Part shown: one piece after another, positions 1-64,000 of the stretch
How positions within the stretch are numbered: position 1 is the first letter of the stretch
Layout: each line of letters starts with the position of its first letter
Assembly (NCBI GenBank): GCA_038904395.1
Contig: JBCKKC010000001.1
Location: 25,759-89,758 of the forward strand
Direction of reading: 5' to 3'
Source: Acidimicrobiia bacterium
GTDB taxonomy: Bacteria > Actinomycetota > Acidimicrobiia > UBA2766
Length of the DNA stretch: 64,000 nucleotides
Translations under genes and position numbers: made by a program
The notes under the pieces: model-generated
Told to the model about the DNA's origin: nothing
The model's database searches: none
Seen by the model: only the letters and a program-made list of their open reading frames with translations

Positions 1-1020
1 AATAATGTCTCATTGGGAGCGTTTAATACTTTTCACGTAACAGCGAGCGCCAGCCAAGCCTGTTCTGTCAATTCCACACAGGCAATACAACATTTGTGTC
101 ACGATGGTCACCTTGCCGATACGAGGCTAGTGCTTGGCCAAGGCAGCAACGTGCTCTTCGCCAATGACCCTCCTGGCCTGGTCGTCATCAATCGCATCCG
201 AGAACTTAGCCTAGTCAACGAGACAAGTGACCACGTCTGGTTAAAAGTGGGCGCTGGGGAAGTCTGGCATGAATTAGTTGAGCATTGTGTTGCCCATAGC
301 TATGGCGGAATCGAAAACTTGGCCTTAATCCCGGGCTGTGTGGGCGCCGCTCCTGTGCAAAACATCGGGGCCTACGGCGTTGAGCTGGCCGATACATTTG
401 TTGAGCTAGAAGCCTTACTCATCGACACGTGCAAGCTAGTGACCCTAACGGCGAACGATTGTCAGTTCGAATATCGCGACAGCATCTTCAAGCACGAACT
501 CAAAGACAAGGCGATCATCACATCGGTCACCCTGCGTCTGAACAAGAACCCTCACGTCAATCTGAACTACGGGGCACTCACCCACTACTTCCGCGACCAC
601 GACCTTCACACCCTCGACATCAAGAGCGTCTTTGAAGCTGTTTGCGACATCCGCCGGTCAAAACTTCCTGATCCTGACGTGATCGGTAATGCGGGCAGCT
701 TTTTCAAGAACCCGTTCGTGACCGTCGACACGTGCGACTCACTCCTTGGCCAGCATCCCTCGATGCCCTATTTCAGCTCTGATGACGACGATGATTCAAC
801 AACGGTCAAGTTGTCGGCCGCCTGGCTCATCGACACATGCGGATGGAAAGGGCACCGCCGCGGCGACATTGGCGTCCACCCCCACCACGCCCTCGTGCTC
901 GTCAACTATGCCGACAACTCCCCCAACGGCGCCGCCATTTGGCAACTCGCCCAAGAAATCCAAACCTCTGTCGACGAAACATTCGGCGTCACCCTCACCC
1001 CCGAAGTAACCATCATCTAA
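1..1020 (+). CDS. murB: UDP-N-acetylenolpyruvoylglucosamine reductase MurB (5' end beyond window start)
   Basis: Near-colinear match to E. coli-type MurB over the whole ORF, including the IPGCVGAAPVQNIGAYGVE and DSIFKH motifs and a KLPDP..GNAGSFFKNP loop. The reading frame is open to position 1 and the annotated first codon is TTG. Confidence 0.9.
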   Translation, partial: NNVSLGAFNTFHVTASASQACSVNSTQAIQHLCHDGHLADTRLVLGQGSNVLFANDPPGLVVINRIRELSLVNETSDHVWLKVGAGEVWHELVEHCVAHSYGGIENLALIPGCVGAAPVQNIGAYGVELADTFVELEALLIDTCKLVTLTANDCQFEYRDSIFKHELKDKAIITSVTLRLNKNPHVNLNYGALTHYFRDHDLHTLDIKSVFEAVCDIRRSKLPDPDVIGNAGSFFKNPFVTVDTCDSLLGQHPSMPYFSSDDDDDSTTVKLSAAWLIDTCGWKGHRRGDIGVHPHHALVLVNYADNSPNGAAIWQLAQEIQTSVDETFGVTLTPEVTII

Positions 1021-1088
1021 GCTGCCACAGCCTTCGGATAGGCACAGCGTTTTGACTAGTACCGGACAGCGAAATGGTTACTACAGTT

Positions 1089-1274
1089 TCAAGGCTTCTT
1101 GTCCAGTGCATTCAAAAAGTCGTCGCTTGAATCGAAAGTAGACACATGACCCGCTGCAACATCAGCATCGGCCTCATGTTCCGATTCTTGCCAACGCTTG
1201 GTCCAGAACCACTGCTGTTCGGCCAGTATGGGCACCATCGGGTGCAATTCGATGAAGATATCTCTGCCAGTCAT
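1089..1274 (-). CDS. hypothetical 61 aa acidic protein, translationally coupled (ATGA overlap) to the upstream Phd-type antitoxin
   Basis: The start ATG overlaps the antitoxin stop (TTATGACT). It has no PIN, RelE or YoeB motifs that I recognise. It could be a small or novel toxin partner, or a remnant. Confidence 0.3.
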   Translation of the reverse strand: MTGRDIFIELHPMVPILAEQQWFWTKRWQESEHEADADVAAGHVSTFDSSDDFLNALDKKP

Positions 1275-1507
1275 AAAGATGGATCCAGCGCAGTGTCGAG
1301 GTCAGCCCGGAATCTACCAGGGTCAACATGGGGAAGATGCCGCCAACGTTCCAGCAAAGCTGTCGCATTTACACGCGGATTCGACAGCGGACGAAGTTCG
1401 GCAACTGGGCGCCCGGAGCGGGTAACCGTCAGATGCTCGCCTGCTTCGACACGATCAATTGCTGCCCCGACGTGGTTTCTCAGGTCCCGAATCGTTACGT
1501 CAGCCAT
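1271..1507 (-). CDS. Phd/YefM-family (mycobacterial VapB-type) antitoxin
   Basis: ADVTIRDLRNHVGAAIDRVEAGEHLTVTRSGRPVAELRPL is a classic Phd/YefM N-terminus. The C-terminal ..FRADLDTALDPSL tail is of the type seen in VapC-binding antitoxins. The listed ORF start (GTG at 1558) lies inside the MITE terminal repeat, so I moved the start to the internal ATG. Confidence 0.65.
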   Translation of the reverse strand: MADVTIRDLRNHVGAAIDRVEAGEHLTVTRSGRPVAELRPLSNPRVNATALLERWRHLPHVDPGRFRADLDTALDPSL

Positions 1508-1546
1508 ACCAAGCATTGTATTACACGTGAGACACAACGAGGTCCG

Positions 1547-1745
1547 GTAACCATTCACCCCCTCTCGTCATCCTGAGGGAGGCGCTAGCCGACCGTGAGG
1601 ATCCACCTGCGGCGAAGCCGCAGATCCACCTACATGTTCGAACCATTTTGAATTGCTCACTGCGTTCGCAACATAGCAAAGTCTGGATTGCCACGCCCTG
1701 AAGAGCCAGGGCTCGCAATGACGAGAGGGCGTGCTTAATGGCTTT
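1547..1745. mobile_element. MITE-like palindromic repeat element, copy E1 (full length)
   Basis: Left terminus GTAACCATTCAC, arm CGTCATCCTGAGGG, central hairpin GGATCCACCTGCGGCGAAGCCGCAGATCCACC, palindrome TTGAATTGCTC..GCAA, and right arm GGATTGCCACGCCCTG..CCAGGGCTCGCAATGACG. Shared with about 19 other loci in the window. Confidence 0.8.
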
Positions 1746-1762
1746 AGCCTTGCTTGACCTGT

Positions 1763-2932
1763 TCAAGTGCCTTTGAAGTTGAGGACTTGGGTTAGGGTGT
1801 GCTCGACTTCGACGAGGTCGCTTTGGTCGGCCATCACTTGGTTGATATCTTTGTAGCAGGACGGGATTTCATCGAGGAGCGATTTGGCTCGACCCTTTAA
1901 CCAGACTTTGCCCCGCATTTGGTCGGAGAGTTCCTGGGTGGTGAAACGCTTGCGGGCTTGAGTGCGAGAGAAGCGGCGGCCGGCGCCGTGCGCACAGGAA
2001 TTGAAACTGTCACGATTGCCCTTGCCACGAACAATAAAGGTTTGCGTACCCATCGAGCCTGGAATGACCCCGTAGTCGCCCGGCTCGGCCCGAATCGCGC
2101 CCTTGCGGGTGATCCAGAGTTCTTTGCCGTCGTGCACCTCTAGGGCGGCAAAGTTGTGATGACAGTTGATGCGCTCGATTTGTCGACCGCGCCCAACCTC
2201 GTGAAACACTTCGGCCAGAACCGCATCCATCATGCGCTCCCGATTGCCGAGAGCGTAATCTTGCGCCCACAACATGTCGTCAATGTAAGTAGTGAATTCC
2301 GGCTGGCCCTGTTCGAAATAGGCCAGGTTGGGATCGGTCAGAGGCACCTGATTAGTTTTGGCCAGCTGACGAGCCTTGCCTATATGGTGACGGGCCAGCT
2401 CGTTACCGATCCATCGACTCCCCGAATGCAGCACCACCCAGACTTGCCCATTTTCGTCAAGGCTAACCTCTATAAAATGGTTGCCCGAGCCGAGCGTGCC
2501 GAACTGCTGAACTGTCTTCTTAACTTGCTTATCGGAGAAGTTGCTGGGCGGTGGATGCTTGGCCAGCCAGGCTTGCGAGTGGCCTATCGCCGGACCGCCT
2601 CCATGATGACTCTCGCCAACGCCGGCTGGAATGACCCGATTGATGCGAGTCAGGAGAGGCTCCAGCGTGTCGGGAAGATCCTCTTGAGACAGGTCTGTCT
2701 GCACCGCTATCATCCCACAACCGATATCGACACCAACCGCCGCCGGAATTACCGCGCCTTCAGTTGGAATGACAGACCCGACTGTCGCCCCAATTCCCAA
2801 GTGAGCATCCGGCATTAACGCCACATGTCCGCTCACAATCGGCATCTCAGCAGTCTTGATAGCCTGCTCGAGCGTATTCGAGTCGAGCTCGGAAGCCCAG
2901 TTCAACAACTTCGGCGTAACTAGTTCTGGCAT
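1763..2932 (-). CDS. rtcB: RNA-splicing ligase RtcB
   Basis: Motifs DIGCGM, GSGNHF, CHHNF, TRKGA, PGSMGT and CAHGAGR are diagnostic of RtcB. Length 389 aa. Confidence 0.9.
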   Translation of the reverse strand: MPELVTPKLLNWASELDSNTLEQAIKTAEMPIVSGHVALMPDAHLGIGATVGSVIPTEGAVIPAAVGVDIGCGMIAVQTDLSQEDLPDTLEPLLTRINRVIPAGVGESHHGGGPAIGHSQAWLAKHPPPSNFSDKQVKKTVQQFGTLGSGNHFIEVSLDENGQVWVVLHSGSRWIGNELARHHIGKARQLAKTNQVPLTDPNLAYFEQGQPEFTTYIDDMLWAQDYALGNRERMMDAVLAEVFHEVGRGRQIERINCHHNFAALEVHDGKELWITRKGAIRAEPGDYGVIPGSMGTQTFIVRGKGNRDSFNSCAHGAGRRFSRTQARKRFTTQELSDQMRGKVWLKGRAKSLLDEIPSCYKDINQVMADQSDLVEVEHTLTQVLNFKGT

Positions 2933-3023
2933 GACTTCACCGTAACAGGCGCGACCGGCCCCGGCGCCACGTTGCCCTAGACTGTGCTAGATTACTTTGG
3001 CATTCAAAACCAAGGGGGTCATC

Positions 3024-3188
3024 ATGGCCGAAAATGCTGAAGATAATCAATATTCCAGGTTTTCGGAAGATGCTGGTGGTCGATTAGCCTATGCGTCGCC
3101 TTGTCTGATGACTTTTGGTGCTCTGAATAGCCTTGTTGGCGGGGCGCATGGAGGAAATGCCGATGTAGGTAACATTACTTCGGGATGA
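3024..3188 (+). CDS. hypothetical small protein (54 aa) with Gly-rich C-terminus
   Basis: Strong SD AAGGGGG lies 5 nt upstream of the ATG at 3024. The ORF stands alone on the + strand between rtcB and the NHL lipoprotein gene. No recognisable domain. Confidence 0.3.
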   Translation: MAENAEDNQYSRFSEDAGGRLAYASPCLMTFGALNSLVGGAHGGNADVGNITSG

Positions 3189-3325
3189 AATTGGTTTGGT
3201 CCTGAACTCAGGTCACCGCATCCGGTTTTTCGCGCGCGAATGAGAGCTATTTGACCTTGCCATTGGATAGCTCGGGGGCAATTTACTGAGCTGGTTCCGT
3301 TCCGTTCGAGAGGATCGAGCTGACA

Positions 3326-5632
3326 CTATGGTCTGATGATTCTGATTTGGTTGTTGCCGGTGTCGGCGATTTTTAGGGTGTTGTCGGGAAGGACCTGTAC
3401 GTCTTGTGGGTAGTTAAAGCTGGCGTTTTGAGGGTTGCCGTTGTTCCTGATTTGGGTTGCTGGCATCGCGGCGTCTGCGGGGGGTGGTTGATTGCCCGTG
3501 CCGGCGAGGGTGGTGATTTTTCGATCCTGCGCTGAAGCGGCATGGTTGACGTAGCGGATGCGTTGATTGAGCGTGTCGGCTATGAATATGTCGCCGTCGC
3601 CGTCATCGTCTACCCCGACATCTTGGGGAATTGATAGTTTGGCCTGGTCTGCTTGACCGCCGTCTCCGGTGAATCCGCCAAGATTGTTGCGGTTGAAGGG
3701 TAGTGCGCTGGCGTCGGGCGGTAGGCCAGCCGGGTTGCCAGCCCAGTTCTCAATTCTGTCATCAGGAGTGACTTTGCGTATTAAGTGGTTGTAACTGTCG
3801 GCTAGGAAGATGGTTCCGTCTCGCATAACTGCTAGACCTAAGGGGTGGTTGAGTCTGGCTTGTGTCGCGGTTCCGCCGCCGTCGTCATAGCCGGGAGTGC
3901 CATCGCCAGCGAGAGTGATAACGTTGCTTGGCGTTCCGGCGGCGTCGACGCTGAAACGGATGATTTGGTGGTGTAGCCGGTCGGCGACGTAGACATCACC
4001 GTTGCGGTCTAGTCCGAGGCCCGACGGCTGATGTAGATTTGTTTGGTTTGCGGGGAGTTGTTGTGAGGAGTTCCTTGGCTCAGCGTGGCCTGTGCCTGCG
4101 ACGGTGGTGATATTTCCGCCTTCTGTGAACATGCGGATACGGTTGTTTCGGCTGTCTGAGAAGAAGATGCGGCCTGCGGGGTCGACTTCAATTCCCCAGG
4201 GGGCGTTGAGTTGGGCGGCTGTGGCTGGGCCTCCGTCGCCGCACGGGCTGGTTGCGAGTGGGCACTTAACACCCGCCGTGCCAGCTATGACGGTCTGAAC
4301 CCCACCGGGTGTAACTTTCACGATCGTGTCATTTTGCCGATTTGTCACATAAGTGTTGCTGGCAGCGTCAGTATCACTGCTAGAAGGCCAAGCAAACGGT
4401 AGTGGCGCAGCATTTGGACCTGGCCCTGACATCGCCGAAATGATGCCCGGGCCTTGGACGTGGTCGAAGCGGTCTCTGTCGGTGAGGCTTGAAAGAAATA
4501 CGTTACCTCGATTGTCTGCAGCGAGTCCGCTAATCTGGCCGAGGTCAGTGTTCAATGCGACACAACTGGAATTGGCACTTGGCTGGCAGCCAGAATTCGC
4601 TTGGCCAGGTGCGACTCCGGCGATATTTATAACCCGGTGATTGGATGAATTCAGCATTTGAACCGTGTGCTTGGGCCTATCAACCAGGTACAGATTATCT
4701 GCCTGATCTGTTGCTAAATCTGTGGGGCTTTCCAAGTCAAGGGTGAATGGCGCTTGCTGCAGAGCTCCCCTAATTTCTGCTCGGGCGTACGGGATAACTT
4801 CATCTGGCGGGTCGAAGTTACCTTGTCCTTTCCTGACTCTTAGGATCTGGCGATTATCGGTATCGGATATGTAGAGGCTTCCGTTGGAGTCAGTTGCTAA
4901 ACCCGAGGGATTCTTGAGCGCCAGTGGTTCCTTATTGGCCTTTGGGAGAGTGCTGATTCTCAAGTCCGTGCCTGCTGCGAGGGTTGGGGGACTAGTGACC
5001 ACGCGGACGTTATTCGCTTTAGGGTCTGCGATGAATAAGTAGCCGTTGTCGAATCGGGTAGCGTTGATTGCTGCTACCGCAACGGGCGTCTCGAATCGAG
5101 CATCTTGTGGCGGCCTACCATCACCGTTGCCTGCAAAGAAACCAGGCGTATCACCGTTGCCGGCGACATCGAAGATCTGTGGGGGTGTGCCAAGCGTCAC
5201 AAGTCTTACCCGTCGGTTGCCTGTGTCAGCTATATAGAGTTTGCCCGGATTTGTTCCGCTGGGCGGGAGAAACGCCAAACCCACTGGGTCTTTGAGTTCT
5301 GCGGTGAGGGGATTATTGTTGGCTCCGGCTGAGTAGCCGGCACTTCCTCGGATTCCAGCTAGGAGTGTGTACTGATTTGTTTGCTGCGAGTGTCGATAGA
5401 TGAGGCTCCCCGCAGTATCACTTACGAACGTATCGCCCGTGGTAGGATCCAGCGCTACCCCGGCCGGCTTTATATTCGTATTAGAGTTGACCTCAAATAT
5501 CTTCCCGTAGTCAATGATCCCTTGACTCTCGGCTTGAGGTGCCGGGGTGGGGGTAGGTTTTGTGGCGCAGGCCGCTACGAGCGCGAGAATGACGGCAATT
5601 GTTGAGGCGCTAACGACTCGTCTAGGAACCAT
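3326..5632 (-). CDS. NHL-repeat beta-propeller lipoprotein
   Basis: Signal peptide plus lipobox LVAAC. At least 10 NHL-type repeats are present (YIADTGNRRVRLV, YISDTDNRQILRV, FFSDSRNNRIRMF, VYVADRLHHQIIRF, IFLADSYNHLIRKV, IFIADTLNQRIRYV, LKIADTGNNQIRII). Confidence 0.85.
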   Translation of the reverse strand: MVPRRVVSASTIAVILALVAACATKPTPTPAPQAESQGIIDYGKIFEVNSNTNIKPAGVALDPTTGDTFVSDTAGSLIYRHSQQTNQYTLLAGIRGSAGYSAGANNNPLTAELKDPVGLAFLPPSGTNPGKLYIADTGNRRVRLVTLGTPPQIFDVAGNGDTPGFFAGNGDGRPPQDARFETPVAVAAINATRFDNGYLFIADPKANNVRVVTSPPTLAAGTDLRISTLPKANKEPLALKNPSGLATDSNGSLYISDTDNRQILRVRKGQGNFDPPDEVIPYARAEIRGALQQAPFTLDLESPTDLATDQADNLYLVDRPKHTVQMLNSSNHRVINIAGVAPGQANSGCQPSANSSCVALNTDLGQISGLAADNRGNVFLSSLTDRDRFDHVQGPGIISAMSGPGPNAAPLPFAWPSSSDTDAASNTYVTNRQNDTIVKVTPGGVQTVIAGTAGVKCPLATSPCGDGGPATAAQLNAPWGIEVDPAGRIFFSDSRNNRIRMFTEGGNITTVAGTGHAEPRNSSQQLPANQTNLHQPSGLGLDRNGDVYVADRLHHQIIRFSVDAAGTPSNVITLAGDGTPGYDDGGGTATQARLNHPLGLAVMRDGTIFLADSYNHLIRKVTPDDRIENWAGNPAGLPPDASALPFNRNNLGGFTGDGGQADQAKLSIPQDVGVDDDGDGDIFIADTLNQRIRYVNHAASAQDRKITTLAGTGNQPPPADAAMPATQIRNNGNPQNASFNYPQDVQVLPDNTLKIADTGNNQIRIIRP

Positions 5633-5972
5633 GTTGTAGCTCCGATGTGCTGGATATGGTTGTTGCTTACTACTTCGGCATGTGCACTGTGGAGCTTTAA
5701 AGAAATTCGTGATTCGAGCTGAGAGATTTAAGGATCGATGATTCTGATTAGGTTGTTGATGGTGTCAGCGACGCACGCCCACCTGCCAGGTGCATGCCCG
5801 CTCCGTTGGAGCACACTGGTCAAATAGGCCAAGATCTGACCGCCACGAGAAGCAAGCCGCCAACTAGGCTCGACCAGTCACGCTCTGATATCAGTACTCG
5901 GGGCATAGTAAAATGCCCACAACCGGTTCGCTGAGGAACTGCCGAAATCGCAATCGAACTGGGGAGGTGGAA

Positions 5973-7880
5973 ATGCAAGCACAAGTTTCAGGAACTTTGA
6001 GCCCTAGCGTCCGACTGCTTACCGCGTCAAGTGCCGAAAAGTCTCATGATAGCGCCCACCGCACACATTGCACGGGTCCATTAACACTAACTTGGGTGCC
6101 CCACAGGCAAGTTACCATTCATCCATCTTCGGAGTCGCACCAGCCTCACTTCCAAACAATTTTCATAGGGACTCTGGGCGCCAGAGAGGCCTTGGCCAGC
6201 CGACTCCGGTCCTCGCCCAAACCCAATCCCCTCTCCGACGCTCAGCTGGCAACAGAGGCATTTCAGAACTGGGGACACGCCTGTGTAGACCACTTGGTGG
6301 GTGACTTTGCTTTTATTGTTTGGGATGCGCAGGATCAGATGCTGTACATGGCGAAGTCATTTCTGAGCACTTGCACCCTGTATTGGACAATCTCGAGCGA
6401 CGGCTTCCTGTTCGCATCGCAAGCGAGGCTGCTACTAGAAAATAGCCGAGTCAAAATCGCCCCGAACGAGGGGTACCTAGCCGAAATCTATTCGGGCCTG
6501 ATTTCGACACTGACAGAGACTCTGTATGACGGCATCTATCAGCTGCCGGCAACACACCATCTCACGATACGCCCTGGCGGTTCTCCCAAGATATCCTTCT
6601 GGCATACTCGCTTGCCCAAACAGGACCACCAAACGAGCTTCGCAGACAATGCCGCTCAGTTTCGCACGCTATTACAAGAGGTCGTGGCCGAGACTGTAAC
6701 CGATTCCAAATGCGGGTTCACTCTGAGCGGCGGACTCGACTCGTCGGCGCTAGTGTGCACGGCTGAACAGCTCGCCAAAAATGGAACCATCGACCGGAAC
6801 TGGCAAGTCGGCTCACTTGTGTTTCCCGGATTGGACTGCGACGAGACCGACTACATCCGGACTGTGACCGACAAGTGGCAGCTCGAAAGTGCTGACTTCA
6901 AACCCACCTCCTACGATTGGCAGTATTGGTTTGACTGGTCCAAGACGCACGTGGACCTCCCACCGCCACCAAATGCAACGTTTCTTCAGGAGCTAATCGC
7001 CACATTTCAAGACCGCCGCGTAGAAACTCTCGTCACAGGCCTAGGGGGCGATGAGTGGTCTAGCCCCGCTATGCCCAACCTGCACTGGCATGACTACGTG
7101 CGTAGAGGACAGGTTCCGACAATGTGGCGCCAGGCCGGAATATCGACAAAACTGAGTCAAAGAAAATGGAGGGAGGTCTCCGGAATTGCGCGTGCGGGTC
7201 TCTCCCCTCTGGTACGTCCTTGGCCAAGAACCATGTGGGACCGCTGGCCATCAACGGCGAATCCGGCAACACCCTGGCTCAACGCGGACTGGTCACTCAG
7301 GCAAGGGCTCGTAGAGCGAGCTAACTTGCCAATCCCTGTCCCCGAGACATCGAGCTACGACCAATTCGGCCGCTACGGCCTCGCCAACTGGGGATACCTT
7401 TACCATAACCTCGATTCCATGACCCGCCTGGCTGCCACCTTCGGCCTGGATGTCGTCCACCCGCTAAATGATCGCCGATTGGTCGAGTTTCTCTTGAGCA
7501 GGCCGGGCCATCACCTCTATGCAGATGGCGAAAGGAAACGCTTGTTACGCGAGTCGATGAAGGGGATTCTCCCCGAAGTCGTGCGGACCAGAAAAACGAA
7601 GGCCGAATTTTCGGCATCGATGTATGAAGCTCTCGACCAAACGAGGGGCATGGCCGATGTCAACACGTTCGCAGCGGTGGAACACGGTTGGCTCAATCGA
7701 GATGGCATCCAAAAACTGTTCGACACATACGAAGCCAACCGCTATCTCAAACGCGGCCAACTCAACGTCGGCTACAACATCACCCGTTGCTTATTCAATC
7801 TTTTCGCCGTCGAAATGTGGCTTGCCTCTACGTTCCCCGACCTCGTCCCCTCCAACCACTTCACCAACCGCTTCGGTTAA
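5973..7880 (+). CDS. asparagine synthetase (AsnB)-family adenylating enzyme lacking the N-terminal Cys nucleophile (lasso-cyclase-like)
   Basis: SGGLDSS PP-loop, plus GDFAFIVWD..LYMAKS.. alignable to the AsnB GMFAFALYD region. The N-domain is degenerate with no MCG start. SD GGAGGTGG lies 4 nt before the ATG at 5973, and the upstream 20 codons of the listed ORF are probably not translated. Confidence 0.75.
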   Translation: MQAQVSGTLSPSVRLLTASSAEKSHDSAHRTHCTGPLTLTWVPHRQVTIHPSSESHQPHFQTIFIGTLGAREALASRLRSSPKPNPLSDAQLATEAFQNWGHACVDHLVGDFAFIVWDAQDQMLYMAKSFLSTCTLYWTISSDGFLFASQARLLLENSRVKIAPNEGYLAEIYSGLISTLTETLYDGIYQLPATHHLTIRPGGSPKISFWHTRLPKQDHQTSFADNAAQFRTLLQEVVAETVTDSKCGFTLSGGLDSSALVCTAEQLAKNGTIDRNWQVGSLVFPGLDCDETDYIRTVTDKWQLESADFKPTSYDWQYWFDWSKTHVDLPPPPNATFLQELIATFQDRRVETLVTGLGGDEWSSPAMPNLHWHDYVRRGQVPTMWRQAGISTKLSQRKWREVSGIARAGLSPLVRPWPRTMWDRWPSTANPATPWLNADWSLRQGLVERANLPIPVPETSSYDQFGRYGLANWGYLYHNLDSMTRLAATFGLDVVHPLNDRRLVEFLLSRPGHHLYADGERKRLLRESMKGILPEVVRTRKTKAEFSASMYEALDQTRGMADVNTFAAVEHGWLNRDGIQKLFDTYEANRYLKRGQLNVGYNITRCLFNLFAVEMWLASTFPDLVPSNHFTNRFG

Positions 7881-8125
7881 CCAATTCATCGACGGAGGTC
7901 GAGCTACTGTTGCGTGATTCCTAACTATCGTCGTAGTTCCCCGAGAGTGATTTCCGCCTCGAGTTGTGCTTGCTTAACAGCGATTCGCTTTTGCGCGCCG
8001 GGGCGCTGCCGAACCTTACGATCGAGTTCTTGCCACTTCCCATAGGTTCGAGCCAATGTCAGCCACCTCCCTCTTCCAGCTCACGCTCACCCAAATATGC
8101 GTCATACAAGGAGACCTGTCCTGGC

Positions 8126-8461
8126 CTAGGCGACAGTTCGGTTTAGTTCTATTAGCGTTTCAGTTTCATCAGTCGGACTGGTAATTAATACGGAGATTTG
8201 GAGCCCAAGCGCCTCAGCGATTTTCTGGAGGGTTTCTAACTTCGGGGTCCCGGCAGTGCCTGCTTCCAGGCGTGAGATGTTTGGTTGGGCAATACCGCAT
8301 TGACTTGCAAGTTGCGCCTGGCTTATTCCCCGACCCTGCCGGAGGACACGAAGTTTCTCACCTATTTGGTAGGCCTGGAGTTCCTCTTCATAGGCACGGC
8401 TGAACTCTGGACTGTGTTCGCTGTCTTTGCCTCTGATGTCAGACCATTTACTTCTACTCAT
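8126..8461 (-). CDS. XRE-family helix-turn-helix transcriptional regulator
   Basis: LRVLRQGRGISQAQLASQCGIAQPNISRLEAG is a canonical HTH_XRE. Confidence 0.8.
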   Translation of the reverse strand: MSRSKWSDIRGKDSEHSPEFSRAYEEELQAYQIGEKLRVLRQGRGISQAQLASQCGIAQPNISRLEAGTAGTPKLETLQKIAEALGLQISVLITSPTDETETLIELNRTVA

Positions 8462-8612
8462 ATCCTCCTGGCGATATGGTTTCGCTGGCAGCGCCTCCTA
8501 TCATATCAGTCATGATATAGGGTCGGCTTGTTCAGGCAACAAGGGGGCCACATCAAACCGTCATTCCGTGACAATTCGGGGGGGGCCGCCAAAGTGTCGC
8601 TATCAGGCATTT

Positions 8613-8829
8613 CGTCATCCTGAGGGAGGCCCTGCCAGCCAACCGAAGCCCTGATGCGAAGCGAAGGGGTGAGGATCCAGGAATCCGAATTCTGTGAGCG
8701 AAGCGAGCAGTTCAAAATGGATCGAATCTACGGGTGGACCTGCGGCTTCGCCCCAGATGGATCCTCACGCCCTGGCTGGCGCCAGGGCTCAGGATGACGG
8801 AGGGGGGGCGACGAGGACGTGAATAGTAC
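8613..8829. mobile_element. MITE-like repeat element, copy E2
   Basis: CGTCATCCTGAGGG arm, central GGATCC..CTGCGGCTTCGCC hairpin, CCAGGGCTCAGGATGACG arm, and GGACGTGAATAGTAC terminal repeat. Confidence 0.75.
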
Positions 8830-8862
8830 GTGACCAGGCAACAATGGGGCCACATCAAACTG

Positions 8863-9882
8863 TCATTCCCCGTCGTGCTTGGCAAGGAAGTCGCCGACGG
8901 TGGCGAGGAAGAGGGCTGGTTCTTCGAGGTTGGGGAAGTGTGCGCTATCGTCGAACAGAACATACTCTGACCTGGGGATGCCTGAATGGATGCTCTCTGA
9001 ACACTCTGGCGGTGCCTCGCCGTACTTGCCCACGATGACTAGAGTCGGCACCGAAATTTGGGGAAGATCATCGATGCGGTCCCAGTCTTTGAGAGTGCCG
9101 GTCACCGCGTAGTCGTCGCCCCAGAGTTGAACATAGGCAGGGCTCTTAAGCATTTCACGAGCAGAGTACATGAGAGAGTCTGGCCACGGGTTGAGTCGGC
9201 ACATGTGTTCACGACTGAATCCCAGAGCTGCGAGCATATATCCCAACGTCTGGCCGGACCAGAGTTGTCTAATCAAGGTCTGCGCACCCAAGGCAACCGT
9301 GCGTGGGGAGGTTTTCATGACGGCATGGCGGAGCAGAGACAGCGTGTCAGATATTGCCTGCTTGTCGTCTCCCCCATCGCGCATGGCCCTTGAAATGTGA
9401 ACCATCAAGCTACGCCGCACATCAGGCGGGCAATCTCTGATCAAACGCAAGAATTCCTGCCGGATTTGAGGCACGCTGGCCGTTGTGCTGTCGAGAACTA
9501 GACTGCGCAAACCCTTCGACTGGCCGAATTTGAGGGCGTACTCAATGGCAAGGATTCCGCCCCACGACTGGCCGTACAGATGAAAATCCGTCACATCTAG
9601 TTCGTTGAGGATTTGGTCGATTTCGCTGACGAAATATTCGAGAGTATATAACGATGGATCCTTGGGCGTATCGGATCGTCCGCAGCCAAGCTGGTCATAG
9701 AAAATCACCGGTCGCCCCACATCAGCCAATGACGCCATGTTGGCTAGGTAGTCATGAGTGCCGCCTGGGCCCCCATGCAACGTCACCAGAGGCGGCTTAT
9801 CGCCATCACCCGCAACGCCATACCAGATATCACCCAATTGGCCTCGGCTAACACCGCTCTTCAGAGCCTGTGGTTGCAACAT
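8863..9882 (-). CDS. pip: proline iminopeptidase (alpha/beta hydrolase, S33 family)
   Basis: LHGGPGG motif and the YGQSWGG nucleophile elbow, with prolyl aminopeptidase-like length and architecture. Confidence 0.8.
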   Translation of the reverse strand: MLQPQALKSGVSRGQLGDIWYGVAGDGDKPPLVTLHGGPGGTHDYLANMASLADVGRPVIFYDQLGCGRSDTPKDPSLYTLEYFVSEIDQILNELDVTDFHLYGQSWGGILAIEYALKFGQSKGLRSLVLDSTTASVPQIRQEFLRLIRDCPPDVRRSLMVHISRAMRDGGDDKQAISDTLSLLRHAVMKTSPRTVALGAQTLIRQLWSGQTLGYMLAALGFSREHMCRLNPWPDSLMYSAREMLKSPAYVQLWGDDYAVTGTLKDWDRIDDLPQISVPTLVIVGKYGEAPPECSESIHSGIPRSEYVLFDDSAHFPNLEEPALFLATVGDFLAKHDGE

Positions 9883-9922
9883 ACGTCCTCCTGAATAACT
9901 TCCATCCAGCTGCGACTCACGG

Positions 9923-10093
9923 TCATGGCGCAGCCATCCCTAAATACTCTGCGGCGTTTGCTAGCTCTAGCTTGGTTAGTTCGCTGGTAATGACTGAGGA
10001 CTGGCTATCAAAAATTTGCTTGCGCAGGCGAAGATGATCGGGCTCATCCGAAAGATAACAACGCACGACTGCGCTTGTGTCAACGTACAACAT
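9923..10093 (-). pseudogene. vapC: truncated vapC (PIN-domain toxin, N-terminal 56 codons only)
   Basis: I translated this myself: MLYVDTSAVVRCYLSDEPDHLRLRKQIFDSQSSVITSELTKLELANAAEYLGMAAP*. It has a PIN N-terminus with the conserved D5, but stops after about 40% of a normal VapC. It lies 35 bp downstream of an RHH antitoxin gene. Confidence 0.5.
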
Positions 10094-10130
10094 GCTCACG
10101 GGCGACCAATTATGCTAAATGATGGTACGA

Positions 10131-10424
10131 CTATGTGCGGTCGTGCCGCTGGACTTCCAATGCTTCGAGAATAGCTCTCGAAGCACCCTTGGGGAGCTTC
10201 GGCAATTCGCTTGATTCAGATTCACTGGTGCCAACCGAAATCTCAGAGAGCATGCCACGGCTCTTCGCGATCTGACGCAACCGCTCACGCGGGCTAAGGC
10301 TGTCTTCGACAACCCTGCTCAATACCTCAACCACGTATGTGTTCATTGATTCACCTGATTGCGCAGCAGCCTCTTTCAATTGGGAATGGAGATTGTCCGG
10401 CATCCGACAAAGTAGCTGCTTCAT
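10131..10424 (-). CDS. ribbon-helix-helix (CopG/VapB-type) antitoxin
   Basis: MPDNLHSQLKEAAAQSGESMNTYVVEVL matches the RHH signature, and it sits immediately upstream of the vapC remnant. Confidence 0.55.
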   Translation of the reverse strand: MKQLLCRMPDNLHSQLKEAAAQSGESMNTYVVEVLSRVVEDSLSPRERLRQIAKSRGMLSEISVGTSESESSELPKLPKGASRAILEALEVQRHDRT

Positions 10425-10640
10425 GGTTCAGATGCTATCAGAACCACGGCCACGTGCTAGCTATCAAGTCCCTCGAATCGTGTGATTTGGAGCGCGCCGA
10501 GGTTGTCCCGCACAGCCGGATTCTCTGCCGACTCTCCCCCACTAACCTGCTTTGTTGAGCGCCACTGAATGTTGACCGAACATCACATAGGCGCTTTGTC
10601 GATTTGACGTTTAGACGATTAATCGTATAAACTCTCAAAG

Positions 10641-11723
10641 ATGATCTTCTCTACCCCCCGACTCAACAGGCAACTAGGACAGCAGCTAGCCAAACTCGAC
10701 ACTCTTCGGCAAGAGCTTGGCCAAAAAGAAGGCGGCAAGTTTCGATGGATGGGAACTCTGCGTCGACTTGTTAAGGCCTCTGCAGTGGAGGGTTCCACGT
10801 CAATTGAAGGCTTCACTGTGCCAGAGGCCGAAGCAGTCATGTTGGTCTCCAGCGGCGAGGCGGCGGATTCCTCGGACAAAAACCAACTAGCAGTTGCTTG
10901 CTATAGCCGAGCGATGGATCATGTATCGGTCCTCGCTGCCGACCCATCATTCCGTTGGCTCGATCGTGTAATCCTGGACTTGCATTTTGACGCTTGCCAT
11001 TTCCAAACTGACGCGAATCCGGGCCAGTGGCGCACTGGACCTGTTTCAGTGACCGGCAGTGGAGGGAGAATTGTCTATCAAGCTCCCGACAAGGCCGATG
11101 TCCCTGCACTGATGGCCGAAGTTGTGGACTGGCTCGAAAAGGGCGACCTGAACTCGCACATCGCGGTTCGTGCCGCCATGACACACCTGCATGCTGTTTC
11201 GGTGCATCCATTTAGTGATGGAAACGGACGCGGCGCCCGAATCCTTCAGTCTCTCGTCCTCGCACGTGGGGGGTTGGTTTCGGCCGAATTCGCATCAATC
11301 GAGCAGTATCTGGGCGCCAACACGCCAGCATATTATTCGGCGCTTCACGCAGCTCAAGGTGATAGATACGATCCAAGTCGGGATGTGACCAATTGGGTCA
11401 AGTTCTGCCTCGCCGCACATATCGATCAGGCTCAAACTCGCCTAGACCAGATTCGTCAAGCTGCCGCGAGATGGGATGCGCTAGAACAGTTGGCCGAAGA
11501 CCGGAGCTGGCCCGAGCGAGTTGTGATCGCACTCGAGCAGTGCCTAATCGGGGGGACCGACAGAGCCACCTATGCGTTCGAAGCCGACATCTCGCTCGCA
11601 ACAGCAAGTAGTGACCTGCGACGCCTGGTTGATGCCGGCCTCGTAGCCCAACACGGCCGAGGCCGAAGCACCCACTACCGAGCATCAACACAGCTAATAG
11701 ACATCTCGGTCGTTCGGGATTGA
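10641..11723 (+). CDS. Fic-family protein (class II, with intramolecular inhibitory motif)
   Basis: HPFSDGNGRGAR is the HPFx(D/E)GNGR Fic active-site motif. An N-terminal STSIEG matches the (S/T)xxxE(G/N) auto-inhibitory helix motif. The C-terminus is winged-helix-like. Confidence 0.85.
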   Translation: MIFSTPRLNRQLGQQLAKLDTLRQELGQKEGGKFRWMGTLRRLVKASAVEGSTSIEGFTVPEAEAVMLVSSGEAADSSDKNQLAVACYSRAMDHVSVLAADPSFRWLDRVILDLHFDACHFQTDANPGQWRTGPVSVTGSGGRIVYQAPDKADVPALMAEVVDWLEKGDLNSHIAVRAAMTHLHAVSVHPFSDGNGRGARILQSLVLARGGLVSAEFASIEQYLGANTPAYYSALHAAQGDRYDPSRDVTNWVKFCLAAHIDQAQTRLDQIRQAAARWDALEQLAEDRSWPERVVIALEQCLIGGTDRATYAFEADISLATASSDLRRLVDAGLVAQHGRGRSTHYRASTQLIDISVVRD

Positions 11724-11727
11724 CGGG

Positions 11728-12036
11728 GTGTCCCCACCAAAATGTGCTATAAGTAATACTATGCAGACTATTGGAGTGCGCGAATTGCGCCAGCAAGCAA
11801 GTAGATATCTGAAGCGCGTTGAGCGTGGTGAAACTATACAAGTCACTGACCACGGGCACCCGGTGGCGCTCCTGACTCCGATTCCAACCGGTAATATCAT
11901 CGAAGAGCTTATTGCGTCAGGCCAGATGACACCAGGACAGGGCGATATTCGAGACCTACCACCGCCTCTTCCACCAAAGCCCGGTCTCCCTCTACCTAGC
12001 GAGATTCTGCAAACCATGAGGTCAGATGAACGCTAG
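11728..12036 (+). CDS. Phd/YefM-family (VapB-type) antitoxin
   Basis: TIGVRELRQQASRYLKRVERGETIQVTDHGHPVALLTPI, with a ..DIRDLPPPLPPKPG..LQTMRSDER tail. The likely start is the ATG at 11761. It begins 5 bp after the fic stop. Confidence 0.65.
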   Translation: MSPPKCAISNTMQTIGVRELRQQASRYLKRVERGETIQVTDHGHPVALLTPIPTGNIIEELIASGQMTPGQGDIRDLPPPLPPKPGLPLPSEILQTMRSDER

Positions 12037-12037
12037 C

Positions 12038-12261
12038 GTAACCATTCACGTCCTCTTCCGTCATCCTGAGGGAGGCGCTAGCCGACCGTGAGGATCCACC
12101 TGTGGCGAAGCCGCAGATCCACCTGCATGTTCGATCCATTTGAATTGCTCGCTCCGCTCGCAACACGGCAAAGTCTGGATTGCCACGCCCTGCCAAAGCC
12201 CAGGGCTCGCAATGACGAAGCGCTGGTAGCGACACTCTGGCCAGGACACGTGAATGGTTAC
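12038..12261. mobile_element. MITE-like repeat element, copy E3 (full length, inserted into vapC)
   Basis: Both terminal repeats are present (GTAACCATTCACGTCC at 12038 and GACACGTGAATGGTTAC ending at 12261). It starts 2 bp after the antitoxin stop, where a vapC start (ATGA overlap) would be expected. Confidence 0.8.
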
Positions 12262-12436
12262 ATCCAGGGCTTCTCGACACTGCGGGCCTAATAGGACCGC
12301 CTGGACTTCGGACGCTGGATGCAATCCACCTGACAGCTGCGCAAAAGTTGGGACCTCGGTAACACGAGTTGTAACATACGACGCTCGGCTGGCCCAGGCA
12401 GCCCGCACAACAGGATTCTCCGTCGACTCTCCATGA
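12262..12436 (+). pseudogene. vapC: vapC C-terminal remnant (frameshifted)
   Basis: Two frames read ..LRTLDAIHLTAAQKLGPR* and ..VTRVVTYDARLAQAARTTGFSVDSP*, both typical PIN C-terminal segments. The N-terminal roughly 70 codons are missing and replaced by the MITE. Confidence 0.5.
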
Positions 12437-12579
12437 CCGATCAATGATCCGCATGAGCGATGCCCGCCCCTCCCCTCTATGCCATTTGGCCTATTTTGCC
12501 ACTTAGCGTGGGCCATTTGGACCCTTCGTGCTGTGAGCGCGCTTATGATTGAAAGGTCATGAGCCAAAGGGGGCAATTG

Positions 12580-12864
12580 ATGGCAGAAGAAATGACCACC
12601 ATCGATGGGTGTAAGATCCGCCACGGTGACCGGGTTCCGTCTGAGATCGTAGAAGATTGGTCTCGACAGGGGCTCATCAAGCGGGTCAAGAACGGACGGG
12701 GGTACTATACGAAAGGTCTGATGCTGGTTCGGGATAGACACGCACCAGGATATGTTGCGATCAATCCTTCCCAAGCCAGGCTCGTACCAATGCCGGTGGA
12801 AACACTAGAAAACACGCCGGCTGAGCTGATTTTTAGCGACAATGCTAAGCCCTCCAGACTTTAG
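12580..12864 (+). CDS. hypothetical protein (94 aa)
   Basis: Good SD AAAGGGGG lies 7 nt upstream of ATG. No recognisable domain. Convergent with the response-regulator gene. Confidence 0.4.
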   Translation: MAEEMTTIDGCKIRHGDRVPSEIVEDWSRQGLIKRVKNGRGYYTKGLMLVRDRHAPGYVAINPSQARLVPMPVETLENTPAELIFSDNAKPSRL

Positions 12865-12872
12865 TAGGGCCA

Positions 12873-14543
12873 TTAGTCGACCCGCATCGCCAGGATTACC
12901 GTATCGTCACAGCGCGTCGACGTCGTAAACATACGGTCTAGCAACGTGTCACAAAGCTCGCCTATCTCAAGGCCAGCAGCCTCCACGGCCGCAGACTCTA
13001 AACGTTCCAGGCCGATAGTGAGATTTTCTCTCCTGCGCTCGACAAGGCCATCCGTATAAAGCACTAGACGTGACCCTGCTGGCACGTCACAGCACTGCGC
13101 CTCGAAAGTAGCGTCGTCCAGCACGCCCGCTGGTATCGATAGCCCGCCGGTTAGGAACTCGCCCGATGCCTCTCCGCCGTCGGCGTCGTTCAGCCTCAGA
13201 ACTAGTGGAGGCAAATGCCCCCCGTTTGAGAAGCGGAAAGTGTGCTCAACGTGATCGTAAATACCAAATAGGAGCGTAGCTATATCGTATTGGCCGATGT
13301 CGTTGAGGAGCTGATTGACGCGCCCCATGGCCGTCTCGGGGGCGTCTCCGCCCAAAGCAAAGGCATGCAATGCATTGCGGAGCTGACCCATCACCGTTGC
13401 CGCTCTCAGCCCATGCCCAGCCACGTCACCGACGACCAGGGCAACTTGCGTGTCTGACAAGGTAATCGCGTCGAACCAATCGCCGCCAATCGAGAGTCCC
13501 GTCGTGGCAGGCAGATAGCGGCCGGCGAATTGGACTCCGGACAACTTTGGGAAGCTCTGGGGCAGAAAACTTCGCTGCAACGTTTCGGCGATCTCTTGAG
13601 TCTGCTCGTACAGGTTTACATGTTGGATAGCCAAGGCAATGCGGTCGGCGACGAACTGGAGTAGCGAAGTATCGTCGACATCAAAGTGTTGACGTTTTAG
13701 CGAACCGACGTGCAGCACACCAATGACCTCACCGTCGGCAATCAGGGGTACTCCAATCATTGACTGTGTCGAAGCCAAGATCGGGTGCGACTTAATTCGT
13801 TCTTGCAACAAGTCTGCCACCGTGAGAGGCATGCTGTAACGGGCAATTCGGCCCCACAAGCCACTCCCGATCGGGACTCGCATGTCGGCAACAGCATCAT
13901 CAGCGAATCCCCGACTTGCCTTAAGATAGAGCTCACCTCTGGCCTGATCGGCCAAGAGGATCATCGCACTGTCGGCGTCTGCCAGAACCAAAACACGGGT
14001 TAAGAGTTCCTCTATCAGATCTTCGGTGTTGAGATGAGCCAGGGCAGTATCGGCGATTCGTGCCAGACGCTCAAGGCGCCTAGTTGCCGCTTGGGCACTT
14101 TGAAGCGCTTGATGTTCACGCTCAAGTAAGTCATCACGCTCGGCTTCATGCTGCTGACGCTCAATCGCATATTTGATCGCTCGCGACAAGAGAGCGGCAT
14201 CCAAGCTGCTCTTGACAAGACAGTCCTGTGCTCCAGCACGCAAGGCCTCAAGCGCCACAATGTCATCCTTAACCGAACTGAGGACAATGACCGGCGTGCC
14301 ATCTGCGGCCTCAAGCACGTTTCGTAACGTCAACATGGCATCAAGCGAATCGGGCAACGACAAGTCCGAAAGGATCAGATCGAAACCGCCGTGCTTCAAC
14401 GACAGATGCGCTTCGGAAAGGGAATCAACGTGCGTGACGTGGGCCGGAAACTCGACACCATCCATGAGACTTTGCACAACCAAGGCATCAATGGTCTCAT
14501 CCTCAATCAACAGCAGTTCTAGGGAGGCACCGTCAAGCTTCAT
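12873..14543 (-). CDS. response regulator receiver-GAF-PP2C (SpoIIE-type) serine phosphatase
   Basis: N-terminal REC (LLLIEDETID..DLILSDLSLPD..K) and a coiled-coil linker. GAF domain (AMILLADQARGELYLKASRGF). C-terminal PP2C metal sites (GGDWFD, VVGDVAGHG, LVLYTDGL). Confidence 0.85.
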   Translation of the reverse strand: MKLDGASLELLLIEDETIDALVVQSLMDGVEFPAHVTHVDSLSEAHLSLKHGGFDLILSDLSLPDSLDAMLTLRNVLEAADGTPVIVLSSVKDDIVALEALRAGAQDCLVKSSLDAALLSRAIKYAIERQQHEAERDDLLEREHQALQSAQAATRRLERLARIADTALAHLNTEDLIEELLTRVLVLADADSAMILLADQARGELYLKASRGFADDAVADMRVPIGSGLWGRIARYSMPLTVADLLQERIKSHPILASTQSMIGVPLIADGEVIGVLHVGSLKRQHFDVDDTSLLQFVADRIALAIQHVNLYEQTQEIAETLQRSFLPQSFPKLSGVQFAGRYLPATTGLSIGGDWFDAITLSDTQVALVVGDVAGHGLRAATVMGQLRNALHAFALGGDAPETAMGRVNQLLNDIGQYDIATLLFGIYDHVEHTFRFSNGGHLPPLVLRLNDADGGEASGEFLTGGLSIPAGVLDDATFEAQCCDVPAGSRLVLYTDGLVERRRENLTIGLERLESAAVEAAGLEIGELCDTLLDRMFTTSTRCDDTVILAMRVD

Positions 14544-14701
14544 ACAACTAATGCTATGCCCACCGCTGCATCTACCACTGACTGAGCGCAGCCCTTTTGG
14601 TCAGAATTGAGCCATGCGGGCGCACAAAACTTGCCGACTGCGAAGAGACTTGCTTCGGATCATGGTTTGGTGATCCTTTTGACTGTGTGATTGATGGAGC
14701 T

Positions 14702-16012
14702 TCAATCGTCGTCTGTTCCGGGGCCGCCGTTGTCGGCCGCTCTCCCGGGCTGGCCCGCGTCATCGTCGTCGGAATCGTACAACTTCTTCCAGTCGACAGG
14801 CGACGGGCGCTTGAGGCCCACCGGTACCCTAACTTCACCTGGCAAGAGGGGTCCATCATCTGAGCCACCTGTGCCTGCTCGCTGCATCCCACTTTGGCCA
14901 GGTTGAGCCGCATTGTCGTCATTGTCGCCATCGTCGGATGAGCCCCAGCGAACAGGTTCGGGGCGTGCGAGGTCCCGCGGTATCCGAACATAGCCGGGCG
15001 GGAGATCTTCTCGGTCATCTGAGTCACCTGTGCCAACTCGCTGCATCTCACTTGCGCTGGCGTCGTCATCGTCTTCGCCTTGCTGGGACGTAGTATGGGC
15101 TCCATCAGTTGCCGCCACCGGCCGCTGGGCCAGTGCGTCAACGTCGCCTCGCTCACCTTCTTCCGCCTGGTCTGGGGCTAAGGGTTGAACGGCATCTTGG
15201 TCAATGTCGGCAGGTTGAGCTGGGAGCAGCTCGATATCGCCGGCTGGGCCGCTTTCATCGGATGGCGTCGTATCGATTTCGGCGGCGGCGGCAGCAGCGG
15301 CAGCTACGTCATGCACGCTTCGCTGGTCTTGCTTTCCTCTGCGTTCCTTGCGAGATTCCGTTGCGCCTTTTGTTCCGGTGGACGGCTGAACGCCTGTGGT
15401 TGCGGTTTTCTTGGCGGCAGGTTTAGCACCGGGCTGCTGGCTCTTAGCTCCACCCGACGCGGCCACTCTCGTGGCTGACGTATCGGTCACGGCCTTGGCA
15501 GTAACGACAGATTGAGATTTCGGCACTTCCTTACGGATGCCTTTTCCACCAGCCTGCGGAGTCTGAGCGGCCTTCTTGGCGGCAGGTTTCCCGCCGGGCT
15601 GCTTGCTCTTAGCTCCACCGGACGCAGCTGCCCCCGTAGCTACGGGAGCGGTTACACCATCAGCAGGAACGTCATCCGTCGTCGTGCCGTCTGCCGCAGC
15701 CGCCGCCGACCCTGAGGCACGCGCACGGGCTGGGCCATTTTTTGCGATAAACGCTGCGTGGGCTGCCGCATTGGCCCTCCGGAGCGCGTCCCGGCTAACC
15801 ATGCGTGCTAGGGAATTTGGTTGGGCCCGGCCAACAGCCGAGTGTGGATAGGCTTGCTGCGATCTTGAGCGATGGCTGAACTGGAGGGTACGAGCACCGT
15901 TTGCCACAGAGCTTCCGCTAGCTGCTGGTGCAGCAGCCGGCATGGCCAGGGCAGGTGCCGAGACGAGAAGGCCGCAGATTGCAAGAGCGATGAGTTGTAG
16001 GACTTTGCGCAT
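14702..16012 (-). CDS. secreted low-complexity Ala/Pro/Gly/Asp-rich repeat protein
   Basis: Sec signal peptide (..VSAPALA|MP). Internal protein repeats (ASGGAKS[KQ]QPG[GA]KPAAKK twice; a MQR[VA]GTG.SDD..LPPG.VR.P..L.RP.PV.W unit twice) are mirrored by about 190 bp and about 110 bp tandem DNA repeats. Confidence 0.6.
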   Translation of the reverse strand: MRKVLQLIALAICGLLVSAPALAMPAAAPAASGSSVANGARTLQFSHRSRSQQAYPHSAVGRAQPNSLARMVSRDALRRANAAAHAAFIAKNGPARARASGSAAAAADGTTTDDVPADGVTAPVATGAAASGGAKSKQPGGKPAAKKAAQTPQAGGKGIRKEVPKSQSVVTAKAVTDTSATRVAASGGAKSQQPGAKPAAKKTATTGVQPSTGTKGATESRKERRGKQDQRSVHDVAAAAAAAAEIDTTPSDESGPAGDIELLPAQPADIDQDAVQPLAPDQAEEGERGDVDALAQRPVAATDGAHTTSQQGEDDDDASASEMQRVGTGDSDDREDLPPGYVRIPRDLARPEPVRWGSSDDGDNDDNAAQPGQSGMQRAGTGGSDDGPLLPGEVRVPVGLKRPSPVDWKKLYDSDDDDAGQPGRAADNGGPGTDDD

Positions 16013-16261
16013 GGTTGGTGAGTGCTATCCGTGATGTGGTGCGGAAGGATGTCCGATACATCCCATTAATGACGTAAGCATGTAGTTTATGGCGAGTTGC
16101 AAGGTATTTCTCAAGACGAATGAGGCGACGGCCGAAAATCCTGACAAGTCCCGTAAGAAGTTAACGAGGTCTTTGATATCCGCTCCTAGTTGGGCGCTCG
16201 AGCCTAGATGATTAGTTCCAAGAGGTCTGAGCTAACTGTGGCCTGTGCTGGCGGACTCTCG

Positions 16262-16432
16262 TGACCGTCATTGCGAGGAGCCAGCTCTGGGGCGACGTGG
16301 CAATCCAGAGCCTGTGGCGTAGCCGCAGAACCACCCTAAGGTTCGATCCCTTTTGAATTGCTCGCTTCGCATCGCAACACAGCAAAGCCTGGATTGCCAC
16401 GCCCTGCCAGAGCCCAGGGCTCGCAATGACGA
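16262..16432. mobile_element. MITE-like repeat element, copy E4
   Basis: CGTCATTGCGAG arm, ..GTAGCCGCAGAACCACC, TTTGAATTGCTCGCTTCGCATCGCAA, and GGATTGCCACGCCCTGCCAGAGCCCAGGGCTCGCAATGACG. Confidence 0.75.
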
Positions 16433-16461
16433 TCGTGGTGACATCCCTTGGAACTACTCAT

Positions 16462-18051
16462 CTATGGTGTGGGATAGGCTGCCAAGATTTGATGTCCGAT
16501 CACATCCATTTCGATGGCTAACTTGCTTGTTGGTCTCCATCGCCCCGCTGGCTTGCTATACCAGTAGCCGACTAACTTTCCGCAGTCATGGGTTACGACC
16601 AATCGGTTATTCCTATGTGAAAATGTGGACGGCACATTGCCCTGGTTTTGTGCCGCTGTAAACTCAGCCAAGAGAGTTTCGATCTTTCCAGAGTCGAAGA
16701 TGTCCGGTACGAACCGACTTCTGACACCATGGAAATCTGTGTGGAATTGCTCTAAGCGGGAACTGAACTCGCCGGAATTGCCAACTTGGGCTGCCAGGGA
16801 ACCGAGGGATTCAGCCTGGCCCGCAGTGACATCGGAGGCAGCTGCGGCAGCATTTCTTGACATGTCTCCTGACGTGACTAAATCTCTCGCCGAAATAGCA
16901 ATGGAAGCGAGCCTGGGCGGATTGTCAAGTGCAAAGAACATGCTGTGCTGTCCAGCCACGATTCCACTTGGTCGACTGGCACGTATCGGAATGGGCCACA
17001 TGGCGAACTGCCCGTTTGCGGCGATTCGGGCAATACAGTTGAGCCCACTAAGAGTGGACCACATGTTGCCATCTGGACCAAGGGCGACGCTTGCAGGCAT
17101 TGCTCCGGGCGGCAACCTAAGCTCACGTTGCGTCTCTTGTGTTACAAATCCGATGTTGCCTGCAGTGCTTATGTACCAAATCACACCTTCCTGGCCAGAC
17201 GCGATCATTCGGGGATTTGCGGAACCTTCCAGGCTGAAGCCTTCTCTTCTACCAAAGGTCACCGGATCATCAATCGAGGAGGCATCTGTTTGGTATCGGA
17301 TGGACTCTAATAGCCCAGGGCGTTTTGAGCCTATTCCCACAATCTTGGAGTCTGCTGTGACAACCTGGTCAGTCGGAAACGGTCGCGACGGTGAATAGAT
17401 GGCATAGGAATTGTCTGGCTCAGGACTATCTGCGAGCTTGAGAATTGCCACATTTGCCCGGTTTGCGACAATCAATTCCCCTCCCGCTTTGCCCATTACT
17501 AATGAATGTGGATTTGGAAGATTCATATTCTCTGGCAATCTGAATGGGGCTTGCTGCTTGAGGACGAGAGCTGCATCGTCTGAGTTGTCTAAATCCGCTG
17601 AATGGGTAGGTTGTGCAGCGACTTGCGCCAGTGATAGTCGATGGATGGCGTCCCCTCTTTGGGTAACGATATAGAGCATCTGGCGCTTGACATCAACGCA
17701 AATTCTCGCGATTCGGGCATCCCCATTGACCTGCGGCACGATGTACGAATATTGACCTTGGGCCGAATGCTGGTGCAAGACGTGTCGGCCAGGATCAAGC
17801 CAGATGAGATCTCCGTTCGGCAATACGGTGAGATCTTCTATGGTGGAGTTTCCGTGAGGTCCATCGGCGAGAACCCTAATAGTGCCCGTACGCAGTGGCT
17901 TGCCGGTGGCATTAGTGTTATCAAAAATGTCGTGTACACCGCCAGCGTGAGCGGGATGTGGGTCCAGAGCGATGGCCAATGTGCCCGTCAACAGGCCAGC
18001 CAATGCGAAGCTGAGGATTCGAAGAATAAATTTGTTGACTTTTGCTGACAT
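16462..18051 (-). CDS. secreted protein with Vgb-lyase/NHL-like beta-propeller repeats
   Basis: Signal peptide (..ALDPHPAHA). Repeated GPDG-type blades (GPDGNMWSTLSGLNCIARIAANGQF..WPIP). Function unknown. Confidence 0.55.
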   Translation of the reverse strand: MSAKVNKFILRILSFALAGLLTGTLAIALDPHPAHAGGVHDIFDNTNATGKPLRTGTIRVLADGPHGNSTIEDLTVLPNGDLIWLDPGRHVLHQHSAQGQYSYIVPQVNGDARIARICVDVKRQMLYIVTQRGDAIHRLSLAQVAAQPTHSADLDNSDDAALVLKQQAPFRLPENMNLPNPHSLVMGKAGGELIVANRANVAILKLADSPEPDNSYAIYSPSRPFPTDQVVTADSKIVGIGSKRPGLLESIRYQTDASSIDDPVTFGRREGFSLEGSANPRMIASGQEGVIWYISTAGNIGFVTQETQRELRLPPGAMPASVALGPDGNMWSTLSGLNCIARIAANGQFAMWPIPIRASRPSGIVAGQHSMFFALDNPPRLASIAISARDLVTSGDMSRNAAAAASDVTAGQAESLGSLAAQVGNSGEFSSRLEQFHTDFHGVRSRFVPDIFDSGKIETLLAEFTAAQNQGNVPSTFSHRNNRLVVTHDCGKLVGYWYSKPAGRWRPTSKLAIEMDVIGHQILAAYPTP

Positions 18052-18311
18052 TTGGATTCACCACTCATGTAATGGAAACTGATTTTCGATAGAGCAAGTC
18101 TCGCGAGCAAGCTGGATGGACTACATGTCATCCGAAGCCACCACTTCAGCCACGCTCGTTGGCACACGCTGACCTCCCCACGCTGGATCGGCCCTATCCG
18201 TGCCTGAACAATTCTTTCAAACATACAGAAAAGTCCCAGCGCTCCAACGAAAAAATCCGGACGAACCCATCGAAACCTGGCGAAAAGAGTCCTGACAGGT
18301 TGAGGGGCGGG

Positions 18312-27600: not shown

Positions 27601-28522
27601 GGTTGACACAACGATCCAGCCCTCCGGTCCAACCATTTCAAAGCGCCAAGCGTGGTTTTTTGCGATACGCGTGCCCACCCTTGTCGCTGGGTTCGTGCCT
27701 GTCTTGGTGGGCAGCGCACTGGCGTTCAATCATGGCAGCTTCGCACCCCTGCTCGCTGCTCTCGCCCTCGTTGTGTCGATTGGCATCCAAATTGGAACCA
27801 ACCTCGCCAATGACTATTGGGATTTCAAGAAGGGCGCCGATACGGCCGCTCGGATTGGGCCCGTCCGGGTGACACAGGCCGGCCTGATCCCACCGTCTCA
27901 AACCCTTATCGCCATGATGGCTGCCTTCGGGACGGCCGCCCTCGCCGGCGTTGCCATTTGCGCCCTCACGAGTTGGCTCTATCTAGGGCTCGGGGTCGTG
28001 TGTGTTGCGTGCGGATTTCTTTACACTGCCGGCCCGAAGCCGATCGCATATATCGGACTCGGCGAACTGTTTGCGTTCGTCTTCTTCGGAGTTCTGGCGA
28101 CAACGGTCACCTATCAAATTCAAACAGGCCAGGTCAGCGCTGCGGCCTGGGTGTGTGGTTCGGCGATTGGAGCTTTCGCTGCGGCTCTCTTGGCTGTCAA
28201 CAATCTGCGTGATCTCGCCACCGACTGCGCTGCCGGCAAAATCACTCTCGCTGTACGATTCGGCCGCCAGGGGACGAAAGCACAAATCACCGGCCTGCTC
28301 GGCGGGGCCTTTCTCTTGGTCTTGCTCCTGGTAGTCGGCCGCCGCCTGCCTTTCGCCGCCCTAATAACTTGGGGAGCAATTCCGCTACTAGCTCCGGCGC
28401 TGAAGAGAGTCTGGCGTGATGATGGCTCCCGGCCCATGCACTTAATCCCAGCCCTCAAGTTCATCGCCCGCACCGAACTAGCCTTCGGCGTGCTGCTTAC
28501 GCTGGCTCTGCTTGTCTCCTGA
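27593..28522 (+). CDS. menA: 1,4-dihydroxy-2-naphthoate polyprenyltransferase MenA (UbiA family)
   Basis: NDYWDFKKGAD (NDxxDxxxD) motif, about 9 TM helices, and E. coli MenA-like N-terminus and length. Confidence 0.88.
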   Translation: MVMVDTTIQPSGPTISKRQAWFFAIRVPTLVAGFVPVLVGSALAFNHGSFAPLLAALALVVSIGIQIGTNLANDYWDFKKGADTAARIGPVRVTQAGLIPPSQTLIAMMAAFGTAALAGVAICALTSWLYLGLGVVCVACGFLYTAGPKPIAYIGLGELFAFVFFGVLATTVTYQIQTGQVSAAAWVCGSAIGAFAAALLAVNNLRDLATDCAAGKITLAVRFGRQGTKAQITGLLGGAFLLVLLLVVGRRLPFAALITWGAIPLLAPALKRVWRDDGSRPMHLIPALKFIARTELAFGVLLTLALLVS

Positions 28523-28524
28523 CG

Positions 28525-28775
28525 TACACACTTCCCCCTCCGTCATTTCGAGCAAAGCGAAGCAACGAAGCAACCCGGGCTTCGATGCTTGGCGAGCGTA
28601 GCTTGCAATTCAAATAGATCGAACATGTAGGTGGATCTGCGGCTTCGCCGCAGGTGGATCCTCACAGTCGGCTGACGCCTCCCTCAGGATGACGAACGGT
28701 GATGGGGACGTGGATTGCCACGCCCTGTCAAAGCCCAGGGCTCGCAATGACGGGATGGGGGACGTGAATGGCGAC
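28525..28775. mobile_element. MITE-like repeat element, compound copy E8
   Basis: Element body (..TTGCAATTCAAATAGATCGAAC..GGATCTGCGGCTTCGCCGCAGGTGGATCC..CCTCAGGATGACG) plus an extra right arm GGATTGCCACGCCCTGTCAAAGCCCAGGGCTCGCAATGACGG and terminal repeat GGGGGACGTGAATGGCGAC. Confidence 0.75.
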
Positions 28776-30271
28776 TAGCTACCTGCGTAGAGACGTTCCA
28801 GATCGACTAGCTCGTAGTCGCCCTGAGCAGTGTAACCGCCAGATAAATCGGCGGTGAATCCGGACCGGCTAAAGAGCAGAAGCCGACAGTTACCTGCCCC
28901 GAGAAGGTCCCTAATGTGTCGGAGGCGGACTAGTTCAGCCACCCCGACCGGCCGCTGGGTCCATTTGGCTTCACCTATAGCAACGATCTGATTGTTCGCA
29001 ACTGCAACAACATCAATCTCGTGCACGACCCGGTGCTCCTTGCAACTCACCACAGAGCTACCGACCACACGCGGCCTTTCTCGGAGAGTAGGCTCAGCCG
29101 CGTAAAAGGCCGTCCATTGCCGGGCTAGATCCTCAAAGTGAGGCCCATAAATCTTGGCAGCGACAAGACCGCTCTCGGTAGCATCGCTCCACACTTGCGC
29201 CTGTTGGCCGATAACTAGCTGGTTTTCTCTCGGAGCTAACACAAGTTGTGACAGCCTCAGCAGCGGCTCGGCGATCTGGTAGCTGTTACGACGCTTTCTC
29301 AATGGGTCAACTCGTTCGGTTACCAGCTGAGACTCCGCCAATATCCGCAATGGATGACTCAAGGCCCCTTCTTTACGACCTAAGGCAGATGCGATTTCTC
29401 CTCGACGAGTCCTTCCTTCGGACAGGGCGGCCAGAATCGAAAAATACAAGCCAAGATCTTGAATGCGTGGGTCCTCGCTAACCAAAAGTTGAGCCTCACG
29501 AAAAAACGGACTTCCCGGGTTGAGAAGCACTTCGGCCACCCAAGCGTCGAAATCAGCCTCATCACGTGGAAACCGACCAAAACAAAAATCTCGATATGCG
29601 GGAGTCCCGCCACACAAGGCATGCAATTTGAATGCCAGCTCCCAGTGAGGTGAGAGTTGCCAAAAATCTGCCGTAACACGGTAGTCAAACGGCTTGAGCA
29701 CAATCTCACGCACCAGCCTTCCCCTCAGGGGCGCTGTGCCGCTGACCAGTTGACTCATAACGCTAAAGACCGAGCCACACAAAATCACACGGGCCCTTGA
29801 ATGTTGCTTCGCTCGACTCGTGGGCGACAAGGCTCGCTGCAACAAAGACGGTAATTCACCAGCGCCCCTGATGAGGAATGGAAATTCGTCCAATACAATC
29901 AGCACGGGATGGCCCTGTTCACCTAACGCCAGCAAATCCGCAATAGCAGCTTCCCAATCCGGAAACACTACAGGGCGGCCCACATTTCGATACTCAGCAT
30001 AGGCCCTGCCAATATCGGCCAAGTTCTGGCGTGACGACTGTTGCAGCCCACTGTAAAAGAACCCACCCGTTCTCTGCGCGAGCAGCTCCAGCAAGAGAGT
30101 CTTGCCCATGCGGCGTCGCCCATACACCAGACCAAGCTGGGCCCCGACAGAGTCGTTATCAACAAAAGATGCGACACTCGACCATTCGCTGTCGCGATCA
30201 AACAACCGCTCCGGCTTTTCCAATCCGGAATCAGGCGCAGATCCGTCTTTCATGCCACTACCACGACTCAT
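28775..30271 (-). CDS. AAA+ ATPase with C-terminal DUF234-type domain
   Basis: Walker A GRRRMGKTLL and Walker B LIVLDEF, and a C-terminal region typical of Arch_ATPase/DUF234 proteins. Start set at MSRGSGMKDG. The listed GTG start at 30301 lies inside the MITE terminal repeat. Confidence 0.7.
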   Translation of the reverse strand: MSRGSGMKDGSAPDSGLEKPERLFDRDSEWSSVASFVDNDSVGAQLGLVYGRRRMGKTLLLELLAQRTGGFFYSGLQQSSRQNLADIGRAYAEYRNVGRPVVFPDWEAAIADLLALGEQGHPVLIVLDEFPFLIRGAGELPSLLQRALSPTSRAKQHSRARVILCGSVFSVMSQLVSGTAPLRGRLVREIVLKPFDYRVTADFWQLSPHWELAFKLHALCGGTPAYRDFCFGRFPRDEADFDAWVAEVLLNPGSPFFREAQLLVSEDPRIQDLGLYFSILAALSEGRTRRGEIASALGRKEGALSHPLRILAESQLVTERVDPLRKRRNSYQIAEPLLRLSQLVLAPRENQLVIGQQAQVWSDATESGLVAAKIYGPHFEDLARQWTAFYAAEPTLRERPRVVGSSVVSCKEHRVVHEIDVVAVANNQIVAIGEAKWTQRPVGVAELVRLRHIRDLLGAGNCRLLLFSRSGFTADLSGGYTAQGDYELVDLERLYAGS

Positions 30272-30286
30272 GACATCCAACCGTTC

Positions 30287-30513
30287 GTAACCATTCAGCA
30301 CCTCTCGACCGGAGCGTCGTTACCAGCACGTTCGTCATCCTGAGGGAGCCGCTAGGCGACCGTGAGGATCCAGGAATCCGAATTCTTGCGAGCGTAGCGA
30401 GCAATTCAGAATAGCTCGACCATACGGGTGGACCTGCGGCTTCGCCCCAGATGGATCCTCACGCCCAGGCTGACGCCTGGGCTCAGGATGACGGAAGGGG
30501 TGGTGGATGGTTA
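30287..30513. mobile_element. MITE-like repeat element, copy E9 (full length)
   Basis: GTAACCATTCAGC terminus .. CGTCATCCTGAGGGAGCCGCTAGGCGACCGTGAGGATCC .. TTGCGAGCGTAGCGAGCAATTCAGAA .. GGACCTGCGGCTTCGCCCCAGATGGATCC .. GGGCTCAGGATGACGG .. GGTGGATGGTTAC. Confidence 0.8.
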
Positions 30514-30627
30514 CACCCGTTCGGCTCAAACGCTCCAACCCACACATTATAGGCTATTTGAAACTCGACTTTCAATATATGGAGTGTCATATTGCGTGGA
30601 AAGCACGGGCACGCCCGGTACTGCTAT

Positions 30628-30680
30628 CGAGCTCCCGAGCTCCCGAGCTCCCGAGCTCCCGAGCTCCCGAGCTCCCGAGC
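30628..30680. repeat. octanucleotide microsatellite (CGAGCTCC)x6 plus partial unit
   Basis: Perfect tandem CGAGCTCC repeats in an intergenic position, 8 bp downstream of the E1 dehydrogenase stop. Confidence 0.9.
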
Positions 30681-30687
30681 CACCCGA

Positions 30688-32772
30688 CTAGTCAACGAGT
30701 TGGCGGATAGAGGCGGCGATCTTGTCGGGGCCGAAAAGGATTTCGTGTTCGAGAGCTGGAGCATACGGTAACGCGGGCACATCGGCTATGGCGAGACGCA
30801 GGATCGGGGCATCCAATGACCAGAAAAACCGCTCACCAATTTCGGCAGCGAGCTCGCCACCGAGGCCGCCCGTACGGTTGGCCTCGTGTACAACGATGAG
30901 TCGACCCGTGCGGGATACAGACTCCCCCACTAGCTCGTAATCGAGAGGGTAAAGGGTGCGCAGGTCGATCACTTCGCAGCTGATTCCCTCTTGTGCCAAC
31001 GTCTCTGCCGCTGCCACGCTATGGTGGCGCATCATGCCATAGGTGGCAACGGTTACGTCGGTGCCGGGGCAGACAATTTCGCCCTGTCCAATCGGAATCG
31101 ACCAGTCGCCCTCAGGAATGAAACCCGTGATGGCCCGGTAGCACTTCTTGTGTTCCAGAAACATGACCGGGTCGGGGTCCGCAATTGCTGAGCGGAGCAA
31201 CCCGACTGCATCCATCGGGGTTGAAGGGGCAACAACTTTGAGGCCAGGCACATGGCAAAACAGCGCCTCGATACACTGTGAATGATATAGGGCGCCATGA
31301 ATACCGCCGCCGTAGGGGGTGCGGATCACAATCGGGCAATTGAAATCGCCGTTAGACCGGTAGTGAATCTTGGCTGCTTCACTCAAAATCTGATCGAACG
31401 CGGAATGAATGAAGTCTATGAACTGGATCTCGGCAATAGGCCGGAGGCCGTCGAGGGCCATGCCGATAGCAGCACCTATGATGAGAGATTCAGCCAGTGG
31501 TGTGTCAAACACTCGGTCATCACCAAATTTGGCCGCCAACCCTTCAGTGCAGCCGAACACTCCCCCACGCACTCCGATGTCTTCACCCAAAATGACGGTA
31601 CGGTCATCCTTCTCGAGAATCTCAGCCAGCGTATCGTGGATTGCGGTAATCAGGTTTACTTTCGGTTCCTGATCAGCGCCTGGTGCGGGCGGTCCGCCTT
31701 TCGCCGACACTCGAGCCGAAACCGGCTCGGCAACGATGGGCTGAGCGTAAACGTGAAGGTAAGCGTCGGCGGGTTCGGGGTCGGGCGCTGCTGCAGCTTC
31801 TTTGGCGGCAAGCGCCACTTCTGCCGTGACGGACTCATCAATCTCGGTCGCGAGTTTTTCTGTCAGAACTCGCTCAGATATGAGCATCTGGGCCATGCGA
31901 TCTATGGGATCATGCTTGCGCCAAGCTGCCACCTCTTGGGCGCTGCGATAGGCCTTGTCGTTGTCATCAGAAGTATGACCCAAATAGCGGTAGGTGCGGG
32001 CCTCAATCAGGGTGGGGCCCTGACCGTTGCGGGCACGGGCCAGAGCGTCGCTGGTAACCGAATATACATCAAGCACGTTTTGGCCGTCTACGGCCAAGCC
32101 AGGCATGTTGTAGCCAATGGCCCGCAGCGAGAGGTCAGCCACAGCGCTCTGTTTCGACAGCGGCACCGAGATCGCGTATCCGTTGTTTTCGCACACAAAC
32201 ACAACTGGGAGTTTATGGATGCCGGCAAAGTTCAAAGCCTCATGAAAATCACCCTTGGAGGTTCCGCCTTCGCCGAACGAGCACAATACGACACCGGGCT
32301 GGTTGCGCAGCTTGCGGGCGTAAGCAATCCCTACCCCATGAGGGAGTTGAGTGGCGATCGGCGATGAACCCGTGATAATTCCAAGCCGCTTTGATCCCCA
32401 ATGGCTCGGCATCTGCTTGGCCCCACTGCTTGGGTCGTCCGCCTTGGCAAGTACTCCGAGAAGAATGTCCTTCGGGCTCATCCCCCGCGCCAGAACGGCT
32501 GCCATGTCACGATAGTAGGGACACAAAATGTCGTCATCGGCCATCGCCGATGCAAAACCGACTTGGGTCCCTTCGTGGCCTTGGGCAGACACCGCAAAGG
32601 CCGCTTTGCCTTGGCGTTGCAAGGTCCAGGCCCGCTCATCGACCCGGCGCGACAACAACATGTTTCTATACATGGCCAACAGCTCAGTTGAGCCGAGCCC
32701 TAGCTCCGCGGAGGACGCTATGCCCCCGGCGGGTATAAATGCTGCCGGAGATATTTTCTTGGCCTCGGGCAT
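30688..32772 (-). CDS. 2-oxo-acid (probably branched-chain) dehydrogenase E1 component, fused alpha-beta subunits
   Basis: N-terminal TPP-binding E1-alpha (GEGGTSKGDFHEALNFAG..VCENNGYAIS) and C-terminal E1-beta transketolase-like domain (EDIGVRGGVFG..TPLAE..). 694 aa. Confidence 0.85.
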   Translation of the reverse strand: MPEAKKISPAAFIPAGGIASSAELGLGSTELLAMYRNMLLSRRVDERAWTLQRQGKAAFAVSAQGHEGTQVGFASAMADDDILCPYYRDMAAVLARGMSPKDILLGVLAKADDPSSGAKQMPSHWGSKRLGIITGSSPIATQLPHGVGIAYARKLRNQPGVVLCSFGEGGTSKGDFHEALNFAGIHKLPVVFVCENNGYAISVPLSKQSAVADLSLRAIGYNMPGLAVDGQNVLDVYSVTSDALARARNGQGPTLIEARTYRYLGHTSDDNDKAYRSAQEVAAWRKHDPIDRMAQMLISERVLTEKLATEIDESVTAEVALAAKEAAAAPDPEPADAYLHVYAQPIVAEPVSARVSAKGGPPAPGADQEPKVNLITAIHDTLAEILEKDDRTVILGEDIGVRGGVFGCTEGLAAKFGDDRVFDTPLAESLIIGAAIGMALDGLRPIAEIQFIDFIHSAFDQILSEAAKIHYRSNGDFNCPIVIRTPYGGGIHGALYHSQCIEALFCHVPGLKVVAPSTPMDAVGLLRSAIADPDPVMFLEHKKCYRAITGFIPEGDWSIPIGQGEIVCPGTDVTVATYGMMRHHSVAAAETLAQEGISCEVIDLRTLYPLDYELVGESVSRTGRLIVVHEANRTGGLGGELAAEIGERFFWSLDAPILRLAIADVPALPYAPALEHEILFGPDKIAASIRQLVD

Positions 32773-32878
32773 TTAGCGCTCCTCACTCGGTCCCGTCCTA
32801 CTCTGTCGGGTCGCCGGCCCCGTCTTGGGAATGCTCGACGCTCGCTCGAAAAGAATATCGAACCAGCACTCTCATTGA

Positions 32879-33937
32879 CTAAATGCGCATGCGGCTAATT
32901 CGTCCGACCTCCTCAAGACGAGCCTGAGCGTACCGGTGCGCCCCCGCATCTGGGCTGATGCCTGCGTCGGCCGAGCTCTGCAAGATCCGCAAGGTACTGT
33001 CGTACAATGCCTCGGTCTTCTCTACGGCAAGCTCATGGTTATAGCCGCCGATTTCGACAGCCACATTCATCAGTCCACCAGCATTGGCAATGAAATCTGG
33101 CACGTAAAGCATGCCGCGTGATTCGATCAGTTCGGCAACATCCTCGGTAGCCAACTGGTTATTGGCCGATCCGCAGATGACTTCACACTTGAGACCTTCC
33201 ACTACTTGTGGAGTCAGAACACCGCCGAGAGCGCATGGAGCGAATATGTCACATGCCGTCTGTAGCACATCGTCTGGTTCAACAACCTCGCAAGGCCACT
33301 GCTTAAGAACTTCCAACGCCCGTTGGTTGGTATCAGATACCATGACGACCGCGCCAGCATCTATGAGGAGGCGAACCAGCGGCTTGCCCACCTTCCCAGC
33401 CCCTTGGACCACAACTCTCTTACCCTGGAGAGACTCATTTCCCCAGCGGAATTTCGCCGCCGCTTGCATGGACTTGAGCACACCCAGCGAGGTGAAGGGC
33501 GAGGGATCGTCACCACCGCCCATGCTCTTGGAAACTCCCATCACCCACGGCGTCTCACGCCGGATCATGTCCATATCCGCACAATTCGTTCCGACGTCTT
33601 CGGCCGTAATGTATCGCCCACCGAGGCTATCAACATGACGGGCAAACATACGCAGCAACGCTTCGGACTTAATCAAGTCGGGGTTGCCAACGATCACAGC
33701 CTTGCCGCCGCCAAGATCGACACCTGCGGCGGCCGATTTATAGGTCATTCCTTCGGCAAGTCGCATGACATCGGTGAGCGCCGCCTGTTCATCGGGATAT
33801 GGGTAGAAACGACATCCCCCCAACGATGGACCCAGCACAGTTGAGTGGATAGCAATGATCGCTCGCAATCCCGTCGAAGAATCTTGACAGAAAAGAAGCT
33901 GCTCAAAGCCCTTCTCTTGCATCAGGTCAAAGTACAC
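32879..33937 (-). CDS. leucine (Glu/Leu/Phe/Val-family) dehydrogenase
   Basis: The GG(G/C)R..K catalytic region LGGCRFYPY..GGGKAVI, a Rossmann GAGKVG motif, and length of about 352 aa as in LeuDH. Confidence 0.8.
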   Translation of the reverse strand: MYFDLMQEKGFEQLLFCQDSSTGLRAIIAIHSTVLGPSLGGCRFYPYPDEQAALTDVMRLAEGMTYKSAAAGVDLGGGKAVIVGNPDLIKSEALLRMFARHVDSLGGRYITAEDVGTNCADMDMIRRETPWVMGVSKSMGGGDDPSPFTSLGVLKSMQAAAKFRWGNESLQGKRVVVQGAGKVGKPLVRLLIDAGAVVMVSDTNQRALEVLKQWPCEVVEPDDVLQTACDIFAPCALGGVLTPQVVEGLKCEVICGSANNQLATEDVAELIESRGMLYVPDFIANAGGLMNVAVEIGGYNHELAVEKTEALYDSTLRILQSSADAGISPDAGAHRYAQARLEEVGRISRMRI

Positions 33938-34085
33938 GCCACGTCCTCCGCATTCCTCAGCCCCAGGGCGTCAATCACCCACGTGTTATTGGTCCGCAGC
34001 CAATCCTACGCTTCCTAACAGGCTAGCCGAGAAACGGTGGGAGGGAATTTGTCGGAGCAGCGAGGGGCGGTCGGAGGCGAAGCCG

Positions 34086-34285
34086 CAACCATTCACGTCC
34101 CCCCCTCCGTCATTGCGAGCCCTGGCTCTGCAGGGCGTGGCAATCCAGGCTTTAAAAGCTGCGAGCGCAGCTCGCTGTCGAAACCAGGGACACCCCGGTC
34201 ACCCCGAACGTCCATTTGGAATTGCTCGCTACGCTCGCAAAGCAGTAAAGCCTGGATTGCTTCGCTCCGCTCGCAATGACGGCGA
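34086..34285. mobile_element. MITE-like repeat element, copy E10
   Basis: CAACCATTCACGTCC terminus, CGTCATTGCGAGCCCTGGCTCTGCAGGGCGTGGCAATCCAGGCTTTAAAAG, TTGGAATTGCTCGCTACGCTCGCAAAGC, and ..GCTCGCAATGACGG. Confidence 0.8.
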
Positions 34286-34314
34286 GAGACGACCGTTGCA
34301 TCAACCGTCGCAAA

Positions 34315-34890
34315 CTAGCTGTGGTCGTCGACTTTCCAGATGAGAGTAGGAGCCTTGGAACCCGTGGGAAGGACGGTCGTAGCGGTGACTCCGCCAGGGC
34401 CCAAGGTGATGTTGGTCGTGTCGGGACTGATCGGTACGACGCTGTTAAAACCAAGCTCCGGATCGTTCAAAAACACGAAACCGTAATACCCTGGGCACGT
34501 GCCGGCTGCGACGGGAGCAGCAGCTGGAGCGGCGGTCACTGGAGCCGCTGTAGTTGTAGCACCCTTCGATGATTTGGGCCCGATCTGACACTTTGTTGCG
34601 TAGATGGCAAACTTCGCTGAATCTGCACCGGTACCGAGACTCCCGGCCCCATAAACCCCGGCCAATTCACCCAGAGCGTAAGTGGCCACCGTTGCATAGC
34701 CTTCGCTGAGCGGTTCTAGCACGCCAGCAGTCCCGCCAAAGCTGAACTGCACCCTTGTGGGCATTTTGGCTGCTGTCGGCTCTTGTGCCTGACCAGCAGT
34801 GGCCACCCCGAACTGGACAGCCACTGCGGAAAGAACCATCGCAGAGCAAATTACCCTCTTCGTAAATCGAGACAAGACTTGAGTACGCAT
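34315..34890 (-). CDS. secreted hypothetical protein
   Basis: Sec signal peptide (..AVQFGVATAGQA). Ala/Thr/Pro-rich, with no recognisable domain. Confidence 0.5.
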   Translation of the reverse strand: MRTQVLSRFTKRVICSAMVLSAVAVQFGVATAGQAQEPTAAKMPTRVQFSFGGTAGVLEPLSEGYATVATYALGELAGVYGAGSLGTGADSAKFAIYATKCQIGPKSSKGATTTAAPVTAAPAAAPVAAGTCPGYYGFVFLNDPELGFNSVVPISPDTTNITLGPGGVTATTVLPTGSKAPTLIWKVDDHS

Positions 34891-35256
34891 GTACGCAGAG
34901 TAGCGAATTCTCCGGCGCTCTGTGATGATTAACGGACTTTTTTCTATGCCGAGAGCGCGATCAGTTCTTCGGGCACTGCGTCTAGGTCGACCAAAGACAG
35001 TTCATACTCACACGCGATGTCGTAGTCGCTAAAGGCATCGACTAGGCGTGGATTCATCGTGATCAGTGGATAGGCAACGTTCTGGCCCGATCGCAAAATC
35101 GATATCTGATGTTTGCTCATTATGAGAGTCCCCTCATTGTTTGCTTGGCAACTGCCATGGCGTTAGCCAACAGTCTCATACAAATTACTGAGAGAAACCT
35201 GAGCCCTCGAATGTATTCCTCTTATTCAGCAAATATTCTTCGCGAACGCAGCCCGC

Positions 35257-35808
35257 TCAGACGCTTTCGGATGCAAGATTGGCGTCACGGAGCCATTTGT
35301 TGGTCCAGTCTGATGATTTTCCGTAGCCCTTCGTGAGGGCGTCGCCTATGTATTGCTCGATCAAAGAACCGACGCCGAGAACTTTAGCTCGCACATCGAT
35401 CTCCGATATGAGCTCGTTTCCGCCTGAAGCGACAGACTCGACGCGCATTTCGCCAGACACCCCGACTTTTTCGGTCATCTTTTGGGGCGAGAGCTCGAAC
35501 ACCCACCGTCCTTGGTCTGCTTCGAAGTTCCCATCCTCAGACAGGGTCAGTGACGCACCAAACATTTTCGTAATCAAGTTCGAGCCATCAAGCCGAAAGG
35601 TCATACGCATCAGACGGGTGATCGATTTGCTTGGATCGCCCTCTTGACTTACAACTTCAAATTCGCTGCACTTGAGCGCCTCGGTATAAAGCCGCTGATT
35701 GTAATCGGCGTCAAAGAACACCTTGCCCCAAAAGACGTCCGGAGGGCACTCCAAGCCATGACGTAGAGTCAGTTTCACTTGCCTTGTCTCCTTTTGCCAC
35801 TCTTGCAC
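35257..35808 (-). CDS. SRPBCC-fold (DUF2505-like) protein
   Basis: Overall pattern (..V.L.HGLECPPDVFWGKVFFDADYNQRLYTE..) resembles actinobacterial DUF2505 START-like proteins. Weak assignment. Confidence 0.4.
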   Translation of the reverse strand: MQEWQKETRQVKLTLRHGLECPPDVFWGKVFFDADYNQRLYTEALKCSEFEVVSQEGDPSKSITRLMRMTFRLDGSNLITKMFGASLTLSEDGNFEADQGRWVFELSPQKMTEKVGVSGEMRVESVASGGNELISEIDVRAKVLGVGSLIEQYIGDALTKGYGKSSDWTNKWLRDANLASESV

Positions 35809-35980
35809 GGCCTGTCTCAGCCGTACACACGTTGAGACAACCAGCCCAGAACACCCAGACCCACGAACGAGGCTGCAAAAAATACAGGCTAGCCTGGTAC
35901 TTAGGGCCCGTTAGGGCCCTAGTGGAGCGAATCTAGCACAGAATTCACACACTCCAAAGATTGCACCAAAGGATTGAACG

Positions 35981-36538
35981 ATGCCAGCGCCTCAAGCACT
36001 CGCCTTCACCAACAATGAGGACGCCAACCAATTGTTGGCCACTGATAGCTTGGCGGTGCTAATAGGCATGCTTCTCGACCAGCAGGTGCCCATGGAGTTC
36101 GCATTTAGAAGCCCGTATCTTCTCAAGCAGAGACTCGGGGAACTTGACGCTGGTGCGATCGCTGCGATGGAGCCCAAAGAGCTTGAAGACATTTTCCGTG
36201 AGCGCCCCGCCTTGCACCGCTTTCCCGGCACCATGGCCAAACGTACCCAAGCCCTTTGCCAAACTATCGTCGATGAATATGACTCCACACCAGAGAATAT
36301 CTGGATGACTGCCAAAGACGGCACAGAGCTATACGGCCGACTTCGTGCCCTACCGGGCTTTGGTGAAGCTAAGGCAAGGATTTTCGTTGCTCTCTTAGGC
36401 CGTCGCCTGGGAACGGCACCGCCAGGCTGGGAAGTCGAGGCCGCTACCTGGCCATGCATCGCCGACGTCGACACTTTCGACAAGATCGAAAAGATCCGCT
36501 CCAAAAAACGTGCCATGAAAGCCAAAGCCCGGTCCTAG
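35981..36538 (+). CDS. HhH-GPD-type base-excision DNA repair protein family
   Basis: Helix-hairpin-helix LPGFGEAKARIFVALLG and an upstream helical bundle. No Fe-S Cys cluster. Confidence 0.5.
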   Translation: MPAPQALAFTNNEDANQLLATDSLAVLIGMLLDQQVPMEFAFRSPYLLKQRLGELDAGAIAAMEPKELEDIFRERPALHRFPGTMAKRTQALCQTIVDEYDSTPENIWMTAKDGTELYGRLRALPGFGEAKARIFVALLGRRLGTAPPGWEVEAATWPCIADVDTFDKIEKIRSKKRAMKAKARS

Positions 36539-36557
36539 TCAGCGGCGATCCAAACTG

Positions 36558-36636
36558 ACTTGCTCGCAAGCTCGCAAAACATGTTAAAGCCTGGATTGCC
36601 ACGCCCTGTCAAAGCCCAGGGCTCGCAATGACGGAG
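36558..36636. repeat. MITE-like repeat element, partial copy E11 (right half only)
   Basis: TTGCTCGCAAGCTCGCAAAAC .. GCCTGGATTGCCACGCCCTGTCAAAGCCCAGGGCTCGCAATGACGG. Confidence 0.7.
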
Positions 36637-37017
36637 AATGATCGTTGCTCGCCAGGCCACCCACCAGATAGGCACCGATAGTCTCCAACACTTTCACATC
36701 AACATCAGAAACCAACAACCGAATACGAATCCGAACACCACCCGGAAGAGGCACCACGAACGGATCACCAATCTCACGTAACCCATTGCCCGACATACCA
36801 ACCACCAACCAACAGACACAACCTCGAACGCACATTCGAAACAGTACCAACAGCAGCACCCAACATCAAGTCACTCCAAACCAAAATCCCAAATCTTTTC
36901 AATTTCTCCAAAACATCCATGAGAAATATTCTCCATTCCTGAACCCCAACAGATAATCACTGAAATACACACAGGATCAATGACCAAACGGGGAACAGTT
37001 CGCAACCCTGGCGTCTC

Positions 37018-37389
37018 TCAACTTGGGATGCGACCGAAATCATCGTGCAGCCGAATGATGTCATCCTCGCCCAAGTAGCTGCCGCGTTGAATTTCAATAA
37101 ATATCAAGTTTAGGGGGCCGGGATTCTCGATGCGGTGTGCCATTCCTACTGCAATGTCAACGGCCTCGCCCGTCCCAGCTTGAATCTGATTGCCGTCTAG
37201 AGTAACCAGGCCCGAGCCCTGCACAATAACCCAATGTTCAGCGCGCTTTGCATGCGTCTGGTAGCTCAAGCGCTTGCCCGGATACACAACAATTCGCTTC
37301 ACTTTGTAGTCGTCGCCCTCATCTAGAACTGTGTAGTTGCCCCAGGGTCGCTCATCATATTCTCTTGCGTTAATATCCGATTGAGTCAT
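37018..37389 (-). CDS. cupin-domain protein (mannose-6-phosphate isomerase type II C-terminal-like)
   Basis: ERPWGNYTVL..YKVKRIVVYPGKRLSYQTHAKRAEHWVIVQGSG matches the cupin_2/MPI C-terminal signature. Confidence 0.6.
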   Translation of the reverse strand: MTQSDINAREYDERPWGNYTVLDEGDDYKVKRIVVYPGKRLSYQTHAKRAEHWVIVQGSGLVTLDGNQIQAGTGEAVDIAVGMAHRIENPGPLNLIFIEIQRGSYLGEDDIIRLHDDFGRIPS

Positions 37390-37446
37390 CGGTAGCCTCC
37401 AAAACACATCCAGTGGTCATCGAGTTTATCGGGATTGAGGCAAAAG

Positions 37447-38211
37447 CTACCGGCTGTTGACCCATTGACCTCGTTCTTGAAGGACCTTCTTCAGAGTTGA
37501 TGGCATAGCGGTCATGATCCCGTCAACCCCCAAATCGAGCAAGCTATGCATCACAGAGGGGTCGTTAATAGTCCAGACGTGAACTTTTAACCCACGTCGA
37601 TGTGCTTCGGTAATGAAACGCTCGTCGACTAGCTTCATCTTGCCCACATGCGTCGGCACCTGGCAACACTGAGCCGAAAACTCGCCAGCCTTGAGACCAA
37701 GCGAAGACGCCCGCAGCCGCAAAATTTCCAGAGGTCCCATGCTTGTACATACAGAGTGCTTAGTAAGGCGCCGCACGGTTCGAAGCCGCTTGTCGGAAAA
37801 CGCCGCAATGTTGACCCGGTCAAACGAGTTCGTACGAGTCAGCACACCTATCAGGGGCCTCACCCACTCGTCTCGCTTCGAATCGATATTGAATTTGACC
37901 TCGGGTAAGCTGCCGATAACATCTTCGAGCAAGACAAGGGGTTCGCCTTCAACATCGAGGCTCTGCAGCTCCCGCCAAGTCATGTCATGGATGTCAGCCT
38001 GGTGGCCCGTGGCTCGTTCCAACCCAAGGTCGTGATGACACACCATCATGCCATCGGCGCTCGACTGGACGTCCGTCTCTATATACCTGTACCCCATCGC
38101 CACAGCAGCCTCAAAGGCCGCGGTTGTGTTCTCGGGAAACTCACCGGCACCCCCCCTATGGGCAAAAGGAATCGGCGCCGGGTAGTCAAGAAATGCCCAG
38201 TCTGTATTCAT
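37447..38211 (-). CDS. glycerophosphodiester phosphodiesterase (GDPD family)
   Basis: FAHRGG..FPENT..AFEAA...GYRYIETDVQ.S.DG..VCHHD motif series. Confidence 0.8.
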   Translation of the reverse strand: MNTDWAFLDYPAPIPFAHRGGAGEFPENTTAAFEAAVAMGYRYIETDVQSSADGMMVCHHDLGLERATGHQADIHDMTWRELQSLDVEGEPLVLLEDVIGSLPEVKFNIDSKRDEWVRPLIGVLTRTNSFDRVNIAAFSDKRLRTVRRLTKHSVCTSMGPLEILRLRASSLGLKAGEFSAQCCQVPTHVGKMKLVDERFITEAHRRGLKVHVWTINDPSVMHSLLDLGVDGIMTAMPSTLKKVLQERGQWVNSR

Positions 38212-38295
38212 GTAGTCCGTCCACGGTCAGAAGGTGAGTCCACAATCCCAGGCTAGTTGACGGGCTGCGACCGAGAACACGCACAATACTGGGTA

Positions 38296-38545
38296 GCCAT
38301 TCACGTCCCCCACCCACCCCGTCATCCTGAGCCCTGGGCTTTGACAGGGCGTGAGGATCCAGGCTTTAAATATTTGCGAGCGAAGCGAGCAATTCGGAAT
38401 GGATCGAATCTACGGCTGGGCCCTGCGGCTTCGCCCCTCACTGTCGGCTGGCGCCTCCCTCAGGGCAGGCTCCGGATGGATCCTCACGCCCTGCCAAAGC
38501 CCAGGGCTCAGGATGACGAAAGGCCTGGTAATGGCCTTCCGTCGG
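38296..38545. mobile_element. MITE-like repeat element, compound copy E12
   Basis: GCCATTCACGTCC terminus, CGTCATCCTGAGCCCTGGGCTTTGACAGGGCGTGAGGATCC, TTGCGAGCGAAGCGAGCAATTCGGAA, and an extra GGATGGATCCTCACGCCCTGCCAAAGCCCAGGGCTCAGGATGACG arm. Confidence 0.75.
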
Positions 38546-38614
38546 TGGGGGTCCTGAATCGGCGACTCGGCTAGTATGCGACGCAGTGTCTGGCGAATCA
38601 GGGGAGCACGCGCT

Positions 38615-40213
38615 GTGGGAACTGCAACACTCACTTCATCACTCGATAGTCGATCTGCGTCATACGAGCAAAACTGCGCTCAGATGCAGTCCCTCATCGA
38701 GGTGGTCCTGGAACAGCAACAACTAGCTCTCGCCGGCGGCGGCGAAAAGTACGTCGAGCGCAATCGAGCTAGAGGCAAACTCCTACCCAGAGAACGGATC
38801 GAGCTTCTCGTTGATCAAGACACCCCCTTCCTGGAACTATCGCCGCTGGCGGGTTGGGGCACGCAAGACACCGTGGGTGCGTCGATCGTGTCGGGCATTG
38901 GGGTCGTGTCAGGCGTCGAGTGCGTGATAATGGCCAATGACCAAACGATAAAGGGTGGGGCAACAAATCCGTCAACCGTGGCTAAGTCTTTGCGTGCCAT
39001 GGATATTGCGCTCAAGAACCGTCTACCTCTTGTCAACTTGACCGAGTCCGGCGGTGCCGACCTACCCCGCCAATCTGAAGTGTTCGTGCCCGGCGGGGCT
39101 AGCTTCCGGAATTTGACCCAGCTCTCGGCCGCCCGAATCCCCACGATCACACTGGTCTTCGGCTCGTCCACGGCTGGTGGGGCATACATTCCGGGCATGA
39201 GTGACTACACGGTTTTCGTGCAAGATCGGGCCAAGGTATTTTTGGGCGGTCCCCCTTTGGTGAAGATGGCCATCGACGAAGATGCCGATGAAGAATCGCT
39301 CGGAGGCGCCGAAATGCACGCCCGCAAATCTGGGCTTGCCGACTACCTGGCGGTTGACGAATTCGACGCTCTGAGACTCGGGCGCCAGATTGTGGCGCAT
39401 CTGAACTGGCATAAGCAAGGACCCGGCCCCACTTTGGCGGCCGACGATCCGACCTTTTCACCCGAGGAGCTTCTCGGAGTCGTCCCAACCGACGCTCGTG
39501 AGCCGTTCGAAGTGAAGGAAGTGATCGCTCGAATTGTCGACGGATCTCGATTCGAAGACTTCAAGGGCCCTTATGGCACAACGCTTGTTTGCGGCTGGGC
39601 CTCAATCTGCGGCTTCCCAGTGGGAATTCTTGCCAACAACGGGATCCTATTTAGCGAGGAGTCTCAAAAAGGCACTCAGTTCATCCAACTGTGCAACCAG
39701 ATGGACATTCCGCTTCTCTTCATCCAGAACATCACCGGTTTTATGGTCGGCACTCGCTACGAGCAAGGCGGGATCATCCGTGACGGCGCTCGTCTCATCA
39801 ATGCCGTATCTAATTCGAGTGTGCCGCATCTGACTTTGATGGTGGGAGCCAGTTACGGGGCGGGCAACTATGCCATGTCAGGGCGGGCCTTCGATCCCCG
39901 CTTTGTGTTCTCATGGCCGAATCATCGCATCGCCGTGATGGGCGGAAAACAGCTTGCCGGAGTCTTGTCGATCGTGCAACGCCAGGCCGCCGAGGCCGCC
40001 GGGCGAGACTTCGACGAAGACGGCGACGCCGCAATGCGAGCCATGGTAGAGAACCAAATCGACCAAGAGTCAAGCGCCCTCTTCGCCACCGGCCGCCTCT
40101 GGGACGACGGAATTATCGACCCTCGAGACACCCGCACCATCCTCGGCATTGCCCTCTCCGCCACCCACAGCGCCGAAGTCAAGGGCGCCACTGCCTATGG
40201 AGTGTTCAGGTAG
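38615..40213 (+). CDS. acyl-CoA carboxylase carboxyltransferase (beta) subunit, methylcrotonyl-/geranyl-CoA carboxylase-like
   Basis: Colinear with MCCase beta (..YEQN..M..LGGGEKYVERNRARGKLLPRERIELL.D..PFLELS..AGW). I chose the GTG at 38615, which has SD AGGGGAG upstream. The ATG candidates at 38576 and 38684 are alternatives. Confidence 0.8.
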   Translation: MGTATLTSSLDSRSASYEQNCAQMQSLIEVVLEQQQLALAGGGEKYVERNRARGKLLPRERIELLVDQDTPFLELSPLAGWGTQDTVGASIVSGIGVVSGVECVIMANDQTIKGGATNPSTVAKSLRAMDIALKNRLPLVNLTESGGADLPRQSEVFVPGGASFRNLTQLSAARIPTITLVFGSSTAGGAYIPGMSDYTVFVQDRAKVFLGGPPLVKMAIDEDADEESLGGAEMHARKSGLADYLAVDEFDALRLGRQIVAHLNWHKQGPGPTLAADDPTFSPEELLGVVPTDAREPFEVKEVIARIVDGSRFEDFKGPYGTTLVCGWASICGFPVGILANNGILFSEESQKGTQFIQLCNQMDIPLLFIQNITGFMVGTRYEQGGIIRDGARLINAVSNSSVPHLTLMVGASYGAGNYAMSGRAFDPRFVFSWPNHRIAVMGGKQLAGVLSIVQRQAAEAAGRDFDEDGDAAMRAMVENQIDQESSALFATGRLWDDGIIDPRDTRTILGIALSATHSAEVKGATAYGVFR

Positions 40214-40265
40214 GCCCATGAGGACTGCTGGCCCGCACTGCTTCATGCTCGTTTTGAACGCGGGA

Positions 40266-40312
40266 AGACCCCAACCCTGAGCCCTATACTGGGGCACTCA
40301 GGGTTGGGGTCT
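40266..40312. terminator. perfect 16-bp inverted repeat hairpin between convergent genes
   Basis: AGACCCCAACCCTGAG - 15 nt loop - CTCAGGGTTGGGGTCT. No U-tract follows on either strand. Confidence 0.35.
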
Positions 40313-40340
40313 CTATCGGGCGCTATCCAAGATCAGCAGC

Positions 40341-40871
40341 CTACTTCACCAGAGAGAATACGTACGTGACGTATGCGCCTTTCTGGTTCAGATCCGGATT
40401 AGCCACTGTGACGTACCAAGACCCCGGATTCGACCCTCGGGACGTCCTTGCCTCTACTTCAGTGACGTTATCCTTGCATAGGAAGGATACACAATCGAAC
40501 TTCAGGGAAGCGCTTAGAGTGGGTGATATTCCTTTACCATCCTGCAAGGTGGACTCATTTTCGAAAGAGAGACTGAAGTGGTACTCACCACTCACATCGG
40601 CAGCCTTAACGTACGGCTTCTCCTTTTCGGGTATTTTAAAGTCTTTACTCCCGATGACGTAGTACTTTCCTTGCCTATACCGAGTCAGTTCTTCGCTCCT
40701 GCTCACGTCGGTTTGGTTGGGCCAATGTAAAGTTCCAGTGACCTTGATCTTGTCGGGAATAGGATCCGCGGTGGTCTGTGATTTTGGGGTCGAACAAGCA
40801 CTTGCCACAAGCCCGACCAACGCAAATACAGCTAGGAATAATGCCGATACTCGCCTACTACGTTTCTCCAT
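40341..40871 (-). CDS. lipoprotein, hypothetical
   Basis: MEKRSRR n-region, hydrophobic h-region, and lipobox LVASAC. Local GC is about 48-50%, against about 60% in the flanks. Confidence 0.6.
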   Translation of the reverse strand: MEKRSRRVSALFLAVFALVGLVASACSTPKSQTTADPIPDKIKVTGTLHWPNQTDVSRSEELTRYRQGKYYVIGSKDFKIPEKEKPYVKAADVSGEYHFSLSFENESTLQDGKGISPTLSASLKFDCVSFLCKDNVTEVEARTSRGSNPGSWYVTVANPDLNQKGAYVTYVFSLVK

Positions 40872-41180
40872 GATTCGCACTCCCGTCATTGGAATTTGGG
40901 CACATCTCAGTCATCGGCGTGGATCACGGAAACTTTAAGGAAATCTTGAGATTCTTTTAGTCGTTTCGATTGTCACTGATTTTGGGAATCCGGCCGGCTC
41001 GGGTTTTGAGCGATCTTCATTGGGCACACCTAGGGTGAACCCAACGCTCCACGAGCAGAACCCTCAGTTGACCGCTTCCAACAGACTCGGTTGACTCCCC
41101 CACCCCAAGACGCTTGCGCGACTCGCAGGAGTGGGCTAGCTTGAGGTCCAACGAGGTAGGCGCTGTTGGGAAACTCGACG

Positions 41181-43505
41181 ATGAAGACTCTGTTGGTTGC
41201 GAATCGCGGCGAGATTTGCCAGCGGATAATGGTGACAGCTCAATCGATGGGGATCCGCTGTGTTGCTGCCTATTCTGATTCTGATGCCCACGGCCCGTTC
41301 GTCACCCAAGCCGACCTGGCCGTAGCTCTCGGCGGTACACATCCACGTGATTCTTACCTGAGCATTGACAAAATTCTCGCAGCCGCCCACTCAAGTGGGG
41401 CTGATGCAATCCATCCCGGCTATGGCTTCTTAAGCGAAAATGCCGATTTTGCCCAGGCGTGTCTTGATGCCGGTATCACCTTCGTGGGACCAACTCCTGA
41501 AGCAATTCGGATAATGGGCAACAAGCTGACAGCAAAAGAGCTTGTCCGCCCACTGAAGGTCCCAACCCTCGAGAGCGTCACTGTAACTGACGACCCCGGA
41601 GACTGGCTAGCCGCTGCTGAAGCTATGAAATTTCCCGTCTTAGTGAAGGCTGCTGCCGGTGGTGGCGGCCGAGGCATGCGAATAGTTGATGCGCCAGCCG
41701 ATCTAGCCGAGTCTATTGAGAGTGCCCAACGTGAAGCAGAGGCCGGTTTTGGTAACAGTTCTGTCTTTATCGAGCCATATTTGCCAAACTCCCGCCACAT
41801 CGAGGTTCAAGTCTTTGGTGACACCCGGGGAAATCTCGTTCACCTCTTTGAGCGTGAGTGTTCAATCCAACGGCGTCACCAGAAAGTGATTGAAGAGAGC
41901 CCCTCAATTGTTCTCTCGGCTGAGACTCGCAAGGCAATGACAGATGCAGCCCTGGCTGTGGCAGCGTCGGTGAAATATGTCGGAGCTGGAACGGTTGAGT
42001 TTTTGGTTGATGGGACGGACTTCTATTTTCTCGAAATGAACACTCGACTCCAAGTTGAGCATCCCGTCACCGAGATGCTGACTGGACTCGATCTGGTTCG
42101 CTGGCAGCTAGAGGTGGCTCAGCAGTTGCCATTGCCGCTCACCCAAAGCGAGATTGTGAGCAACGGTCATGCAATAGAGGCTCGACTCTGCGCCGAGATT
42201 CCTGAGCAAGACTTCCTTCCGACGACCGGCCACTTTCACCGCTATTGGCATAGACAACCCGAGGGGGTGCGCTTTGACGACGGGGTCATTTCGGGAAGCC
42301 AGATGTCGAGCCACTACGACAACCTGCTTGCCAAAGTTGTAGCCCATGGGGAATCACGCCCCGAAGCCATCGCCCGATTGATTCGAGCCTTGCAGACAAT
42401 GCAGTTGCATGGTGTGGCCACAAACCGTGATTACTTGGTGGCGATCCTACAAACCGAAGAGTTCCAACGGGGCGAAACACCGACCACTTTCCTAGAACGG
42501 AATAGTGACAAGGTACTGGGCAATGTCGCCAGGATGTCTGCGCCGCTGACAGCGGCACCGAGTGTCGACACCGACACTCGGCCTGATGCGCCCGATGCCG
42601 AGCAGGGCGAACGCCCCTCCGGGGATCGTTCCCTGCACGCCAGCGCTGCGGCCATCTTTATGGCATTGCGTCGCAAAGCCGACTCTCCGACACAGTCCTT
42701 TGCTCCGCTCGGTTGGCGCAATATGCCGAGCCAGCCGAACACATGCCAATTCAGTCACGTCGACACGTTGTCGCGATCAGAACACATATATTCGGTCAGC
42801 TATTCGATGGATCGAAACGGCGATTTTCACGTGAGTTGCGACCGGGCGATAGACGACGGGGTGGCGACCGCTGAGAGCACTGCCAGCGACCCCGTCAAGG
42901 TTGCCCCGACCCCGACCCCGACCGAGAAGGTCAGAGTTGCTTTTTTCCCGTCATTGCGAGGAGGCGTTAGCCGACGAAGCAACCTAGTCCATGACTCACG
43001 TCACGAAGACACAGGTCACGGACTAGGTTGCTTCGCTTCGCTCGCAATGACGGGGGAGGAACGTGGGTGGTTACCTACGAACTGTGGGGAAATTACGCTC
43101 GAGGTCGGCGGGGTCCGTCAGCACTTCTTCGTCAACATCGTCGGCGACAATGTGTACATCAACGACGACCAGTGCCAAAGCGATTTTCGTTCATTGGGCC
43201 GCCCAGGCGAGGGCGCATCCGCTCAGACCAAGCAACTAGCAAGCACTGCCGGCCCAACTTCGCCGATGCCTGGCCAGATCGTTGCCGTTGAAGTTAGTCT
43301 CGGCGACTCGGTCACAGCAGGACAAACCTTAGTAATCCTCGAAGCCATGAAAATGGAGCACCGCATCGAAGCAGCCGCCGACTCTATCGTCGCTGAAATT
43401 CACGTCGAAACAGGTCAATCCGTTGATGCACATCAACCGTTGATTACCCTCGGCCCCCCTTTAGACTCAGCTCCAGTCATCACAAACGAGGTCGAAAATG
43501 CCTGA
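41181..43505 (+). CDS. acyl-CoA carboxylase alpha subunit (biotin carboxylase + BCCP), carrying an in-frame MITE-derived insert
   Basis: MKTLLVANRGEI.., an ATP-grasp biotin carboxylase domain, and a C-terminal biotinyl domain EAMKMEH. It is about 100 aa longer than typical because of the linker insert. Confidence 0.85.
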   Translation: MKTLLVANRGEICQRIMVTAQSMGIRCVAAYSDSDAHGPFVTQADLAVALGGTHPRDSYLSIDKILAAAHSSGADAIHPGYGFLSENADFAQACLDAGITFVGPTPEAIRIMGNKLTAKELVRPLKVPTLESVTVTDDPGDWLAAAEAMKFPVLVKAAAGGGGRGMRIVDAPADLAESIESAQREAEAGFGNSSVFIEPYLPNSRHIEVQVFGDTRGNLVHLFERECSIQRRHQKVIEESPSIVLSAETRKAMTDAALAVAASVKYVGAGTVEFLVDGTDFYFLEMNTRLQVEHPVTEMLTGLDLVRWQLEVAQQLPLPLTQSEIVSNGHAIEARLCAEIPEQDFLPTTGHFHRYWHRQPEGVRFDDGVISGSQMSSHYDNLLAKVVAHGESRPEAIARLIRALQTMQLHGVATNRDYLVAILQTEEFQRGETPTTFLERNSDKVLGNVARMSAPLTAAPSVDTDTRPDAPDAEQGERPSGDRSLHASAAAIFMALRRKADSPTQSFAPLGWRNMPSQPNTCQFSHVDTLSRSEHIYSVSYSMDRNGDFHVSCDRAIDDGVATAESTASDPVKVAPTPTPTEKVRVAFFPSLRGGVSRRSNLVHDSRHEDTGHGLGCFASLAMTGEERGWLPTNCGEITLEVGGVRQHFFVNIVGDNVYINDDQCQSDFRSLGRPGEGASAQTKQLASTAGPTSPMPGQIVAVEVSLGDSVTAGQTLVILEAMKMEHRIEAAADSIVAEIHVETGQSVDAHQPLITLGPPLDSAPVITNEVENA
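42947..43075. mobile_element. MITE-like element (short palindromic variant) inserted in-frame in the carboxylase alpha linker, copy E13
   Basis: CCGTCATTGCGAGGAGGCGTTAGCCGACGAAGCAACCTAGTCC ... GGACTAGGTTGCTTCGCTTCGCTCGCAATGACGG, then GGAACGTGGGTGGTTAC. No stop codon. Encodes ..SLRGGVSRRSNLVHDSRHEDTGHGLGCFASLAMTGEERGW.. Confidence 0.75.
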
Positions 43506-43521
43506 CCTTTCCGGCCCCCCC

Positions 43522-43753
43522 GTAACCATTCACGTCCCCTCAGTCCGAGGGGTGCTACCAGGCCTTCGTCATTGCGAGCCCTGGGCTCTGGCAGGGCGTG
43601 GCAATCCAGACTTTGCTATGTTGCGAGCGCAGCGAGCAATTCAAAATGGTTCGATCATGCGGGTGGTCTGCGGCTTCGCCACAGGATGGATCCTCACGCC
43701 CTGGCTGACGCCAGGGCTCAGGATGACGGGAAGAGGGAGCTGAATGGTTAAAC
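43522..43753. mobile_element. MITE-like repeat element, copy E14 (full length, accA-atuA spacer)
   Basis: GTAACCATTCACGTCC .. CGTCATTGCGAGCCCTGGGCTCTGGCAGGGCGTGGCAATCC .. TTGCGAGCGCAGCGAGCAATTCAAAA .. GGTCTGCGGCTTCGCCACAGGATGGATCC .. CAGGGCTCAGGATGACGGGAAGAGGGAGCTGAATGGTTAAAC. The atuA ATG lies inside the right terminal repeat. Confidence 0.8.
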
Positions 43754-45603
43754 CGTTGCGTATCGCAAACTGCAGCGGCTTTTACGGTGACCGATTGTCG
43801 GCAGCTCAAGAGATGGTCACCGGCGGGCCGATTGACGTTCTGACGGGCGATTGGCTGGCTGAGCTGACCATGCTGATCTTGGCCAAGGACCGGATGAAGG
43901 ATCCAGCACGTGGCTATGCAAAGACGTTTCTTAAACAGCTTGAAGTTGTCTTGGGGACCTGTCTCGATAGCGGGATTCGAATTGTGAGCAATGCCGGAGG
44001 GCTTAACCCGGCCGGCTGCGCGGAAGCTATTAGCGAGCTGGCTCAGCGCCTGGGACTTACCCCTACGGTGGCTTTCGTGGGCGGCGACGATCTGATCGGC
44101 CAACTCGACCAGCTTCAGGCCAGCGGCGAGGAGTTGATCAACCTGGATACAGGCGAACACTGGGCCCAGATGGGCAAAGCGCCCATAACAGCCAATGCTT
44201 ACCTGGGCAGCTGGGGAATCAGCACCGCTCTGGGCCAAGGGGCGGATGTAGTCGTGACAGGCCGAGTGACAGACGCATCGCTTGTTGTTGGGCCAGCAGC
44301 GTGGCACTTTGACTGGGCTCATGACGACTGGGATCAACTCGCGGGCGCTATCGTTGCCGGCCACGCAATCGAGTGTGGCACTCAAGTGACGGGCGGAAAC
44401 TATTCGTTCTTCGACGAAATCCCTAACGCTCACAGATGCGGTTTCCCGATAGCCGAAGTGTTCAGCAACGGGTCATCGATCATTACAAAACATCCCGGCA
44501 CCGGTGGGGCTGTCTCGATAGGCACAGTAACAGCCCAGTTGGTTTACGAGATTGCTAGTCCGAGTTACGCCAATCCCGATGCCACTGCCCTTTTCGATAC
44601 AATCACCCTCGAAACAGTTGGCCCCGATCGGGTGCAAATTTCGGGGGTGCGGGGCACGCCACCGTCGCCAGACCTCAAGGTGGGCATCAACTATTTGGCC
44701 GGGTTTCGCAACTCGATGACGTTCTTGCTCACGGGGCTGGACATCAGCGAAAAGGCCCAACTCGCCCAAGATAGCCTGTGGGCTCAGTTCCCCGAAGGCC
44801 CGAACCATTTCGAATCAGTTTCTGTAGACCTCATCGACTCCGCCCGGCCAAACCCGCCAAGCAATCAAGACGCAATTTCGTCCCTGCGGGTGACGGTCTC
44901 AGATCCTGATGCAAGCAAGGTGGGGCGGGCTTTTTCATCAAAAGTCGTCGAGCTCGCCCTCGCTAGCTATCCGGGCTTTACCCTCACCACTCCCCCGCAA
45001 GACTCGACCCCATACGGAATTTTTTGGCCCACAACCATTGACCGCAGTCACGTAGATGAATTCGTCGAAATCGGTGGAACTCGCTACCCAATTAGCCATC
45101 CGCCTGCCCCCATGCAGTCATTGCGAGCGAAGCGAGCAATTCTCCCCCGTCATCCTGAGCCCTGGCGCCAGCCAGGGCGTGAGGATCCAGGAATCCGAAT
45201 TTTGCGAGCGAAGCGAGCAAGTCGAAACGGATCCCGAGACCTGCCACTCGGAGTGGTCATGGGCGCGCGTTCCGGCGACAAGGGTGGAAACGCTAACATT
45301 GGCGTGTGGACTTCCGATGTCCGCTGTTATGAATGGCTCGACGATTTTCTGTCGATCGACAAGTTGAGGGAGCTAATGCCCGAGACAAAGTCCCTCGAAA
45401 TTCATCGCTACAGGTTGGCCAACCTTAACGCCCTCAACTTTGTCGTTGTTGGTCTCCTCGGCCGTGGCGTCGCAGCCTCAACCCGTATCGATCCTCAAGC
45501 AAAGGGCCTGGGCGAATACTTGCGAGCAAAAGTGGTGCCGCTACCGGTCGAGCTGCTGTCAGATGCAGGCAAGAAGGGTCTACCGACGCAGGCCGCTGAC
45601 TAG
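43744..45603 (+). CDS. AtuA-family (acyclic terpene utilisation, DUF1446 + C-terminal domain) protein, carrying an in-frame MITE-derived insert
   Basis: N-terminus ..LRIANCSGFYGDR.. and C-terminal ..ARSGDKGGNANIGVW.. are typical of AtuA. A 40-codon insert lies between the two conserved regions. Confidence 0.7.
   Translation: MVKPLRIANCSGFYGDRLSAAQEMVTGGPIDVLTGDWLAELTMLILAKDRMKDPARGYAKTFLKQLEVVLGTCLDSGIRIVSNAGGLNPAGCAEAISELAQRLGLTPTVAFVGGDDLIGQLDQLQASGEELINLDTGEHWAQMGKAPITANAYLGSWGISTALGQGADVVVTGRVTDASLVVGPAAWHFDWAHDDWDQLAGAIVAGHAIECGTQVTGGNYSFFDEIPNAHRCGFPIAEVFSNGSSIITKHPGTGGAVSIGTVTAQLVYEIASPSYANPDATALFDTITLETVGPDRVQISGVRGTPPSPDLKVGINYLAGFRNSMTFLLTGLDISEKAQLAQDSLWAQFPEGPNHFESVSVDLIDSARPNPPSNQDAISSLRVTVSDPDASKVGRAFSSKVVELALASYPGFTLTTPPQDSTPYGIFWPTTIDRSHVDEFVEIGGTRYPISHPPAPMQSLRAKRAILPRHPEPWRQPGREDPGIRILRAKRASRNGSRDLPLGVVMGARSGDKGGNANIGVWTSDVRCYEWLDDFLSIDKLRELMPETKSLEIHRYRLANLNALNFVVVGLLGRGVAASTRIDPQAKGLGEYLRAKVVPLPVELLSDAGKKGLPTQAAD
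45113..45233. mobile_element. MITE-like element fragment inserted in-frame in atuA, copy E15
   Basis: GTCATTGCGAGCGAAGCGAGCAATTC then CCCCGTCATCCTGAGCCCTGGCGCCAGCCAGGGCGTGAGGATCCAGGAATCCGAATTTTGCGAGCGAAGCGAGCAAGTC, which is identical to the left half of copy E6. Translated as ..MQSLRAKRAILPRHPEPWRQPGREDPGIRILRAKRASRNGSRD.. Confidence 0.8.
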
Positions 45604-45612
45604 GAGGCAATC

Positions 45613-46767
45613 GTGCAATTCACCGACGAGCATCTCTTGTTTCGTAAGACTGTGCGTAGCTTCTTAGAAAACGAGGTCGTGCCTCACATCGATGAGTGGG
45701 AGGAAGCCGGCCAGTTCCCCGCACACGAGCTCCTGCCAAAACTCGCCCAAATCGGAGCGCTTGGCCTTGAGTATGACCCTAAATATGGTGGCCAAGGGGC
45801 CGACCACAGTTACACCGTGATTTTTGCTGAGGAACTTGGCCATTGCCTGTGCGCCGGCGTGGCGATGGGAATCAGCGTCCAGAGCGACATGGCCACACCG
45901 TCGCTGGCCACATTCGGTAGCGAATATTTGAAGGAAACCTACCTCAAGCCGGCCCTGACGGGCGAAGCCGTAGTCTCAATCGCCGTTACTGAGCCCGACG
46001 CCGGTTCCGACGTGGCATCGATCCGCACAACCGCCGTGCAAGATGGCGATTCGTGGGTCATCAATGGCACGAAGCTCTATATCACGAACGGTTATCAGGC
46101 CGACTGGATCTGCCTAGTAACCCGTACTTCCGATCCGATCCCGGGCCAGCCCTATAGCGGCATGGCCCAAATCATTGTGCCCACGAACACGCCTGGCTTC
46201 AGCGTGAGCCGCAAGTTGCGCAAAATGGGCAACTTGTCATCCGACACCGCCGAGCTAGTCTTCGACGATGTCCGCGTGCCGCTCAACCACGTGATCGGCG
46301 AAGATGGGCAAGGCTTTCAGCAACAAATGTTGCAGTTCCAGCGTGAACGGCTCATGGCTACCTACATGACAGTGAGCGGCATGCGAGTTGCCCTCAAGCG
46401 CACGATCCAATACCTAAAAGACCGTCACGCTTTCGGTAAGCCCCTTATCACAAATCAGTATTTGGCCTACGAGCTGGCCGAACTCACCGCAGAAGTCGAT
46501 CTGCTGCGCGAATACAGCTATGCATGCGCAGACGCAGTAATGCGGGGCGAGGATGTCACTCGTCAGGCAACGATCGCGAAACTTAAAGCAGGCCGACTAG
46601 TTCGGCGAGTAGCCGACACTTGCATTCAATATCATGGCGGTATCGGCTATATGGAAGAGACCTGGACCTCACGCTACTACCGCGATGCCCGGCTGCTATC
46701 GATCGGCGCCGGCGCCGACGAAGTCATGCTCCGTATCCTCACCCAAATCTACGGAATCCACGCTTAG
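45613..46767 (+). CDS. acyl-CoA dehydrogenase (isovaleryl-/citronellyl-CoA dehydrogenase-like)
   Basis: ACAD N-terminal, middle (..ITNG..) and C-terminal domains. 384 aa. Context with the carboxylase genes. Confidence 0.85.
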   Translation: MQFTDEHLLFRKTVRSFLENEVVPHIDEWEEAGQFPAHELLPKLAQIGALGLEYDPKYGGQGADHSYTVIFAEELGHCLCAGVAMGISVQSDMATPSLATFGSEYLKETYLKPALTGEAVVSIAVTEPDAGSDVASIRTTAVQDGDSWVINGTKLYITNGYQADWICLVTRTSDPIPGQPYSGMAQIIVPTNTPGFSVSRKLRKMGNLSSDTAELVFDDVRVPLNHVIGEDGQGFQQQMLQFQRERLMATYMTVSGMRVALKRTIQYLKDRHAFGKPLITNQYLAYELAELTAEVDLLREYSYACADAVMRGEDVTRQATIAKLKAGRLVRRVADTCIQYHGGIGYMEETWTSRYYRDARLLSIGAGADEVMLRILTQIYGIHA

Positions 46768-46795
46768 CCAGCTCTTAGTGAACCATTAAGGTCCC

Positions 46796-46989
46796 CCACA
46801 CTCCGTCATTGCGAGGAACGAAGCAATCCAGGTTTTACAGTCTTGCGAGCGCAGCGAGCAAATTCAAATGGATCGAGTCTGATGATAGAGGCCTGCTCGC
46901 TACGCTCGCAGAATATTTAAAGTCTAGATTGCCACGCCCTGTCAAAGCCCAGGGCTCGCAATGACGGGGTGGGGGACGTGAATGGTTAC
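46796..46989. mobile_element. MITE-like repeat element, copy E16
   Basis: CCGTCATTGCGAGGAACGAAGCAATCCAGG .. TTGCGAGCGCAGCGAGCAAATTCAAA .. AGATTGCCACGCCCTGTCAAAGCCCAGGGCTCGCAATGACGG .. GGGGGACGTGAATGGTTAC. Confidence 0.8.
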
Positions 46990-46992
46990 TAC

Positions 46993-48672
46993 TTACCCGG
47001 CCGGTTCGGGTTTGGGAATGCGGAAGGCAAAGTAGATTGCGATCGCTCCAAAGAGGGCCGCTAGGGCGACGGCAAGTCGGGCCGCCTGGGCCACGGCCTC
47101 CCGCACGACCTTTAGGGCCGCGTTGAAGTCACGATTTTGGTTCAGGTCTGTCACAGTCAAGTTGCTCGAGGTAATTTTCGGGTGGATTTCGGCCTGGAAA
47201 TGGATTGCCTCTTCGACTTGCTGGCGGTCCTGAGGACTCAAAGACGGGACGGTCGTGAGCTTGGCCTGAGCGGACGAGACAGCCACAGTAGTGAGGACGA
47301 GGGTTAACAACGCGGAGCACACTCCGCCAGCGATCAATCGAGCTGAGACTTGCGTTCCGCTCGCTACTCCCGACAGCTCCGATGGCACTCCGAAAAGCAG
47401 GATATTGACCAGGCCCGAATAACAGATACTCCAGGCGGCACCTTCCAGAAACAGCGTCGGGGCCAGCCACCAGCCTGATCCGTTCGGCGACAAAAGAGGG
47501 ACTGTCAACAACACGGCGATGGGCTGGACTATCACACCAACGATGATCAGGCTACGGGCTTGGAAGTGCCTTAAGAGCCGAGGAGTGAAGGGCCCGCCAA
47601 CGGCCATGCCCAGTCCCAGGGGCAACAGAGTCAGGCCCGCCTGCAGTGGGTTGTAGCCGAGAACATACTGGCTATATAGGGGGACGAGCAAGAGCAAGCC
47701 AAAGACAGACCCCGTGATGAAGGATGCTGCCAAAGTGCCGTTGGTGAAGCTGGCAATTTTGAAGAGTTTTGGATTGAGGAAAACCTCTCGGCCACCGCGG
47801 AATCTCCGATTCTCAACAAGAGCGAAAACGACCAAAGCCAAGACCGCCAGTATCAACAAGACCGGAATTATCGAAAGGCGGCCAGGAGGCCGCCAACCAA
47901 GCAATGAGGACGTGGTTATTGCTCGCCACCAACCTAGCTTTGGGCCCTCTTGCAGGCCAAGCACCAAGGTACCGATACCGAGAATGAGCAAGACCGTGCC
48001 CACGATGTCGTACTGACCTGCCCCGCCTTTTTTGGCGCTGGTGTCAGGGCGATTTTCTACCACGAACATCGACACCCCAATCACGCAAATAATGGCGATG
48101 GGCACATTGATATAGAAGGCCAAACGCCACGAAAAAGCCGTTGCCGCTTCGCCACCAATCAGGGGCCCGAGCGCTGCTGCCCCACCAATTACGGTTGCCC
48201 AAATCGAAAACGCTAGCGCCCGTTTTGGCCCGGCCGGAAACTCGAGATTGAGTAGCGTCAGCGAGGCCGGCGCCAAGGTCGCCAAGACCAAACCCTGCAG
48301 AACACGCCCCACCATAAGGATCAGGAAGTTCGGTGCTGAACCCGTGACCAAGCTGCCAAGGGCGAACAGGACCATCGATGCCACCAAGACTTTCCGTGCC
48401 CCAACAGCATCGACCACTTTACCCATTACCACCATGAATGAAGCAGCCACCACTAGATAGATGGTGACAATGAGCGTGGCGCTGTTGGCATCGATGTGGA
48501 GGTCAGTGACGATCGAGGGCACAACAACATCGGTGACAGTCAGGTCGAGAACCACTATGAGCAGCGACAACATCAGGAACGTAAAACCCAGCCACACGTT
48601 CTTAGGCAGACTGGCCGACTCGCCAGCGGTGCTCGCAGATGCGGATGTCTGCCTGCTTCCGGATCCAGCCAT
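46993..48672 (-). CDS. MFS transporter (DHA2/EmrB-like, 14 TMS)
   Basis: MFS motif A-like G(R/K) loops (..MVGRVLQGL..), about 14 predicted TM segments, 559 aa. Confidence 0.8.
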   Translation of the reverse strand: MAGSGSRQTSASASTAGESASLPKNVWLGFTFLMLSLLIVVLDLTVTDVVVPSIVTDLHIDANSATLIVTIYLVVAASFMVVMGKVVDAVGARKVLVASMVLFALGSLVTGSAPNFLILMVGRVLQGLVLATLAPASLTLLNLEFPAGPKRALAFSIWATVIGGAAALGPLIGGEAATAFSWRLAFYINVPIAIICVIGVSMFVVENRPDTSAKKGGAGQYDIVGTVLLILGIGTLVLGLQEGPKLGWWRAITTSSLLGWRPPGRLSIIPVLLILAVLALVVFALVENRRFRGGREVFLNPKLFKIASFTNGTLAASFITGSVFGLLLLVPLYSQYVLGYNPLQAGLTLLPLGLGMAVGGPFTPRLLRHFQARSLIIVGVIVQPIAVLLTVPLLSPNGSGWWLAPTLFLEGAAWSICYSGLVNILLFGVPSELSGVASGTQVSARLIAGGVCSALLTLVLTTVAVSSAQAKLTTVPSLSPQDRQQVEEAIHFQAEIHPKITSSNLTVTDLNQNRDFNAALKVVREAVAQAARLAVALAALFGAIAIYFAFRIPKPEPAG

Positions 48673-48759
48673 TATGCGCCAATCCCCCCGGTATGAAATA
48701 CCAGGGAAGTGTAGCCGGTCGGGCCAGCACCCCGTGGCGAGAGTGTCGCTACCAGCTTT

Positions 48760-49024
48760 ACGTCATTGCGAGGAGCCAGAGGCCACGCACGACCCCAATC
48801 GCGGAGACACTCCAACCCTCCCGTCATTGCGAGCCCTGGCTCTGCAGGGCGAAGCAATCCAGACTTTAAATATTTGCGAGCGCAGCTCGCAATTCAAAAT
48901 CGATCGAACAGTCGGTTGGTCTGCGGCTTCGCCGCAGGTGGATCCTCACGGTCGCTGCGCTCCCTCAGGATGACGAGAGGGGGGGTAGCCCCCCTCAGGA
49001 TGACGGGAGGGGTGAATGGCTACC
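48760..49024. mobile_element. MITE-like repeat element, compound copy E17
   Basis: Two left arms (CGTCATTGCGAGGAGCCAGAGG.., CGTCATTGCGAGCCCTGGCTCTGCAGGGCG..), centre TTTGCGAGCGCAGCTCGCAATTCAAAA, ..GGTCTGCGGCTTCGCCGCAGGTGGATCC.., a duplicated CCCTCAGGATGACG end, and terminal repeat GGGGTGAATGGCTAC. Confidence 0.8.
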
Positions 49025-49037
49025 GGCTGGGTCCACC

Positions 49038-50750
49038 CTAGGCAGCAACCTGAACGATGCGGCTGCGGCGCACATCGTCTTTGTAGTTGGCCCGAATTTT
49101 GCGCAGCTCAGATTTCACTACCTTACGCCGGACGGCCTCATCGCCGATAATTTCCGCCAATCCCTTGATCTCTGCGGCGAGGGCTGCGAATTCTGCGCGC
49201 AGCTGGCTGCCTTCGAGGTTGGTTAGCTTGCGTAGTTGCATGTCGACGATAGCTTGGGCTTGGACTTCGTCAATCGTCAACAGTTCTTGCAAAGCCGTTT
49301 TGGCAGCAGGCACATCCGGAGACCGCTTGATGGTCGCAATGACCTCATCGATGGCATCCAACGCTTTGATCAGCGCACTGACAATGTGTTGTCGCGCTTG
49401 GGCCTTGCCGAGTCGAAACTGGGAGCGGCGCAGCACGACTTCCATGCGGTGGTCACAAAATGCCGACAAGATGTCGACCACGGTGCAAATTCTGGGCACT
49501 CCGTCAACAAGCGCCCGCATACCCACCGAAAAATTATCTTCGAGGCGGGTGAGCGTGTAGAGCTCGGCAAGAGTCGCCGCTGGATCCTGACCCCGCTTCA
49601 CGATTACTTGCAGCTCCTGGCCGGTCTTGTCGGTAGCGTCAATGACGTCTGACACTCCTTGCAGTCGCCCCTTCTTCACGTATGCCACAATCGCTTCGGC
49701 AACGTCAGCAACGGAAACCGACGGAGGCAGGCTGCGGAAACTGAGCTTACTGGCCCCACGTGTGTGGGACTCTTGACTAACTCGGGCCCGCAGTTTAATG
49801 CGTCCCTGGCCACTCGAATAAGCAGCGACGATCCCGTTCGCCTCAGCCCCGGCATCGACTTGGGGCTTTGGCTTGCCACGCTTGGTTGTCTTCGAATCGC
49901 CAAACTCGGGAATGATGTCACAGCCTGTGGCAAAGTCGGGCCCGGGCAATTTGGCCATTATTTGCTTGATCGAAGCCTGCGGTTTATCCAGAATCAGCAA
50001 GACCGCATCGATCACCTCGAGCGGATTGTGCGGAGGGATGTTGGTTGCCATCCCCACTGCAATACCTGCCGCGCCGTTGACTAAGAGCTGGGGAAATGCT
50101 GCTGGCAGTACTGTCGGTTCTTTGCTTTCGCCGTCATAGTTGGGGACGAAGTCGACCGTGCCTTCTTCGATGTCGGCCAGCAGGGCCATTCCGGTCTCAG
50201 ACATTCGGCACTCTGTGTAGCGCATCGCAGCCGGCGGAAAACTGGGCGAGCCAAAGTTGCCTTGGCCATCAATCAAGGGCACATATTGAGAGAAGGGTTG
50301 GGCCATGCGCACGAGAGCATCGTAGATAGCTTGATCACCGTGAGGGTGATATAGACCCATTACCTCACCCACCACCTTGGCACACTTGCGAAAAGGTCCG
50401 GGCGGCCGCACGCCACTAGTATGCATACCCCACAGAATCCGCCGCTGGACCGGTTTCAGACCGTCACGCACATCAGGTAACGCCCTAGCAACGATGACCG
50501 ACATCGAGTACTCAAGATAGGAGTCTTCCATCTCGCGGGTAAGCTCACGGGTCTCGATGGCGAGGCTGCGATTGCTCGTATCGCCTCGAGTGCGCCCAGC
50601 CTTGACACGGGGCCTTTTCGGCGCCGGAGGCTCAACCAGCCCGGAGGGTTCAGCCAGGTCGGAAGGATCGGGTGAACCAGGCGACTCCTCGGCCTCATCC
50701 ACAACATCAAATAGCGTGGCGTCACCGCCCTTGTTCTTGCCTTTGGACAT
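49038..50750 (-). CDS. type IIA topoisomerase A-subunit homolog lacking the C-terminal beta-pinwheel domain (TopoM-like)
   Basis: GyrA/ParC N-terminal breakage-reunion domain with the active-site AMRYTE tyrosine, tower and coiled-coil, ending at about residue 570 with no CTD. It has a 70 aa acidic/Pro-rich N-terminal extension. Confidence 0.8.
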   Translation of the reverse strand: MSKGKNKGGDATLFDVVDEAEESPGSPDPSDLAEPSGLVEPPAPKRPRVKAGRTRGDTSNRSLAIETRELTREMEDSYLEYSMSVIVARALPDVRDGLKPVQRRILWGMHTSGVRPPGPFRKCAKVVGEVMGLYHPHGDQAIYDALVRMAQPFSQYVPLIDGQGNFGSPSFPPAAMRYTECRMSETGMALLADIEEGTVDFVPNYDGESKEPTVLPAAFPQLLVNGAAGIAVGMATNIPPHNPLEVIDAVLLILDKPQASIKQIMAKLPGPDFATGCDIIPEFGDSKTTKRGKPKPQVDAGAEANGIVAAYSSGQGRIKLRARVSQESHTRGASKLSFRSLPPSVSVADVAEAIVAYVKKGRLQGVSDVIDATDKTGQELQVIVKRGQDPAATLAELYTLTRLEDNFSVGMRALVDGVPRICTVVDILSAFCDHRMEVVLRRSQFRLGKAQARQHIVSALIKALDAIDEVIATIKRSPDVPAAKTALQELLTIDEVQAQAIVDMQLRKLTNLEGSQLRAEFAALAAEIKGLAEIIGDEAVRRKVVKSELRKIRANYKDDVRRSRIVQVAA

Positions 50751-50791
50751 GATTCACCGTCTCTTCCTTCTCCGAATGGGGGGCGAAATTT

Positions 50792-52861
<2,070 letters not shown>

Positions 52862-52976
52862 TCAGACTGTCTATTTGCGATGGTTTCGAGGCGCTCCCCC
52901 AAATATGTCCAGCTAGGCTTATTCCCTGTGTGGGCTAGGGGAATGAATGTGTGCTGGATGGTCATGGGACTGAACA

Positions 52977-54284
52977 ATGGTGCGACGAAACCTGGCAAAG
53001 CGAACAAAGGCAACAATGCAACGCCTGTTTCAAGAGCGTCAGGCGCGCTCAAGCACGCGCCGATTCTTCCTCTTGGGTGTCAAGGATTCGGTCGGGGAAC
53101 ACTGGCATAGTGAACGGCGAACAATACGTGTCGGACTTGTCGCCCACGGGGTGTCAGCCATCACCGGACTAGCTGCCGGCCTGATGCTCGTCGCCCTGGC
53201 CGGTACAATCCAAAAGTTGCCAGGTTTACTTCTGCTGATTACGCCATCGATCGGCATGCGAGGCAATATTTTCGGCGCTATGGGTAGCAGGCTGGGGACC
53301 GCCATGGTGTTGGGAGACTTTCAATTCAGCATCCGTAAACCGGGCCCACTGCGAGACAATCTGATCGCGAGCGCCCCGCTGGTCGTCTTGACTGCGGCGT
53401 TTTTGGCTGTCAGCGCCTGGGTATTCGCTGGAATTTTCAATCTAGAAACGATGAGCCTGTGGGACCTGATGGTGATCTCCGGAAGCGGCGCGATCATCTC
53501 ATCGGTCTTGGTTGCTGGCTTCACGATCGCCGTGGCCGCCGCTTCGGCTCGTTTCCGTTGGGACCTCGACTCGATCGCCGCCCCCCTTGTCACCCTTGCC
53601 GGTGACTTTGTGGGCGTACCGGCCATAGCCCTCAGCGTGCCTCTGGCCATGAGCGGATTCGTATCTGTCGGCACGGCGCTTGCTCTGTTGGCCCTGGGTA
53701 TCGGCTCTGCCTACTGGGTGGTGGCAATCATCCGCGGGAGGGCCAGGCGCATTTTTGCCGAGAGTCTCCCGGTTCTGGCCCTCGTCGGCCTGCTCAGCTT
53801 GTGCGCGGGCGCTATTCTGCAAGAACAACAGCCCCTACTGCTGCAATATCAAGTCTTCCTGATGATCTTGCCATCGTTCCTGGAAGCGTGCGGTGGATTC
53901 GGCGGCATGTACACAAGTCGGCTATCAACAAAAATCCACCTGGGATTGGTCGAAGCTAAATTTTGGCCACAGCAAATGGCGCTCGTGGATGCAACCCTCA
54001 TCTACTTGTTTGCCGTCATCATCTTTCCCCTTGTGGCGATCATCGCACTAATCGTCACTACTGCTCTGGGTGCGGGCGCGCCCTCGGTGCTAACCACGCT
54101 TGCCACGACTATCTCGGCCGGCCTTGTCGCAACCACACTTACGTTGATAGTGGGCTATTATGCCGCCCAAGCGACCGTCCGCTTCGGCCTCGACCCCGAT
54201 AATCACAGCCTGCCCCTGGTGACATCCTCAATGGACCTCCTAGGCAGTTTGTGCCTAACCTCAGCAATCATCTTCTTCACTTGA
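52977..54284 (+). CDS. MgtE-family divalent-cation transporter with duplicated transmembrane domain, no cytosolic MgtE_N/CBS module
   Basis: Two MgtE TM repeats (GNIFGAMGSRLGT.. and ..DPDNHSLPLVTSSMDLLGS). The exact start is uncertain. Confidence 0.6.
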   Translation: MVRRNLAKRTKATMQRLFQERQARSSTRRFFLLGVKDSVGEHWHSERRTIRVGLVAHGVSAITGLAAGLMLVALAGTIQKLPGLLLLITPSIGMRGNIFGAMGSRLGTAMVLGDFQFSIRKPGPLRDNLIASAPLVVLTAAFLAVSAWVFAGIFNLETMSLWDLMVISGSGAIISSVLVAGFTIAVAAASARFRWDLDSIAAPLVTLAGDFVGVPAIALSVPLAMSGFVSVGTALALLALGIGSAYWVVAIIRGRARRIFAESLPVLALVGLLSLCAGAILQEQQPLLLQYQVFLMILPSFLEACGGFGGMYTSRLSTKIHLGLVEAKFWPQQMALVDATLIYLFAVIIFPLVAIIALIVTTALGAGAPSVLTTLATTISAGLVATTLTLIVGYYAAQATVRFGLDPDNHSLPLVTSSMDLLGSLCLTSAIIFFT

Positions 54285-54416
54285 CCCCTGATCTCTGGGG
54301 AGGTCATTCCCAAGGCGACCATTTCCTGCTAGATATATGTGAGCAATTCTCCGCCAAAGCTATGGTCTTGGAGTGCGAGCACCAATCTGATTATTTCGAC
54401 ACCATTAGGGCACTGA

Positions 54417-55247
54417 ATGCAAAAAGCAGCAACTCAATACGAAGGTGAAGTGGATACCACTACTGAACAGCAAGCCGATGAACTTTGGCTCGACTGGGGG
54501 TGCAATTCTTCACCGAACCTAGATGTGACGCGTGGCTCTGCGACGTCAATTGATCTCAGAGACGAACAATCAGACCAACAAGAAGGTTGGGCGCGCTCAC
54601 AATCTCCTTGGCAACTCGATTGGGCCTCTGACGAGGGAGCCGGACTGGGTAGCGACCTCCAGACTAAGACGCTAGAGAGGGTCACAACACTGCCCCCACT
54701 GTTTCTAGATGAGTCGACACTTACAACGAGTGGGCCCCAGGAACTCAAGGTCCAAGAGCAAGTTGCAGAGACCGCCACTGTGCCGAGTGTTAGCGCTGCA
54801 TCCGCGACCGCAGCACAAAAGCAAGCGACAAAGGCCCACATCGGCAGCCTGCTAATTCTCGTCGGTTGCATATTCCTTGTCCTGGCGCTGTTCCTCTTTG
54901 TGTCAGGCCGACGTCAACAGGCCAGCAACCTCACGCTCACACGCAGTATCCACAATGAGGCAGTGCAATTTGACGCCGCACAATCGGGACTTTCGCAGAC
55001 TGGCGATGGCCTCACGGCCGCTAAGAACAAGCTTGCCGAGCTAAGCAAGCGCCAGGACGACCTCAATCGAGCAGCAAACGATGCAATTGGCACATTCAAC
55101 GCTGCGGCCAATTCGTATGGCTCAGCCCACGACAAGGCGGTGTCAGACATCCAGACCAAGGGACAAGCCAGCCTCGATGCTCTGCAAGCTCAACTCAACC
55201 AGACCCCGAAACAGTCAACGACCCCAGCGACTGCTCCCACGAGATAA
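54417..55247 (+). CDS. hypothetical single-pass membrane protein with coiled-coil ectodomain
   Basis: Acidic N-terminus, one TM (LLILVGCIFLVLALFLFV), then a Gln/Ala-rich helical region. Confidence 0.45.
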   Translation: MQKAATQYEGEVDTTTEQQADELWLDWGCNSSPNLDVTRGSATSIDLRDEQSDQQEGWARSQSPWQLDWASDEGAGLGSDLQTKTLERVTTLPPLFLDESTLTTSGPQELKVQEQVAETATVPSVSAASATAAQKQATKAHIGSLLILVGCIFLVLALFLFVSGRRQQASNLTLTRSIHNEAVQFDAAQSGLSQTGDGLTAAKNKLAELSKRQDDLNRAANDAIGTFNAAANSYGSAHDKAVSDIQTKGQASLDALQAQLNQTPKQSTTPATAPTR

Positions 55248-55252
55248 ATGCC

Positions 55253-55936
55253 ATGAGATCAACCCTTACCAAGCTAGATCGCCCAGTCGCCGTACTTTGT
55301 GCGTCAGTATTCTGCTTGGCCGCGTTCTTGGCAACGGCGTCAGGTTATAGATCGTACGCATCAGCCCAAACTCACGGCGAAAGGCTAACCCACATTCGGA
55401 ATGTGACTACACAGCAACAGGACAGGCTGCGTTCGATTGTCAGACTGGCCGGCACGTCCGCCGTTCCATTTGTCACGATGGCCGCCAAAGCAGAGGAACA
55501 GGCGCAGTCCTTGCGACAAGACGTCCAGAGCTTCCTGGCATCTCTCACCAGCGCAAAGGATGCTCTCATCGCAGGAAACACCAAGGAGTACCAGGCGCTA
55601 ATTACCCAAGCAAACACTGTCAAAGACGCAATTAATGCCAAGACGTCGGCTTATAACGCGTTGGTTTCACCGTTGCAAACAGGTATCTCGGCATCATTAA
55701 CCGTAGCCAACATCAGCGACACTCTCGTCGCTACTTCGAAAGCGCCCGCGACCACGTCAACCACGAAACCGAAAAAGGATCAGTCTCAGGACACACCCAA
55801 AAAGTCCTCTTCAAATGACAGAGCCGCTCCTCGAACCGCCTCTGCCCTACCCGATACGGCCGCCCCACAAGCACAAGACCAGGCCCCGCCGCCCGAACCA
55901 GCTCCCGCTCCGGCCGTTCAACCCCCCTCGCAATAG
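55253..55936 (+). CDS. hypothetical membrane-anchored protein (paralogous architecture to the previous gene)
   Basis: N-terminal signal/anchor, Ala/Gln-rich helical region, and Pro-rich tail. Starts 6 bp after the preceding gene. Confidence 0.45.
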   Translation: MRSTLTKLDRPVAVLCASVFCLAAFLATASGYRSYASAQTHGERLTHIRNVTTQQQDRLRSIVRLAGTSAVPFVTMAAKAEEQAQSLRQDVQSFLASLTSAKDALIAGNTKEYQALITQANTVKDAINAKTSAYNALVSPLQTGISASLTVANISDTLVATSKAPATTSTTKPKKDQSQDTPKKSSSNDRAAPRTASALPDTAAPQAQDQAPPPEPAPAPAVQPPSQ

Positions 55937-56198
55937 CCCCGAGCGTGATCATGATAGGGTTGGACCAAGAGTCATACTGATGAGCTCTCGTCTCCCTCCA
56001 TGACAATTACTTTCCAGACAGATAGTTTGGACTCGCCAGGATGGACGCAAAGTATGCGCTATTTGCACCCTCGAAAACAGCATCCACGGTTATTTTCGTT
56101 TAGGGCCTCGTGTGCAAATAGCGCAGGTGCCCTGGGGCAGCCATCGCGAGGATACAACTCTGTTACAGGCCGAGCGTACACCGTTGACAAGACAACAC

Positions 56199-56576
56199 TT
56201 AGGTAAGTCTCGCTCTGAGTTGGGCTTCTTCGACCAGTTGCCTTGCGCTTCGGCCTGCCCGTTTGTGATCGTCGCTGCTTACTTGGTATGCGCTGTAGCC
56301 AGCTCTGGTTTTCATCCCCAACAAGACGGCGAGGGCGTTAGCGAGACTCTTACCATTTGGCTGCACCAGTTTCAGCAGAGCGATCGCGTTTTGGTGGTCA
56401 TCGCCCTGCGCATGTTCGCCGACAGCTGCACAGCATATTGCATCCGCTGCAGCGATGCCTGCGTGTACACACAAGATCACATAGCTGTCTCCAACATCGC
56501 CCTGATCAACGGTGGATGCTCGGATGAGCTCAGCCGCTCCGAGGAACTGTTCAGCCTTCTCAAGCCGTCCTTGCAT
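56199..56576 (-). CDS. HEPN-domain protein (toxin-like partner of the adjacent nucleotidyltransferase)
   Basis: HEPN pattern ..AEQFLGAAELI..GDSYVILCVHAGIAAADAI....DDHQNAIALLKL....RAGYSAYQ.. Confidence 0.6.
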   Translation of the reverse strand: MQGRLEKAEQFLGAAELIRASTVDQGDVGDSYVILCVHAGIAAADAICCAAVGEHAQGDDHQNAIALLKLVQPNGKSLANALAVLLGMKTRAGYSAYQVSSDDHKRAGRSARQLVEEAQLRARLT

Positions 56577-56609
56577 GATTGTTTGGTCACAGGGGCCGCC
56601 GTCTCGGAT

Positions 56610-57236
56610 TCATTGAGATGATCTCCTCATCAATGCGTGCAAGGCTTCGGTTGAGCCACCGAGTCGAATACCGTCGGCGAGAGCATCGGAAACGACCCCT
56701 TCATTGCCGAGTCGGCCGGTTTCGTCCACGCCATATTCGAGAATGCGAGGATCATTGCCTGACCAATCATGTAGCTGCTCGGACAGATCATTGAGTTGAT
56801 CCCGCCATTGAGGATCGTCGGCATCGCAATCTTTACGTCTCACCACGAGAACATCAATGTCGCTATCGCTGCCTCCCTCGCCACGAGCGACAGACCCGAA
56901 AAGCAACGCAACCACTGCAGGGGTCTTCCAACCATCAATCGCCGAGCGTGCGTGTCGCACTAGATCCGCGCCCAGGTCGGCTATCGCTTCAATGTGTGGT
57001 GCTGCCAGATGGTTTCGGTTCAAACGGTAAAGGTGTGCTGCGCCGACATCATCACGGAGCACAACGCCGGTGCCAGATAGGCGCTCGAGTACTTTTCGAA
57101 CACCTTCTTCAGACCCATGACCGGCCAGACGATGCACTTGCCGTCCAGAAAGAGCTCTATCAGAGCGGGCAAGAACAGCCAACACAGCACCGTCGAGGGT
57201 TGGAGTAACAACGCTAAAAGGAGCCCGAAAATCCAT
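56610..57236 (-). CDS. minimal nucleotidyltransferase (MNT) with N-terminal winged-helix domain
   Basis: LFGSVARGEGGSDSDIDVLVV is the GSxxRGx(n)DxD NTase motif. The N-terminal wHTH is ..LSGRQVHRLAG... Confidence 0.7.
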   Translation of the reverse strand: MDFRAPFSVVTPTLDGAVLAVLARSDRALSGRQVHRLAGHGSEEGVRKVLERLSGTGVVLRDDVGAAHLYRLNRNHLAAPHIEAIADLGADLVRHARSAIDGWKTPAVVALLFGSVARGEGGSDSDIDVLVVRRKDCDADDPQWRDQLNDLSEQLHDWSGNDPRILEYGVDETGRLGNEGVVSDALADGIRLGGSTEALHALMRRSSQ

Positions 57237-57379
57237 ATCCCAACTATAGTCGGCCTGTGCCCATGATAGTTGGGACTGCCTGTTTGAGACTGCACCATCG
57301 ACGAACCTTTACCTCGACCAACGCTAAACCTAGGACCGGGGGCTCGGTTGATTACTCCGACCACTGATAGCGAGGTTCG

Positions 57380-59005
57380 CTAAGGAGAGTCTTCATCCGA
57401 TTCGAAATATTCGGTCCAGCGGGCGGTGGCCTCGGCGGCGAACAACAGTTGGCAGGCATGACGGAGGGCGGGGGCGGATTCGAGCTCGTTCCGTGAATAG
57501 AGCAAGGCAAGTTTGGTGCGGCGGCGCAGGAAGTCATCGAGAGTGACAATCATCTCGGTATTGGCCATGTGGGCTGCTTCGGCCAGGATGTATCCACTAC
57601 CGGGCAAGATCTCGTCACCCAACGAGGGGTCGGCCTCGACTAGCGCAAGCACGTGATAAGCGGCCAAGTCGTAGCGGCGCCAGAGGGCAACGGGGTCTTG
57701 ATTCTTCGTCGTGGAAGCGAGTAGTCGTCGAGCCTGAGCCATGAACTGGGCCCGGTCCCGGCCGGACGACTCGCCATACCAGCGCACCTTGCCCGGCGTT
57801 ACCGGCACGTCCAACGAGTTAACTTTGGCACACACCTCGGCACCAATATTGAGGGCATCCGACAACTTACCGCCGAAAATACTCAGATACGACCGCTCAC
57901 GATCGACTTCGATCACATGTTTGCGTGACAACGAAGTCCAGCTTTTCACAGACCGTTTACCGGCCCCCCTATTGATGGCGAGAGGACGCACGCCAACACG
58001 TTCGGCGATAATGTCTTCTTTGCGAAGGGGTACAGCCAAATCCAGGCGTTGATTGACCTGGTCAAGAAGGAACTGGCGATCGCTATCTTGAACAGCCACT
58101 TCGGGACTGTCCACCCGAGTGTCAGTAGTCCCAATTACCGACACCCGACCCATCGGTAGCACGAAGAACAACCGCTGTTCATCATCAAAGAAGGCCAACA
58201 CGTGATCGTGCTCAGAAATGCGAGGAACCGTGAGGTGAATACCCTTTGAGAGATAGAGCTCGTGCTGCGCGGTGACATCGAGCTGGTCATTGAAGCAGTC
58301 CACATACGGCCCTGTCGCATTGACCAGAACCTTCGCTGTGGCCGAATGCGAATCGCCGGTGATCTGGTCGACGAGTTGCACAGACCAGCGACCCCCATCG
58401 AAGGACGCATCGGCGACGTTCATGTAATTTACGGCCGCCGCCCCCGCCTCGGTGGCAGAGCGGACGAAGCTAAAAACAAATCGAGCATCGTTCTCGACCA
58501 AAAATGCGTCGGAATACTCTACCCCGCCCCGGACTCGCTCAGTGTCGACGAGAGCGTCCCGTTTGCGCACGCCGCCGGGACCGAAAAAGAGCGGCGCTCT
58601 GGTGGCCATATCGCCGATCAGCCAGTAGAGGGATGCACCTGCTCCGATAATGCCCGGCCCGTGAGGCGACCCCGAATCGACAACCGTGAGAAAGCGAATT
58701 TCCCGAATGTTCGTGGGATAAGCCCGCATCAACCGGTTGCGTGAGCGGCACAGATTGCGCACCAAAGAGAACTCGTAGTTCTCGAGATACTTGATGCCAC
58801 CCCAGATCAGATTCGATGACTCTTGGCTGGTACCCCCTGCGAAATCGCCCCTGTCGACGAGAGCTACCTTCACCCCTCGAGCGGCCAGAGCGGCAGCGCT
58901 CACCGCCCCACTGTTGCCGCCACCAACAATCATCACACCAAATGATTGACCTGACAGCTTCTCAATCTGCGTGTCTCTTGACACATACTCTCCCGGAACA
59001 GTCAT
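57380..59005 (-). CDS. glpD: FAD-dependent glycerol-3-phosphate dehydrogenase GlpD
   Basis: FAD-binding VMIVGGGNSGAVSAAALAARG, GlpD-type length and C-terminal domain. The start is at MTVPGEYV. Confidence 0.85.
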   Translation of the reverse strand: MTVPGEYVSRDTQIEKLSGQSFGVMIVGGGNSGAVSAAALAARGVKVALVDRGDFAGGTSQESSNLIWGGIKYLENYEFSLVRNLCRSRNRLMRAYPTNIREIRFLTVVDSGSPHGPGIIGAGASLYWLIGDMATRAPLFFGPGGVRKRDALVDTERVRGGVEYSDAFLVENDARFVFSFVRSATEAGAAAVNYMNVADASFDGGRWSVQLVDQITGDSHSATAKVLVNATGPYVDCFNDQLDVTAQHELYLSKGIHLTVPRISEHDHVLAFFDDEQRLFFVLPMGRVSVIGTTDTRVDSPEVAVQDSDRQFLLDQVNQRLDLAVPLRKEDIIAERVGVRPLAINRGAGKRSVKSWTSLSRKHVIEVDRERSYLSIFGGKLSDALNIGAEVCAKVNSLDVPVTPGKVRWYGESSGRDRAQFMAQARRLLASTTKNQDPVALWRRYDLAAYHVLALVEADPSLGDEILPGSGYILAEAAHMANTEMIVTLDDFLRRRTKLALLYSRNELESAPALRHACQLLFAAEATARWTEYFESDEDSP

Positions 59006-59053
59006 TGATATCTCGGACTGTCCAGATCTTACCGCTAAGCTGAAATGCATTCT

Positions 59054-59127
59054 GCTCGAGTAGCTCAGTTGGCTAGAGCGCTGCCCTTACAAGGCAGATG
59101 TCGGGGGTTCGAGTCCCTCCTCGAGCA
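59054..59127 (+). tRNA. tRNA-Val (anticodon TAC)
   Basis: Cloverleaf with acceptor GCTCGAG/CTCGAGC, D-arm TAGCTCAGTTGGCTAGAGC, anticodon stem CTGCC/GGCAG with loop CTTACAA, T-arm GGGGGTTCGAGTCCCTC, discriminator A, and an encoded CCA. Confidence 0.85.
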
Positions 59128-59134
59128 CCATTTC

Positions 59135-59360
59135 CCCTCCGTTATTGCGAGCGTAGCGAGCAATTCGAAACTGACCCACCGTATCAGTTGGTCTGCGGCT
59201 TCGCCGCAGGTGGATCCTCACGGTCGCCTAGCGGCTCCCTCAGGATGACGAACGGGGGGGGCTTCGCCCCTCCCGCTGCACTCACGACTTGCTCGGGGGC
59301 AGGCTCTGCTTCGCTACGCTCGCAATGAGTGAGGGGCGGCTGGGCCGCCCCTCACTGTAC
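59135..59360. mobile_element. MITE-like repeat element, copy E18 (immediately 3' of tRNA-Val), ending in a 12-bp GC hairpin
   Basis: CCGTTATTGCGAGCGTAGCGAGCAATTCGAAA .. GGTCTGCGGCTTCGCCGCAGGTGGATCC .. CCCTCAGGATGACG .. TTCGCTACGCTCGCAATGAGTGAGGGGCGGCTGGGCCGCCCCTCAC. Confidence 0.75.
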
Positions 59361-59367
59361 GACGGAA

Positions 59368-59784
59368 CTAACCTGGCATTACGCCCAGTTGTTGCATCAT
59401 TTGCATCTGGTCGTAGTAGCCCCAGCGCTCGGCCAACTTGTCGTGCTTGATGTGCACGTAGTCGATTCCGCCGACCGTAATTCGCTTGCCTGTGGGCGGA
59501 ATACCGGCAAATTCGCCTTTGTGCGTACCAGATATGGTGATACGAGCCGTGGCTTTGTCTCCCTCAACACAGATGTCACTGGCCTCGATTTTGAAGTCAG
59601 GAAAAGCCTTTACCAACTCTTGGAACTCTGCCTTGATGTCAGCGAGGCCCTTGCCAGTGCGTCCTTGAAGAGGGGTGTGGTTGATGGCATCTTCGGGCAT
59701 GAAGTCGCCGATCTTGTCCCACTGGCCGTCGCTTGCAGCGTCGTAAAAGTTTTTCAATAGCTGTTGGTGCTTGTGCTCAAACAT
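59368..59784 (-). CDS. SnoaL-like ester cyclase (NTF2-fold)
   Basis: ..DAINHTP..G..G...IKAEFQELVKAFPDFKIE...GDKA..R...SGTHKGEFAGIPPTGK is the ester-cyclase family pattern. Confidence 0.65.
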   Translation of the reverse strand: MFEHKHQQLLKNFYDAASDGQWDKIGDFMPEDAINHTPLQGRTGKGLADIKAEFQELVKAFPDFKIEASDICVEGDKATARITISGTHKGEFAGIPPTGKRITVGGIDYVHIKHDKLAERWGYYDQMQMMQQLGVMPG

Positions 59785-59832
59785 TTAGTTCTCCTTAAGA
59801 TTCGTTTTCGTACTGGCGCTAGTTAAAGCTAC

Positions 59833-60243
59833 CTATTGGGTCACGCCGAGTTGCTGCATCATCGCTGCCACGTCAAAGTAGCCCCAGTGCTCGATTGCTT
59901 TGCCGTCACGGAAGCAGACCCAGCCAAGACTGCCAACGTCAATGCGTTTGCCCGTAGCAGGAATGCCAGCAAACTCGCCCTTGTGAGTGCCCGTCCAGCG
60001 GATCAGAGTGATGACATTCTCGCCGTGAGCAACTTCATCTTCGATAACAATTTGCATGTCCGGAAAGGCGGTGATGAAACCGTCAAAGCCGGCCTGTATA
60101 GCTTTGAGGCCTTTACTATCGAACCCTGGTGGGGGGGTATGATCGATGCAGTCATCGGCAACATAGTCGCCTAGACGTGATGTGTCTTTGTTGTTGAGGC
60201 AATCAATCATGGCCCTGTTGGCCTTTTTGTTGCGGTGCTCCAT
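59833..60243 (-). CDS. SnoaL-like ester cyclase (tandem paralog)
   Basis: Same motif series (..CIDHTPPPG..GFDGFITAFPDMQI..TGTHKGEFAGIPATGKRI). Confidence 0.65.
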   Translation of the reverse strand: MEHRNKKANRAMIDCLNNKDTSRLGDYVADDCIDHTPPPGFDSKGLKAIQAGFDGFITAFPDMQIVIEDEVAHGENVITLIRWTGTHKGEFAGIPATGKRIDVGSLGWVCFRDGKAIEHWGYFDVAAMMQQLGVTQ

Positions 60244-60347
60244 TGTTGTTCCTCCATTGAAGATGAGCAGTGCACAAGATGCATTTGCTCAGGAGAGGGG
60301 AGCATACCTGCCGCCTTGGCTCAAAGAGAAATCCGCCGGCGACCCGC

Positions 60348-60566
60348 AACCATTCACCCCTTCCGTCATCCTGAGGGAGCGCAGCGACCGTGAGGATCCA
60401 CCTGCGGCGAAGCCGCAGAACAACCCGCATTTTCGATCCATTTTTGAATTGCTCGCTGCGCTCGCAAAAGATGTGAAGCCTGGATTGCGAGCCCTGCCAA
60501 AGCCCAGGGCTCGCAATGACAGTAGGTCTGGTAGCGCGAAACTGGCTAGGGGGATGCGAATGGCTA
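60348..60566. mobile_element. MITE-like repeat element, copy E19 (full length)
   Basis: CAACCATTCACC .. CGTCATCCTGAGGGAGCGCAGCGACCGTGAGGATCCACCTGCGGCGAAGCCGCAGAAC .. TTTTTGAATTGCTCGCTGCGCTCGCAAAAG .. CCAGGGCTCGCAATGAC .. GGGGGATGCGAATGGCTAC. Confidence 0.8.
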
Positions 60567-60578
60567 CCCGAGATGGGC

Positions 60579-62075
60579 TCAACCCGCCGCCGAGTTGTCG
60601 AGGAGCTGCTTGACCAGGGAATTCGCCGTGTTGGGATTGGCCTTGCCGCGAGAGGCTTTCATGACTTGGCCGACAAGAAAACCTAGAATCTTGTCGTTGC
60701 CGGCTCTGAATTTCTCAACGGCATCAAGGTTGTTGTCAAGCACCTCACGAATCAGGCTTGTTATTTCATCCGTGTCGGAGACTTGAGCAAGACCTTGTTG
60801 GGTAACGATTTCTTGCGGCCCGGTGCCATGCTTCTCCGCCCTCAGCACATCAGCAACAACGTTGCGAGCCAGTTTCTTCGAGAGAGTGCCGACGCTGATC
60901 AGTTCTGTGAGCTCAACAAAACTGCCCACGGGCAAGTTCACATCGACAAAGTCTATTGCCGAGTCATTCATAAACGCTAAGACTTCTTGCGAGGCCCAGT
61001 TGAAGCTGGATCGAGCATCCGCTCCGGCAGCGATTTCGCTCTCAACCCAGTCGGCCATATCTTTCGTGTAGATCACAGACCCCGCCAGCTCAGCGGGGAC
61101 GCCATATTCCTCAACGAAATACCTGACTCGAGCTGCCGGCAATTGCGCTGGCACGGTCTCGGCCACTTGGGCGATCCAAGCCTGATCAGGCTTAATCGGC
61201 ACTAGATCGGGCTCAGGGAAATAGCGGTAGTCGAAGGCTTCTTCTTTGGACCGCAGAGTGTGCGTGCGGCCTTCATCCTCATTCCAATGGCGTGTCTCTT
61301 GGGCAATGGAGTCACCACTGGCCAAGACAGCCTTCTGCCGGCCAATCTCGTATTCGAGTGCTCGTTGCAGGCTTCGCAGCGAGTTCATGTTCTTGACTTC
61401 GACCTTCGTGCCAAGCTTGGAGTCGCCCTTGGGACGCAAAGAAACGTTGGCGTCGACCCGCAGTGAGCCTTCCTCCATTTTGACGTCCGAAATTTCTAGC
61501 ATCTCCAAGATCGCCCGCAGCTCGGCAACATACGACCGGGCCTGGTCGGGATTACGAATGTCAGGTTTCGAAACAATCTCTAGCAGTGGCACACCAGAAC
61601 GGTTGTAGTCGACGAGGGTGTAAGTCGCTCCGTGGATACGGCCGCCGCCACCACCAACGTGACGTGACTTGCCGGTGTCCTCTTCAAGGTGGGCTCGCTC
61701 CAGCTGCACGGTAAAGGTCTCACCTTGGGAATCAAGCGCCTCGATCGTGCCGCCCCGACAAATTGGCTCATCATACTGGCTGATCTGGAAGTCTTTGGGC
61801 ATGTCAGGATAGAAATAGTTCTTGCGATGGAAGATGGCACGGCCAATCTCGGACCCAACAGCGAGACCAAAGCGCATCGCCAATTCAACGGCCTGCTTGT
61901 TGATGACGGGTAAGGAACCAGGCAGTCCCAAACAGACCGGGCAAGTACGAGTATTGGGCTCGCCGCCAAACTCATTACGACAACTACAAAACATGCCCGA
62001 CTCAGTCTTGAGCTCGGCGTGAACTTCAAGCCCAATTACTGGCTCAAACTCGATTGTCTTTTCACTGGGCACCAT
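60579..62075 (-). CDS. gatB: Asp-tRNA(Asn)/Glu-tRNA(Gln) amidotransferase subunit B
   Basis: EPVIGLEVHAEL, CPVCLGLPGSLPV, and the GatB/YqeY C-terminal domain. 498 aa. Confidence 0.92.
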   Translation of the reverse strand: MVPSEKTIEFEPVIGLEVHAELKTESGMFCSCRNEFGGEPNTRTCPVCLGLPGSLPVINKQAVELAMRFGLAVGSEIGRAIFHRKNYFYPDMPKDFQISQYDEPICRGGTIEALDSQGETFTVQLERAHLEEDTGKSRHVGGGGGRIHGATYTLVDYNRSGVPLLEIVSKPDIRNPDQARSYVAELRAILEMLEISDVKMEEGSLRVDANVSLRPKGDSKLGTKVEVKNMNSLRSLQRALEYEIGRQKAVLASGDSIAQETRHWNEDEGRTHTLRSKEEAFDYRYFPEPDLVPIKPDQAWIAQVAETVPAQLPAARVRYFVEEYGVPAELAGSVIYTKDMADWVESEIAAGADARSSFNWASQEVLAFMNDSAIDFVDVNLPVGSFVELTELISVGTLSKKLARNVVADVLRAEKHGTGPQEIVTQQGLAQVSDTDEITSLIREVLDNNLDAVEKFRAGNDKILGFLVGQVMKASRGKANPNTANSLVKQLLDNSAAG

Positions 62076-62243
62076 TCACGTCCTCCGTCATCCTGAGCCC
62101 TGGCGCCAGCCAGGGCGTGGGGATCCATCTGTGGCGAAGCCGCAGGTCCACCCTAAGATTCGATCCATTTTGAATTGCTCGCTGCGCTCCCAACACAGTA
62201 AAGTCTGGATTGCTTCGTTCCTCGCAATGACGATCGTGGTTAC
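62069..62243. mobile_element. MITE-like repeat element, copy E20 (in the gatA-gatB spacer)
   Basis: CACCATTCACGTCC terminus (contains the gatB start codon on the minus strand), CGTCATCCTGAGCCCTGGCGCCAGCCAGGGCGTGGGGATCC, CTGTGGCGAAGCCGCAGGTCCACC, TTTTGAATTGCTCGCTGCGCTCCCAA, and ..CGCAATGACGATCGTGGTTAC. Confidence 0.8.
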
Positions 62244-62258
62244 AACCCTTGGAACTAA

Positions 62259-63719
62259 TCATGCAATCCTCTCACCCACTGCGGCCTCAACCCCTGCTGC
62301 GGCCCTGAACATCAGTGCCTCACCCAGAGCGGGTGCCAACACTTGGAATCCGATCGGCAACCCTTGTGGGTCTTCGCCACAACGAAGGGAAATAGCCGGA
62401 TGGCCCGCCAGGTTGCTGGGGATTGTACAAAAGTCTGACATGTACATCGTGAGCGGATCATCCATGCGTTCGCCCAGCTTGAACGCCACAGTCGGCGACG
62501 TCGGAGAACACAGTACGTCTGCTTGGCTGTAAGCCTTGGCCAGATCGTTAATTACCAGGGTGCGGACCCGTTGCGCCTGTGCATAGTAAGCGTCGAAATA
62601 GCCAGCGGAGAGAGCGTAAGTGCCCAGCATGATGCGCCGTTTCACTTCGGCGCCAAAGCCTGCCTCACGGGTGGCCCGGTTCATCGTCTCGACATCAGCC
62701 CCCGGATCCACTCGCAATCCGTAGCGCACCCCATCGAAGCGGGCCAAGTTCGACGACGCTTCCGCTGGCGCAATCAGATAGTAAGCGCTCAACGCGTGCT
62801 CGACCGAGGGCAGCGACACTTCCACAATCTCCACGCCGAGCGCGTCGAGCTTGTCAAGTGTGCGGCGGAATGAGGCCAGCACCTCGGGTTCGAAACCCTC
62901 GCCGTCAGAAAATTCCTTGATAACACCAAATTTGAGTCCGGCTAGACCGTCGGTGAGACTCGCCATGACGTCATCGCCCGAGTCGGGAATACTAGTTGCG
63001 TCGCGGGGGTCGCTGCCTGCCATGGCTTGATATACGAGGGCAGCATCATGCACGTTGTTGGTCAACGGACCGATCTGGTCTAGAGAACTGGCAAAGGCCA
63101 CGAGCCCGTAGCGACTGACTCGACCGTACGTCGGTTTCATCCCCACAGTGCCAGTCAGGGACGCAGGCTGACGGATTGATCCTCCCGTGTCGCTGCCGAG
63201 TCCCACCGGCACAAGTCCGGCAGCCACCGCCGCCGCGCTCCCGCCTGAAGATCCACCGGGAACTCGGGTCAAGTCATGCGGATTATGTGTCGGCCCGAAA
63301 GCCGAGTTCTCGGTACTTGAGCCCATCGCGAACTCATCGAGGTTGGTTTTGCCAACTACAACAGCGCCGGCCGAAATTAAGCGCTCAACAGCCGTTGCTG
63401 TATATGGAGGCTGCCACTTACCAAGAATGTCAGACGCGCACGTCGTCGGAATCCCCTCGATGCACATGTTGTCTTTGATGGCCACGGGCACACCGGCGAG
63501 AGGGCCCGGATCGCCACCGGCCGCCACTGTGGCATCGACTGCCGCAGCTTGAGCCAGGGCCAGTTCGGTAGTGACCTCCAAGAAGGCACCAATTTGGTCG
63601 TCCTTCTTGCCGATCTCCGCCAAATATTTTTGGCACACGTCAGAGGCACTTGTCTGACCAGAGCGCACTGACTGTGCTATCACATGAGCAGGATCGGAGA
63701 ATTTCGCTAATTTTGCCAT
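62259..63719 (-). CDS. gatA: Glu-tRNA(Gln) amidotransferase subunit A (amidase)
   Basis: Amidase signature GGSSGGSAAAVAAG and Ser-cisSer-Lys triad context. 486 aa. Confidence 0.92.
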   Translation of the reverse strand: MAKLAKFSDPAHVIAQSVRSGQTSASDVCQKYLAEIGKKDDQIGAFLEVTTELALAQAAAVDATVAAGGDPGPLAGVPVAIKDNMCIEGIPTTCASDILGKWQPPYTATAVERLISAGAVVVGKTNLDEFAMGSSTENSAFGPTHNPHDLTRVPGGSSGGSAAAVAAGLVPVGLGSDTGGSIRQPASLTGTVGMKPTYGRVSRYGLVAFASSLDQIGPLTNNVHDAALVYQAMAGSDPRDATSIPDSGDDVMASLTDGLAGLKFGVIKEFSDGEGFEPEVLASFRRTLDKLDALGVEIVEVSLPSVEHALSAYYLIAPAEASSNLARFDGVRYGLRVDPGADVETMNRATREAGFGAEVKRRIMLGTYALSAGYFDAYYAQAQRVRTLVINDLAKAYSQADVLCSPTSPTVAFKLGERMDDPLTMYMSDFCTIPSNLAGHPAISLRCGEDPQGLPIGFQVLAPALGEALMFRAAAGVEAAVGERIA

Positions 63720-63806
63720 TGCATACTCTCTCTGGGCGCTAGGGGCGAAAGTGGCTTGACCAATAGTCTGGAGGGGTCCATTACGAGGATTGGGAGTCTG
63801 AGTCGA

Positions 63807-64000
63807 CTACTCCAGGATACGAGGCACCTTGAAGCAGTTGTCTTCTTGGGCGGGCGCTTGGGCCAGCACAACATCGCGAGCTAGAGACTCTCTAACAACG
63901 TCCTCACGCAACACATTGGCAAGCGCAATTGGGTGTGCTGTGGGCTCCACACCGCTTGTATCAGCGGTTTCGATCTTGTCAGCATGGTCCAAAATATCTG
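63807..64000 (-). CDS. gatC: Asp/Glu-tRNA amidotransferase subunit C (N-terminus beyond window end)
   Basis: ..VEPTAHPIALANVLREDVV..APAQEDNCFKVPRILE is the GatC C-terminal signature. The frame is open to position 64000. Confidence 0.7.
   Translation of the reverse strand, partial: DILDHADKIETADTSGVEPTAHPIALANVLREDVVRESLARDVVLAQAPAQEDNCFKVPRILE

What the first reader, a model, noticed from the sequence alone, without database searches (positions are those of the whole stretch)
1547..62243. Dense family (about 20 copies, about 1 per 3 kb) of modular palindromic MITE-like elements with 16-bp terminal inverted repeats
The same 120-265 bp element recurs at 1547, 8613, 12038, 16262, 24041, 26232, 27408, 28525, 30287, 34086, 36558, 38296, 42947, 43522, 45113, 46796, 48760, 59135, 60348 and 62069. 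It is built from interchangeable hairpin modules. The outer arms are CGTCATTGCGAGCCCTGG..CCAGGGCTCGCAATGACG or CGTCATCCTGAGGG..CCCTCAGGATGACG. There is a central hairpin GGATCCACCTGCGGCGAAGCCGCAGGTGGATCC and a palindrome TTGAATTGCTCGCTGCGCTCGCAA. Full copies end in terminal inverted repeats GTAACCATTCACGTCC / GGACGTGAATGGTTAC. Copies occur in both orientations, as halves, and as compound elements (E8, E12, E17), which suggests past mobility and recombination. No transposase is present in the window. The elements make up roughly 6% of this window, which is unusually high for a bacterial chromosome. They generate many spurious ORFs in the six-frame track (peptides like PGASQGVRIQESEFCERSEQ and RWICGFAAGGSSRSAGASLRMT). 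I do not recognise the sequence as a named family (REP/BIME, ERIC, Correia, RUP, MIRU, RPE, SRE).
Basis: seen in the sequence. Interest (0 to 1): 0.8.

Follow-up and report, generated by a model that had tools for sequence, protein, structure and literature searches.

The report
Dense REP-like hairpin repeats (CGTC-tagged)
The window, from an uncultured Acidimicrobiia (actinobacterial) genome, carries 21 mosaic hairpin repeats that fill over a third of the DNA between genes; they are a new, lineage-specific family of an already described class of bacterial "REP" repeats rather than a new kind of element.

Summary
The motifs occur far above chance.

The building block is a 26-41 nt unit: CGTC, then AT plus a 3-nt stem, GAG, an inner hairpin or loop, GTG or GAA, the complementary 3 nt plus AT, and a CCA tail. 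Two outer-stem versions (ATTGC/GCAAT and ATCCT/AGGAT) are matched correctly in 36 of the 37 units checked. Eight of 12 stem pairs show changes on both sides.

A full element is an inverted pair of units around a spacer with two small hairpins. It is often capped by GTAACCATTCACGTCC in inverted orientation. The CGTC tag, AT stem start, CCA tail, inverted dimers, intergenic bias and in-frame intragenic copies are the defining features of the CGTC-tagged REP superfamily (Di Nocera 2013). That superfamily includes Neisseria dRS3 and Rickettsia RPE-4/6.

There are no target-site duplications and no transposase in the window. The composite was found in none of 185,579 reference genomes, the metagenome records or the IMG/VR viral contigs.

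Two copies are translated in frame inside genes. Four copies supply the ribosome-binding site and ATG of the next gene.

Verdict: a new member of a known kind, of moderate interest.

The parts
1547..1745 (.). E1: terminal repeat (TIR), C-type unit (+), central hairpin, palindrome, T-type unit (-), degenerate cap. Lies between convergent genes. The TAA in the TIR is the stop codon of ORF 1146-1550.
8590..8835 (.). E2: GTGTCGCTATCAG module, C-type unit with a long insertion, palindrome, central hairpin, C-type unit (-), TIR-like GGACGTGAATAGTAC.
12038..12261 (.). E3: full copy with both TIRs. C-type unit (+), central hairpin, palindrome, T-type unit (-), GGTAGCGACAC module.
16262..16462 (.). E4: two T-type units around the central hairpin and palindrome. 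Carries the alternative right cap GATCGTGGTGACATCCCTTGGAACTACTCAT, shared with E20.
24041..24216 (.). E5: truncated copy (palindrome, degenerate central hairpin, C-type unit (-), extra half unit). Lies in a divergent intergenic region and abuts the start of the sulfotransferase gene.
25228..25309 (.). The TIR supplies GGGAGGA-N5-ATG for ORF 25302-26216.
26232..26432 (+). E6: half unit, C-type unit (+), palindrome, central hairpin, C-type unit (-).
27408..27600 (+). E7: the only unit with mismatched outer-stem halves (CCT...GCAAT), then palindrome, central hairpin, C-type unit (-), TIR. The TIR ATG is the start of the UbiA-family ORF 27593-28522.
28525..28775 (+). E8: compound copy. T-like unit, palindrome, central hairpin, C-type unit (-), extra T-type unit (-), TIR. 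Fills a convergent spacer (250 of 252 nt).
30287..30520 (+). E9: full copy with both (degenerate) TIRs. Both of its units carry compensatory inner-stem variants: GCC...GGC in the left unit (30333) and CCCAGG...CCTGGG in the right unit (30493).
34085..34290 (.). E10: TIR, T-type unit (+), divergent centre, palindrome (-), minimal T-type unit (-).
36558..36640 (.). E11: remnant with a palindrome fragment and a T-type unit (-).
38293..38562 (+). E12: compound copy. TIR, C-type unit, palindrome, hairpin with an inserted fragment, C-type unit (-), degenerate cap. Lies in a divergent region.
42947..43078 (+). E13: 132-nt (44-codon) inverted dimer of T-type units plus a TIR-like end. Translated in frame inside the biotin-carboxylase/BCCP gene 41166-43505, in a loop that most homologues lack.
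43522..43752 (+). E14: full copy with both TIRs. Its right TIR supplies GAGGGAG-N4-ATG, the start codon of atuA (43744).
45113..45250 (+). E15: mini T-type unit, C-type unit and palindrome. Translated in frame in the variable linker between the AtuA catalytic and ferredoxin-like domains.
46780..46989 (.). E16: degenerate TIR, minimal T-type unit, two palindromes, T-type unit (-), perfect TIR. Fills a convergent spacer (210 of 225 nt).
48740..49027 (+). E17: compound copy. GTGTCGCTACCAG module, degenerate T unit, T-type unit, palindrome, central hairpin, C-type unit (-), half unit, TIR. Ends 10 nt from the stop of the gyrA-like ORF.
59135..59335 (+). E18: starts 5 nt after tRNA-Val. Mini T-type unit, central hairpin, C-type unit (-), further degenerate T-type unit (-).
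60348..60578 (.). E19: TIR, C-type unit, central hairpin, palindrome, T-type unit (-), GCTACCAG module, TIR-like end.
62068..62262 (.). E20: fills the whole 183-nt gatA-gatB spacer. Its TIR gives GGAGGA-N5-ATG for gatB (start at 62075, minus strand). Its alternative cap contains gatA's stop codon.

Best explanation
These are compound REP/BIME-type repeats: a lineage-specific family of the CGTC-tagged REP superfamily in a divergent Acidimicrobiia genome.

Shown here:
- The basic unit is an unpaired CGTC tag, a hairpin whose stem starts A-T then T-A, and a CCA tail.
- The stem is bipartite. A 5-bp outer stem comes in two mutually compensating versions. It encloses a purine-rich internal loop and a 6-7-bp inner hairpin.
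- A full element is an inverted pair of units with the CGTC tags facing outwards. The roughly 90-nt spacer holds two small GCGNAGC-tipped hairpins on opposite strands.
- The element is often closed by a 16-nt inverted cap.
- The modules are reshuffled between copies.

Inferred:
- The elements are non-autonomous selfish DNA. Each hairpin with its tag is probably recognised as single-stranded DNA by an enzyme encoded elsewhere. The model is the IS200/IS605-type Y1/HUH enzymes that act on GTAG REPs.
- This would explain selection on pairing rather than on sequence, the conserved unpaired tag and tail, and the absence of target duplications. Modules are then mixed by recombination.
- After insertion the elements are co-transcribed with flanking genes. 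The stable stem-loops probably act as barriers at mRNA 3' ends.

Shown from position only: the outward-facing ends (a G-rich tract, 4-6 nt, then ATG) serve as ribosome-binding site and start codon for four downstream genes. Two copies are tolerated as in-frame peptide insertions in variable loops.
For: Repeats far above chance.

Unit anatomy. Forty-two of the 43 CGTCATnnnGAG sites are of the TGC or CCT type, and there are 41 ...ATCCA tails.

Evidence that pairing is under selection:
- The outer-stem halves match in 36 of the 37 units checked.
- The same inner hairpin, CCCTGGGCTTTGACAGGGC, occurs with both outer-stem types.
- On 22 distinct units, 92% of cells are paired against 28-49% when the partner columns are slid. 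Eight of 12 pairs have changes on both sides. The covariation score is 0.367 against 0.141 for shuffles, reached by 0 of 500 shuffles.
- Whole elements fold better than shuffles: DNA z = -2.3 and -5.6, RNA z = -3.5.

Agreement with the published superfamily definition and behaviour (PMC3733652): CGTC tag, AT at stem positions 1-2, CCA tail, inverted dimers, spacers of 20-100 bp that in Agrobacterium carry two stem-loops, dimers embedded in longer palindromes in Halothiobacillus, a convergent/unidirectional bias, intragenic copies, and no dedicated transposase.

Findings in this window:
- Occupancy is 6 of 8 convergent, 11 of 25 unidirectional and 2 of 8 divergent spacers.
- There is no target-site duplication at any of the 21 elements.
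- There is no transposase in the window.
- E4 and E20 share their centre and cap, have different units, and sit next to unrelated genes. Similarity ends sharply at the cap.
- In-frame copies are shown by homologue alignments.
- The TIR ATG is the ORF start at 25302, 27593, 43744 and 62075.

Distribution:
- Simpler units and dimers of the same design are widespread elsewhere: more than 120 IMG/VR contigs and Novosphingobium, Methylosinus and Methylobacterium megaplasmids.
- A Chloroflexia MAG has a further compensatory stem version, ATCGC/GCGAT.
Against: - The units do not meet the published dimensions (stem 8-9 bp, loop 4-5 nt).
- The published consensus sequences are in a figure that I could not read, so identity with CGTC-1 to CGTC-4 is untested.
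- Mobilisation by a single-strand-specific HUH enzyme is inference only. No such gene is in the window, and the literature reports none linked to CGTC repeats.
- No closely related genome exists in the collections: AtuA's nearest homologue is 62% identical and GyrB's is 71%. Presence/absence polymorphism, the direct proof of mobility, could therefore not be examined.
- The covariation comes largely from a few sequence subfamilies that have been copied, not from many independent events.
- The 16-nt inverted cap is a transposon-like feature that simple REPs lack.
- No expression data exist for any effect at the RNA level.
Confidence: 0.7

Rival explanations
1. Classical MITEs. These would be internally deleted derivatives of a DDE-transposase insertion sequence, moved in trans by that transposase through its 16-bp terminal inverted repeats. 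The hairpin modules would be passenger sequence.
For: The inverted terminal sequence GTAACCATTCACGTCC is present at about 17 element ends. Element size is 80-290 bp. The terminal repeats pair in the predicted folds. Copies lie next to unrelated genes with sharp boundaries.
Against: - No target-site duplication at any copy, including E3 and E14, whose terminal repeats are perfect or nearly so.
- More than half of the ends lack the repeat or carry other caps.
- The conserved and covarying parts are the internal hairpins, not the ends.
- The same kind of unit is dispersed in many other bacteria without this repeat. Only 1 of 218 unit flanks in IMG/VR loci contains ATTCACG.
- The terminal repeat joined to a unit was not found in the viral contigs and gave only one chance hit in the metagenome records.
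Confidence: 0.15
2. Host-selected regulatory elements rather than selfish DNA. Possibilities are U-tract-less transcription terminators or mRNA stabilisers, or binding sites for a nucleoid protein or gyrase. They would be spread by recombination and kept because they act on neighbouring genes.
For: - They are preferentially placed after genes: 6 of 8 convergent spacers.
- They sit tightly against stop codons.
- Pairing is under selection and the RNA folds are stable.
- Four ends are used as ribosome-binding site plus ATG.
- E. coli REP/BIME elements are known to stabilise mRNA and bind gyrase and IHF (established knowledge; background section of PMC3733652).
Against: - No T-runs follow the hairpins, and no terminator-like hit falls in an element.
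- Elements lie in both orientations relative to transcription. They also occur in divergent promoter regions and inside coding sequence.
- The nearest relatives have none in 76 kb around gyrB, so they are not a conserved part of gene regulation in the lineage.
- Half copies and scrambled copies are common.
Confidence: 0.12
3. Artefact of metagenome assembly or binning: chimeric joins at repeats.
For: The source is a metagenome-assembled contig: the exact proteins are held once, from an NCBI contig of 115,486 nt.
Against: - The 21 copies all differ from one another and have different module combinations.
- They sit between intact genes in sensible operons, for example gatA-gatB and the atu/carboxylase cluster.
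- Two lie inside ORFs that stay open.
Confidence: 0.01

Closest known systems
CGTC-tagged REP superfamily (Di Nocera, De Gregorio & Rocco 2013, BMC Genomics 14:522; families CGTC-1 to CGTC-4, including Neisseria dRS3 and Rickettsia RPE-4/RPE-6)
   Same: - Unpaired CGTC at one end, stem starting A-T then T-A, and a CCA tail.
- Mostly inverted dimers.
- Spacers that can carry two stem-loops (A. tumefaciens CGTC-3), and dimers embedded in a longer palindrome (H. neapolitanus).
- Heterodimers are common.
- Intergenic, with a bias to convergent and unidirectional spacers and close to stop codons.
- In-frame intragenic copies.
- No adjacent transposase.
   Different: - The stem is bipartite (5 bp, an internal loop, then 6-7 bp), giving units of 39-41 nt instead of an 8-9-bp stem with a 4-5-nt loop.
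- Two interchangeable outer-stem versions coexist in one genome.
- A 16-nt inverted cap with an outward-facing SD-like tract plus ATG.
- The host phylum, Actinomycetota (Acidimicrobiia), is not among the five phyla that paper lists for CGTC repeats.
- Density is very high: 1 per 3 kb and 37% of intergenic DNA in this window.
- The composite sequences were found in no other genome searched.
GTAG REPs / REPINs and BIMEs mobilised by RAYT (IS200/IS605-type Y1 transposases)
   Same: Short tagged hairpins, inverted doublets that can fold into a long hairpin, mosaic clusters, no target duplication, intergenic location, and pairing kept by compensatory change.
   Different: The tag is CGTC, not GTAG. 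No RAYT gene was seen in the window. For CGTC repeats no cognate RAYT has been reported.
Rickettsia palindromic elements (RPE)
   Same: Palindromic repeats that also insert in frame into protein-coding genes and are translated. According to PMC3733652, RPE-4 and RPE-6 carry the CGTC tag.
   Different: Only 2 of 21 copies here are intragenic. Sequence similarity to the RPEs was not tested. The host is not an obligate intracellular proteobacterium.
Bacterial MITEs (e.g. Correia elements, Nezha, Chunjie)
   Same: Size of 80-290 bp, terminal inverted repeats on many copies, high copy number, and can donate expression signals to neighbouring genes.
   Different: No target-site duplication. The ends are dispensable. 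The conserved core consists of REP-type tagged hairpins.

Membership tests
CGTC-tagged REP superfamily | Unpaired CGTC tetranucleotide at one end of the hairpin (TGTC and CCTC variants allowed) | tested here: met
   43 CGTCATnnnGAG sites in the window. Nearly all units start with CGTC, with a few TGTC, AGTC or CGTT variants. Columns 2-4 of the tag are invariant and column 1 is at least 90% conserved in 22 aligned units.
CGTC-tagged REP superfamily | Stem almost invariably starts with complementary A-T and T-A at positions 1 and 2 | tested here: met
   Pairs 5-39 (A-T) and 6-38 (T-A) are present in 22 of 22 distinct units.
CGTC-tagged REP superfamily | Short unpaired 3' tail fitting CCA | tested here: met
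   19 GCAATCCA and 22 AGGATCCA tails in the window. The CC is 90-100% conserved in alignment A2.
CGTC-tagged REP superfamily | Stem of 8-9 bp and loop of 4-5 nt | tested here: not met
   The outer stem is 5 bp, followed by a 2x3 internal loop and a 6-7-bp inner stem with a loop of about 6 nt. Minimal units have a 5-bp stem and a 7-9-nt loop. The paper notes loops of other lengths in some Bradyrhizobium, Kosmotoga and Marinitoga families.
CGTC-tagged REP superfamily | Mostly inverted dimers with 20-100-bp spacers, often heterodimers | tested here: met
   15 of 21 loci have one unit on each strand with the tags facing outwards. Spacers are about 90 nt. The left and right units usually differ. 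I could not establish which orientation the paper calls 'HH'.
CGTC-tagged REP superfamily | Intergenic, preferentially between convergent or unidirectional genes; some copies inside ORFs | tested here: met
   Convergent 6 of 8, unidirectional 11 of 25, divergent 2 of 8 spacers. Two copies are in frame inside ORFs.
CGTC-tagged REP superfamily | Sequence match to one of the published consensus families CGTC-1 to CGTC-4 | not testable with these tools
   The consensus sequences are in Figure 2, which is not held. The supplements contain no matching strings. Indirect evidence: the simple T-type dimer is present in Novosphingobium aromaticivorans and relatives, which the paper lists as CGTC hosts.
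MITE (DDE transposon derivative) | Terminal inverted repeats | tested here: inconclusive
   Present at about 17 of 42 ends. Other ends carry different caps or none.
MITE (DDE transposon derivative) | Target-site duplication flanking each copy | tested here: not met
   No direct repeat longer than 2 nt at any of the 21 elements.
MITE (DDE transposon derivative) | A parent insertion sequence with the same ends | not testable with these tools
   None in the window. The terminal repeat plus unit is absent from the viral contigs and gave only one chance hit in the metagenome records.
GTAG REP / REPIN-RAYT system | GTAG tag and a RAYT gene flanked by the repeats | tested here: not met
   The tag is CGTC. 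No Y1 transposase domain was found in any window ORF. A genome-wide search was not possible.
Any Rfam RNA family | Covariance-model match | tested here: not met
   Only tRNA-Val reached threshold. Nothing in the elements scored even at E <= 1.

The most novel reading that the evidence does not exclude
The capped four-hairpin element may be the actual mobile unit of a CGTC-REP system that is still active in this lineage. On this reading the cap GTAACCATTCA-CGTC-C, which itself contains a second CGTC 8-13 nt upstream of the unit's tag, is the cleavage or recognition site of a so far unknown transposase for CGTC repeats. The published flank of Halothiobacillus CGTC-1 dimers (...aACC[dimer]attcacgGGT...) reads AACCATTCACG once the dimer is removed. 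That is the same 11-mer as the core of this cap, which hints at a partner sequence conserved across phyla. If this is right, the genome could identify the missing mobilising enzyme for a repeat superfamily that includes dRS3 and the RPEs. The outward-facing SD+ATG ends would then make it a portable translation-start cassette.
Probability: 0.15. Interest if true: 0.7.

Novelty: new member of a known kind. Interest (0 to 1): 0.4.

Why it matters
The find extends the CGTC-tagged REP class to Actinomycetota, and at an unusually high local density. It gives a very clean natural experiment on hairpin selection: two outer stems that differ at three positions on each side enclose an identical inner hairpin.

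It also shows how far such repeats can be woven into genes. One copy fills the whole gatA-gatB spacer, supplying gatA's stop codon and gatB's ribosome-binding site and start codon. Four copies in all donate start codons, and two are translated inside enzymes of the acyclic-terpene/leucine pathway.

For annotation, the elements generate spurious ORFs and N-terminal extensions that should be masked. The open question in this field is what mobilises CGTC repeats. A repeat-rich genome such as this one is a reasonable place to look, but the window alone does not answer it.

Tried and rejected
- **Rfam**, at gathering and at E <= 1: only tRNA-Val.
- **Full element E3 against PLSDB plasmids** (blastn): no match.
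- **Literature search for the literal unit strings**: only an unrelated plant primer.
- **Retrieving the source contig by exact protein look-up**: failed twice. The cluster look-up gave no name.
- **Hairpin-plus-unit 29-mer in 185,579 reference genomes**: 0 hits.
- **Commonest unit variant in the same collection**: 1 hit, in a Chloroflexia MAG.
- **Terminal repeat plus unit**: one chance hit in the metagenome records, in eukaryote-like sequence without hairpins, and 0 hits in the IMG/VR viral contigs.
- **Nearest relatives' gyrB neighbourhoods** (4 loci, 76 kb): 0 units.
- **Target-site duplications**: none.
- **'Frame-friendly' design of the elements**: not supported. Elements have 24 open frames, against 16.5 in shuffles and 30 in random genomic segments.
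- **Intrinsic terminators**: none fall in elements.
- **General link between the ATTCACG cap core and simple units in viral contigs**: 1 of 218 flanks, which is chance level.
- **Segmental duplication as the origin of E4 and E20**: rejected, because the flanking genes are unrelated.
- **GCGNAGC enrichment**: modest window-wide (88 against 59 expected), although the motif tips both central hairpins of nearly every element.
- **Also considered and dismissed on anatomy**: CRISPR arrays, integron attC sites, group II intron or retron fragments, and tRNA-derived SINEs.

Full report

Yes. The quoted motifs recur far above chance:
- CGTCATTGCGAGC at up to 1 mismatch: 22 hits against 0.12 expected.
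- The 16-nt terminal sequence at up to 2 mismatches: 10 against 0.02.
- CGTCATCCTGAGGG at up to 1 mismatch: 11 against 0.02.
- The palindrome TTGAATTGCTCGCTGCGCTCGCAA at up to 3 mismatches: 15 against 0.

One further copy lies at 25228-25309. The 21 loci total 4,192 nt, which is 6.55% of the window and 37% of its intergenic DNA.

One quoted string is wrong. GGATCCACCTGCGGCGAAGCCGCAGGTGGATCC has no match even at 3 mismatches. The real sequence is GGATCCACCTGCGGCGAAGCCGCAGATCCACC, with 10 matches. It is a 7-bp hairpin with a GAA loop between direct ATCCACC repeats.

**2. Anatomy**

All copies are built from one kind of unit. In order, the unit is:
- CGTC;
- AT plus three bases;
- GAG;
- an inner hairpin or a short loop;
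- GTG or GAA;
- the three complementary bases plus AT;
- CCA.

The three-base stem segment comes in two versions, TGC...GCA ('T-type') and CCT...AGG ('C-type'). In 36 of the 37 units checked the two halves match; the one exception is at 27424.

The same inner hairpin, CCCTGGGCTTTGACAGGGC, occurs inside both versions. Those units differ only by three compensating changes on each side. Inner stems also show swaps: CCCTGG/CCAGGG to CCCAGG/CCTGGG, and GGC/GCC to GCC/GGC.

On 22 distinct units:
- 92% of cells pair, against 28-49% when the partner columns are slid;
- 8 of 12 pairs have changes on both sides;
- no shuffle out of 500 reaches the observed covariation score.

Part of this signal comes from copied subfamilies rather than independent events.

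A full element (E3 at 12038-12261, E14 at 43522-43752) reads as follows:
- cap GTAACCATTCACGTCC;
- a C-rich tract;
- unit (+);
- a roughly 90-nt spacer with two small hairpins, TTGCGAGCGNAGCGAGCAA and CTGCGGCTTCGCCGCAG, whose GCGNAGC tips lie on opposite strands and which occur in either order;
- unit (-);
- a G-rich tract;
- the inverted cap.

Left and right units usually differ. Other recurrent modules are GTGTCGCTACCAG and an alternative cap shared by E4 and E20. Whole elements fold more stably than shuffles, both as DNA (z = -2.3 and -5.6) and as RNA (z = -3.5).

**3. Context**

The window is from a divergent Acidimicrobiia (Actinomycetota) metagenome-assembled genome:
- GyrB is at most 71% identical to anything in 5.8 billion proteins, and the best named hits are Acidimicrobiia MAGs.
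- AtuA is at most 62% identical to its nearest homologue.
- Window GC is 56%. Four relatives' gyrB loci are at 68-70% GC and contain no units in 76 kb.

No ORF in the window has a transposase domain.

Elements occupy 6 of 8 convergent, 11 of 25 unidirectional and 2 of 8 divergent spacers. They often fill the spacer completely. They carry no T-runs, and no terminator-like hit falls in them. There is no target-site duplication at any copy. Orientation of the asymmetric centre is mixed relative to transcription.

E4 and E20 share their centre and cap but have different units and lie beside unrelated genes. Similarity ends abruptly at the cap. This indicates dispersal with module exchange, not segmental duplication.

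**4. Overlap with genes**

Two copies are translated.
- E15 forms part of the variable linker between the two AtuA domains.
- E13 is a 132-nt dimer, 44 codons long. It sits in a loop of the biotin-carboxylase/BCCP subunit where most homologues have a gap.
- The source annotation keeps both as single ORFs (P0001 and P0241).

Read outwards, the cap is a G-rich tract, then 4-6 nt, then ATG-G. This ATG is the start of four real genes:
- a sulfotransferase (25302);
- a UbiA-family gene (27593);
- atuA (43744), whose N-terminus aligns with homologues;
- gatB (62075, minus strand), whose GatB_N domain starts at residue 13.

E20 fills the whole 183-nt gatA-gatB spacer. It also contains gatA's stop codon. 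That these starts are used is inferred from position and alignment, not measured.

**5. What it is**

The unit has the three sequence hallmarks of the CGTC-tagged REP superfamily of Di Nocera et al. 2013 (PMC3733652): an unpaired CGTC tag, a stem starting A-T then T-A, and a CCA tail.

That paper also describes:
- predominance of inverted dimers, often heterodimers;
- spacers of 20-100 bp that in A. tumefaciens carry two stem-loops;
- dimers embedded in a longer palindrome in H. neapolitanus;
- a bias to convergent and unidirectional spacers close to stop codons;
- intragenic copies;
- the absence of a dedicated transposase.

Neisseria dRS3 and Rickettsia RPE-4/RPE-6 belong to the superfamily.

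Simpler units of the same design are widespread:
- A simple dimer matches Novosphingobium, Methylosinus and Methylobacterium megaplasmids.
- A Chloroflexia MAG has a unit with a third compensating stem, ATCGC/GCGAT, around a CCCTGG...CCAGGG inner hairpin.

The window's family differs in several ways. Its stem is bipartite, so the published dimensions of 8-9 bp and 4-5 nt are not met. It has the 16-nt cap. It is in a new host phylum, and it is very dense.

Its composite sequences appear to be unique:
- 0 hits for hairpin plus unit in 185,579 genomes;
- 1 hit for the commonest unit variant;
- only a chance hit for cap plus unit in the metagenome records, and none in IMG/VR.

No Rfam family matches.

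**6. How it most likely works**

*Shown.* These are tagged hairpins under selection for pairing. They form mosaic inverted dimers, lack target duplications, lie mainly in intergenic DNA, and have a few copies absorbed into coding sequence or used as translation starts.

*Inferred, by analogy with GTAG REPs/RAYT and IS200/IS605.* The hairpin plus its conserved unpaired tag and tail is recognised as single-stranded DNA by an enzyme encoded elsewhere in the genome. Recombination shuffles the modules. Transcribed copies form stable stem-loops that probably protect or end upstream mRNAs. I give this explanation 0.7.

*Rivals.*
- A DDE-type MITE (0.15). The cap argues for it. Against it are the missing target duplications, the dispensable ends and the REP-type core.
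- Host-selected regulatory elements (0.12).
- Assembly artefact (0.01).

**7. Novelty and score**

The kind of element is known. This family, its host phylum and its combination of features are new, so I rate it a new member of a known kind, with interest 0.4.

The most novel reading not excluded is that the capped element is the active mobile unit. Its cap contains a second CGTC. Its core, AACCATTCACG, equals the published flank of Halothiobacillus CGTC-1 dimers once the dimer is removed. The cap could therefore be the recognition site of the still-unknown mobilising enzyme of CGTC repeats. I give this a probability of about 0.15, with an interest of 0.7 if true.

Noticed in passing
window 60579-63719: gatA (amidase) and gatB are separated by 183 nt that consist entirely of element E20. 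The element's alternative cap holds gatA's stop codon. Its terminal repeat provides GGAGGA-N5-ATG for gatB. A repeat is thus embedded in an essential operon without breaking it.
   Followed up: yes
window 49038-52831: gyrB is followed directly by a gyrA-like ORF of only 570 aa, with the DNA_topoisoIV domain but no C-terminal repeat domain. In the nearest relatives gyrA is 815-831 aa and separated from gyrB by other genes. This could be an atypical type II topoisomerase pair or a truncation. The ORF ends 10 nt from element E17.
   Followed up: no
window 59054-59160: The 3' end of tRNA-Val (GCACCA) runs straight into TTTCCCCTCC-GTTATTGCGAG. Together these resemble the element cap (GCACCATTCACGTCCTCC-GTCAT in E20). 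Either the element inserted right at the tRNA end or the resemblance is chance.
   Followed up: no
PMC3733652 text compared with window terminal repeat (e.g. 12038-12053): The published flank of Halothiobacillus neapolitanus CGTC-1 dimers, ...GAAAaACC[dimer]attcacgGGTaTTTC..., reads AACCATTCACG without the dimer. This is identical to the core of the cap GTAACCATTCACGTCC. An 11-mer match is unlikely by chance, but it could not be checked in the Halothiobacillus genome.
   Followed up: partly
whole window compared with L121-L124: Window GC is 56%. The gyrB regions of the closest relatives (GyrB 68-71% identical) are at 68-70% GC and lack the repeats. The lineage has both a shifted base composition and a repeat invasion.
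   Followed up: partly
L001-L120 (IMG/VR contigs): Simple CGTC units (CGTCATTGCGAG...GCAATCC), mostly as inverted pairs 20-40 nt apart, occur in more than 120 contigs classed as viral. REP-type repeats in phage or prophage DNA may deserve a separate look.
   Followed up: partly
L126 6280-6375 (Chloroflexia MAG OY969772.1): An inverted pair of units. One has the outer stem ATCGC/GCGAT around a CCCTGG...CCAGGG inner hairpin. This is a third compensating stem version of the same design, in another phylum.
   Followed up: partly
window 3335-3369 and 5737-5771: A 35-nt direct repeat (89% identical) brackets the 768-aa NHL-repeat gene 3326-5632. It is unrelated to the hairpin family.
   Followed up: no
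window 15402-15509 and 15567-15674: A 108-nt internal repeat (76% identical) lies inside the 436-aa ORF 14702-16012, which has no Pfam match.
   Followed up: no
window 3326-5632, 16462-24040, 24247-26216, 8126-11723, 56610-57236: Gene content includes very large NHL/teneurin-like repeat proteins (768 and 1,289 aa), three sulfotransferases, a Fic protein, HicB/Arc-like and HTH proteins, and a nucleotidyltransferase. The mix resembles that of host-associated or symbiont genomes. The habitat is unknown.
   Followed up: no

Follow-up and report, generated by a model that had tools for sequence, protein, structure and literature searches.

A window of 64,000 nucleotides, the term being used here for the whole stretch of DNA that was analysed, contains a toxin-antitoxin locus in which the antitoxin gene is intact and the toxin gene, vapC, is reduced to its first codons and its 3' end. 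A complete MITE-like element lies between these two parts of the toxin gene. The features of the locus are as follows.

11761..12036 (+), intact Phd/YefM-type (VapB-like) antitoxin gene, 91 aa, stop codon TAG at 12034..12036; from PF02604, TIGR01552 and full-length homologues
12026..12037 (+), surviving vapC start and codons 1-4, ATG AAC GCT AGC (MNAS), in an 11-nt overlap with the 3' end of the antitoxin gene; same position as in the closest homologous locus, L001
12038..12261 (no strand), complete 224-bp MITE-like element where vapC codons 5-75 should be; terminal inverted repeats perfect over 14 bp, full-length alignment to other copies
12038..12051 (+), left terminal inverted repeat, GTAACCATTCACGT; perfect, 14/14 bp
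12248..12261 (+), right terminal inverted repeat, ACGTGAATGGTTAC; perfect, 14/14 bp
12264..12359 (+), vapC remnant, first frame, PGLLDTAGLIGPPGLRTLDAIHLTAAQKLGPR, whose LDAIHL includes the third of the conserved PIN acidic residues; from tblastn, profile and alignment A1
12357..12359 (+), one-base deletion, CGN GTA to CG GTA in a G run, the first frame then stopping at TAA 12360..12362; from spacing and a gapless alignment upon repair
12359..12436 (+), vapC remnant, second frame, VTRVVTYDARLAQAARTTGFSVDSP, stop codon TGA at 12434..12436, with the fourth conserved acidic residue in TYD; from tblastn and profile

On sequence comparison the identity and the integrity of the antitoxin are established. 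The 91-aa product of 11761..12036 (+) matches PF02604, PhdYeFM_antitox (E 1.8e-10, 40.9 bits against a cut-off of 29.8 bits), as well as TIGR01552, phd_fam (32.2 bits against 20.8), and 387 homologues of 90-95 aa align with it from end to end, the conserved C-terminus reading ...LPLPSE[IV]L..[ML]R.DER followed by the stop. The nearest homologue other than itself is only 66% identical and the locus is known from one genome. The intact Phd/VapB-type antitoxin of the original prediction is thus borne out by PF02604 and by the full-length alignment to homologues. The gene had been placed at 11728..12036; a reading frame of that extent is present in the window and its stop stands, but all homologues start at the equivalent of 11761, which indicates that the GTG at 11728 is an extension made by the ORF finder and that the gene truly starts at the ATG at 11761. 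The intact antitoxin reading frame is no evidence for its maintenance, because at the lesion density of the toxin remnant, approximately one per 170 bp, a gene of 276 bp would be found unbroken by chance in approximately 20% of cases.

The vapC remnant and the extent of the loss

The start of vapC survives to the left of the element. In L001, as in the window, the antitoxin stop and the vapC start overlap by 11 nt, and the start contexts are near-identical (GATGAGCGCTGA in L001 versus GATGAACGCTAG in the window). Homology to vapC ends at 12037 and resumes at 12264-12270, equivalent to L001 residues 76-78, leaving approximately 71 codons (213 bp), numbered 5-75 in the closest homologue, missing. 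A loss of roughly 70 N-terminal codons had been proposed and is confirmed, though codons 1-4 are kept. The accompanying proposal that the element sits exactly at the start of vapC does not hold, as the ATG and codons 1-4 (12026..12037) remain on its left; one base separates the antitoxin stop from the start of the element. The two deletion endpoints lie no more than a few bases from the ends of the element. All 224 bp of it align to other copies, indicating that no vapC sequence is hidden inside it, and neither tblastn nor profile searches detected the N-terminal half of the antitoxin-paired PIN subfamily anywhere in the window. Among what was lost are the YLDSSA and VEV segments of the N-terminus, where the first two of the four conserved PIN acidic residues are found. 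With the N-terminal half of the PIN fold absent and two of the four acidic residues gone, the toxin is predicted to be dead.

Homologous loci indicate what the toxin gene should resemble. Nine loci were retrieved from around four homologues of the antitoxin (66%, 66%, 60% and 58% identical), and each has a PIN-domain gene, 116-135 codons long, that directly follows or overlaps the antitoxin gene. When two of these PIN toxins were compared with the whole window by tblastn, the only matches were to 12270..12350 and 12368..12433, corresponding to toxin residues 74-128. A PIN profile made from four toxins encoded behind antitoxin homologues was also searched against all 2,209 six-frame segments of the window; the segment 12216..12359, at profile positions 74-102 with E 3.6e-6, ranked first and the segment 12254..12433, at profile positions 99-129 with E 4.3e-6, second. 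The remnant amounts to the final 57 codons of a PIN (VapC) toxin, divided between two frames that meet at CCT CG|G TAA CA, which reads CCT CGN GTA ACA once one base is restored. Restoration gives a spacing from AAQ to TYD of exactly 10 residues, as in intact homologues, and the restored remnant scores 58.2 bits (E 1.3e-16) with a gapless alignment over profile positions 75-129 of 130. The original assignment of the downstream frames to VapC C-terminal segments is upheld by the two top profile matches and the score upon repair, and the frameshift claimed with it corresponds to a single base lost at 12357..12359.

The degree of conservation of the remnant is close to that of intact toxins. In leave-one-out comparisons the remnant obtains 53-59 bits, where true C-terminal halves of this toxin subfamily obtain 63-69 bits. 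Alignment A1 shows all 17 of the 17 invariant columns kept, including LR.LD.IH and TYD.R, and identity to homologues is 44-54%, compared with 48-61% between intact toxins whose antitoxins are similarly distant. With the general Pfam PIN model the remnant gives a weak match, at 13.6 bits against a cut-off of 23.6 bits and over positions 88-119 of 120. The strong score with the subfamily profile combined with the weak Pfam score suggests that the match is specific to the PIN subfamily paired with this antitoxin, as would be expected if the remnant was the antitoxin's own partner. The arrangement resembles that of VapBC modules with a Phd/YefM antitoxin, the antitoxin coming first and the toxin start overlapping its stop by 11 nt. 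It differs from them in that the toxin in the window is without codons 5-75 and frameshifted, a remnant rather than part of a working module. These observations support a degraded Phd/YefM-PIN (VapBC-like) module in which a complete MITE-like element replaces the lost N-terminal part.

The element and its repeat family

The full element with both terminal repeats that had been described at 12038..12261 is present, its ends forming a perfect 14-bp inverted repeat. This copy folds at -88.9 kcal/mol (z -3.5). According to the predicted fold, the antitoxin mRNA would now continue into a highly structured element. Scanning the surroundings of the locus for promoters and terminators gave no more matches than shuffled sequence did.

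The element belongs to a family that is abundant in the window. A blastn search of the window with the 224-bp element yields 29 HSPs including the self-match, and self-comparison of the window identifies 19 repeat blocks of 91-292 bp, a total of 4.07 kb or 6.4% of the window. The 14-bp terminal motif, with up to two mismatches allowed, occurs 11 times against 0.25 expected, at least 11 occurrences being obtained in none of 100 shuffles, and terminal repeats are recognisable at no fewer than 10 places in the window besides the vapC locus. Four copies, 12038..12261, 30287..30514, 43522..43751 and 60346..60567, are full-length with both ends and measure 222-230 bp. Copies contain a first hairpin module, CGTCATCCTGAG...GTGAGGATCCA, of which a variant with compensating changes, CGTCATTGCGAG...GGCAATCCAG, is also found; an inverted copy of this module lies near the opposite end of the element, and a further hairpin module, CTGYGGCGAAGCCGCAG, is present. 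Almost all copies are intergenic and the majority have a stop codon no more than 35 bp away, with no consistent bias in their orientation relative to the neighbouring stop codons. This closeness to stop codons may simply reflect where a gene-dense window tolerates insertions.

Target-site duplications were sought in the flanks of the copies. Copy 30287..30514 is flanked by AACCGTTC and ACCCGTTC, a 7/8 match. Among related copies in metagenomes, the flanking 8-mers match at 7/8 in one (L010), at 7/8 with the boundary moved by one base in a second (L011) and, by eye, at 8/8 with the boundary moved by four bases in a third (L008), the null probability of a match of at least 7/8 being 0.00035 per site at a fixed position. 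Matches of 7/8 to 8/8 at several copies indicate that the family makes 8-bp duplications. The copy at the vapC locus is flanked by ACGCTAGC and ATCCAGGG, which match at 3/8, the level expected by chance, and the duplication that was to be looked for as a check on the original prediction is absent there. Of the window's other three full-length copies, those at 43522..43751 and 60346..60567 are also without a duplication, which renders the absence at the vapC copy less diagnostic.

The family has terminal inverted repeats, a size below approximately 300 bp, no transposase of its own and many copies, features by which MITEs are recognised, and it is apparently a so far undescribed MITE family with IS66-like ends. 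Terminal repeats of the IS66 family start with GTAAGCG and are accompanied by 8-bp direct repeats (PMC11946415), and ISDge4, a member of the ISBst12 group, has the ends GTAACTGCTCAGCA and an 8-bp repeat (PMC12898284). IS66-derived MITEs and the element in the window are alike in the GTAAC at the start of the ends, in the 8-bp duplications and in being small, non-coding and multicopy; they are unlike in that the ends in the window agree with IS66 in the first 4-5 bases only. On these sequence grounds, assignment to IS66 is a lead to a parent family, not an established membership. No transposase was detected among the 31 larger ORFs of the window that were scanned, and no autonomous partner with the ends of the element (GTAACCATTCACG) was found in the window. 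REP/BIME, ERIC and the Correia elements of Neisseria are intergenic structured repeats, with which the family shares a high copy number, stable hairpin modules and an almost exclusively intergenic position near gene 3' ends. The defined terminal inverted repeats and 8-bp duplications, however, make the family in the window transposon-like, not REP-like.

The known distribution of the family is narrow. No match to it, using two patterns, was obtained in 185,579 species-representative genomes, a set that does not include the source genome; it has no similarity to any Rfam family and no match in a plasmid collection, and full-text literature searches with the hairpin motifs returned unrelated primer matches only. 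A metagenome scan identified six contigs with shorter elements of approximately 125-140 bp, sharing GTAACCATTCACGG ends and the adjacent CGTCATCCTGAG hairpin. The G+C content of the window is 56.3%. Its GyrB shares 71% identity with that of Acidimicrobiia metagenome-assembled genomes, and a best match at this level points to an Actinomycetota lineage without close sequenced relatives. Approximately 54 kb of sequence around gyrB of the nearest relatives had a G+C content of 68-69% and contained no copy of the element. The assembly is that of an uncultured lineage, in which repeat collapse, or a homopolymer error at the frameshift, is possible.

History of the vapC locus

A simple insertion would split vapC while keeping all of it, and would leave an 8-bp duplication; the loss of 213 bp indicates that the locus did not arise by simple insertion. 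The original prediction saw here a direct snapshot of the repeat inactivating a toxin. Its anatomical part, an intact antitoxin beside a dead toxin with the element at the lost part, stands, whereas its causal part is no more than plausible, since insertion of a MITE alone cannot remove 213 bp.

The best reading, to which we assign a probability of roughly 0.6, is a toxin-antitoxin operon that decayed via an element-associated deletion. The ancestral vapC would have started at 12026, in an 11-nt overlap with the antitoxin stop, and extended for approximately 132 codons. A high-copy, non-autonomous element of approximately 225 bp with terminal inverted repeats and IS66-like GTAA... ends would then have landed in vapC, and the DNA between codons 4 and 76 would subsequently have been lost in an event using the element ends. 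Transposable elements can give rise to deletions by adjacent deletion through intramolecular transposition or by recombination between two direct copies. At vapC the first route would be an adjacent deletion driven by a transposase acting intramolecularly, and the second would be homologous recombination between two direct copies of the element inside the gene; either would leave a single complete copy between unrelated flanks and without a target-site duplication. The locus resembles such deletions in retaining one complete copy, in being bounded by the element ends and in the absence of a duplication, and deletion endpoints at the element ends together with the missing duplication favour deletion mediated by the element. 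The two routes are indistinguishable from one sequence, and either is a putative mechanism; mobility of the element and the adjacent-deletion route are proposed by analogy, no transposase with matching ends having been found in the window. The one-base deletion in the 3' part is a second, independent lesion. At least an insertion and a deletion, or two insertions and a recombination, are required, plus the separate frameshift. The event looks recent, given perfect terminal repeats, only one frame-breaking lesion and a remnant identity barely below that of intact pairs. The part of the element in causing the deletion, the order of events and the present role of the antitoxin are what we infer from the locus, the order because it is represented by one genome with no empty-site or intermediate allele.

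Alternatively, vapC may have lost codons 5-75 by an ordinary deletion, with the MITE entering dead DNA behind the antitoxin stop at a later time. The toxin would then not have been inactivated by the repeat. The distribution of the other copies, nearly all in non-coding DNA and most of them close (35 bp or less) to a stop codon, is what insertion into dispensable DNA predicts, and the remnant bears an independent frameshift. A second toxin-antitoxin module, spanning 10424..9923 (-), also bears on this alternative.

10424..10131 (-), RHH antitoxin gene; matches to HicB, FitA-like RHH and Arc models, none below its cut-off
10093..9923 (-), truncated PIN gene of 56 codons, start at 10093 and stop at 9923; PF01850 at 26.1 bits (cut-off 23.6 bits), positions 2-47 of 120

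By its sequence, the PIN gene of this module is a separate, independently truncated toxin that has lost its C-terminal half. The gap from its stop at 9923 to the start of the next gene at 9882 is 40 nt, and no copy of the element is found at the break. A toxin truncated without a MITE shows that toxin decay in this neighbourhood does not need the repeat, and counts in favour of a later insertion at vapC. Such an insertion would, however, have to strike the older deletion junction to within a few bases, and a young-looking copy with perfect 14-bp terminal inverted repeats should have kept an 8-bp duplication, whereas its flanks match at only 3/8. We consider this order of events unlikely.

It is very improbable that the locus is an assembly artefact, vapC being in truth intact or otherwise interrupted and the sequence reflecting a mis-join or collapse at a 225-bp repeat plus a homopolymer error. 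Repeats of approximately 225 bp are a classic cause of assembly mis-joins, and the element is present in approximately 19 copies in 64 kb. Each of the three window proteins looked up forms a single-member cluster and occurs on one NCBI contig only, the nearest GyrB relatives are metagenome-assembled genomes and the frameshift lies in a G run. The sequences on either side of the element nevertheless come from a single gene and are correctly ordered and oriented, which a random mis-join would not yield, and a collapse would need two copies within one 400-bp gene, which is improbable. The ORFs scanned in the window are ordinary chromosomal genes (among them gyrB, a gyrA/parC-like gene, gatB, rtcB and genes of acyl-CoA metabolism), and the coherent order of core genes in the rest of the window counts against an artefact.

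Almost no weight attaches to a split of vapC by inversion, with the PIN N-terminal fragment at 10093..9926 (-), 2 kb away, as the missing half and the MITE at one end of the inversion, a notion to which the complementary Pfam PIN positions (2-47 at 10093..9926 and 88-119 at 12264..12436), the inverted orientation of the fragments and the presence of the MITE at one putative breakpoint lend some appeal, but the cognate-PIN profile gives true N-terminal halves 53-69 bits and this fragment only 10-15 bits, placing it in a different PIN subfamily, and it was rejected as the missing half. An RHH antitoxin of its own is encoded directly upstream of the fragment, and no element copy lies at its break. 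The PIN profile search of the window also matched 9926..10114 (-), at E 0.016.

Relation to known cases and the surrounding genes

Orphan antitoxins from degraded toxin-antitoxin systems are well documented (PMC7354431, section 4.2), examples being a parE pseudogene in Caulobacter and a frameshifted yacB in Shigella. The decayed operon described here agrees with these cases in having an intact antitoxin beside a disabled toxin, loss of the toxin first being tolerated and loss of the antitoxin first not. It differs from them in its lesion, a replacement, of the size of a mobile element, of two-thirds of the toxin gene, not a point mutation. Interruption of genes by MITEs is likewise documented, as for hupL in Thiomargarita (PMC4853749). 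The locus is biologically ordinary, a tidy example accompanied by an apparently undescribed MITE family, and holds no new principle on toxin-antitoxin systems or MITEs. Its value is as a clean, base-resolved case of toxin-antitoxin decay, with the toxin lost first, the antitoxin kept and a mobile repeat at the scar, in which a MITE family alters coding DNA besides spacers. The repeat family looks more worth following than the single vapC locus.

A broader reading appears quite improbable. It would make the element a lineage-specific, IS66-like structured repeat that occupies nearly all gaps between genes in a genome related to Acidimicrobiia and unusually low in GC, with the deletions it produces as a main route of gene loss there and vapC as the first case caught. 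The antitoxin, with the element as its structured 3' tail, would be kept for an anti-addiction or regulatory function, as opposed to being simply not yet decayed.

The locus calls for caution in annotation, as the antitoxin would be labelled an orphan and the 60-aa ORF at 12254..12436 is a chimera of terminal repeat and toxin tail. The Fic/DOC-family protein encoded upstream at 10641..11723 was considered as a reversed partner of the Phd-Doc type and rejected, there being no Fic neighbour in the homologous antitoxin loci. As read from its sequence, this protein carries the Fic motif HPFSDGNGRGAR together with a putative internal inhibitory motif, STSIEG.

Repeat copies in the window and related elements

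Repeat family members, MITE-like elements with IS66-like ends, form 19 blocks in the window, account for 6.4% of its sequence and occupy nearly every intergenic gap, with flanking stop or start codons only a few bases away from many copies.

1547..1738, 27409..27599, 28532..28783, 43522..43754, 60345..60567: example repeat blocks
59054..59130: tRNA-Val gene
59142..59260: partial repeat copy

The copies are composed of hairpin modules assembled in mosaic fashion, one of which exists in two forms with compensating stem changes, ATCCT...AGGAT versus ATTGC...GCAAT. The partial copy starts 12 bp past the 3' end of tRNA-Val (anticodon TAC), the sole tRNA gene of the window.

Related elements are present on metagenome contigs from JGI (L006..L011; Ga0182027, Ga0182014, Ga0182021, Ga0134128), being shorter than the window copies at about 125-140 bp. 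GTAACCATTCACGG ends and the CGTCATCCTGAG hairpin are common to these elements and the window repeat family, and 8-bp target duplications are observed at several of the metagenome elements. Combined, the shared ends, hairpin and target duplications point to a wider MITE superfamily with IS66-like ends in environmental bacteria.

The nearest relatives by GyrB are Acidimicrobiia MAGs with 71% identity, and the repeat family is absent from the 54 kb of sequence representing them (L015..L017, loci around gyrB). G+C content is 56% in the window versus 68-69% in these loci, a large compositional shift in the repeat-carrying lineage.

Toxin-antitoxin and Fic genes near the vapC remnant

10641..11723, +: Fic-family protein carrying an HTH-like region at its C-terminus and the canonical HPFSDGNGRGAR motif
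10424..10131, minus: RHH antitoxin, intact, matching HicB, FitA-like and Arc models
10093..9923, minus: PIN toxin, truncated after 56 codons, covering Pfam PIN positions 2-47 of 120

The Fic-family gene directly adjoins the Phd antitoxin on its upstream side, and its product contains an STSIEG stretch consistent with the inhibitory motif that self-inhibited Fic proteins carry internally. A partnership with the antitoxin is unlikely, as Fic genes are missing from the neighbourhood of the antitoxin's homologues.

A second toxin-antitoxin module is located at 10424..9923 on the minus strand, the RHH antitoxin preceding the truncated PIN toxin. The break in this toxin is not associated with a repeat element, and 40 nt separate it from the start of the next gene. 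This toxin and the vapC remnant belong to different PIN subfamilies.

Open reading frames at and after the vapC remnant

12559..12864, +: 101-aa ORF downstream of the vapC remnant
12254..12436, +: 60-aa chimeric ORF, terminal repeat plus vapC tail

The 101-aa ORF yielded weak matches, excisionase-like (E 0.06) and MerR-like HTH (E 0.22), and nothing stronger. The 60-aa ORF initiates at an ATG within the right terminal repeat (GTGAATGG) and continues in frame into the vapC remnant, taking in its final 25 codons; this chimera could be annotated as a small protein by gene-calling software.

Follow-up and report, generated by a model that had tools for sequence, protein, structure and literature searches.

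A CGTC-tagged palindromic repeat in frame within the gene for a biotin-dependent acyl-CoA carboxylase alpha subunit

The gene for the alpha subunit of a biotin-dependent acyl-CoA carboxylase contains a 129-bp palindrome that is probably a selfish inverted dimer resembling the CGTC-tagged REPs, inserted in frame at a permissive site of the enzyme and tolerated there. The gene lies in a stretch of DNA of 64,000 nucleotides, called the window below, that was analyzed as a whole. The relevant features are as follows.

41181..43505, plus strand: host gene, biotin-dependent acyl-CoA carboxylase alpha subunit (774 aa; BC, BT, and BCCP domains)
42947..43075, plus strand: in-frame palindromic element (129 bp; inverted dimer of two CGTC-tagged units with a type-1 outer flank)
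42949..42986, plus strand: left CGTC unit, CGTC-ATTGC-GAGGAGGCGTTAGCCGACGAA-GCAAC-CTA
42987..43023, no strand: spacer, partly self-complementary and found in this copy only, GTCCATGACTCACGTCACGAAGACACAGGTCACGGAC; top of the predicted hairpin
43024..43052, minus strand: right CGTC unit, the minus strand reading CGTC-ATTGC-GAGCGAAGCGAA-GCAAC-CTA
43053..43074, plus strand: type-1 outer flank, GGGGAGGAACGTGGGTGGTTAC; the family consensus is GGGGTGGGGGACGTGAATGGTTAC, from an alignment of 42 termini
43547..43755, no strand: full-length intergenic copy between the carboxylase alpha gene and the AtuA gene, its type-1 flank holding the AtuA start codon at 43744
43744..45603: AtuA gene, holding the copy at 45116-45235
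45116..45235, plus strand: second in-frame copy, in AtuA; left half of an element, 40 aa (residues 458 to 497)

The host gene is an open reading frame of 775 codons with no internal stop, and it encodes an MCC/GCC/PCC-like alpha subunit in a genomic setting that resembles the atu/liu clusters. Pfam placed Biotin_carb_N, CPSase_L_D2, and Biotin_carb_C within residues 2 to 440 and Biotin_lipoyl at residues 693 to 757, while no NCBIfam equivalog scored at its cutoff against the protein. The nearest solved sequence is that of the MCC alpha subunit, 3u9s. The AF2 model (pLDDT 84, pTM 0.85) aligned with full-length MCC and PCC alpha chains over about 770 columns, with target-normalised TM scores of up to 0.86 (0.81 for the top hit), and it includes a BT-type domain consisting of a long helix (residues 481 to 501) and eight strands (residues 520 to 672). 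With its BC, BT, and BCCP domains and an AMKM biotin site, the protein has all the features that define MCC/PCC/GCC-type alpha subunits. The EAMKME motif occupies residues 721 to 726, and every residue that is invariant in a 75-sequence alignment is retained, among them K724 of the AMK biotinylation site; on these grounds, the gene looks functional. The neighboring genes, encoding the partner carboxyltransferase, AtuA, and an acyl-CoA dehydrogenase, were all intact by Pfam. The initial annotation had described the protein as about 100 residues longer than typical alpha subunits. The excess itself is real (774 aa against 650 to 680 aa in most homologues), but the element supplies just 43 of these ~100 residues. 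Three other extra segments, at aa 446-482, 555-588, and ~679-690, were compared with the repeat family as possible decayed copies, and their DNA does not resemble it.

The element is built on two perfect inverted repeats. The outer one pairs CCCGTCATTGCGAG (42947-42960) with CTCGCAATGACGGG (43041-43054) over 14 bp, and the inner one pairs GAAGCAACCTAGTCC (42976-42990) with GGACTAGGTTGCTTC (43020-43034) over 15 bp; these arms and the uninterrupted reading frame confirm the earlier description of a stop-free, in-frame palindrome. The predicted RNA fold of 42940-43085 has an energy of -85.4 kcal/mol against a shuffle mean of -44.5 (z = -10.8), a value that none of 200 shuffles equaled, and the DNA fold of the element is likewise stable (-47.7 kcal/mol, z = -9.8). 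At -0.61 kcal/mol per nt (z = -10.3), this hairpin ranks with the best-preserved copies of the family, which could reflect a recent insertion or a structure under selection. Both units begin with CGTC and have the stem ATTGC...GCAAC, in which the first pair is broken by the replacement of GCAAT with GCAAC, and both end in CTA in place of CCA. There is no visible target-site duplication and no direct repeat flanking the element, and the only family returned by Rfam was a tRNA.

The window holds about 21 copies of the repeat family, which occupy ~6% of its 64 kb at about one copy per 3 kb and reach 94 to 96% identity with one another. Eighteen of the 21 are intergenic, mostly 3 to 40 bp from gene ends and in many cases that close to a stop codon; just two are intragenic at a distance from the N terminus, both at places of low structural constraint. 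The repeating unit is sharply defined. The pattern CGTC + AT-NNN...NNN-AT + tail fits 32 units in the window, compared with 0 to 2 in shuffled sequence, and the tag is CGTC in all but one of them (TGTC), with the tail CCA in 31 of the 32. Their perfect 5-bp basal stems covary without exception, being ATCCT/AGGAT in 17 units and ATTGC/GCAAT in the other 15, and they enclose 10 to 27 nt that usually form a hairpin of their own, such as GCCCTGG...CCAGGGC. In all composite copies, the two ends each carry a CGTC unit and the two units are oppositely oriented; these elements measure 150 to 250 bp and have additional conserved outer flanks. The units thus carry the marks of CGTC-REPs, namely, the CGTC tag, the A-T and T-A pairs that start the stem, the CCA tail, and the arrangement as inverted dimers.

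No transposase, Y1, or RAYT protein was found by Pfam among the 37 long open reading frames of the 64 kb, nor did the window yield a parent insertion sequence whose ends match. Beyond it, a 20-nt family motif gave four single matches in a genome collection, one of which is a CGTC unit in a Stellaceae MAG and two of which are chance matches in coding sequence. The CGTC-unit pattern was present in more than 120 metagenome contigs among the matches listed; in these, BLAST found single units of 26 to 45 nt and no composite copies. A text search for the 12-mer family termini found none in the literature among the top-ranked matches. A separate search of a protein database with the peptides of both in-frame copies gave two candidates, and the matches reported did not include either host protein (P0001, the alpha subunit, or P0121, AtuA); the single hit, P0122, looks like a spurious open reading frame over a similar repeat.

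The element had been described as a short variant of this family, and its ends bear that out, being homologous to those of ~20 mostly intergenic copies. A BLASTN comparison of the element with the rest of the window gave 65 hits, the strongest of which all fell on the termini of other copies, with E values of 1e-6 to 1e-3. The left unit has the same layout of tag, 5-bp stem, structured loop, stem, and tail as the 32 window units, and its loop resembles the GGAGGCGCTAGCCGAC variant of the copies at 1566, 12059, and 26425. The right unit matches termini at 34252-34282 (90% over 31 nt), 28526-28566 (86% over 42 nt), and 62205-62232. The tail past the right end, noted earlier as terminal-repeat-like, matches, in reverse complement, the family type-1 outer flank, GTAACCATTCACGTCCCC..., and BLASTN matched this flank (43053..43074) to 46954-46989, 25272-25313, and 28740-28771. 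For the central 37 to 41 nt, BLASTN gave no match in the rest of the window, and as the central 37 nt are unique, this exact short variant was seen in a single copy.

In the protein, the element encodes residues ~589/590 to 631, (F)PSLRGGVSRRSNLVHDSRHEDTGHGLGCFASLAMTGEERGWL, and of its six reading frames the only one without a stop is the one in use. The peptides predicted across the junctions are VAFFPSLR and GWLPTNCGEITLEVGGVR. An alignment with homologues was expected to reveal a lineage-specific indel, and such an indel was found against 74 of them: at residues 589 to 631, the columns are 0 to 10% occupied over most of the insert, and the segment from GWRN to P695 is 184 aa long where the median is 105. 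No protein more than 60% identical to the alpha subunit was found among 5.8 billion, the best homologues being 44 to 60% identical, and the 25-nt left flank of the insertion site was absent from metagenome contigs. No empty site was seen in these comparisons; one is predicted to join ...GTTGCTTTTTT(C) to CTACGAACTGTGGGG. From the homology of the element and the indel pattern, we infer that it arrived by insertion. The GC3 of the insert (0.50, compared with 0.59 for the carboxylase gene) is not distinctive.

The AF2 model places the insert between residues 584-590 and 635-642, which form strands 4 and 5 of the BT barrel, and models it as a disordered loop with a pLDDT below 50 for residues 592 to 625. 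The initial annotation had put the site in an inter-domain linker. It does lie between the BC and BCCP domains, but its position between BT strands 4 and 5 makes it a loop within a domain and not a plain linker. The loop between these strands varies in length among homologues, with inserts of up to ~36 aa. One homologue (P0013) has a 36-aa insert in the same loop, and it was rejected as an independent palindromic insertion, as its fold z score is -0.1 and it has no inverted repeat.

This variability, together with the unique center of the element, might suggest a native loop, peculiar to this lineage but otherwise ordinary, whose 43 residues resemble the repeats by coincidence or because the relationship goes the opposite way. 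We regard that reading as extremely improbable: the element has ends that match those of ~20 other copies and carries the outer flank specific to the family, and protein constraint would not explain perfectly complementary arms of 14 and 15 bp.

The preferred explanation is that the element is a non-autonomous palindromic repeat, made of two CGTC-tagged, REP-like stem-loop units and a spacer in a REPIN/BIME-like build. Its family would have spread through the intergenic DNA of the genome of an Acidimicrobiia-like actinobacterium, and one copy would have landed inside the carboxylase alpha-subunit gene. The insert would have survived there because its length is a multiple of three, because the stop-free frame happened to be the one used, and because the surface loop between BT strands 4 and 5 was already variable in length among homologues. 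The enzyme is most likely still made at full length with a disordered excursion of 43 residues, and the protein is presumably expressed and active. The observations fit passive tolerance at a permissive site, with an insert that is tolerated and not useful.

The same open frame might instead have been left by chance, in a gene that is undergoing inactivation or in a chimeric join made during assembly. The contig is metagenome assembled, repeats are classic sites of misassembly, the exact protein was found once, on a single NCBI contig, and one frame of six is open. Even so, such an origin seems very unlikely to us, considering that the DNA on the two sides of the element encodes neighboring strands of a single BT barrel, with an intact BCCP domain after them, that a length of 129 bp preserves the frame, that all residues invariant in the 75-sequence alignment are kept, and that the carboxyltransferase partner, AtuA, and acyl-CoA dehydrogenase genes are intact around it. 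A further alternative, to which we assign a low probability, is that the insert has been exapted and is now functional in the protein or in the RNA. In the protein, it could form a new surface of the BT domain that touches the carboxyltransferase subunit; in the RNA, a very stable hairpin within the operon mRNA could adjust how long the message lasts or how well its BCCP end is translated. The hairpin is indeed intact and one of the most stable of all copies, copies occur in two adjacent genes of one catabolic cluster, and REPs are thought to act as RNA elements (PMC3733652). However, the insert is modeled as disordered, the length of the loop varies freely in homologues, and the insert of another lineage at that place is not palindromic. 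No terminator-like or promoter-like site was found at the element, and an internal translation restart from its type-1 flank is rejected, as the ATG/GTG there is out of frame and such a restart would not yield the BCCP domain. Across the family, 20 of 96 frames (21%) are free of stops, compared with 17% in shuffles. This rejects a family adapted for coding and, being close to the shuffle level, fits a survival filter. The earlier proposal that the family can be exapted into proteins is therefore left without support, as stop-free frames are no more frequent in the copies than in shuffles and there is no sign that the insert has a function. Tolerated insertion of a selfish repeat accordingly remains the reading that we favor.

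The recurrence of the repeat in the adjoining gene, which had also been noted at the outset, holds: the copy at 45116-45235 is in frame within AtuA and is 96% identical to 26263-26351 over 89 nt. Pfam assigned residues 5 to 442 of that protein to AtuA and residues 503 to 595 to AtuA_ferredoxin, which leaves the copy in the linker between them, a variable segment of 30 to 57 aa across 23 homologues. With a GC3 of 0.475, this copy falls below the remainder of the gene (0.63), and just 0.2% of gene windows have a lower value. It would represent the same kind of insertion, followed by a deletion. The AtuA N terminus, whose start codon lies in the flank of the intergenic copy upstream, aligns with homologues from M1.

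A wider interpretation, which we consider doubtful, is that the window samples a recently active, lineage-specific family of composite CGTC-REPs, in an Acidimicrobiia-like host from a phylum without described CGTC repeats, that reshapes genes in three ways. It may add loops inside enzyme domains, as in the carboxylase BT domain; it may replace inter-domain linkers, as in AtuA; and its outer flank may donate an RBS-like stretch and an ATG to downstream genes, as at the starts 25302, 27593, and 43744. To our knowledge, there is no known transposase for CGTC repeats. With copies 94 to 96% identical at such density, the full genome could therefore, if the interpretation is true, reveal the enzyme that mobilizes CGTC repeats, a question dating from 2013. 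In-frame palindromic selfish DNA also offers a view of how proteins acquire new loops and linkers and of the sites at which these are accommodated. Such insertions have precedents in Rickettsia and other bacteria, and the carboxylase case leaves unchanged what is understood of how such elements work; what it adds is a host of a free-living type, Acidimicrobiia-like, a defined structural site in the loop between strands 4 and 5 of a biotin carboxylase BT domain, and a second event in the adjoining gene. For annotation, it matters that repeats of this kind create spurious open reading frames and over-extended N termini and may supply start codons.

The closest known relatives are the CGTC-tagged REPs (Di Nocera, De Gregorio and Rocco 2013, BMC Genomics 14:522; PMC3733652), a superfamily that includes the Rickettsia elements RPE-4 and RPE-6. 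In that work, hosts are given as Proteobacteria, Chlorobi, Bacteroidetes, Spirochaetes, and Thermotogae, the published REP families have stems of 8 to 9 bp and loops of 4 to 5 nt, with families of other loop lengths noted, and in-frame intragenic GTAG and CGTC REPs encoding 20 to 82 aa are documented (PMC3733652). The window units share with CGTC-REPs an unpaired CGTC tag, A-T and T-A as the first stem pairs, and the CCA tail. The family as a whole likewise forms inverted pairs with conserved structured spacers, is mostly intergenic near gene 3' ends with occasional in-frame intragenic copies, and has no transposase gene in sight nearby. It differs in its 5-bp basal stem and its loop of 10 to 27 nt forming its own hairpin, in its composites of 150 to 250 bp with conserved outer flanks, and in its host, apparently an actinobacterium; the copy in the carboxylase gene differs further in its altered first stem pair and tail (GCAAC-CTA).

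The RPEs, reportedly described by Ogata et al. in 2000 and 2002, are said to be palindromic selfish repeats that occur in frame in otherwise intact protein-coding genes and add tens of residues at permissive surface sites. For the RPE in the guanylate kinase of Rickettsia conorii, the enzyme is reported to have been compared in forms that have and lack the element. The carboxylase element resembles them as an in-frame intragenic insertion that adds tens of residues at a permissive surface site, and the RPE-like behavior proposed for it at first agrees with its family's CGTC tag, AT stem start, and CCA tail, which are those of the superfamily of RPE-4 and RPE-6. The likeness is one of behavior and tag, as host and sequence are different and the window copies are mostly intergenic and do not favor open frames. 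A gyrase-B-like protein of the window matches Acidimicrobiia MAGs most closely, at 71% identity, so that Rickettsia is excluded as the host.

REPINs and BIMEs (Bertels and Rainey 2011, PMC3116915; Nunvar et al. 2010, PMC2817692) are also similar in having two units inverted around a spacer, the potential to form one long hairpin, and many copies. They carry a GTAG tag and are associated with RAYT transposases, whereas the window family carries a CGTC tag and there is no RAYT in the window, so that the GTAG-tagged pair and cognate RAYT that define a REPIN are both missing from it. In-frame MITEs are known from bacteria as well, for example, Coxiella burnetii (PMC5896051; reviews PMC3184786, PMC10969869), and like them the carboxylase element is small and non-autonomous, has terminal inverted repeats (14 bp, perfect), and adds coding sequence. 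A target-site duplication is not visible around it, and these 64 kb did not yield a parent insertion sequence that shares its ends. The nearest parallel in a related enzyme is a GTAG-1 REP dimer that lies in frame in Pseudomonas mendocina MDS_1390, a biotin carboxylation domain protein (PMC3733652, Additional file 3). There, too, a REP dimer is in frame within a biotin-dependent carboxylase, although it belongs to the GTAG superfamily, contributes 20 aa, and resides in a different protein, of 1231 aa.

The repeat copy at 42947-43075 (129 bp, 43 codons) lies within the alpha-subunit gene of a biotin-dependent acyl-CoA carboxylase (41181-43505, plus strand), and its sequence matches the palindrome quoted in the initial annotation. 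It consists of the following parts:

42947-42960 (CCCGTCATTGCGAG) and 43041-43054 (CTCGCAATGACGGG), outer inverted repeat, 14 bp, perfect
42976-42990 (GAAGCAACCTAGTCC) and 43020-43034 (GGACTAGGTTGCTTC), inner inverted repeat, 15 bp, perfect
Centre, 37 nt, partly self-complementary
Tail, 22 nt, GGGGAGGAACGTGGGTGGTTAC

The reading frame is indeed open across the element, which encodes residues ∼589/590 to 631. Folding of 42940-43085 as RNA gave -85.4 kcal/mol against a shuffle mean of -44.5 (z = -10.8), and none of 200 shuffles was as good; folded as DNA, the element gave z = -9.8. At -0.61 kcal/mol per nt (z = -10.3), the hairpin within the gene ranks with the best-preserved copies, a state that would suit a young insertion or selection on structure. 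No terminator-like or promoter-like site was found at the element. Internal translation restart from the flank was considered as a source of the BCCP domain and ruled out, since the ATG and GTG there are out of frame and restart would yield no such domain.

A BLASTN comparison of the element with the rest of the window gave 65 matches, the strongest (E down to 1e-6) all on the termini of a modular palindromic repeat of 150 to 250 bp that is present in ∼21 copies and makes up ∼6% of the 64 kb. In an alignment taking in all 42 termini, the left end of the focal copy is the variant with the GGAGGCGCTAGCCGAC loop, the right end is the variant GGATTGCTTCGCTCCGCTCGCAATGACGG, and the tail is the family's conserved type-1 outer flank (reverse-complement consensus GTAACCATTCACGTCCCCCACCCC followed by GTCAT). 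The central 37 to 41 nt do not occur a second time in the window. The description as a short variant of the repeat thus holds for the termini and flank, but repetition in exactly that form is not established. A regular expression (CGTC, AT-NNN ... NNN-AT, and a 3-nt tail) found 32 CGTC units in the window and 0 to 2 in shuffled sequence. Both the CGTC tag and the CCA tail are present in 31/32 units; 17 have the stem ATCCT/AGGAT, 15 have ATTGC/GCAAT, and none has mixed stems. Each composite copy bears one unit per end, in opposite orientations, and the two stem types often stand at opposite ends of one element, as heterodimers. Both focal units depart from the family norm, with GCAAC-CTA in place of GCAAT-CCA, a change that is symmetrical in the two arms. 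Eighteen of the 21 copies are intergenic, one overlies the N terminus of a sulfotransferase open reading frame (ORF), and two are internal and in frame, both in regions of low constraint.

The alpha subunit has 774 amino acids, and Pfam assigns it these domains:

Residues 2-440, biotin carboxylase (BC) domains
Residues 693-757, biotinyl domain

Its closest solved sequence is the Pseudomonas aeruginosa MCC alpha chain (3u9s), and no NCBIfam equivalog attains its cutoff. The neighboring genes encode a carboxyltransferase subunit, AtuA, and an acyl-CoA dehydrogenase, an atu/liu-like catabolic cluster. In MCC and PCC, the BT domain comprises a long helix and eight beta-strands. The AlphaFold model, for which 75 sequences were used (pLDDT 84, pTM 0.85), places a long helix (residues 481-501) together with eight beta-strands between BC and BCCP; this region is predicted to be a BT-type domain, an assignment supported by Foldseek, in which the model aligns over its full length to alpha chains of MCC and PCC (target-normalized TM up to 0.86, and 0.81 to the top match). 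In the model, the insert forms a loop from strand 584-590 (VRVAFFP, starting within KVRVAFF) to strand 635-642 (EITLEVGG), with pLDDT below 50 at residues 592-625. The site had been taken for an inter-domain linker; it does lie between BC and BCCP, but its position between these strands places it within the BT domain.

The expected lineage-specific indel is apparent in the 75-sequence alignment, where columns over most of residues 589-631 are filled in 0 to 10% of homologues. The segment from GWRN to P695 there spans 184 residues, exceeding both the median (105) and the maximum (166). The protein is longer than its relatives, as noted, but the element accounts for only 43 of the ∼100 additional residues; the extra segments at 446-482, 555-588, and ∼679-690 do not resemble the repeats at the DNA level. 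The equivalent BT loop also varies in length in other lineages, and a palindrome was looked for and not present in the insert that one homologue (P0013) has there, so the loop is simply permissive.

The reported recurrence in the neighboring gene was confirmed. The AtuA gene (43744-45603) holds an in-frame 120-bp repeat stretch (45116-45235) that aligns with the left half of the 26263-26351 copy (96% identity, 89 nt). The repeat-encoded residues, 458-497, lie in the linker that joins the AtuA domain to the AtuA ferredoxin-like domain; in 23 homologues this linker is poorly conserved and ∼30 to 57 residues long. Although 40 residues are repeat-derived, the linker is only ∼12 to 20 residues above typical, and the copy is without its right half. 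Taken together, this suggests that an insertion came first and that a later deletion removed a portion of the element along with some of the original linker. The GC3 of the stretch is 0.475, against 0.63 in the remaining gene, with lower values in just 0.2% of gene windows, a mark of non-coding origin. The focal insert is not distinctive (0.50 versus 0.59).

Two in-frame copies had led to the suggestion that the family can be exapted into proteins, and this needs correcting. Over 16 copies, 20 of 96 frames are stop-free, compared with 17% in shuffles, and the focal copy has one of six frames open, the one in use. Judged by these counts, a family adapted to translation does not fit; they fit random insertion with subsequent removal of disruptive events. 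We consider the focal insert most probably a tolerated insertion of selfish DNA. Exaptation of this particular insert, with which selection on the hairpin could be reconciled, is unlikely. A pseudogene or misassembly is somewhat less likely again; the protein retains every residue invariant among the 75 sequences and the EAMKME biotin site, which argues for a functional gene. Least probable is a native loop; loop length does vary among homologues, and the DNA here carries the termini and flank of the repeat family.

The type-1 flank (...GACGGGGTGGGGGACGTGAATGGTTAC) contains a purine-rich, Shine-Dalgarno-like stretch and then an ATG, which is the first start codon of three real genes (sulfotransferase, UbiA prenyltransferase, and AtuA):

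25289-25313, flank-ATG site, gene start 25302
27581-27605, flank-ATG site, gene start 27593
43727-43755, flank-ATG site, gene start 43744

Since these ATGs are gene starts and AtuA aligns to homologues from M1 on, the repeat may donate translation start signals. The copy that overlies a sulfotransferase N terminus (24030-24205) falls inside the first ∼65 codons of a 720-residue ORF (22054-24216, minus strand). In that ORF the sulfotransferase domain starts at residue 71; the start codon has probably been called too early, and the repeat probably lies upstream of the true start. Three sulfotransferase-family genes (24247-26216 and 22054-24216) are adjacent, with copies between them, and NHL and teneurin-NHL repeat proteins are encoded nearby (3326-5632, 18312-22181). 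A 291-bp repeat cluster (48740-49030) adjoins the stop codon of a GyrA/ParC-like ORF (49038-50750, minus strand) of only 570 residues, with a DNA_topoisoIV domain and without the C-terminal beta-pinwheel domain, and this ORF may have been truncated or may encode an atypical, short topoisomerase subunit. About seven 8-bp units (GCTCCCGA; 30623-30688) stand in tandem beside a repeat copy, just 3' of the stop codon of an E1 dehydrogenase gene (30688-32772, minus strand), and the copy at 59132-59265 starts two bases past the 3' end of tRNA-Val(TAC) (59054-59130). ORFs of ∼100 residues wholly over repeat copies, such as 38257-38574 (plus strand) and P0122, a protein from another NCBI contig, are likely spurious gene calls. 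The P0122 peptide RSNLVRDLRFRGASHGLGCFPSL resembles the focal insert, so a related short variant is present elsewhere.

The best named matches of the gyrase-B-like protein in the window (71% identity) are in metagenome-assembled genomes (MAGs) labeled Acidimicrobiia and "Actinobacteria bacterium ATB1," and for the alpha subunit, too, the named relatives are actinobacterial, a host placement from best matches and not from phylogeny. Among the matches listed from genome and metagenome collections there were isolated CGTC units only and no composite copies, so the composite family seems specific to the source lineage among them. An alphaproteobacterial Stellaceae MAG (JBGPOZ010000158.1; L001 1630-1715) carries a simple CGTC-type palindrome (CCGTCGTTGCGAGCGCAGCGAAGCAACCCAGG...GGATTGCTTCGCCCAGGGCTCGCAATGACG), and the ATTGC/GCAAT unit type is thus common to more than one phylum. 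Rfam has no family matching the repeat. Among best-ranked literature matches, the 12-mer termini do not occur, and Acidimicrobiia go unmentioned in those on REP, MITE, and REPIN elements.

Palindromic repeats in frame within genes are well documented. Rickettsia RPEs are one example. Dozens of in-frame intragenic GTAG and CGTC REP inserts of 20 to 82 residues are reported from several species, and a REP dimer lies within a Pseudomonas mendocina protein having a biotin carboxylation domain (PMC3733652); Coxiella genes containing MITEs are also reported (PMC5896051). In the definition of Di Nocera et al. (2013), a CGTC-tagged REP has a CGTC tag that stays unpaired, a stem opening with an A-T and then a T-A pair, and CCA as its tail, and the units form inverted dimers around spacers that are structured and conserved (PMC3733652). 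Rickettsia RPE-4 and RPE-6 and Neisseria dRS3 belong to this superfamily, for which no dedicated transposase is known and which the survey lists from five phyla, without mention of Actinobacteria (PMC3733652). Among 37 long ORFs of the window scanned with Pfam, none had a transposase match, and no target-site duplication is visible at the focal element, in agreement with those reports. The tag, stem start, CCA tail, and inverted dimers are all found in the window family, and the core of the RPE-like reading is supported. However, its stems are short (5 bp), its loops are long and themselves hairpins, and it has additional conserved outer flanks. What is new here is the host lineage, the composite repeat architecture, and the structurally defined insertion site.

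Follow-up and report, generated by a model that had tools for sequence, protein, structure and literature searches.

An AtuA-family gene of an Acidimicrobiia-like genome with a truncated CGTC-tagged palindromic repeat in frame in its inter-domain linker

Background

Selfish palindromic repeats that survive in frame within enzymes are best known from Rickettsia. In another system, REPIN/RAYT, doublets of GTAG-tagged REPs are mobilised by a Y1 HUH transposase.

The CGTC-tagged REPs (Di Nocera, De Gregorio and Rocco 2013, PMC3733652) feature an unpaired CGTC (or TGTC/CCTC) tag, a stem starting with AT and a CCA tail. They occur predominantly as head-to-head (HH) dimers with the tags outside, and the HH spacers, 20-100 bp long, tend to be conserved and often contain small stem-loops. 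In the four described families, CGTC-1 to CGTC-4, the stems are 8-9 bp and the loops 4-5 nt (PMC3733652). Two of the palindromic elements of Rickettsia conorii belong here, RPE-6 being CGTC-1 and RPE-4 being CGTC-4. Most CGTC REPs lie in intervals flanked by convergent or co-directional genes; copies inside genes are documented both for GTAG REPs and for CGTC REPs, the dimers or groups of the latter encoding 20-30 amino acids and the clusters 43-82 (PMC3733652). The CGTC REPs have no dedicated transposase, and no CGTC-specific enzyme is known (PMC3733652). The same survey lists CGTC REPs in five phyla and never mentions the Actinobacteria.

The repeat family

The window, that is, the whole 64-kb stretch of DNA analysed here, contains about 21 repeat sites with 43 hairpin modules (~0.7 modules per kb). 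By the tally of site spans, repeat DNA covers ~3.3 kb, or some 5% of the window's length. The 43 modules are those matches of the motif scan that were judged genuine, 16 stray matches having been left out. The tag is CGTC in 40 modules, AGTC in two and TGTC in one; the CCA tail is present in 37 of the 43; and all stems open with AT, the variants being ATCCT... and ATTGC..., closing with ...AGGAT and ...GCAAT, respectively. This grammar matches that of the CGTC-tagged REP superfamily.

As seen in the alignment of 17 copies, the unit is ~150-200 bp long and consists of a left hairpin module, a conserved spacer, a small hairpin CTGCGGCTTCGCCGCAG and an inverted right module. There are 15 complete dimers with the tags outward, their lengths ranging from 104 to 199 bp (most 147-199), and the common spacer core is TTGCGAGCGnAGCGAGCAATTCAAAATGGATCGA...CTGCGGCTTCGCCGCAG. 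The modules are of two kinds. In the long ones, an outer stem of 5 bp is followed by an asymmetric GAG/CGTG internal loop, an inner stem of 5-7 bp and a loop of 4-6 nt, the body being 30-35 nt. In the short ones the body is 20-22 nt and the stem has nine positions (5 bp, tandem G.A, 2 bp). The inner stem shows compensatory variants, CCCTGG/CCAGGG and CCCAGG/CCTGGG.

Thus, the family resembles the described CGTC-tagged REPs in the tag, the AT stem, the CCA tail, the HH dimers, the stem-loop in the spacer, the mainly intergenic location next to convergent or co-directional genes, the occasional in-frame copies and the absence of an associated transposase (here among the 34 ORFs scanned), but the stems of 8-9 bp and the loops of 4-5 nt typical of those repeats are both lacking in the modules of the window. 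By module architecture, it would form a new family within the CGTC-REP superfamily, being none of the four described. What is conserved across phyla is the outer shell, CGTC-ATCCT-GAG...CGTG-AGGAT-CCA, and the inner stems co-vary: the shell is found with other inner stems in MAGs labelled Pseudomonadota, Gammaproteobacteria and Saccharibacteria. A BLAST comparison of the window with the shell-matching MAG loci yielded one 45-nt match, and those MAGs are unrelated, having in common only the shell.

When the sites were mapped onto the ORFs of the window, 19 of about 21 turned out to be intergenic, and the two intragenic ones are both situated in variable inter-domain regions. In a window so densely filled with genes, this means that selection clearly removes most genic insertions. 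One REP cluster adjoins a GyrA gene that is oddly truncated, possibly a sign of a mis-join at repeats.

The initial annotation called the element a MITE. This label is apt in that the repeat is dispersed and palindromic and has inverted termini, the ends of the 15 dimers, CGTCAT[CCT/TGC]GAG ... CTC[AGG/GCA]ATGACG, forming terminal inverted repeats. It does not fit in two other respects. None of the 15 dimers has a target-site duplication, not even of 1 nt at the tag boundaries, although the true ends may be ~10 nt further out, and none of the 34 scanned ORFs of the window has a transposase domain, Y1/RAYT included. The flanks of the dimers at the tag boundaries are partly inverted-complementary. 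Judging by these features, head-to-head dimers of CGTC-tagged REPs, similar to RPE, are a more fitting description of the family than a classical MITE.

The likeness to RPE is that of selfish palindromic repeats inserted in frame in unrelated metabolic genes and adding peptide segments compatible with the fold. Unlike RPE, whose host is an obligate intracellular alpha-proteobacterium, the repeats considered here reside in a non-reduced, GC-rich (~57%) genome, and the copy in the AtuA gene, described below, is a truncated dimer that probably replaces a linker, whereas RPE adds a surface loop. The link between RPE and this copy is only through the shared CGTC-REP grammar (PMC3733652). The QMITE1 and QMITE2 elements of Coxiella burnetii likewise overlap genes, sometimes in frame, and yield very basic peptides, with pI of about 12.4 compared to 12.0 for the peptide in AtuA; unlike the present dimers, with a target-site duplication in none of the 15, they are described as having terminal inverted repeats and direct repeats. 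With the REPIN/RAYT system the family shares the pairing of hairpin modules into doublets and an unpaired tetranucleotide that is conserved, and recognition of single-stranded hairpins would be a plausible analogy, but the tag is CGTC rather than GTAG, and no RAYT or Y1 transposase is encoded among the 34 scanned ORFs.

Rfam models, applied to the whole window at gathering scores and to positions 43500-47000 at E <= 1, matched only a tRNA, leaving the repeats unmatched. Metagenomes were scanned for the spacer architecture and, separately, for the exact long module, with zero matches in each case, the plasmid BLAST search with the reference copy 26232-26425 produced no match, and the literature search with repeat sequence strings retrieved only unrelated primers. 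In a set of 5.8 billion proteins, none had sufficient words in common with the 41-aa insert to become a candidate, an uninformative outcome. The GyrB protein of the host is 71% identical to proteins from Acidimicrobiia MAGs. In the two nearest sampled relatives, the motif GTCAT[Y][S][Y]GAG is absent around GyrB (22 kb each, 44 kb in total), and so is the AtuA gene.

The AtuA gene and its linker

The AtuA-family gene (43744-45603, + strand) is an intact ORF that encodes 619 aa and contains the repeat, as follows from the ORF list, the translation, the Pfam domains, the homologues and the AlphaFold model. The N-terminal domain, PF07287 (aa 5-442, 43756-45069, +), has the Pfam score of 551.7 bits and high pLDDT. 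The C-terminal domain, AtuA_ferredoxin PF23544 (aa 503-595, 45250-45528, +), identified by Pfam, homologues and AlphaFold, starts with the conserved motif GARSGDKGGNAN and scores 61 bits. Both scores exceed the gathering thresholds, and the presence of both domains places the protein in the AtuA (acyclic terpene utilisation) family. It is 57-63% identical to the 27 aligned homologues and retains every family-invariant residue. The AlphaFold model shows a confident two-domain fold (pTM 0.85); its sole long stretch with pLDDT below 50 is at residues 458-487 and 489-491. The PDB sequence search with AtuA found no solved relative.

The linker between the domains is hypervariable in both length and sequence across the 27 aligned homologues and is often rich in proline and arginine. 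None of their linkers resembles the repeat-encoded peptide. We measured the linker length as the distance between two anchors, G[VI][YF][WV]P and GARSGDKGG. In the present protein it amounts to 77 aa, and in 113 homologues it ranges from 56 to 115 aa. With the 39-40 repeat-encoded residues subtracted, the remainder is 37-38 aa, which is 18-19 aa below the shortest of the 113 homologues. Since this remainder is shorter than the linker of any homologue, the repeat would have replaced the native linker, by insertion and deletion, and not simply been added to it. Hence the initial annotation, which treated the segment as an insertion, was right about an in-frame repeat copy, but probably not about a pure insertion. 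Loss of the native linker is probable, the ancestral length being extrapolated from distant homologues. Neither a close orthologue nor an empty-site allele was found, the best of 8000 homologues being 62-63% identical and the exact protein occurring in one NCBI contig, so that we infer the insertion rather than see it directly.

The repeat copy in the AtuA gene

Our best estimate of the repeat-derived span in the AtuA gene is 45116/45117-45233 (117-118 nt), close to the interval 45113-45233 suggested initially, and the sequence is the one quoted there. The nearest relative of this copy is an intergenic one, E6 (26232-26425, +), which comprises a partial module and, after it, a complete head-to-head dimer; it serves below as the reference copy. 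In the pairwise alignment with the region 26200-26450, the identity is unbroken, 82 out of 82 nt, from 45145 (CCCCGTCAT...) to 45226 (...GCAAGTC), matching 26263-26344. Past 45226 it drops to 7/10 up to 45233, with zero similarity beyond. Overall, the AtuA copy is 96% identical to the reference copy over 89 nt, and the remaining copies are 61-81% identical to it; the identity of about 85 bp with the left half of E6, originally proposed, is confirmed by these numbers. With up to three mismatches allowed, the 43-nt hairpin core is found at six places in the window, and nowhere in 100 shuffles.

The AtuA copy starts with a short module (45116-45143, +) with a degenerate tag, found by the motif scan: AGTC-ATTGC GA GC GAA GC GA GCAAT-TCT, encoding ..QSLRAKRAI... 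Its body is of the same type as in the short modules at 46804 and 62232. Both the tag (AGTC) and the tail (TCT) depart from the consensus, and the local DNA hairpin, at -3.4 kcal/mol, is weak and no better than in shuffled sequences. It is followed by a long CGTC-tagged module (45148-45189, +), CGTC | ATCCT GAG CCCTGG CGCCAG CCAGGG CGTG AGGAT | CCA, with the tag at 45148-45151 and the tail at 45187-45189, which encodes RHPEPWRQPGREDP. This module is identical to those at 26266-26307 and 24123-24165(-), and its DNA hairpin has the energy of -13.2 kcal/mol (z = -3.2). The last part (45190-45233, +) corresponds to the left half of the spacer conserved among the dimers, GGAATCCGAATTTTGCGAGCGAAGCGAGCAAGTCGAAACGGATC, recognised both in the 17-copy alignment and in the pairwise alignment with 26200-26450. 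By the same two alignments, the AtuA copy lacks the spacer hairpin CTGCGGCTTCGCCGCAG as well as the right-hand REP module. Thus, the copy is a truncated element, the left half of a dimer with an extra short module in front. The reference copy likewise has an extra GTCATTGCGAG start ~32 nt upstream. Complete dimers and the remnant differ in folding: the reference copy forms a single long rod (-99.8 kcal/mol, z = -8.4), whereas the remnant forms local hairpins only (-51 kcal/mol over 141 nt, z = -2.9).

The ORF is open throughout the repeat, the translation across the segment being ...PMQSLRAKRAILPRHPEPWRQPGREDPGIRILRAKRASRNGSRDLPLG... The repeat-encoded residues, approximately aa 458-497 (39-40 residues), fall in the gap between PF07287 and PF23544, in agreement with the in-frame, inter-domain position noted initially. 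Two of the three sense frames of the segment and one of the three antisense frames have no stop codons. Therefore, frame compatibility is only a modest filter, passed by roughly one in five insertions, and the open frame is no striking coincidence. The peptide is strongly basic, with the net charge of +8 and pI of 12.0. Consequently, the AtuA linker is the most positive among 114, at +6 compared to the mean of -1.8 (SD 3.2) and the maximum of +4 among the others.

The gene neighbourhood and the second in-frame copy

The AtuA gene belongs to an Atu/Liu-like cluster, where it is preceded by the genes for a carboxyltransferase (38576-40213) and a biotin carboxylase/BCCP protein (41166-43505) and followed by that for an acyl-CoA dehydrogenase (45613-46767). 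Two intergenic head-to-head REP dimers, both identified by the 17-copy alignment and the motif scan, are situated in this region, one between the biotin carboxylase gene and AtuA (43567-43728, +), the other downstream of the acyl-CoA dehydrogenase gene (46804-46966, +).

A second in-frame copy resides in the biotin carboxylase/BCCP gene. It is a complete palindrome of 104 nt, CGTC...GACG (42949-43052, +), encoding ..PSLRGGVSRRSNLVHDSRHEDTGHGLGCFASLAMTG.., and lies between the BC domains, which end at aa 445, and the biotinyl domain, which starts at aa 698. The DNA fold has the energy of -38.5 kcal/mol (z = -9.2). In the alignment with 24 homologues of this protein, the copy stands opposite gaps in nearly all of them. 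Hence two adjacent genes of the operon do carry in-frame copies, as had been suggested.

Origin of the AtuA copy

We consider it likely that a CGTC-REP dimer entered the linker, that deletion trimmed its right half and some of the native linker, and that what remains is translated as a disordered tether and is neutral. The element, a non-autonomous palindromic repeat belonging to the CGTC-tagged REPs, would have landed in the DNA encoding the disordered, hypervariable linker of AtuA. The right half of the dimer would then have been lost, probably together with at least ~55 nt of the native linker; one or more such deletions would have kept or restored the reading frame and eliminated a long unstable palindrome. 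The ribosome would read what is left as a strongly basic, unstructured peptide of 39-40 residues, now constituting most of the inter-domain tether, and it would be tolerated because the AtuA linker has no sequence constraint. As for mobilisation, an enzyme recognising single-strand hairpins may be presumed, by analogy with RAYT and the GTAG REPs.

A possible, if somewhat unlikely, alternative, compatible with the above, is that the insertion is old and the 82-nt identity stems from recent gene conversion or ectopic recombination with a copy of the E6 type. Indeed, the identity is mosaic: the core matches in all 82 positions, the upstream module is wholly unlike what precedes E6, and of the last 10 nt only seven agree. 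There are many possible donor copies within 20 kb, and the losses of the native linker and of the right half imply several events, and hence time. At the same time, a truncated fresh copy plus a nearby deletion would leave an identical pattern, the date of insertion not being independently fixed. The initial annotation spoke of a recent event. What can be retained is that the segment was copied or homogenised recently, as its 82/82 identity demonstrates, but conversion of an older insertion could have produced this identity equally well. More radically, the whole arrangement might be an artefact, the assembler having threaded a repeat or its truncated form into the AtuA linker. The contig is dense in repeats (~5%) and apparently derived from a metagenome, a single NCBI contig is the only known source of the exact AtuA protein, and the cluster next to the truncated GyrA gene may reflect a mis-join at repeats. 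However, both flanks of the segment are consecutive parts of one gene, with the frame and the domain order preserved, as would rarely happen in a chimeric join, and the AtuA copy has an extra short module and a diverged 3' end, neither of which is seen at E6. An artefact is thus highly improbable.

If the assembly is correct, the peptide could still be incidental or not made at all, the gene being a decaying pseudogene or the segment acting at the RNA level as a processing site, a stabiliser or a translational pause. REPs are generally regarded as RNA elements at gene ends (PMC3733652), the AtuA segment retains a strong local hairpin, and, by our tally, the orientation of the dimers follows local transcription in about ten cases versus three, which provides weak evidence in the same direction. 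We find this improbable, as decay is at odds with the full-length ORF, the retention of all family-invariant residues, the strong Pfam scores and the confident two-domain model, and a role in RNA is not supported by either a terminator-like site, absent from the AtuA insert, or an Rfam match, absent even at E = 1. Finally, given that AtuA linkers are hypervariable and often Pro/Arg-rich, a native linker might come to resemble the repeat by chance or convergence. This is effectively refuted by the identity to an intergenic copy in 82 of 82 nt and by the six occurrences of the core with zero expected; the linker charge of +6, the most positive of 114, the maximum otherwise being +4, also speaks against it.

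Implications

In-frame insertions of REP and RPE elements are already established. What is new here is the host phylum, unmentioned in the 2013 survey, and the distinct architecture of the modules. In addition, in the AtuA case a repeat would have taken the place of an inter-domain linker instead of simply making it longer, and this in a genome that is GC-rich and Acidimicrobiia-like. For annotation, repeat-encoded segments and spurious ORFs may be expected to recur across the host genome.

The host lineage might carry a CGTC-REP population that is active currently or was so very recently. The suggestion, which we regard as doubtful, is based on the copies identical over 82 nt, on the density of ~0.7 modules per kb, and on the absence of the repeats from the 44 kb of the relatives and from the public metagenome contigs that were searched. 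The host genome is a place to seek the machinery mobilising CGTC REPs. Were the population indeed active, a complete genome could reveal this long-missing enzyme, and the basic repeat-encoded peptides in two adjacent enzymes of the Atu/Liu type could be exapted linkers, rather than neutral passengers.

REP modules next to genes

The GyrA-like ORF (49038–50750, minus strand) encodes only 570 aa and terminates in ..RRSRIVQVAA*, the exact point at which the 830-aa GyrA of the nearest relative runs on into its C-terminal domain, which spans about 306 aa. CGTC-tagged palindromic REP modules are clustered at 48761–49022, beginning some 16–25 nt past the stop codon, and the next gene after the ORF and the cluster encodes an unrelated MFS transporter. 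Either the C-terminal domain of GyrA was lost in a repeat-associated deletion, or the assembly is misjoined at the repeats. The same protein has, relative to its closest relative, an internal insertion of 18 aa (..GDSKTTKRGKPKPQVDAG..; 49890–49950, approximately residues 283–301), which is unlike the REP family.

The right half of a REP dimer, lacking the left module, occupies 59128–59265, directly after a tRNA gene (59054–59127; Rfam, 72.8 bits), and hence touches the tRNA 3' end. Among the 15 complete dimers of the window, the asymmetric spacer tends to point the same way as the gene that lies nearest to the dimer or encloses it (about 10 vs. 3 by our own tally), a weak hint at an RNA-level or transcription-linked bias.

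REP-ended elements in another genome

Many elements, each about 215–260 bp long, are present in the AT-rich MAG CAZJPB01, which is labelled Pseudomonadota (L005, 793–1028; L013, 3131–3346; L017, 5781–6001; and further loci). Their inverted ends, about 45 bp, are CGTC REP modules, whose outer shell is identical to that of the window modules (CGTCATCCTGAG...CGTGAGGATCCAGG), whereas the inner stem, GCGC GATCCAA GCGC, is different. The middle part of the elements is AT-rich, and no similarity to the window was found beyond the shared outer shell.

Reading frames at and across REP modules

Three sulfotransferase-domain ORFs follow in succession at 22054–26216, with REP modules between them: 22054–24216 (minus strand, 720 aa), 24247–25170 and 25302–26216 (both plus strand). 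The N-terminus of the 720-aa ORF (24122–24205) crosses REP modules, and its start is probably over-extended. Several mechanically called ORFs of 80–240 aa, situated mostly within or across REP dimers (43498–43743 and 48461–48973 on the plus strand, 11996–12454 and 12061–12774 on the minus strand), are probably spurious. Gene calls in the host genome are expected to be inflated by open frames of repeat origin.
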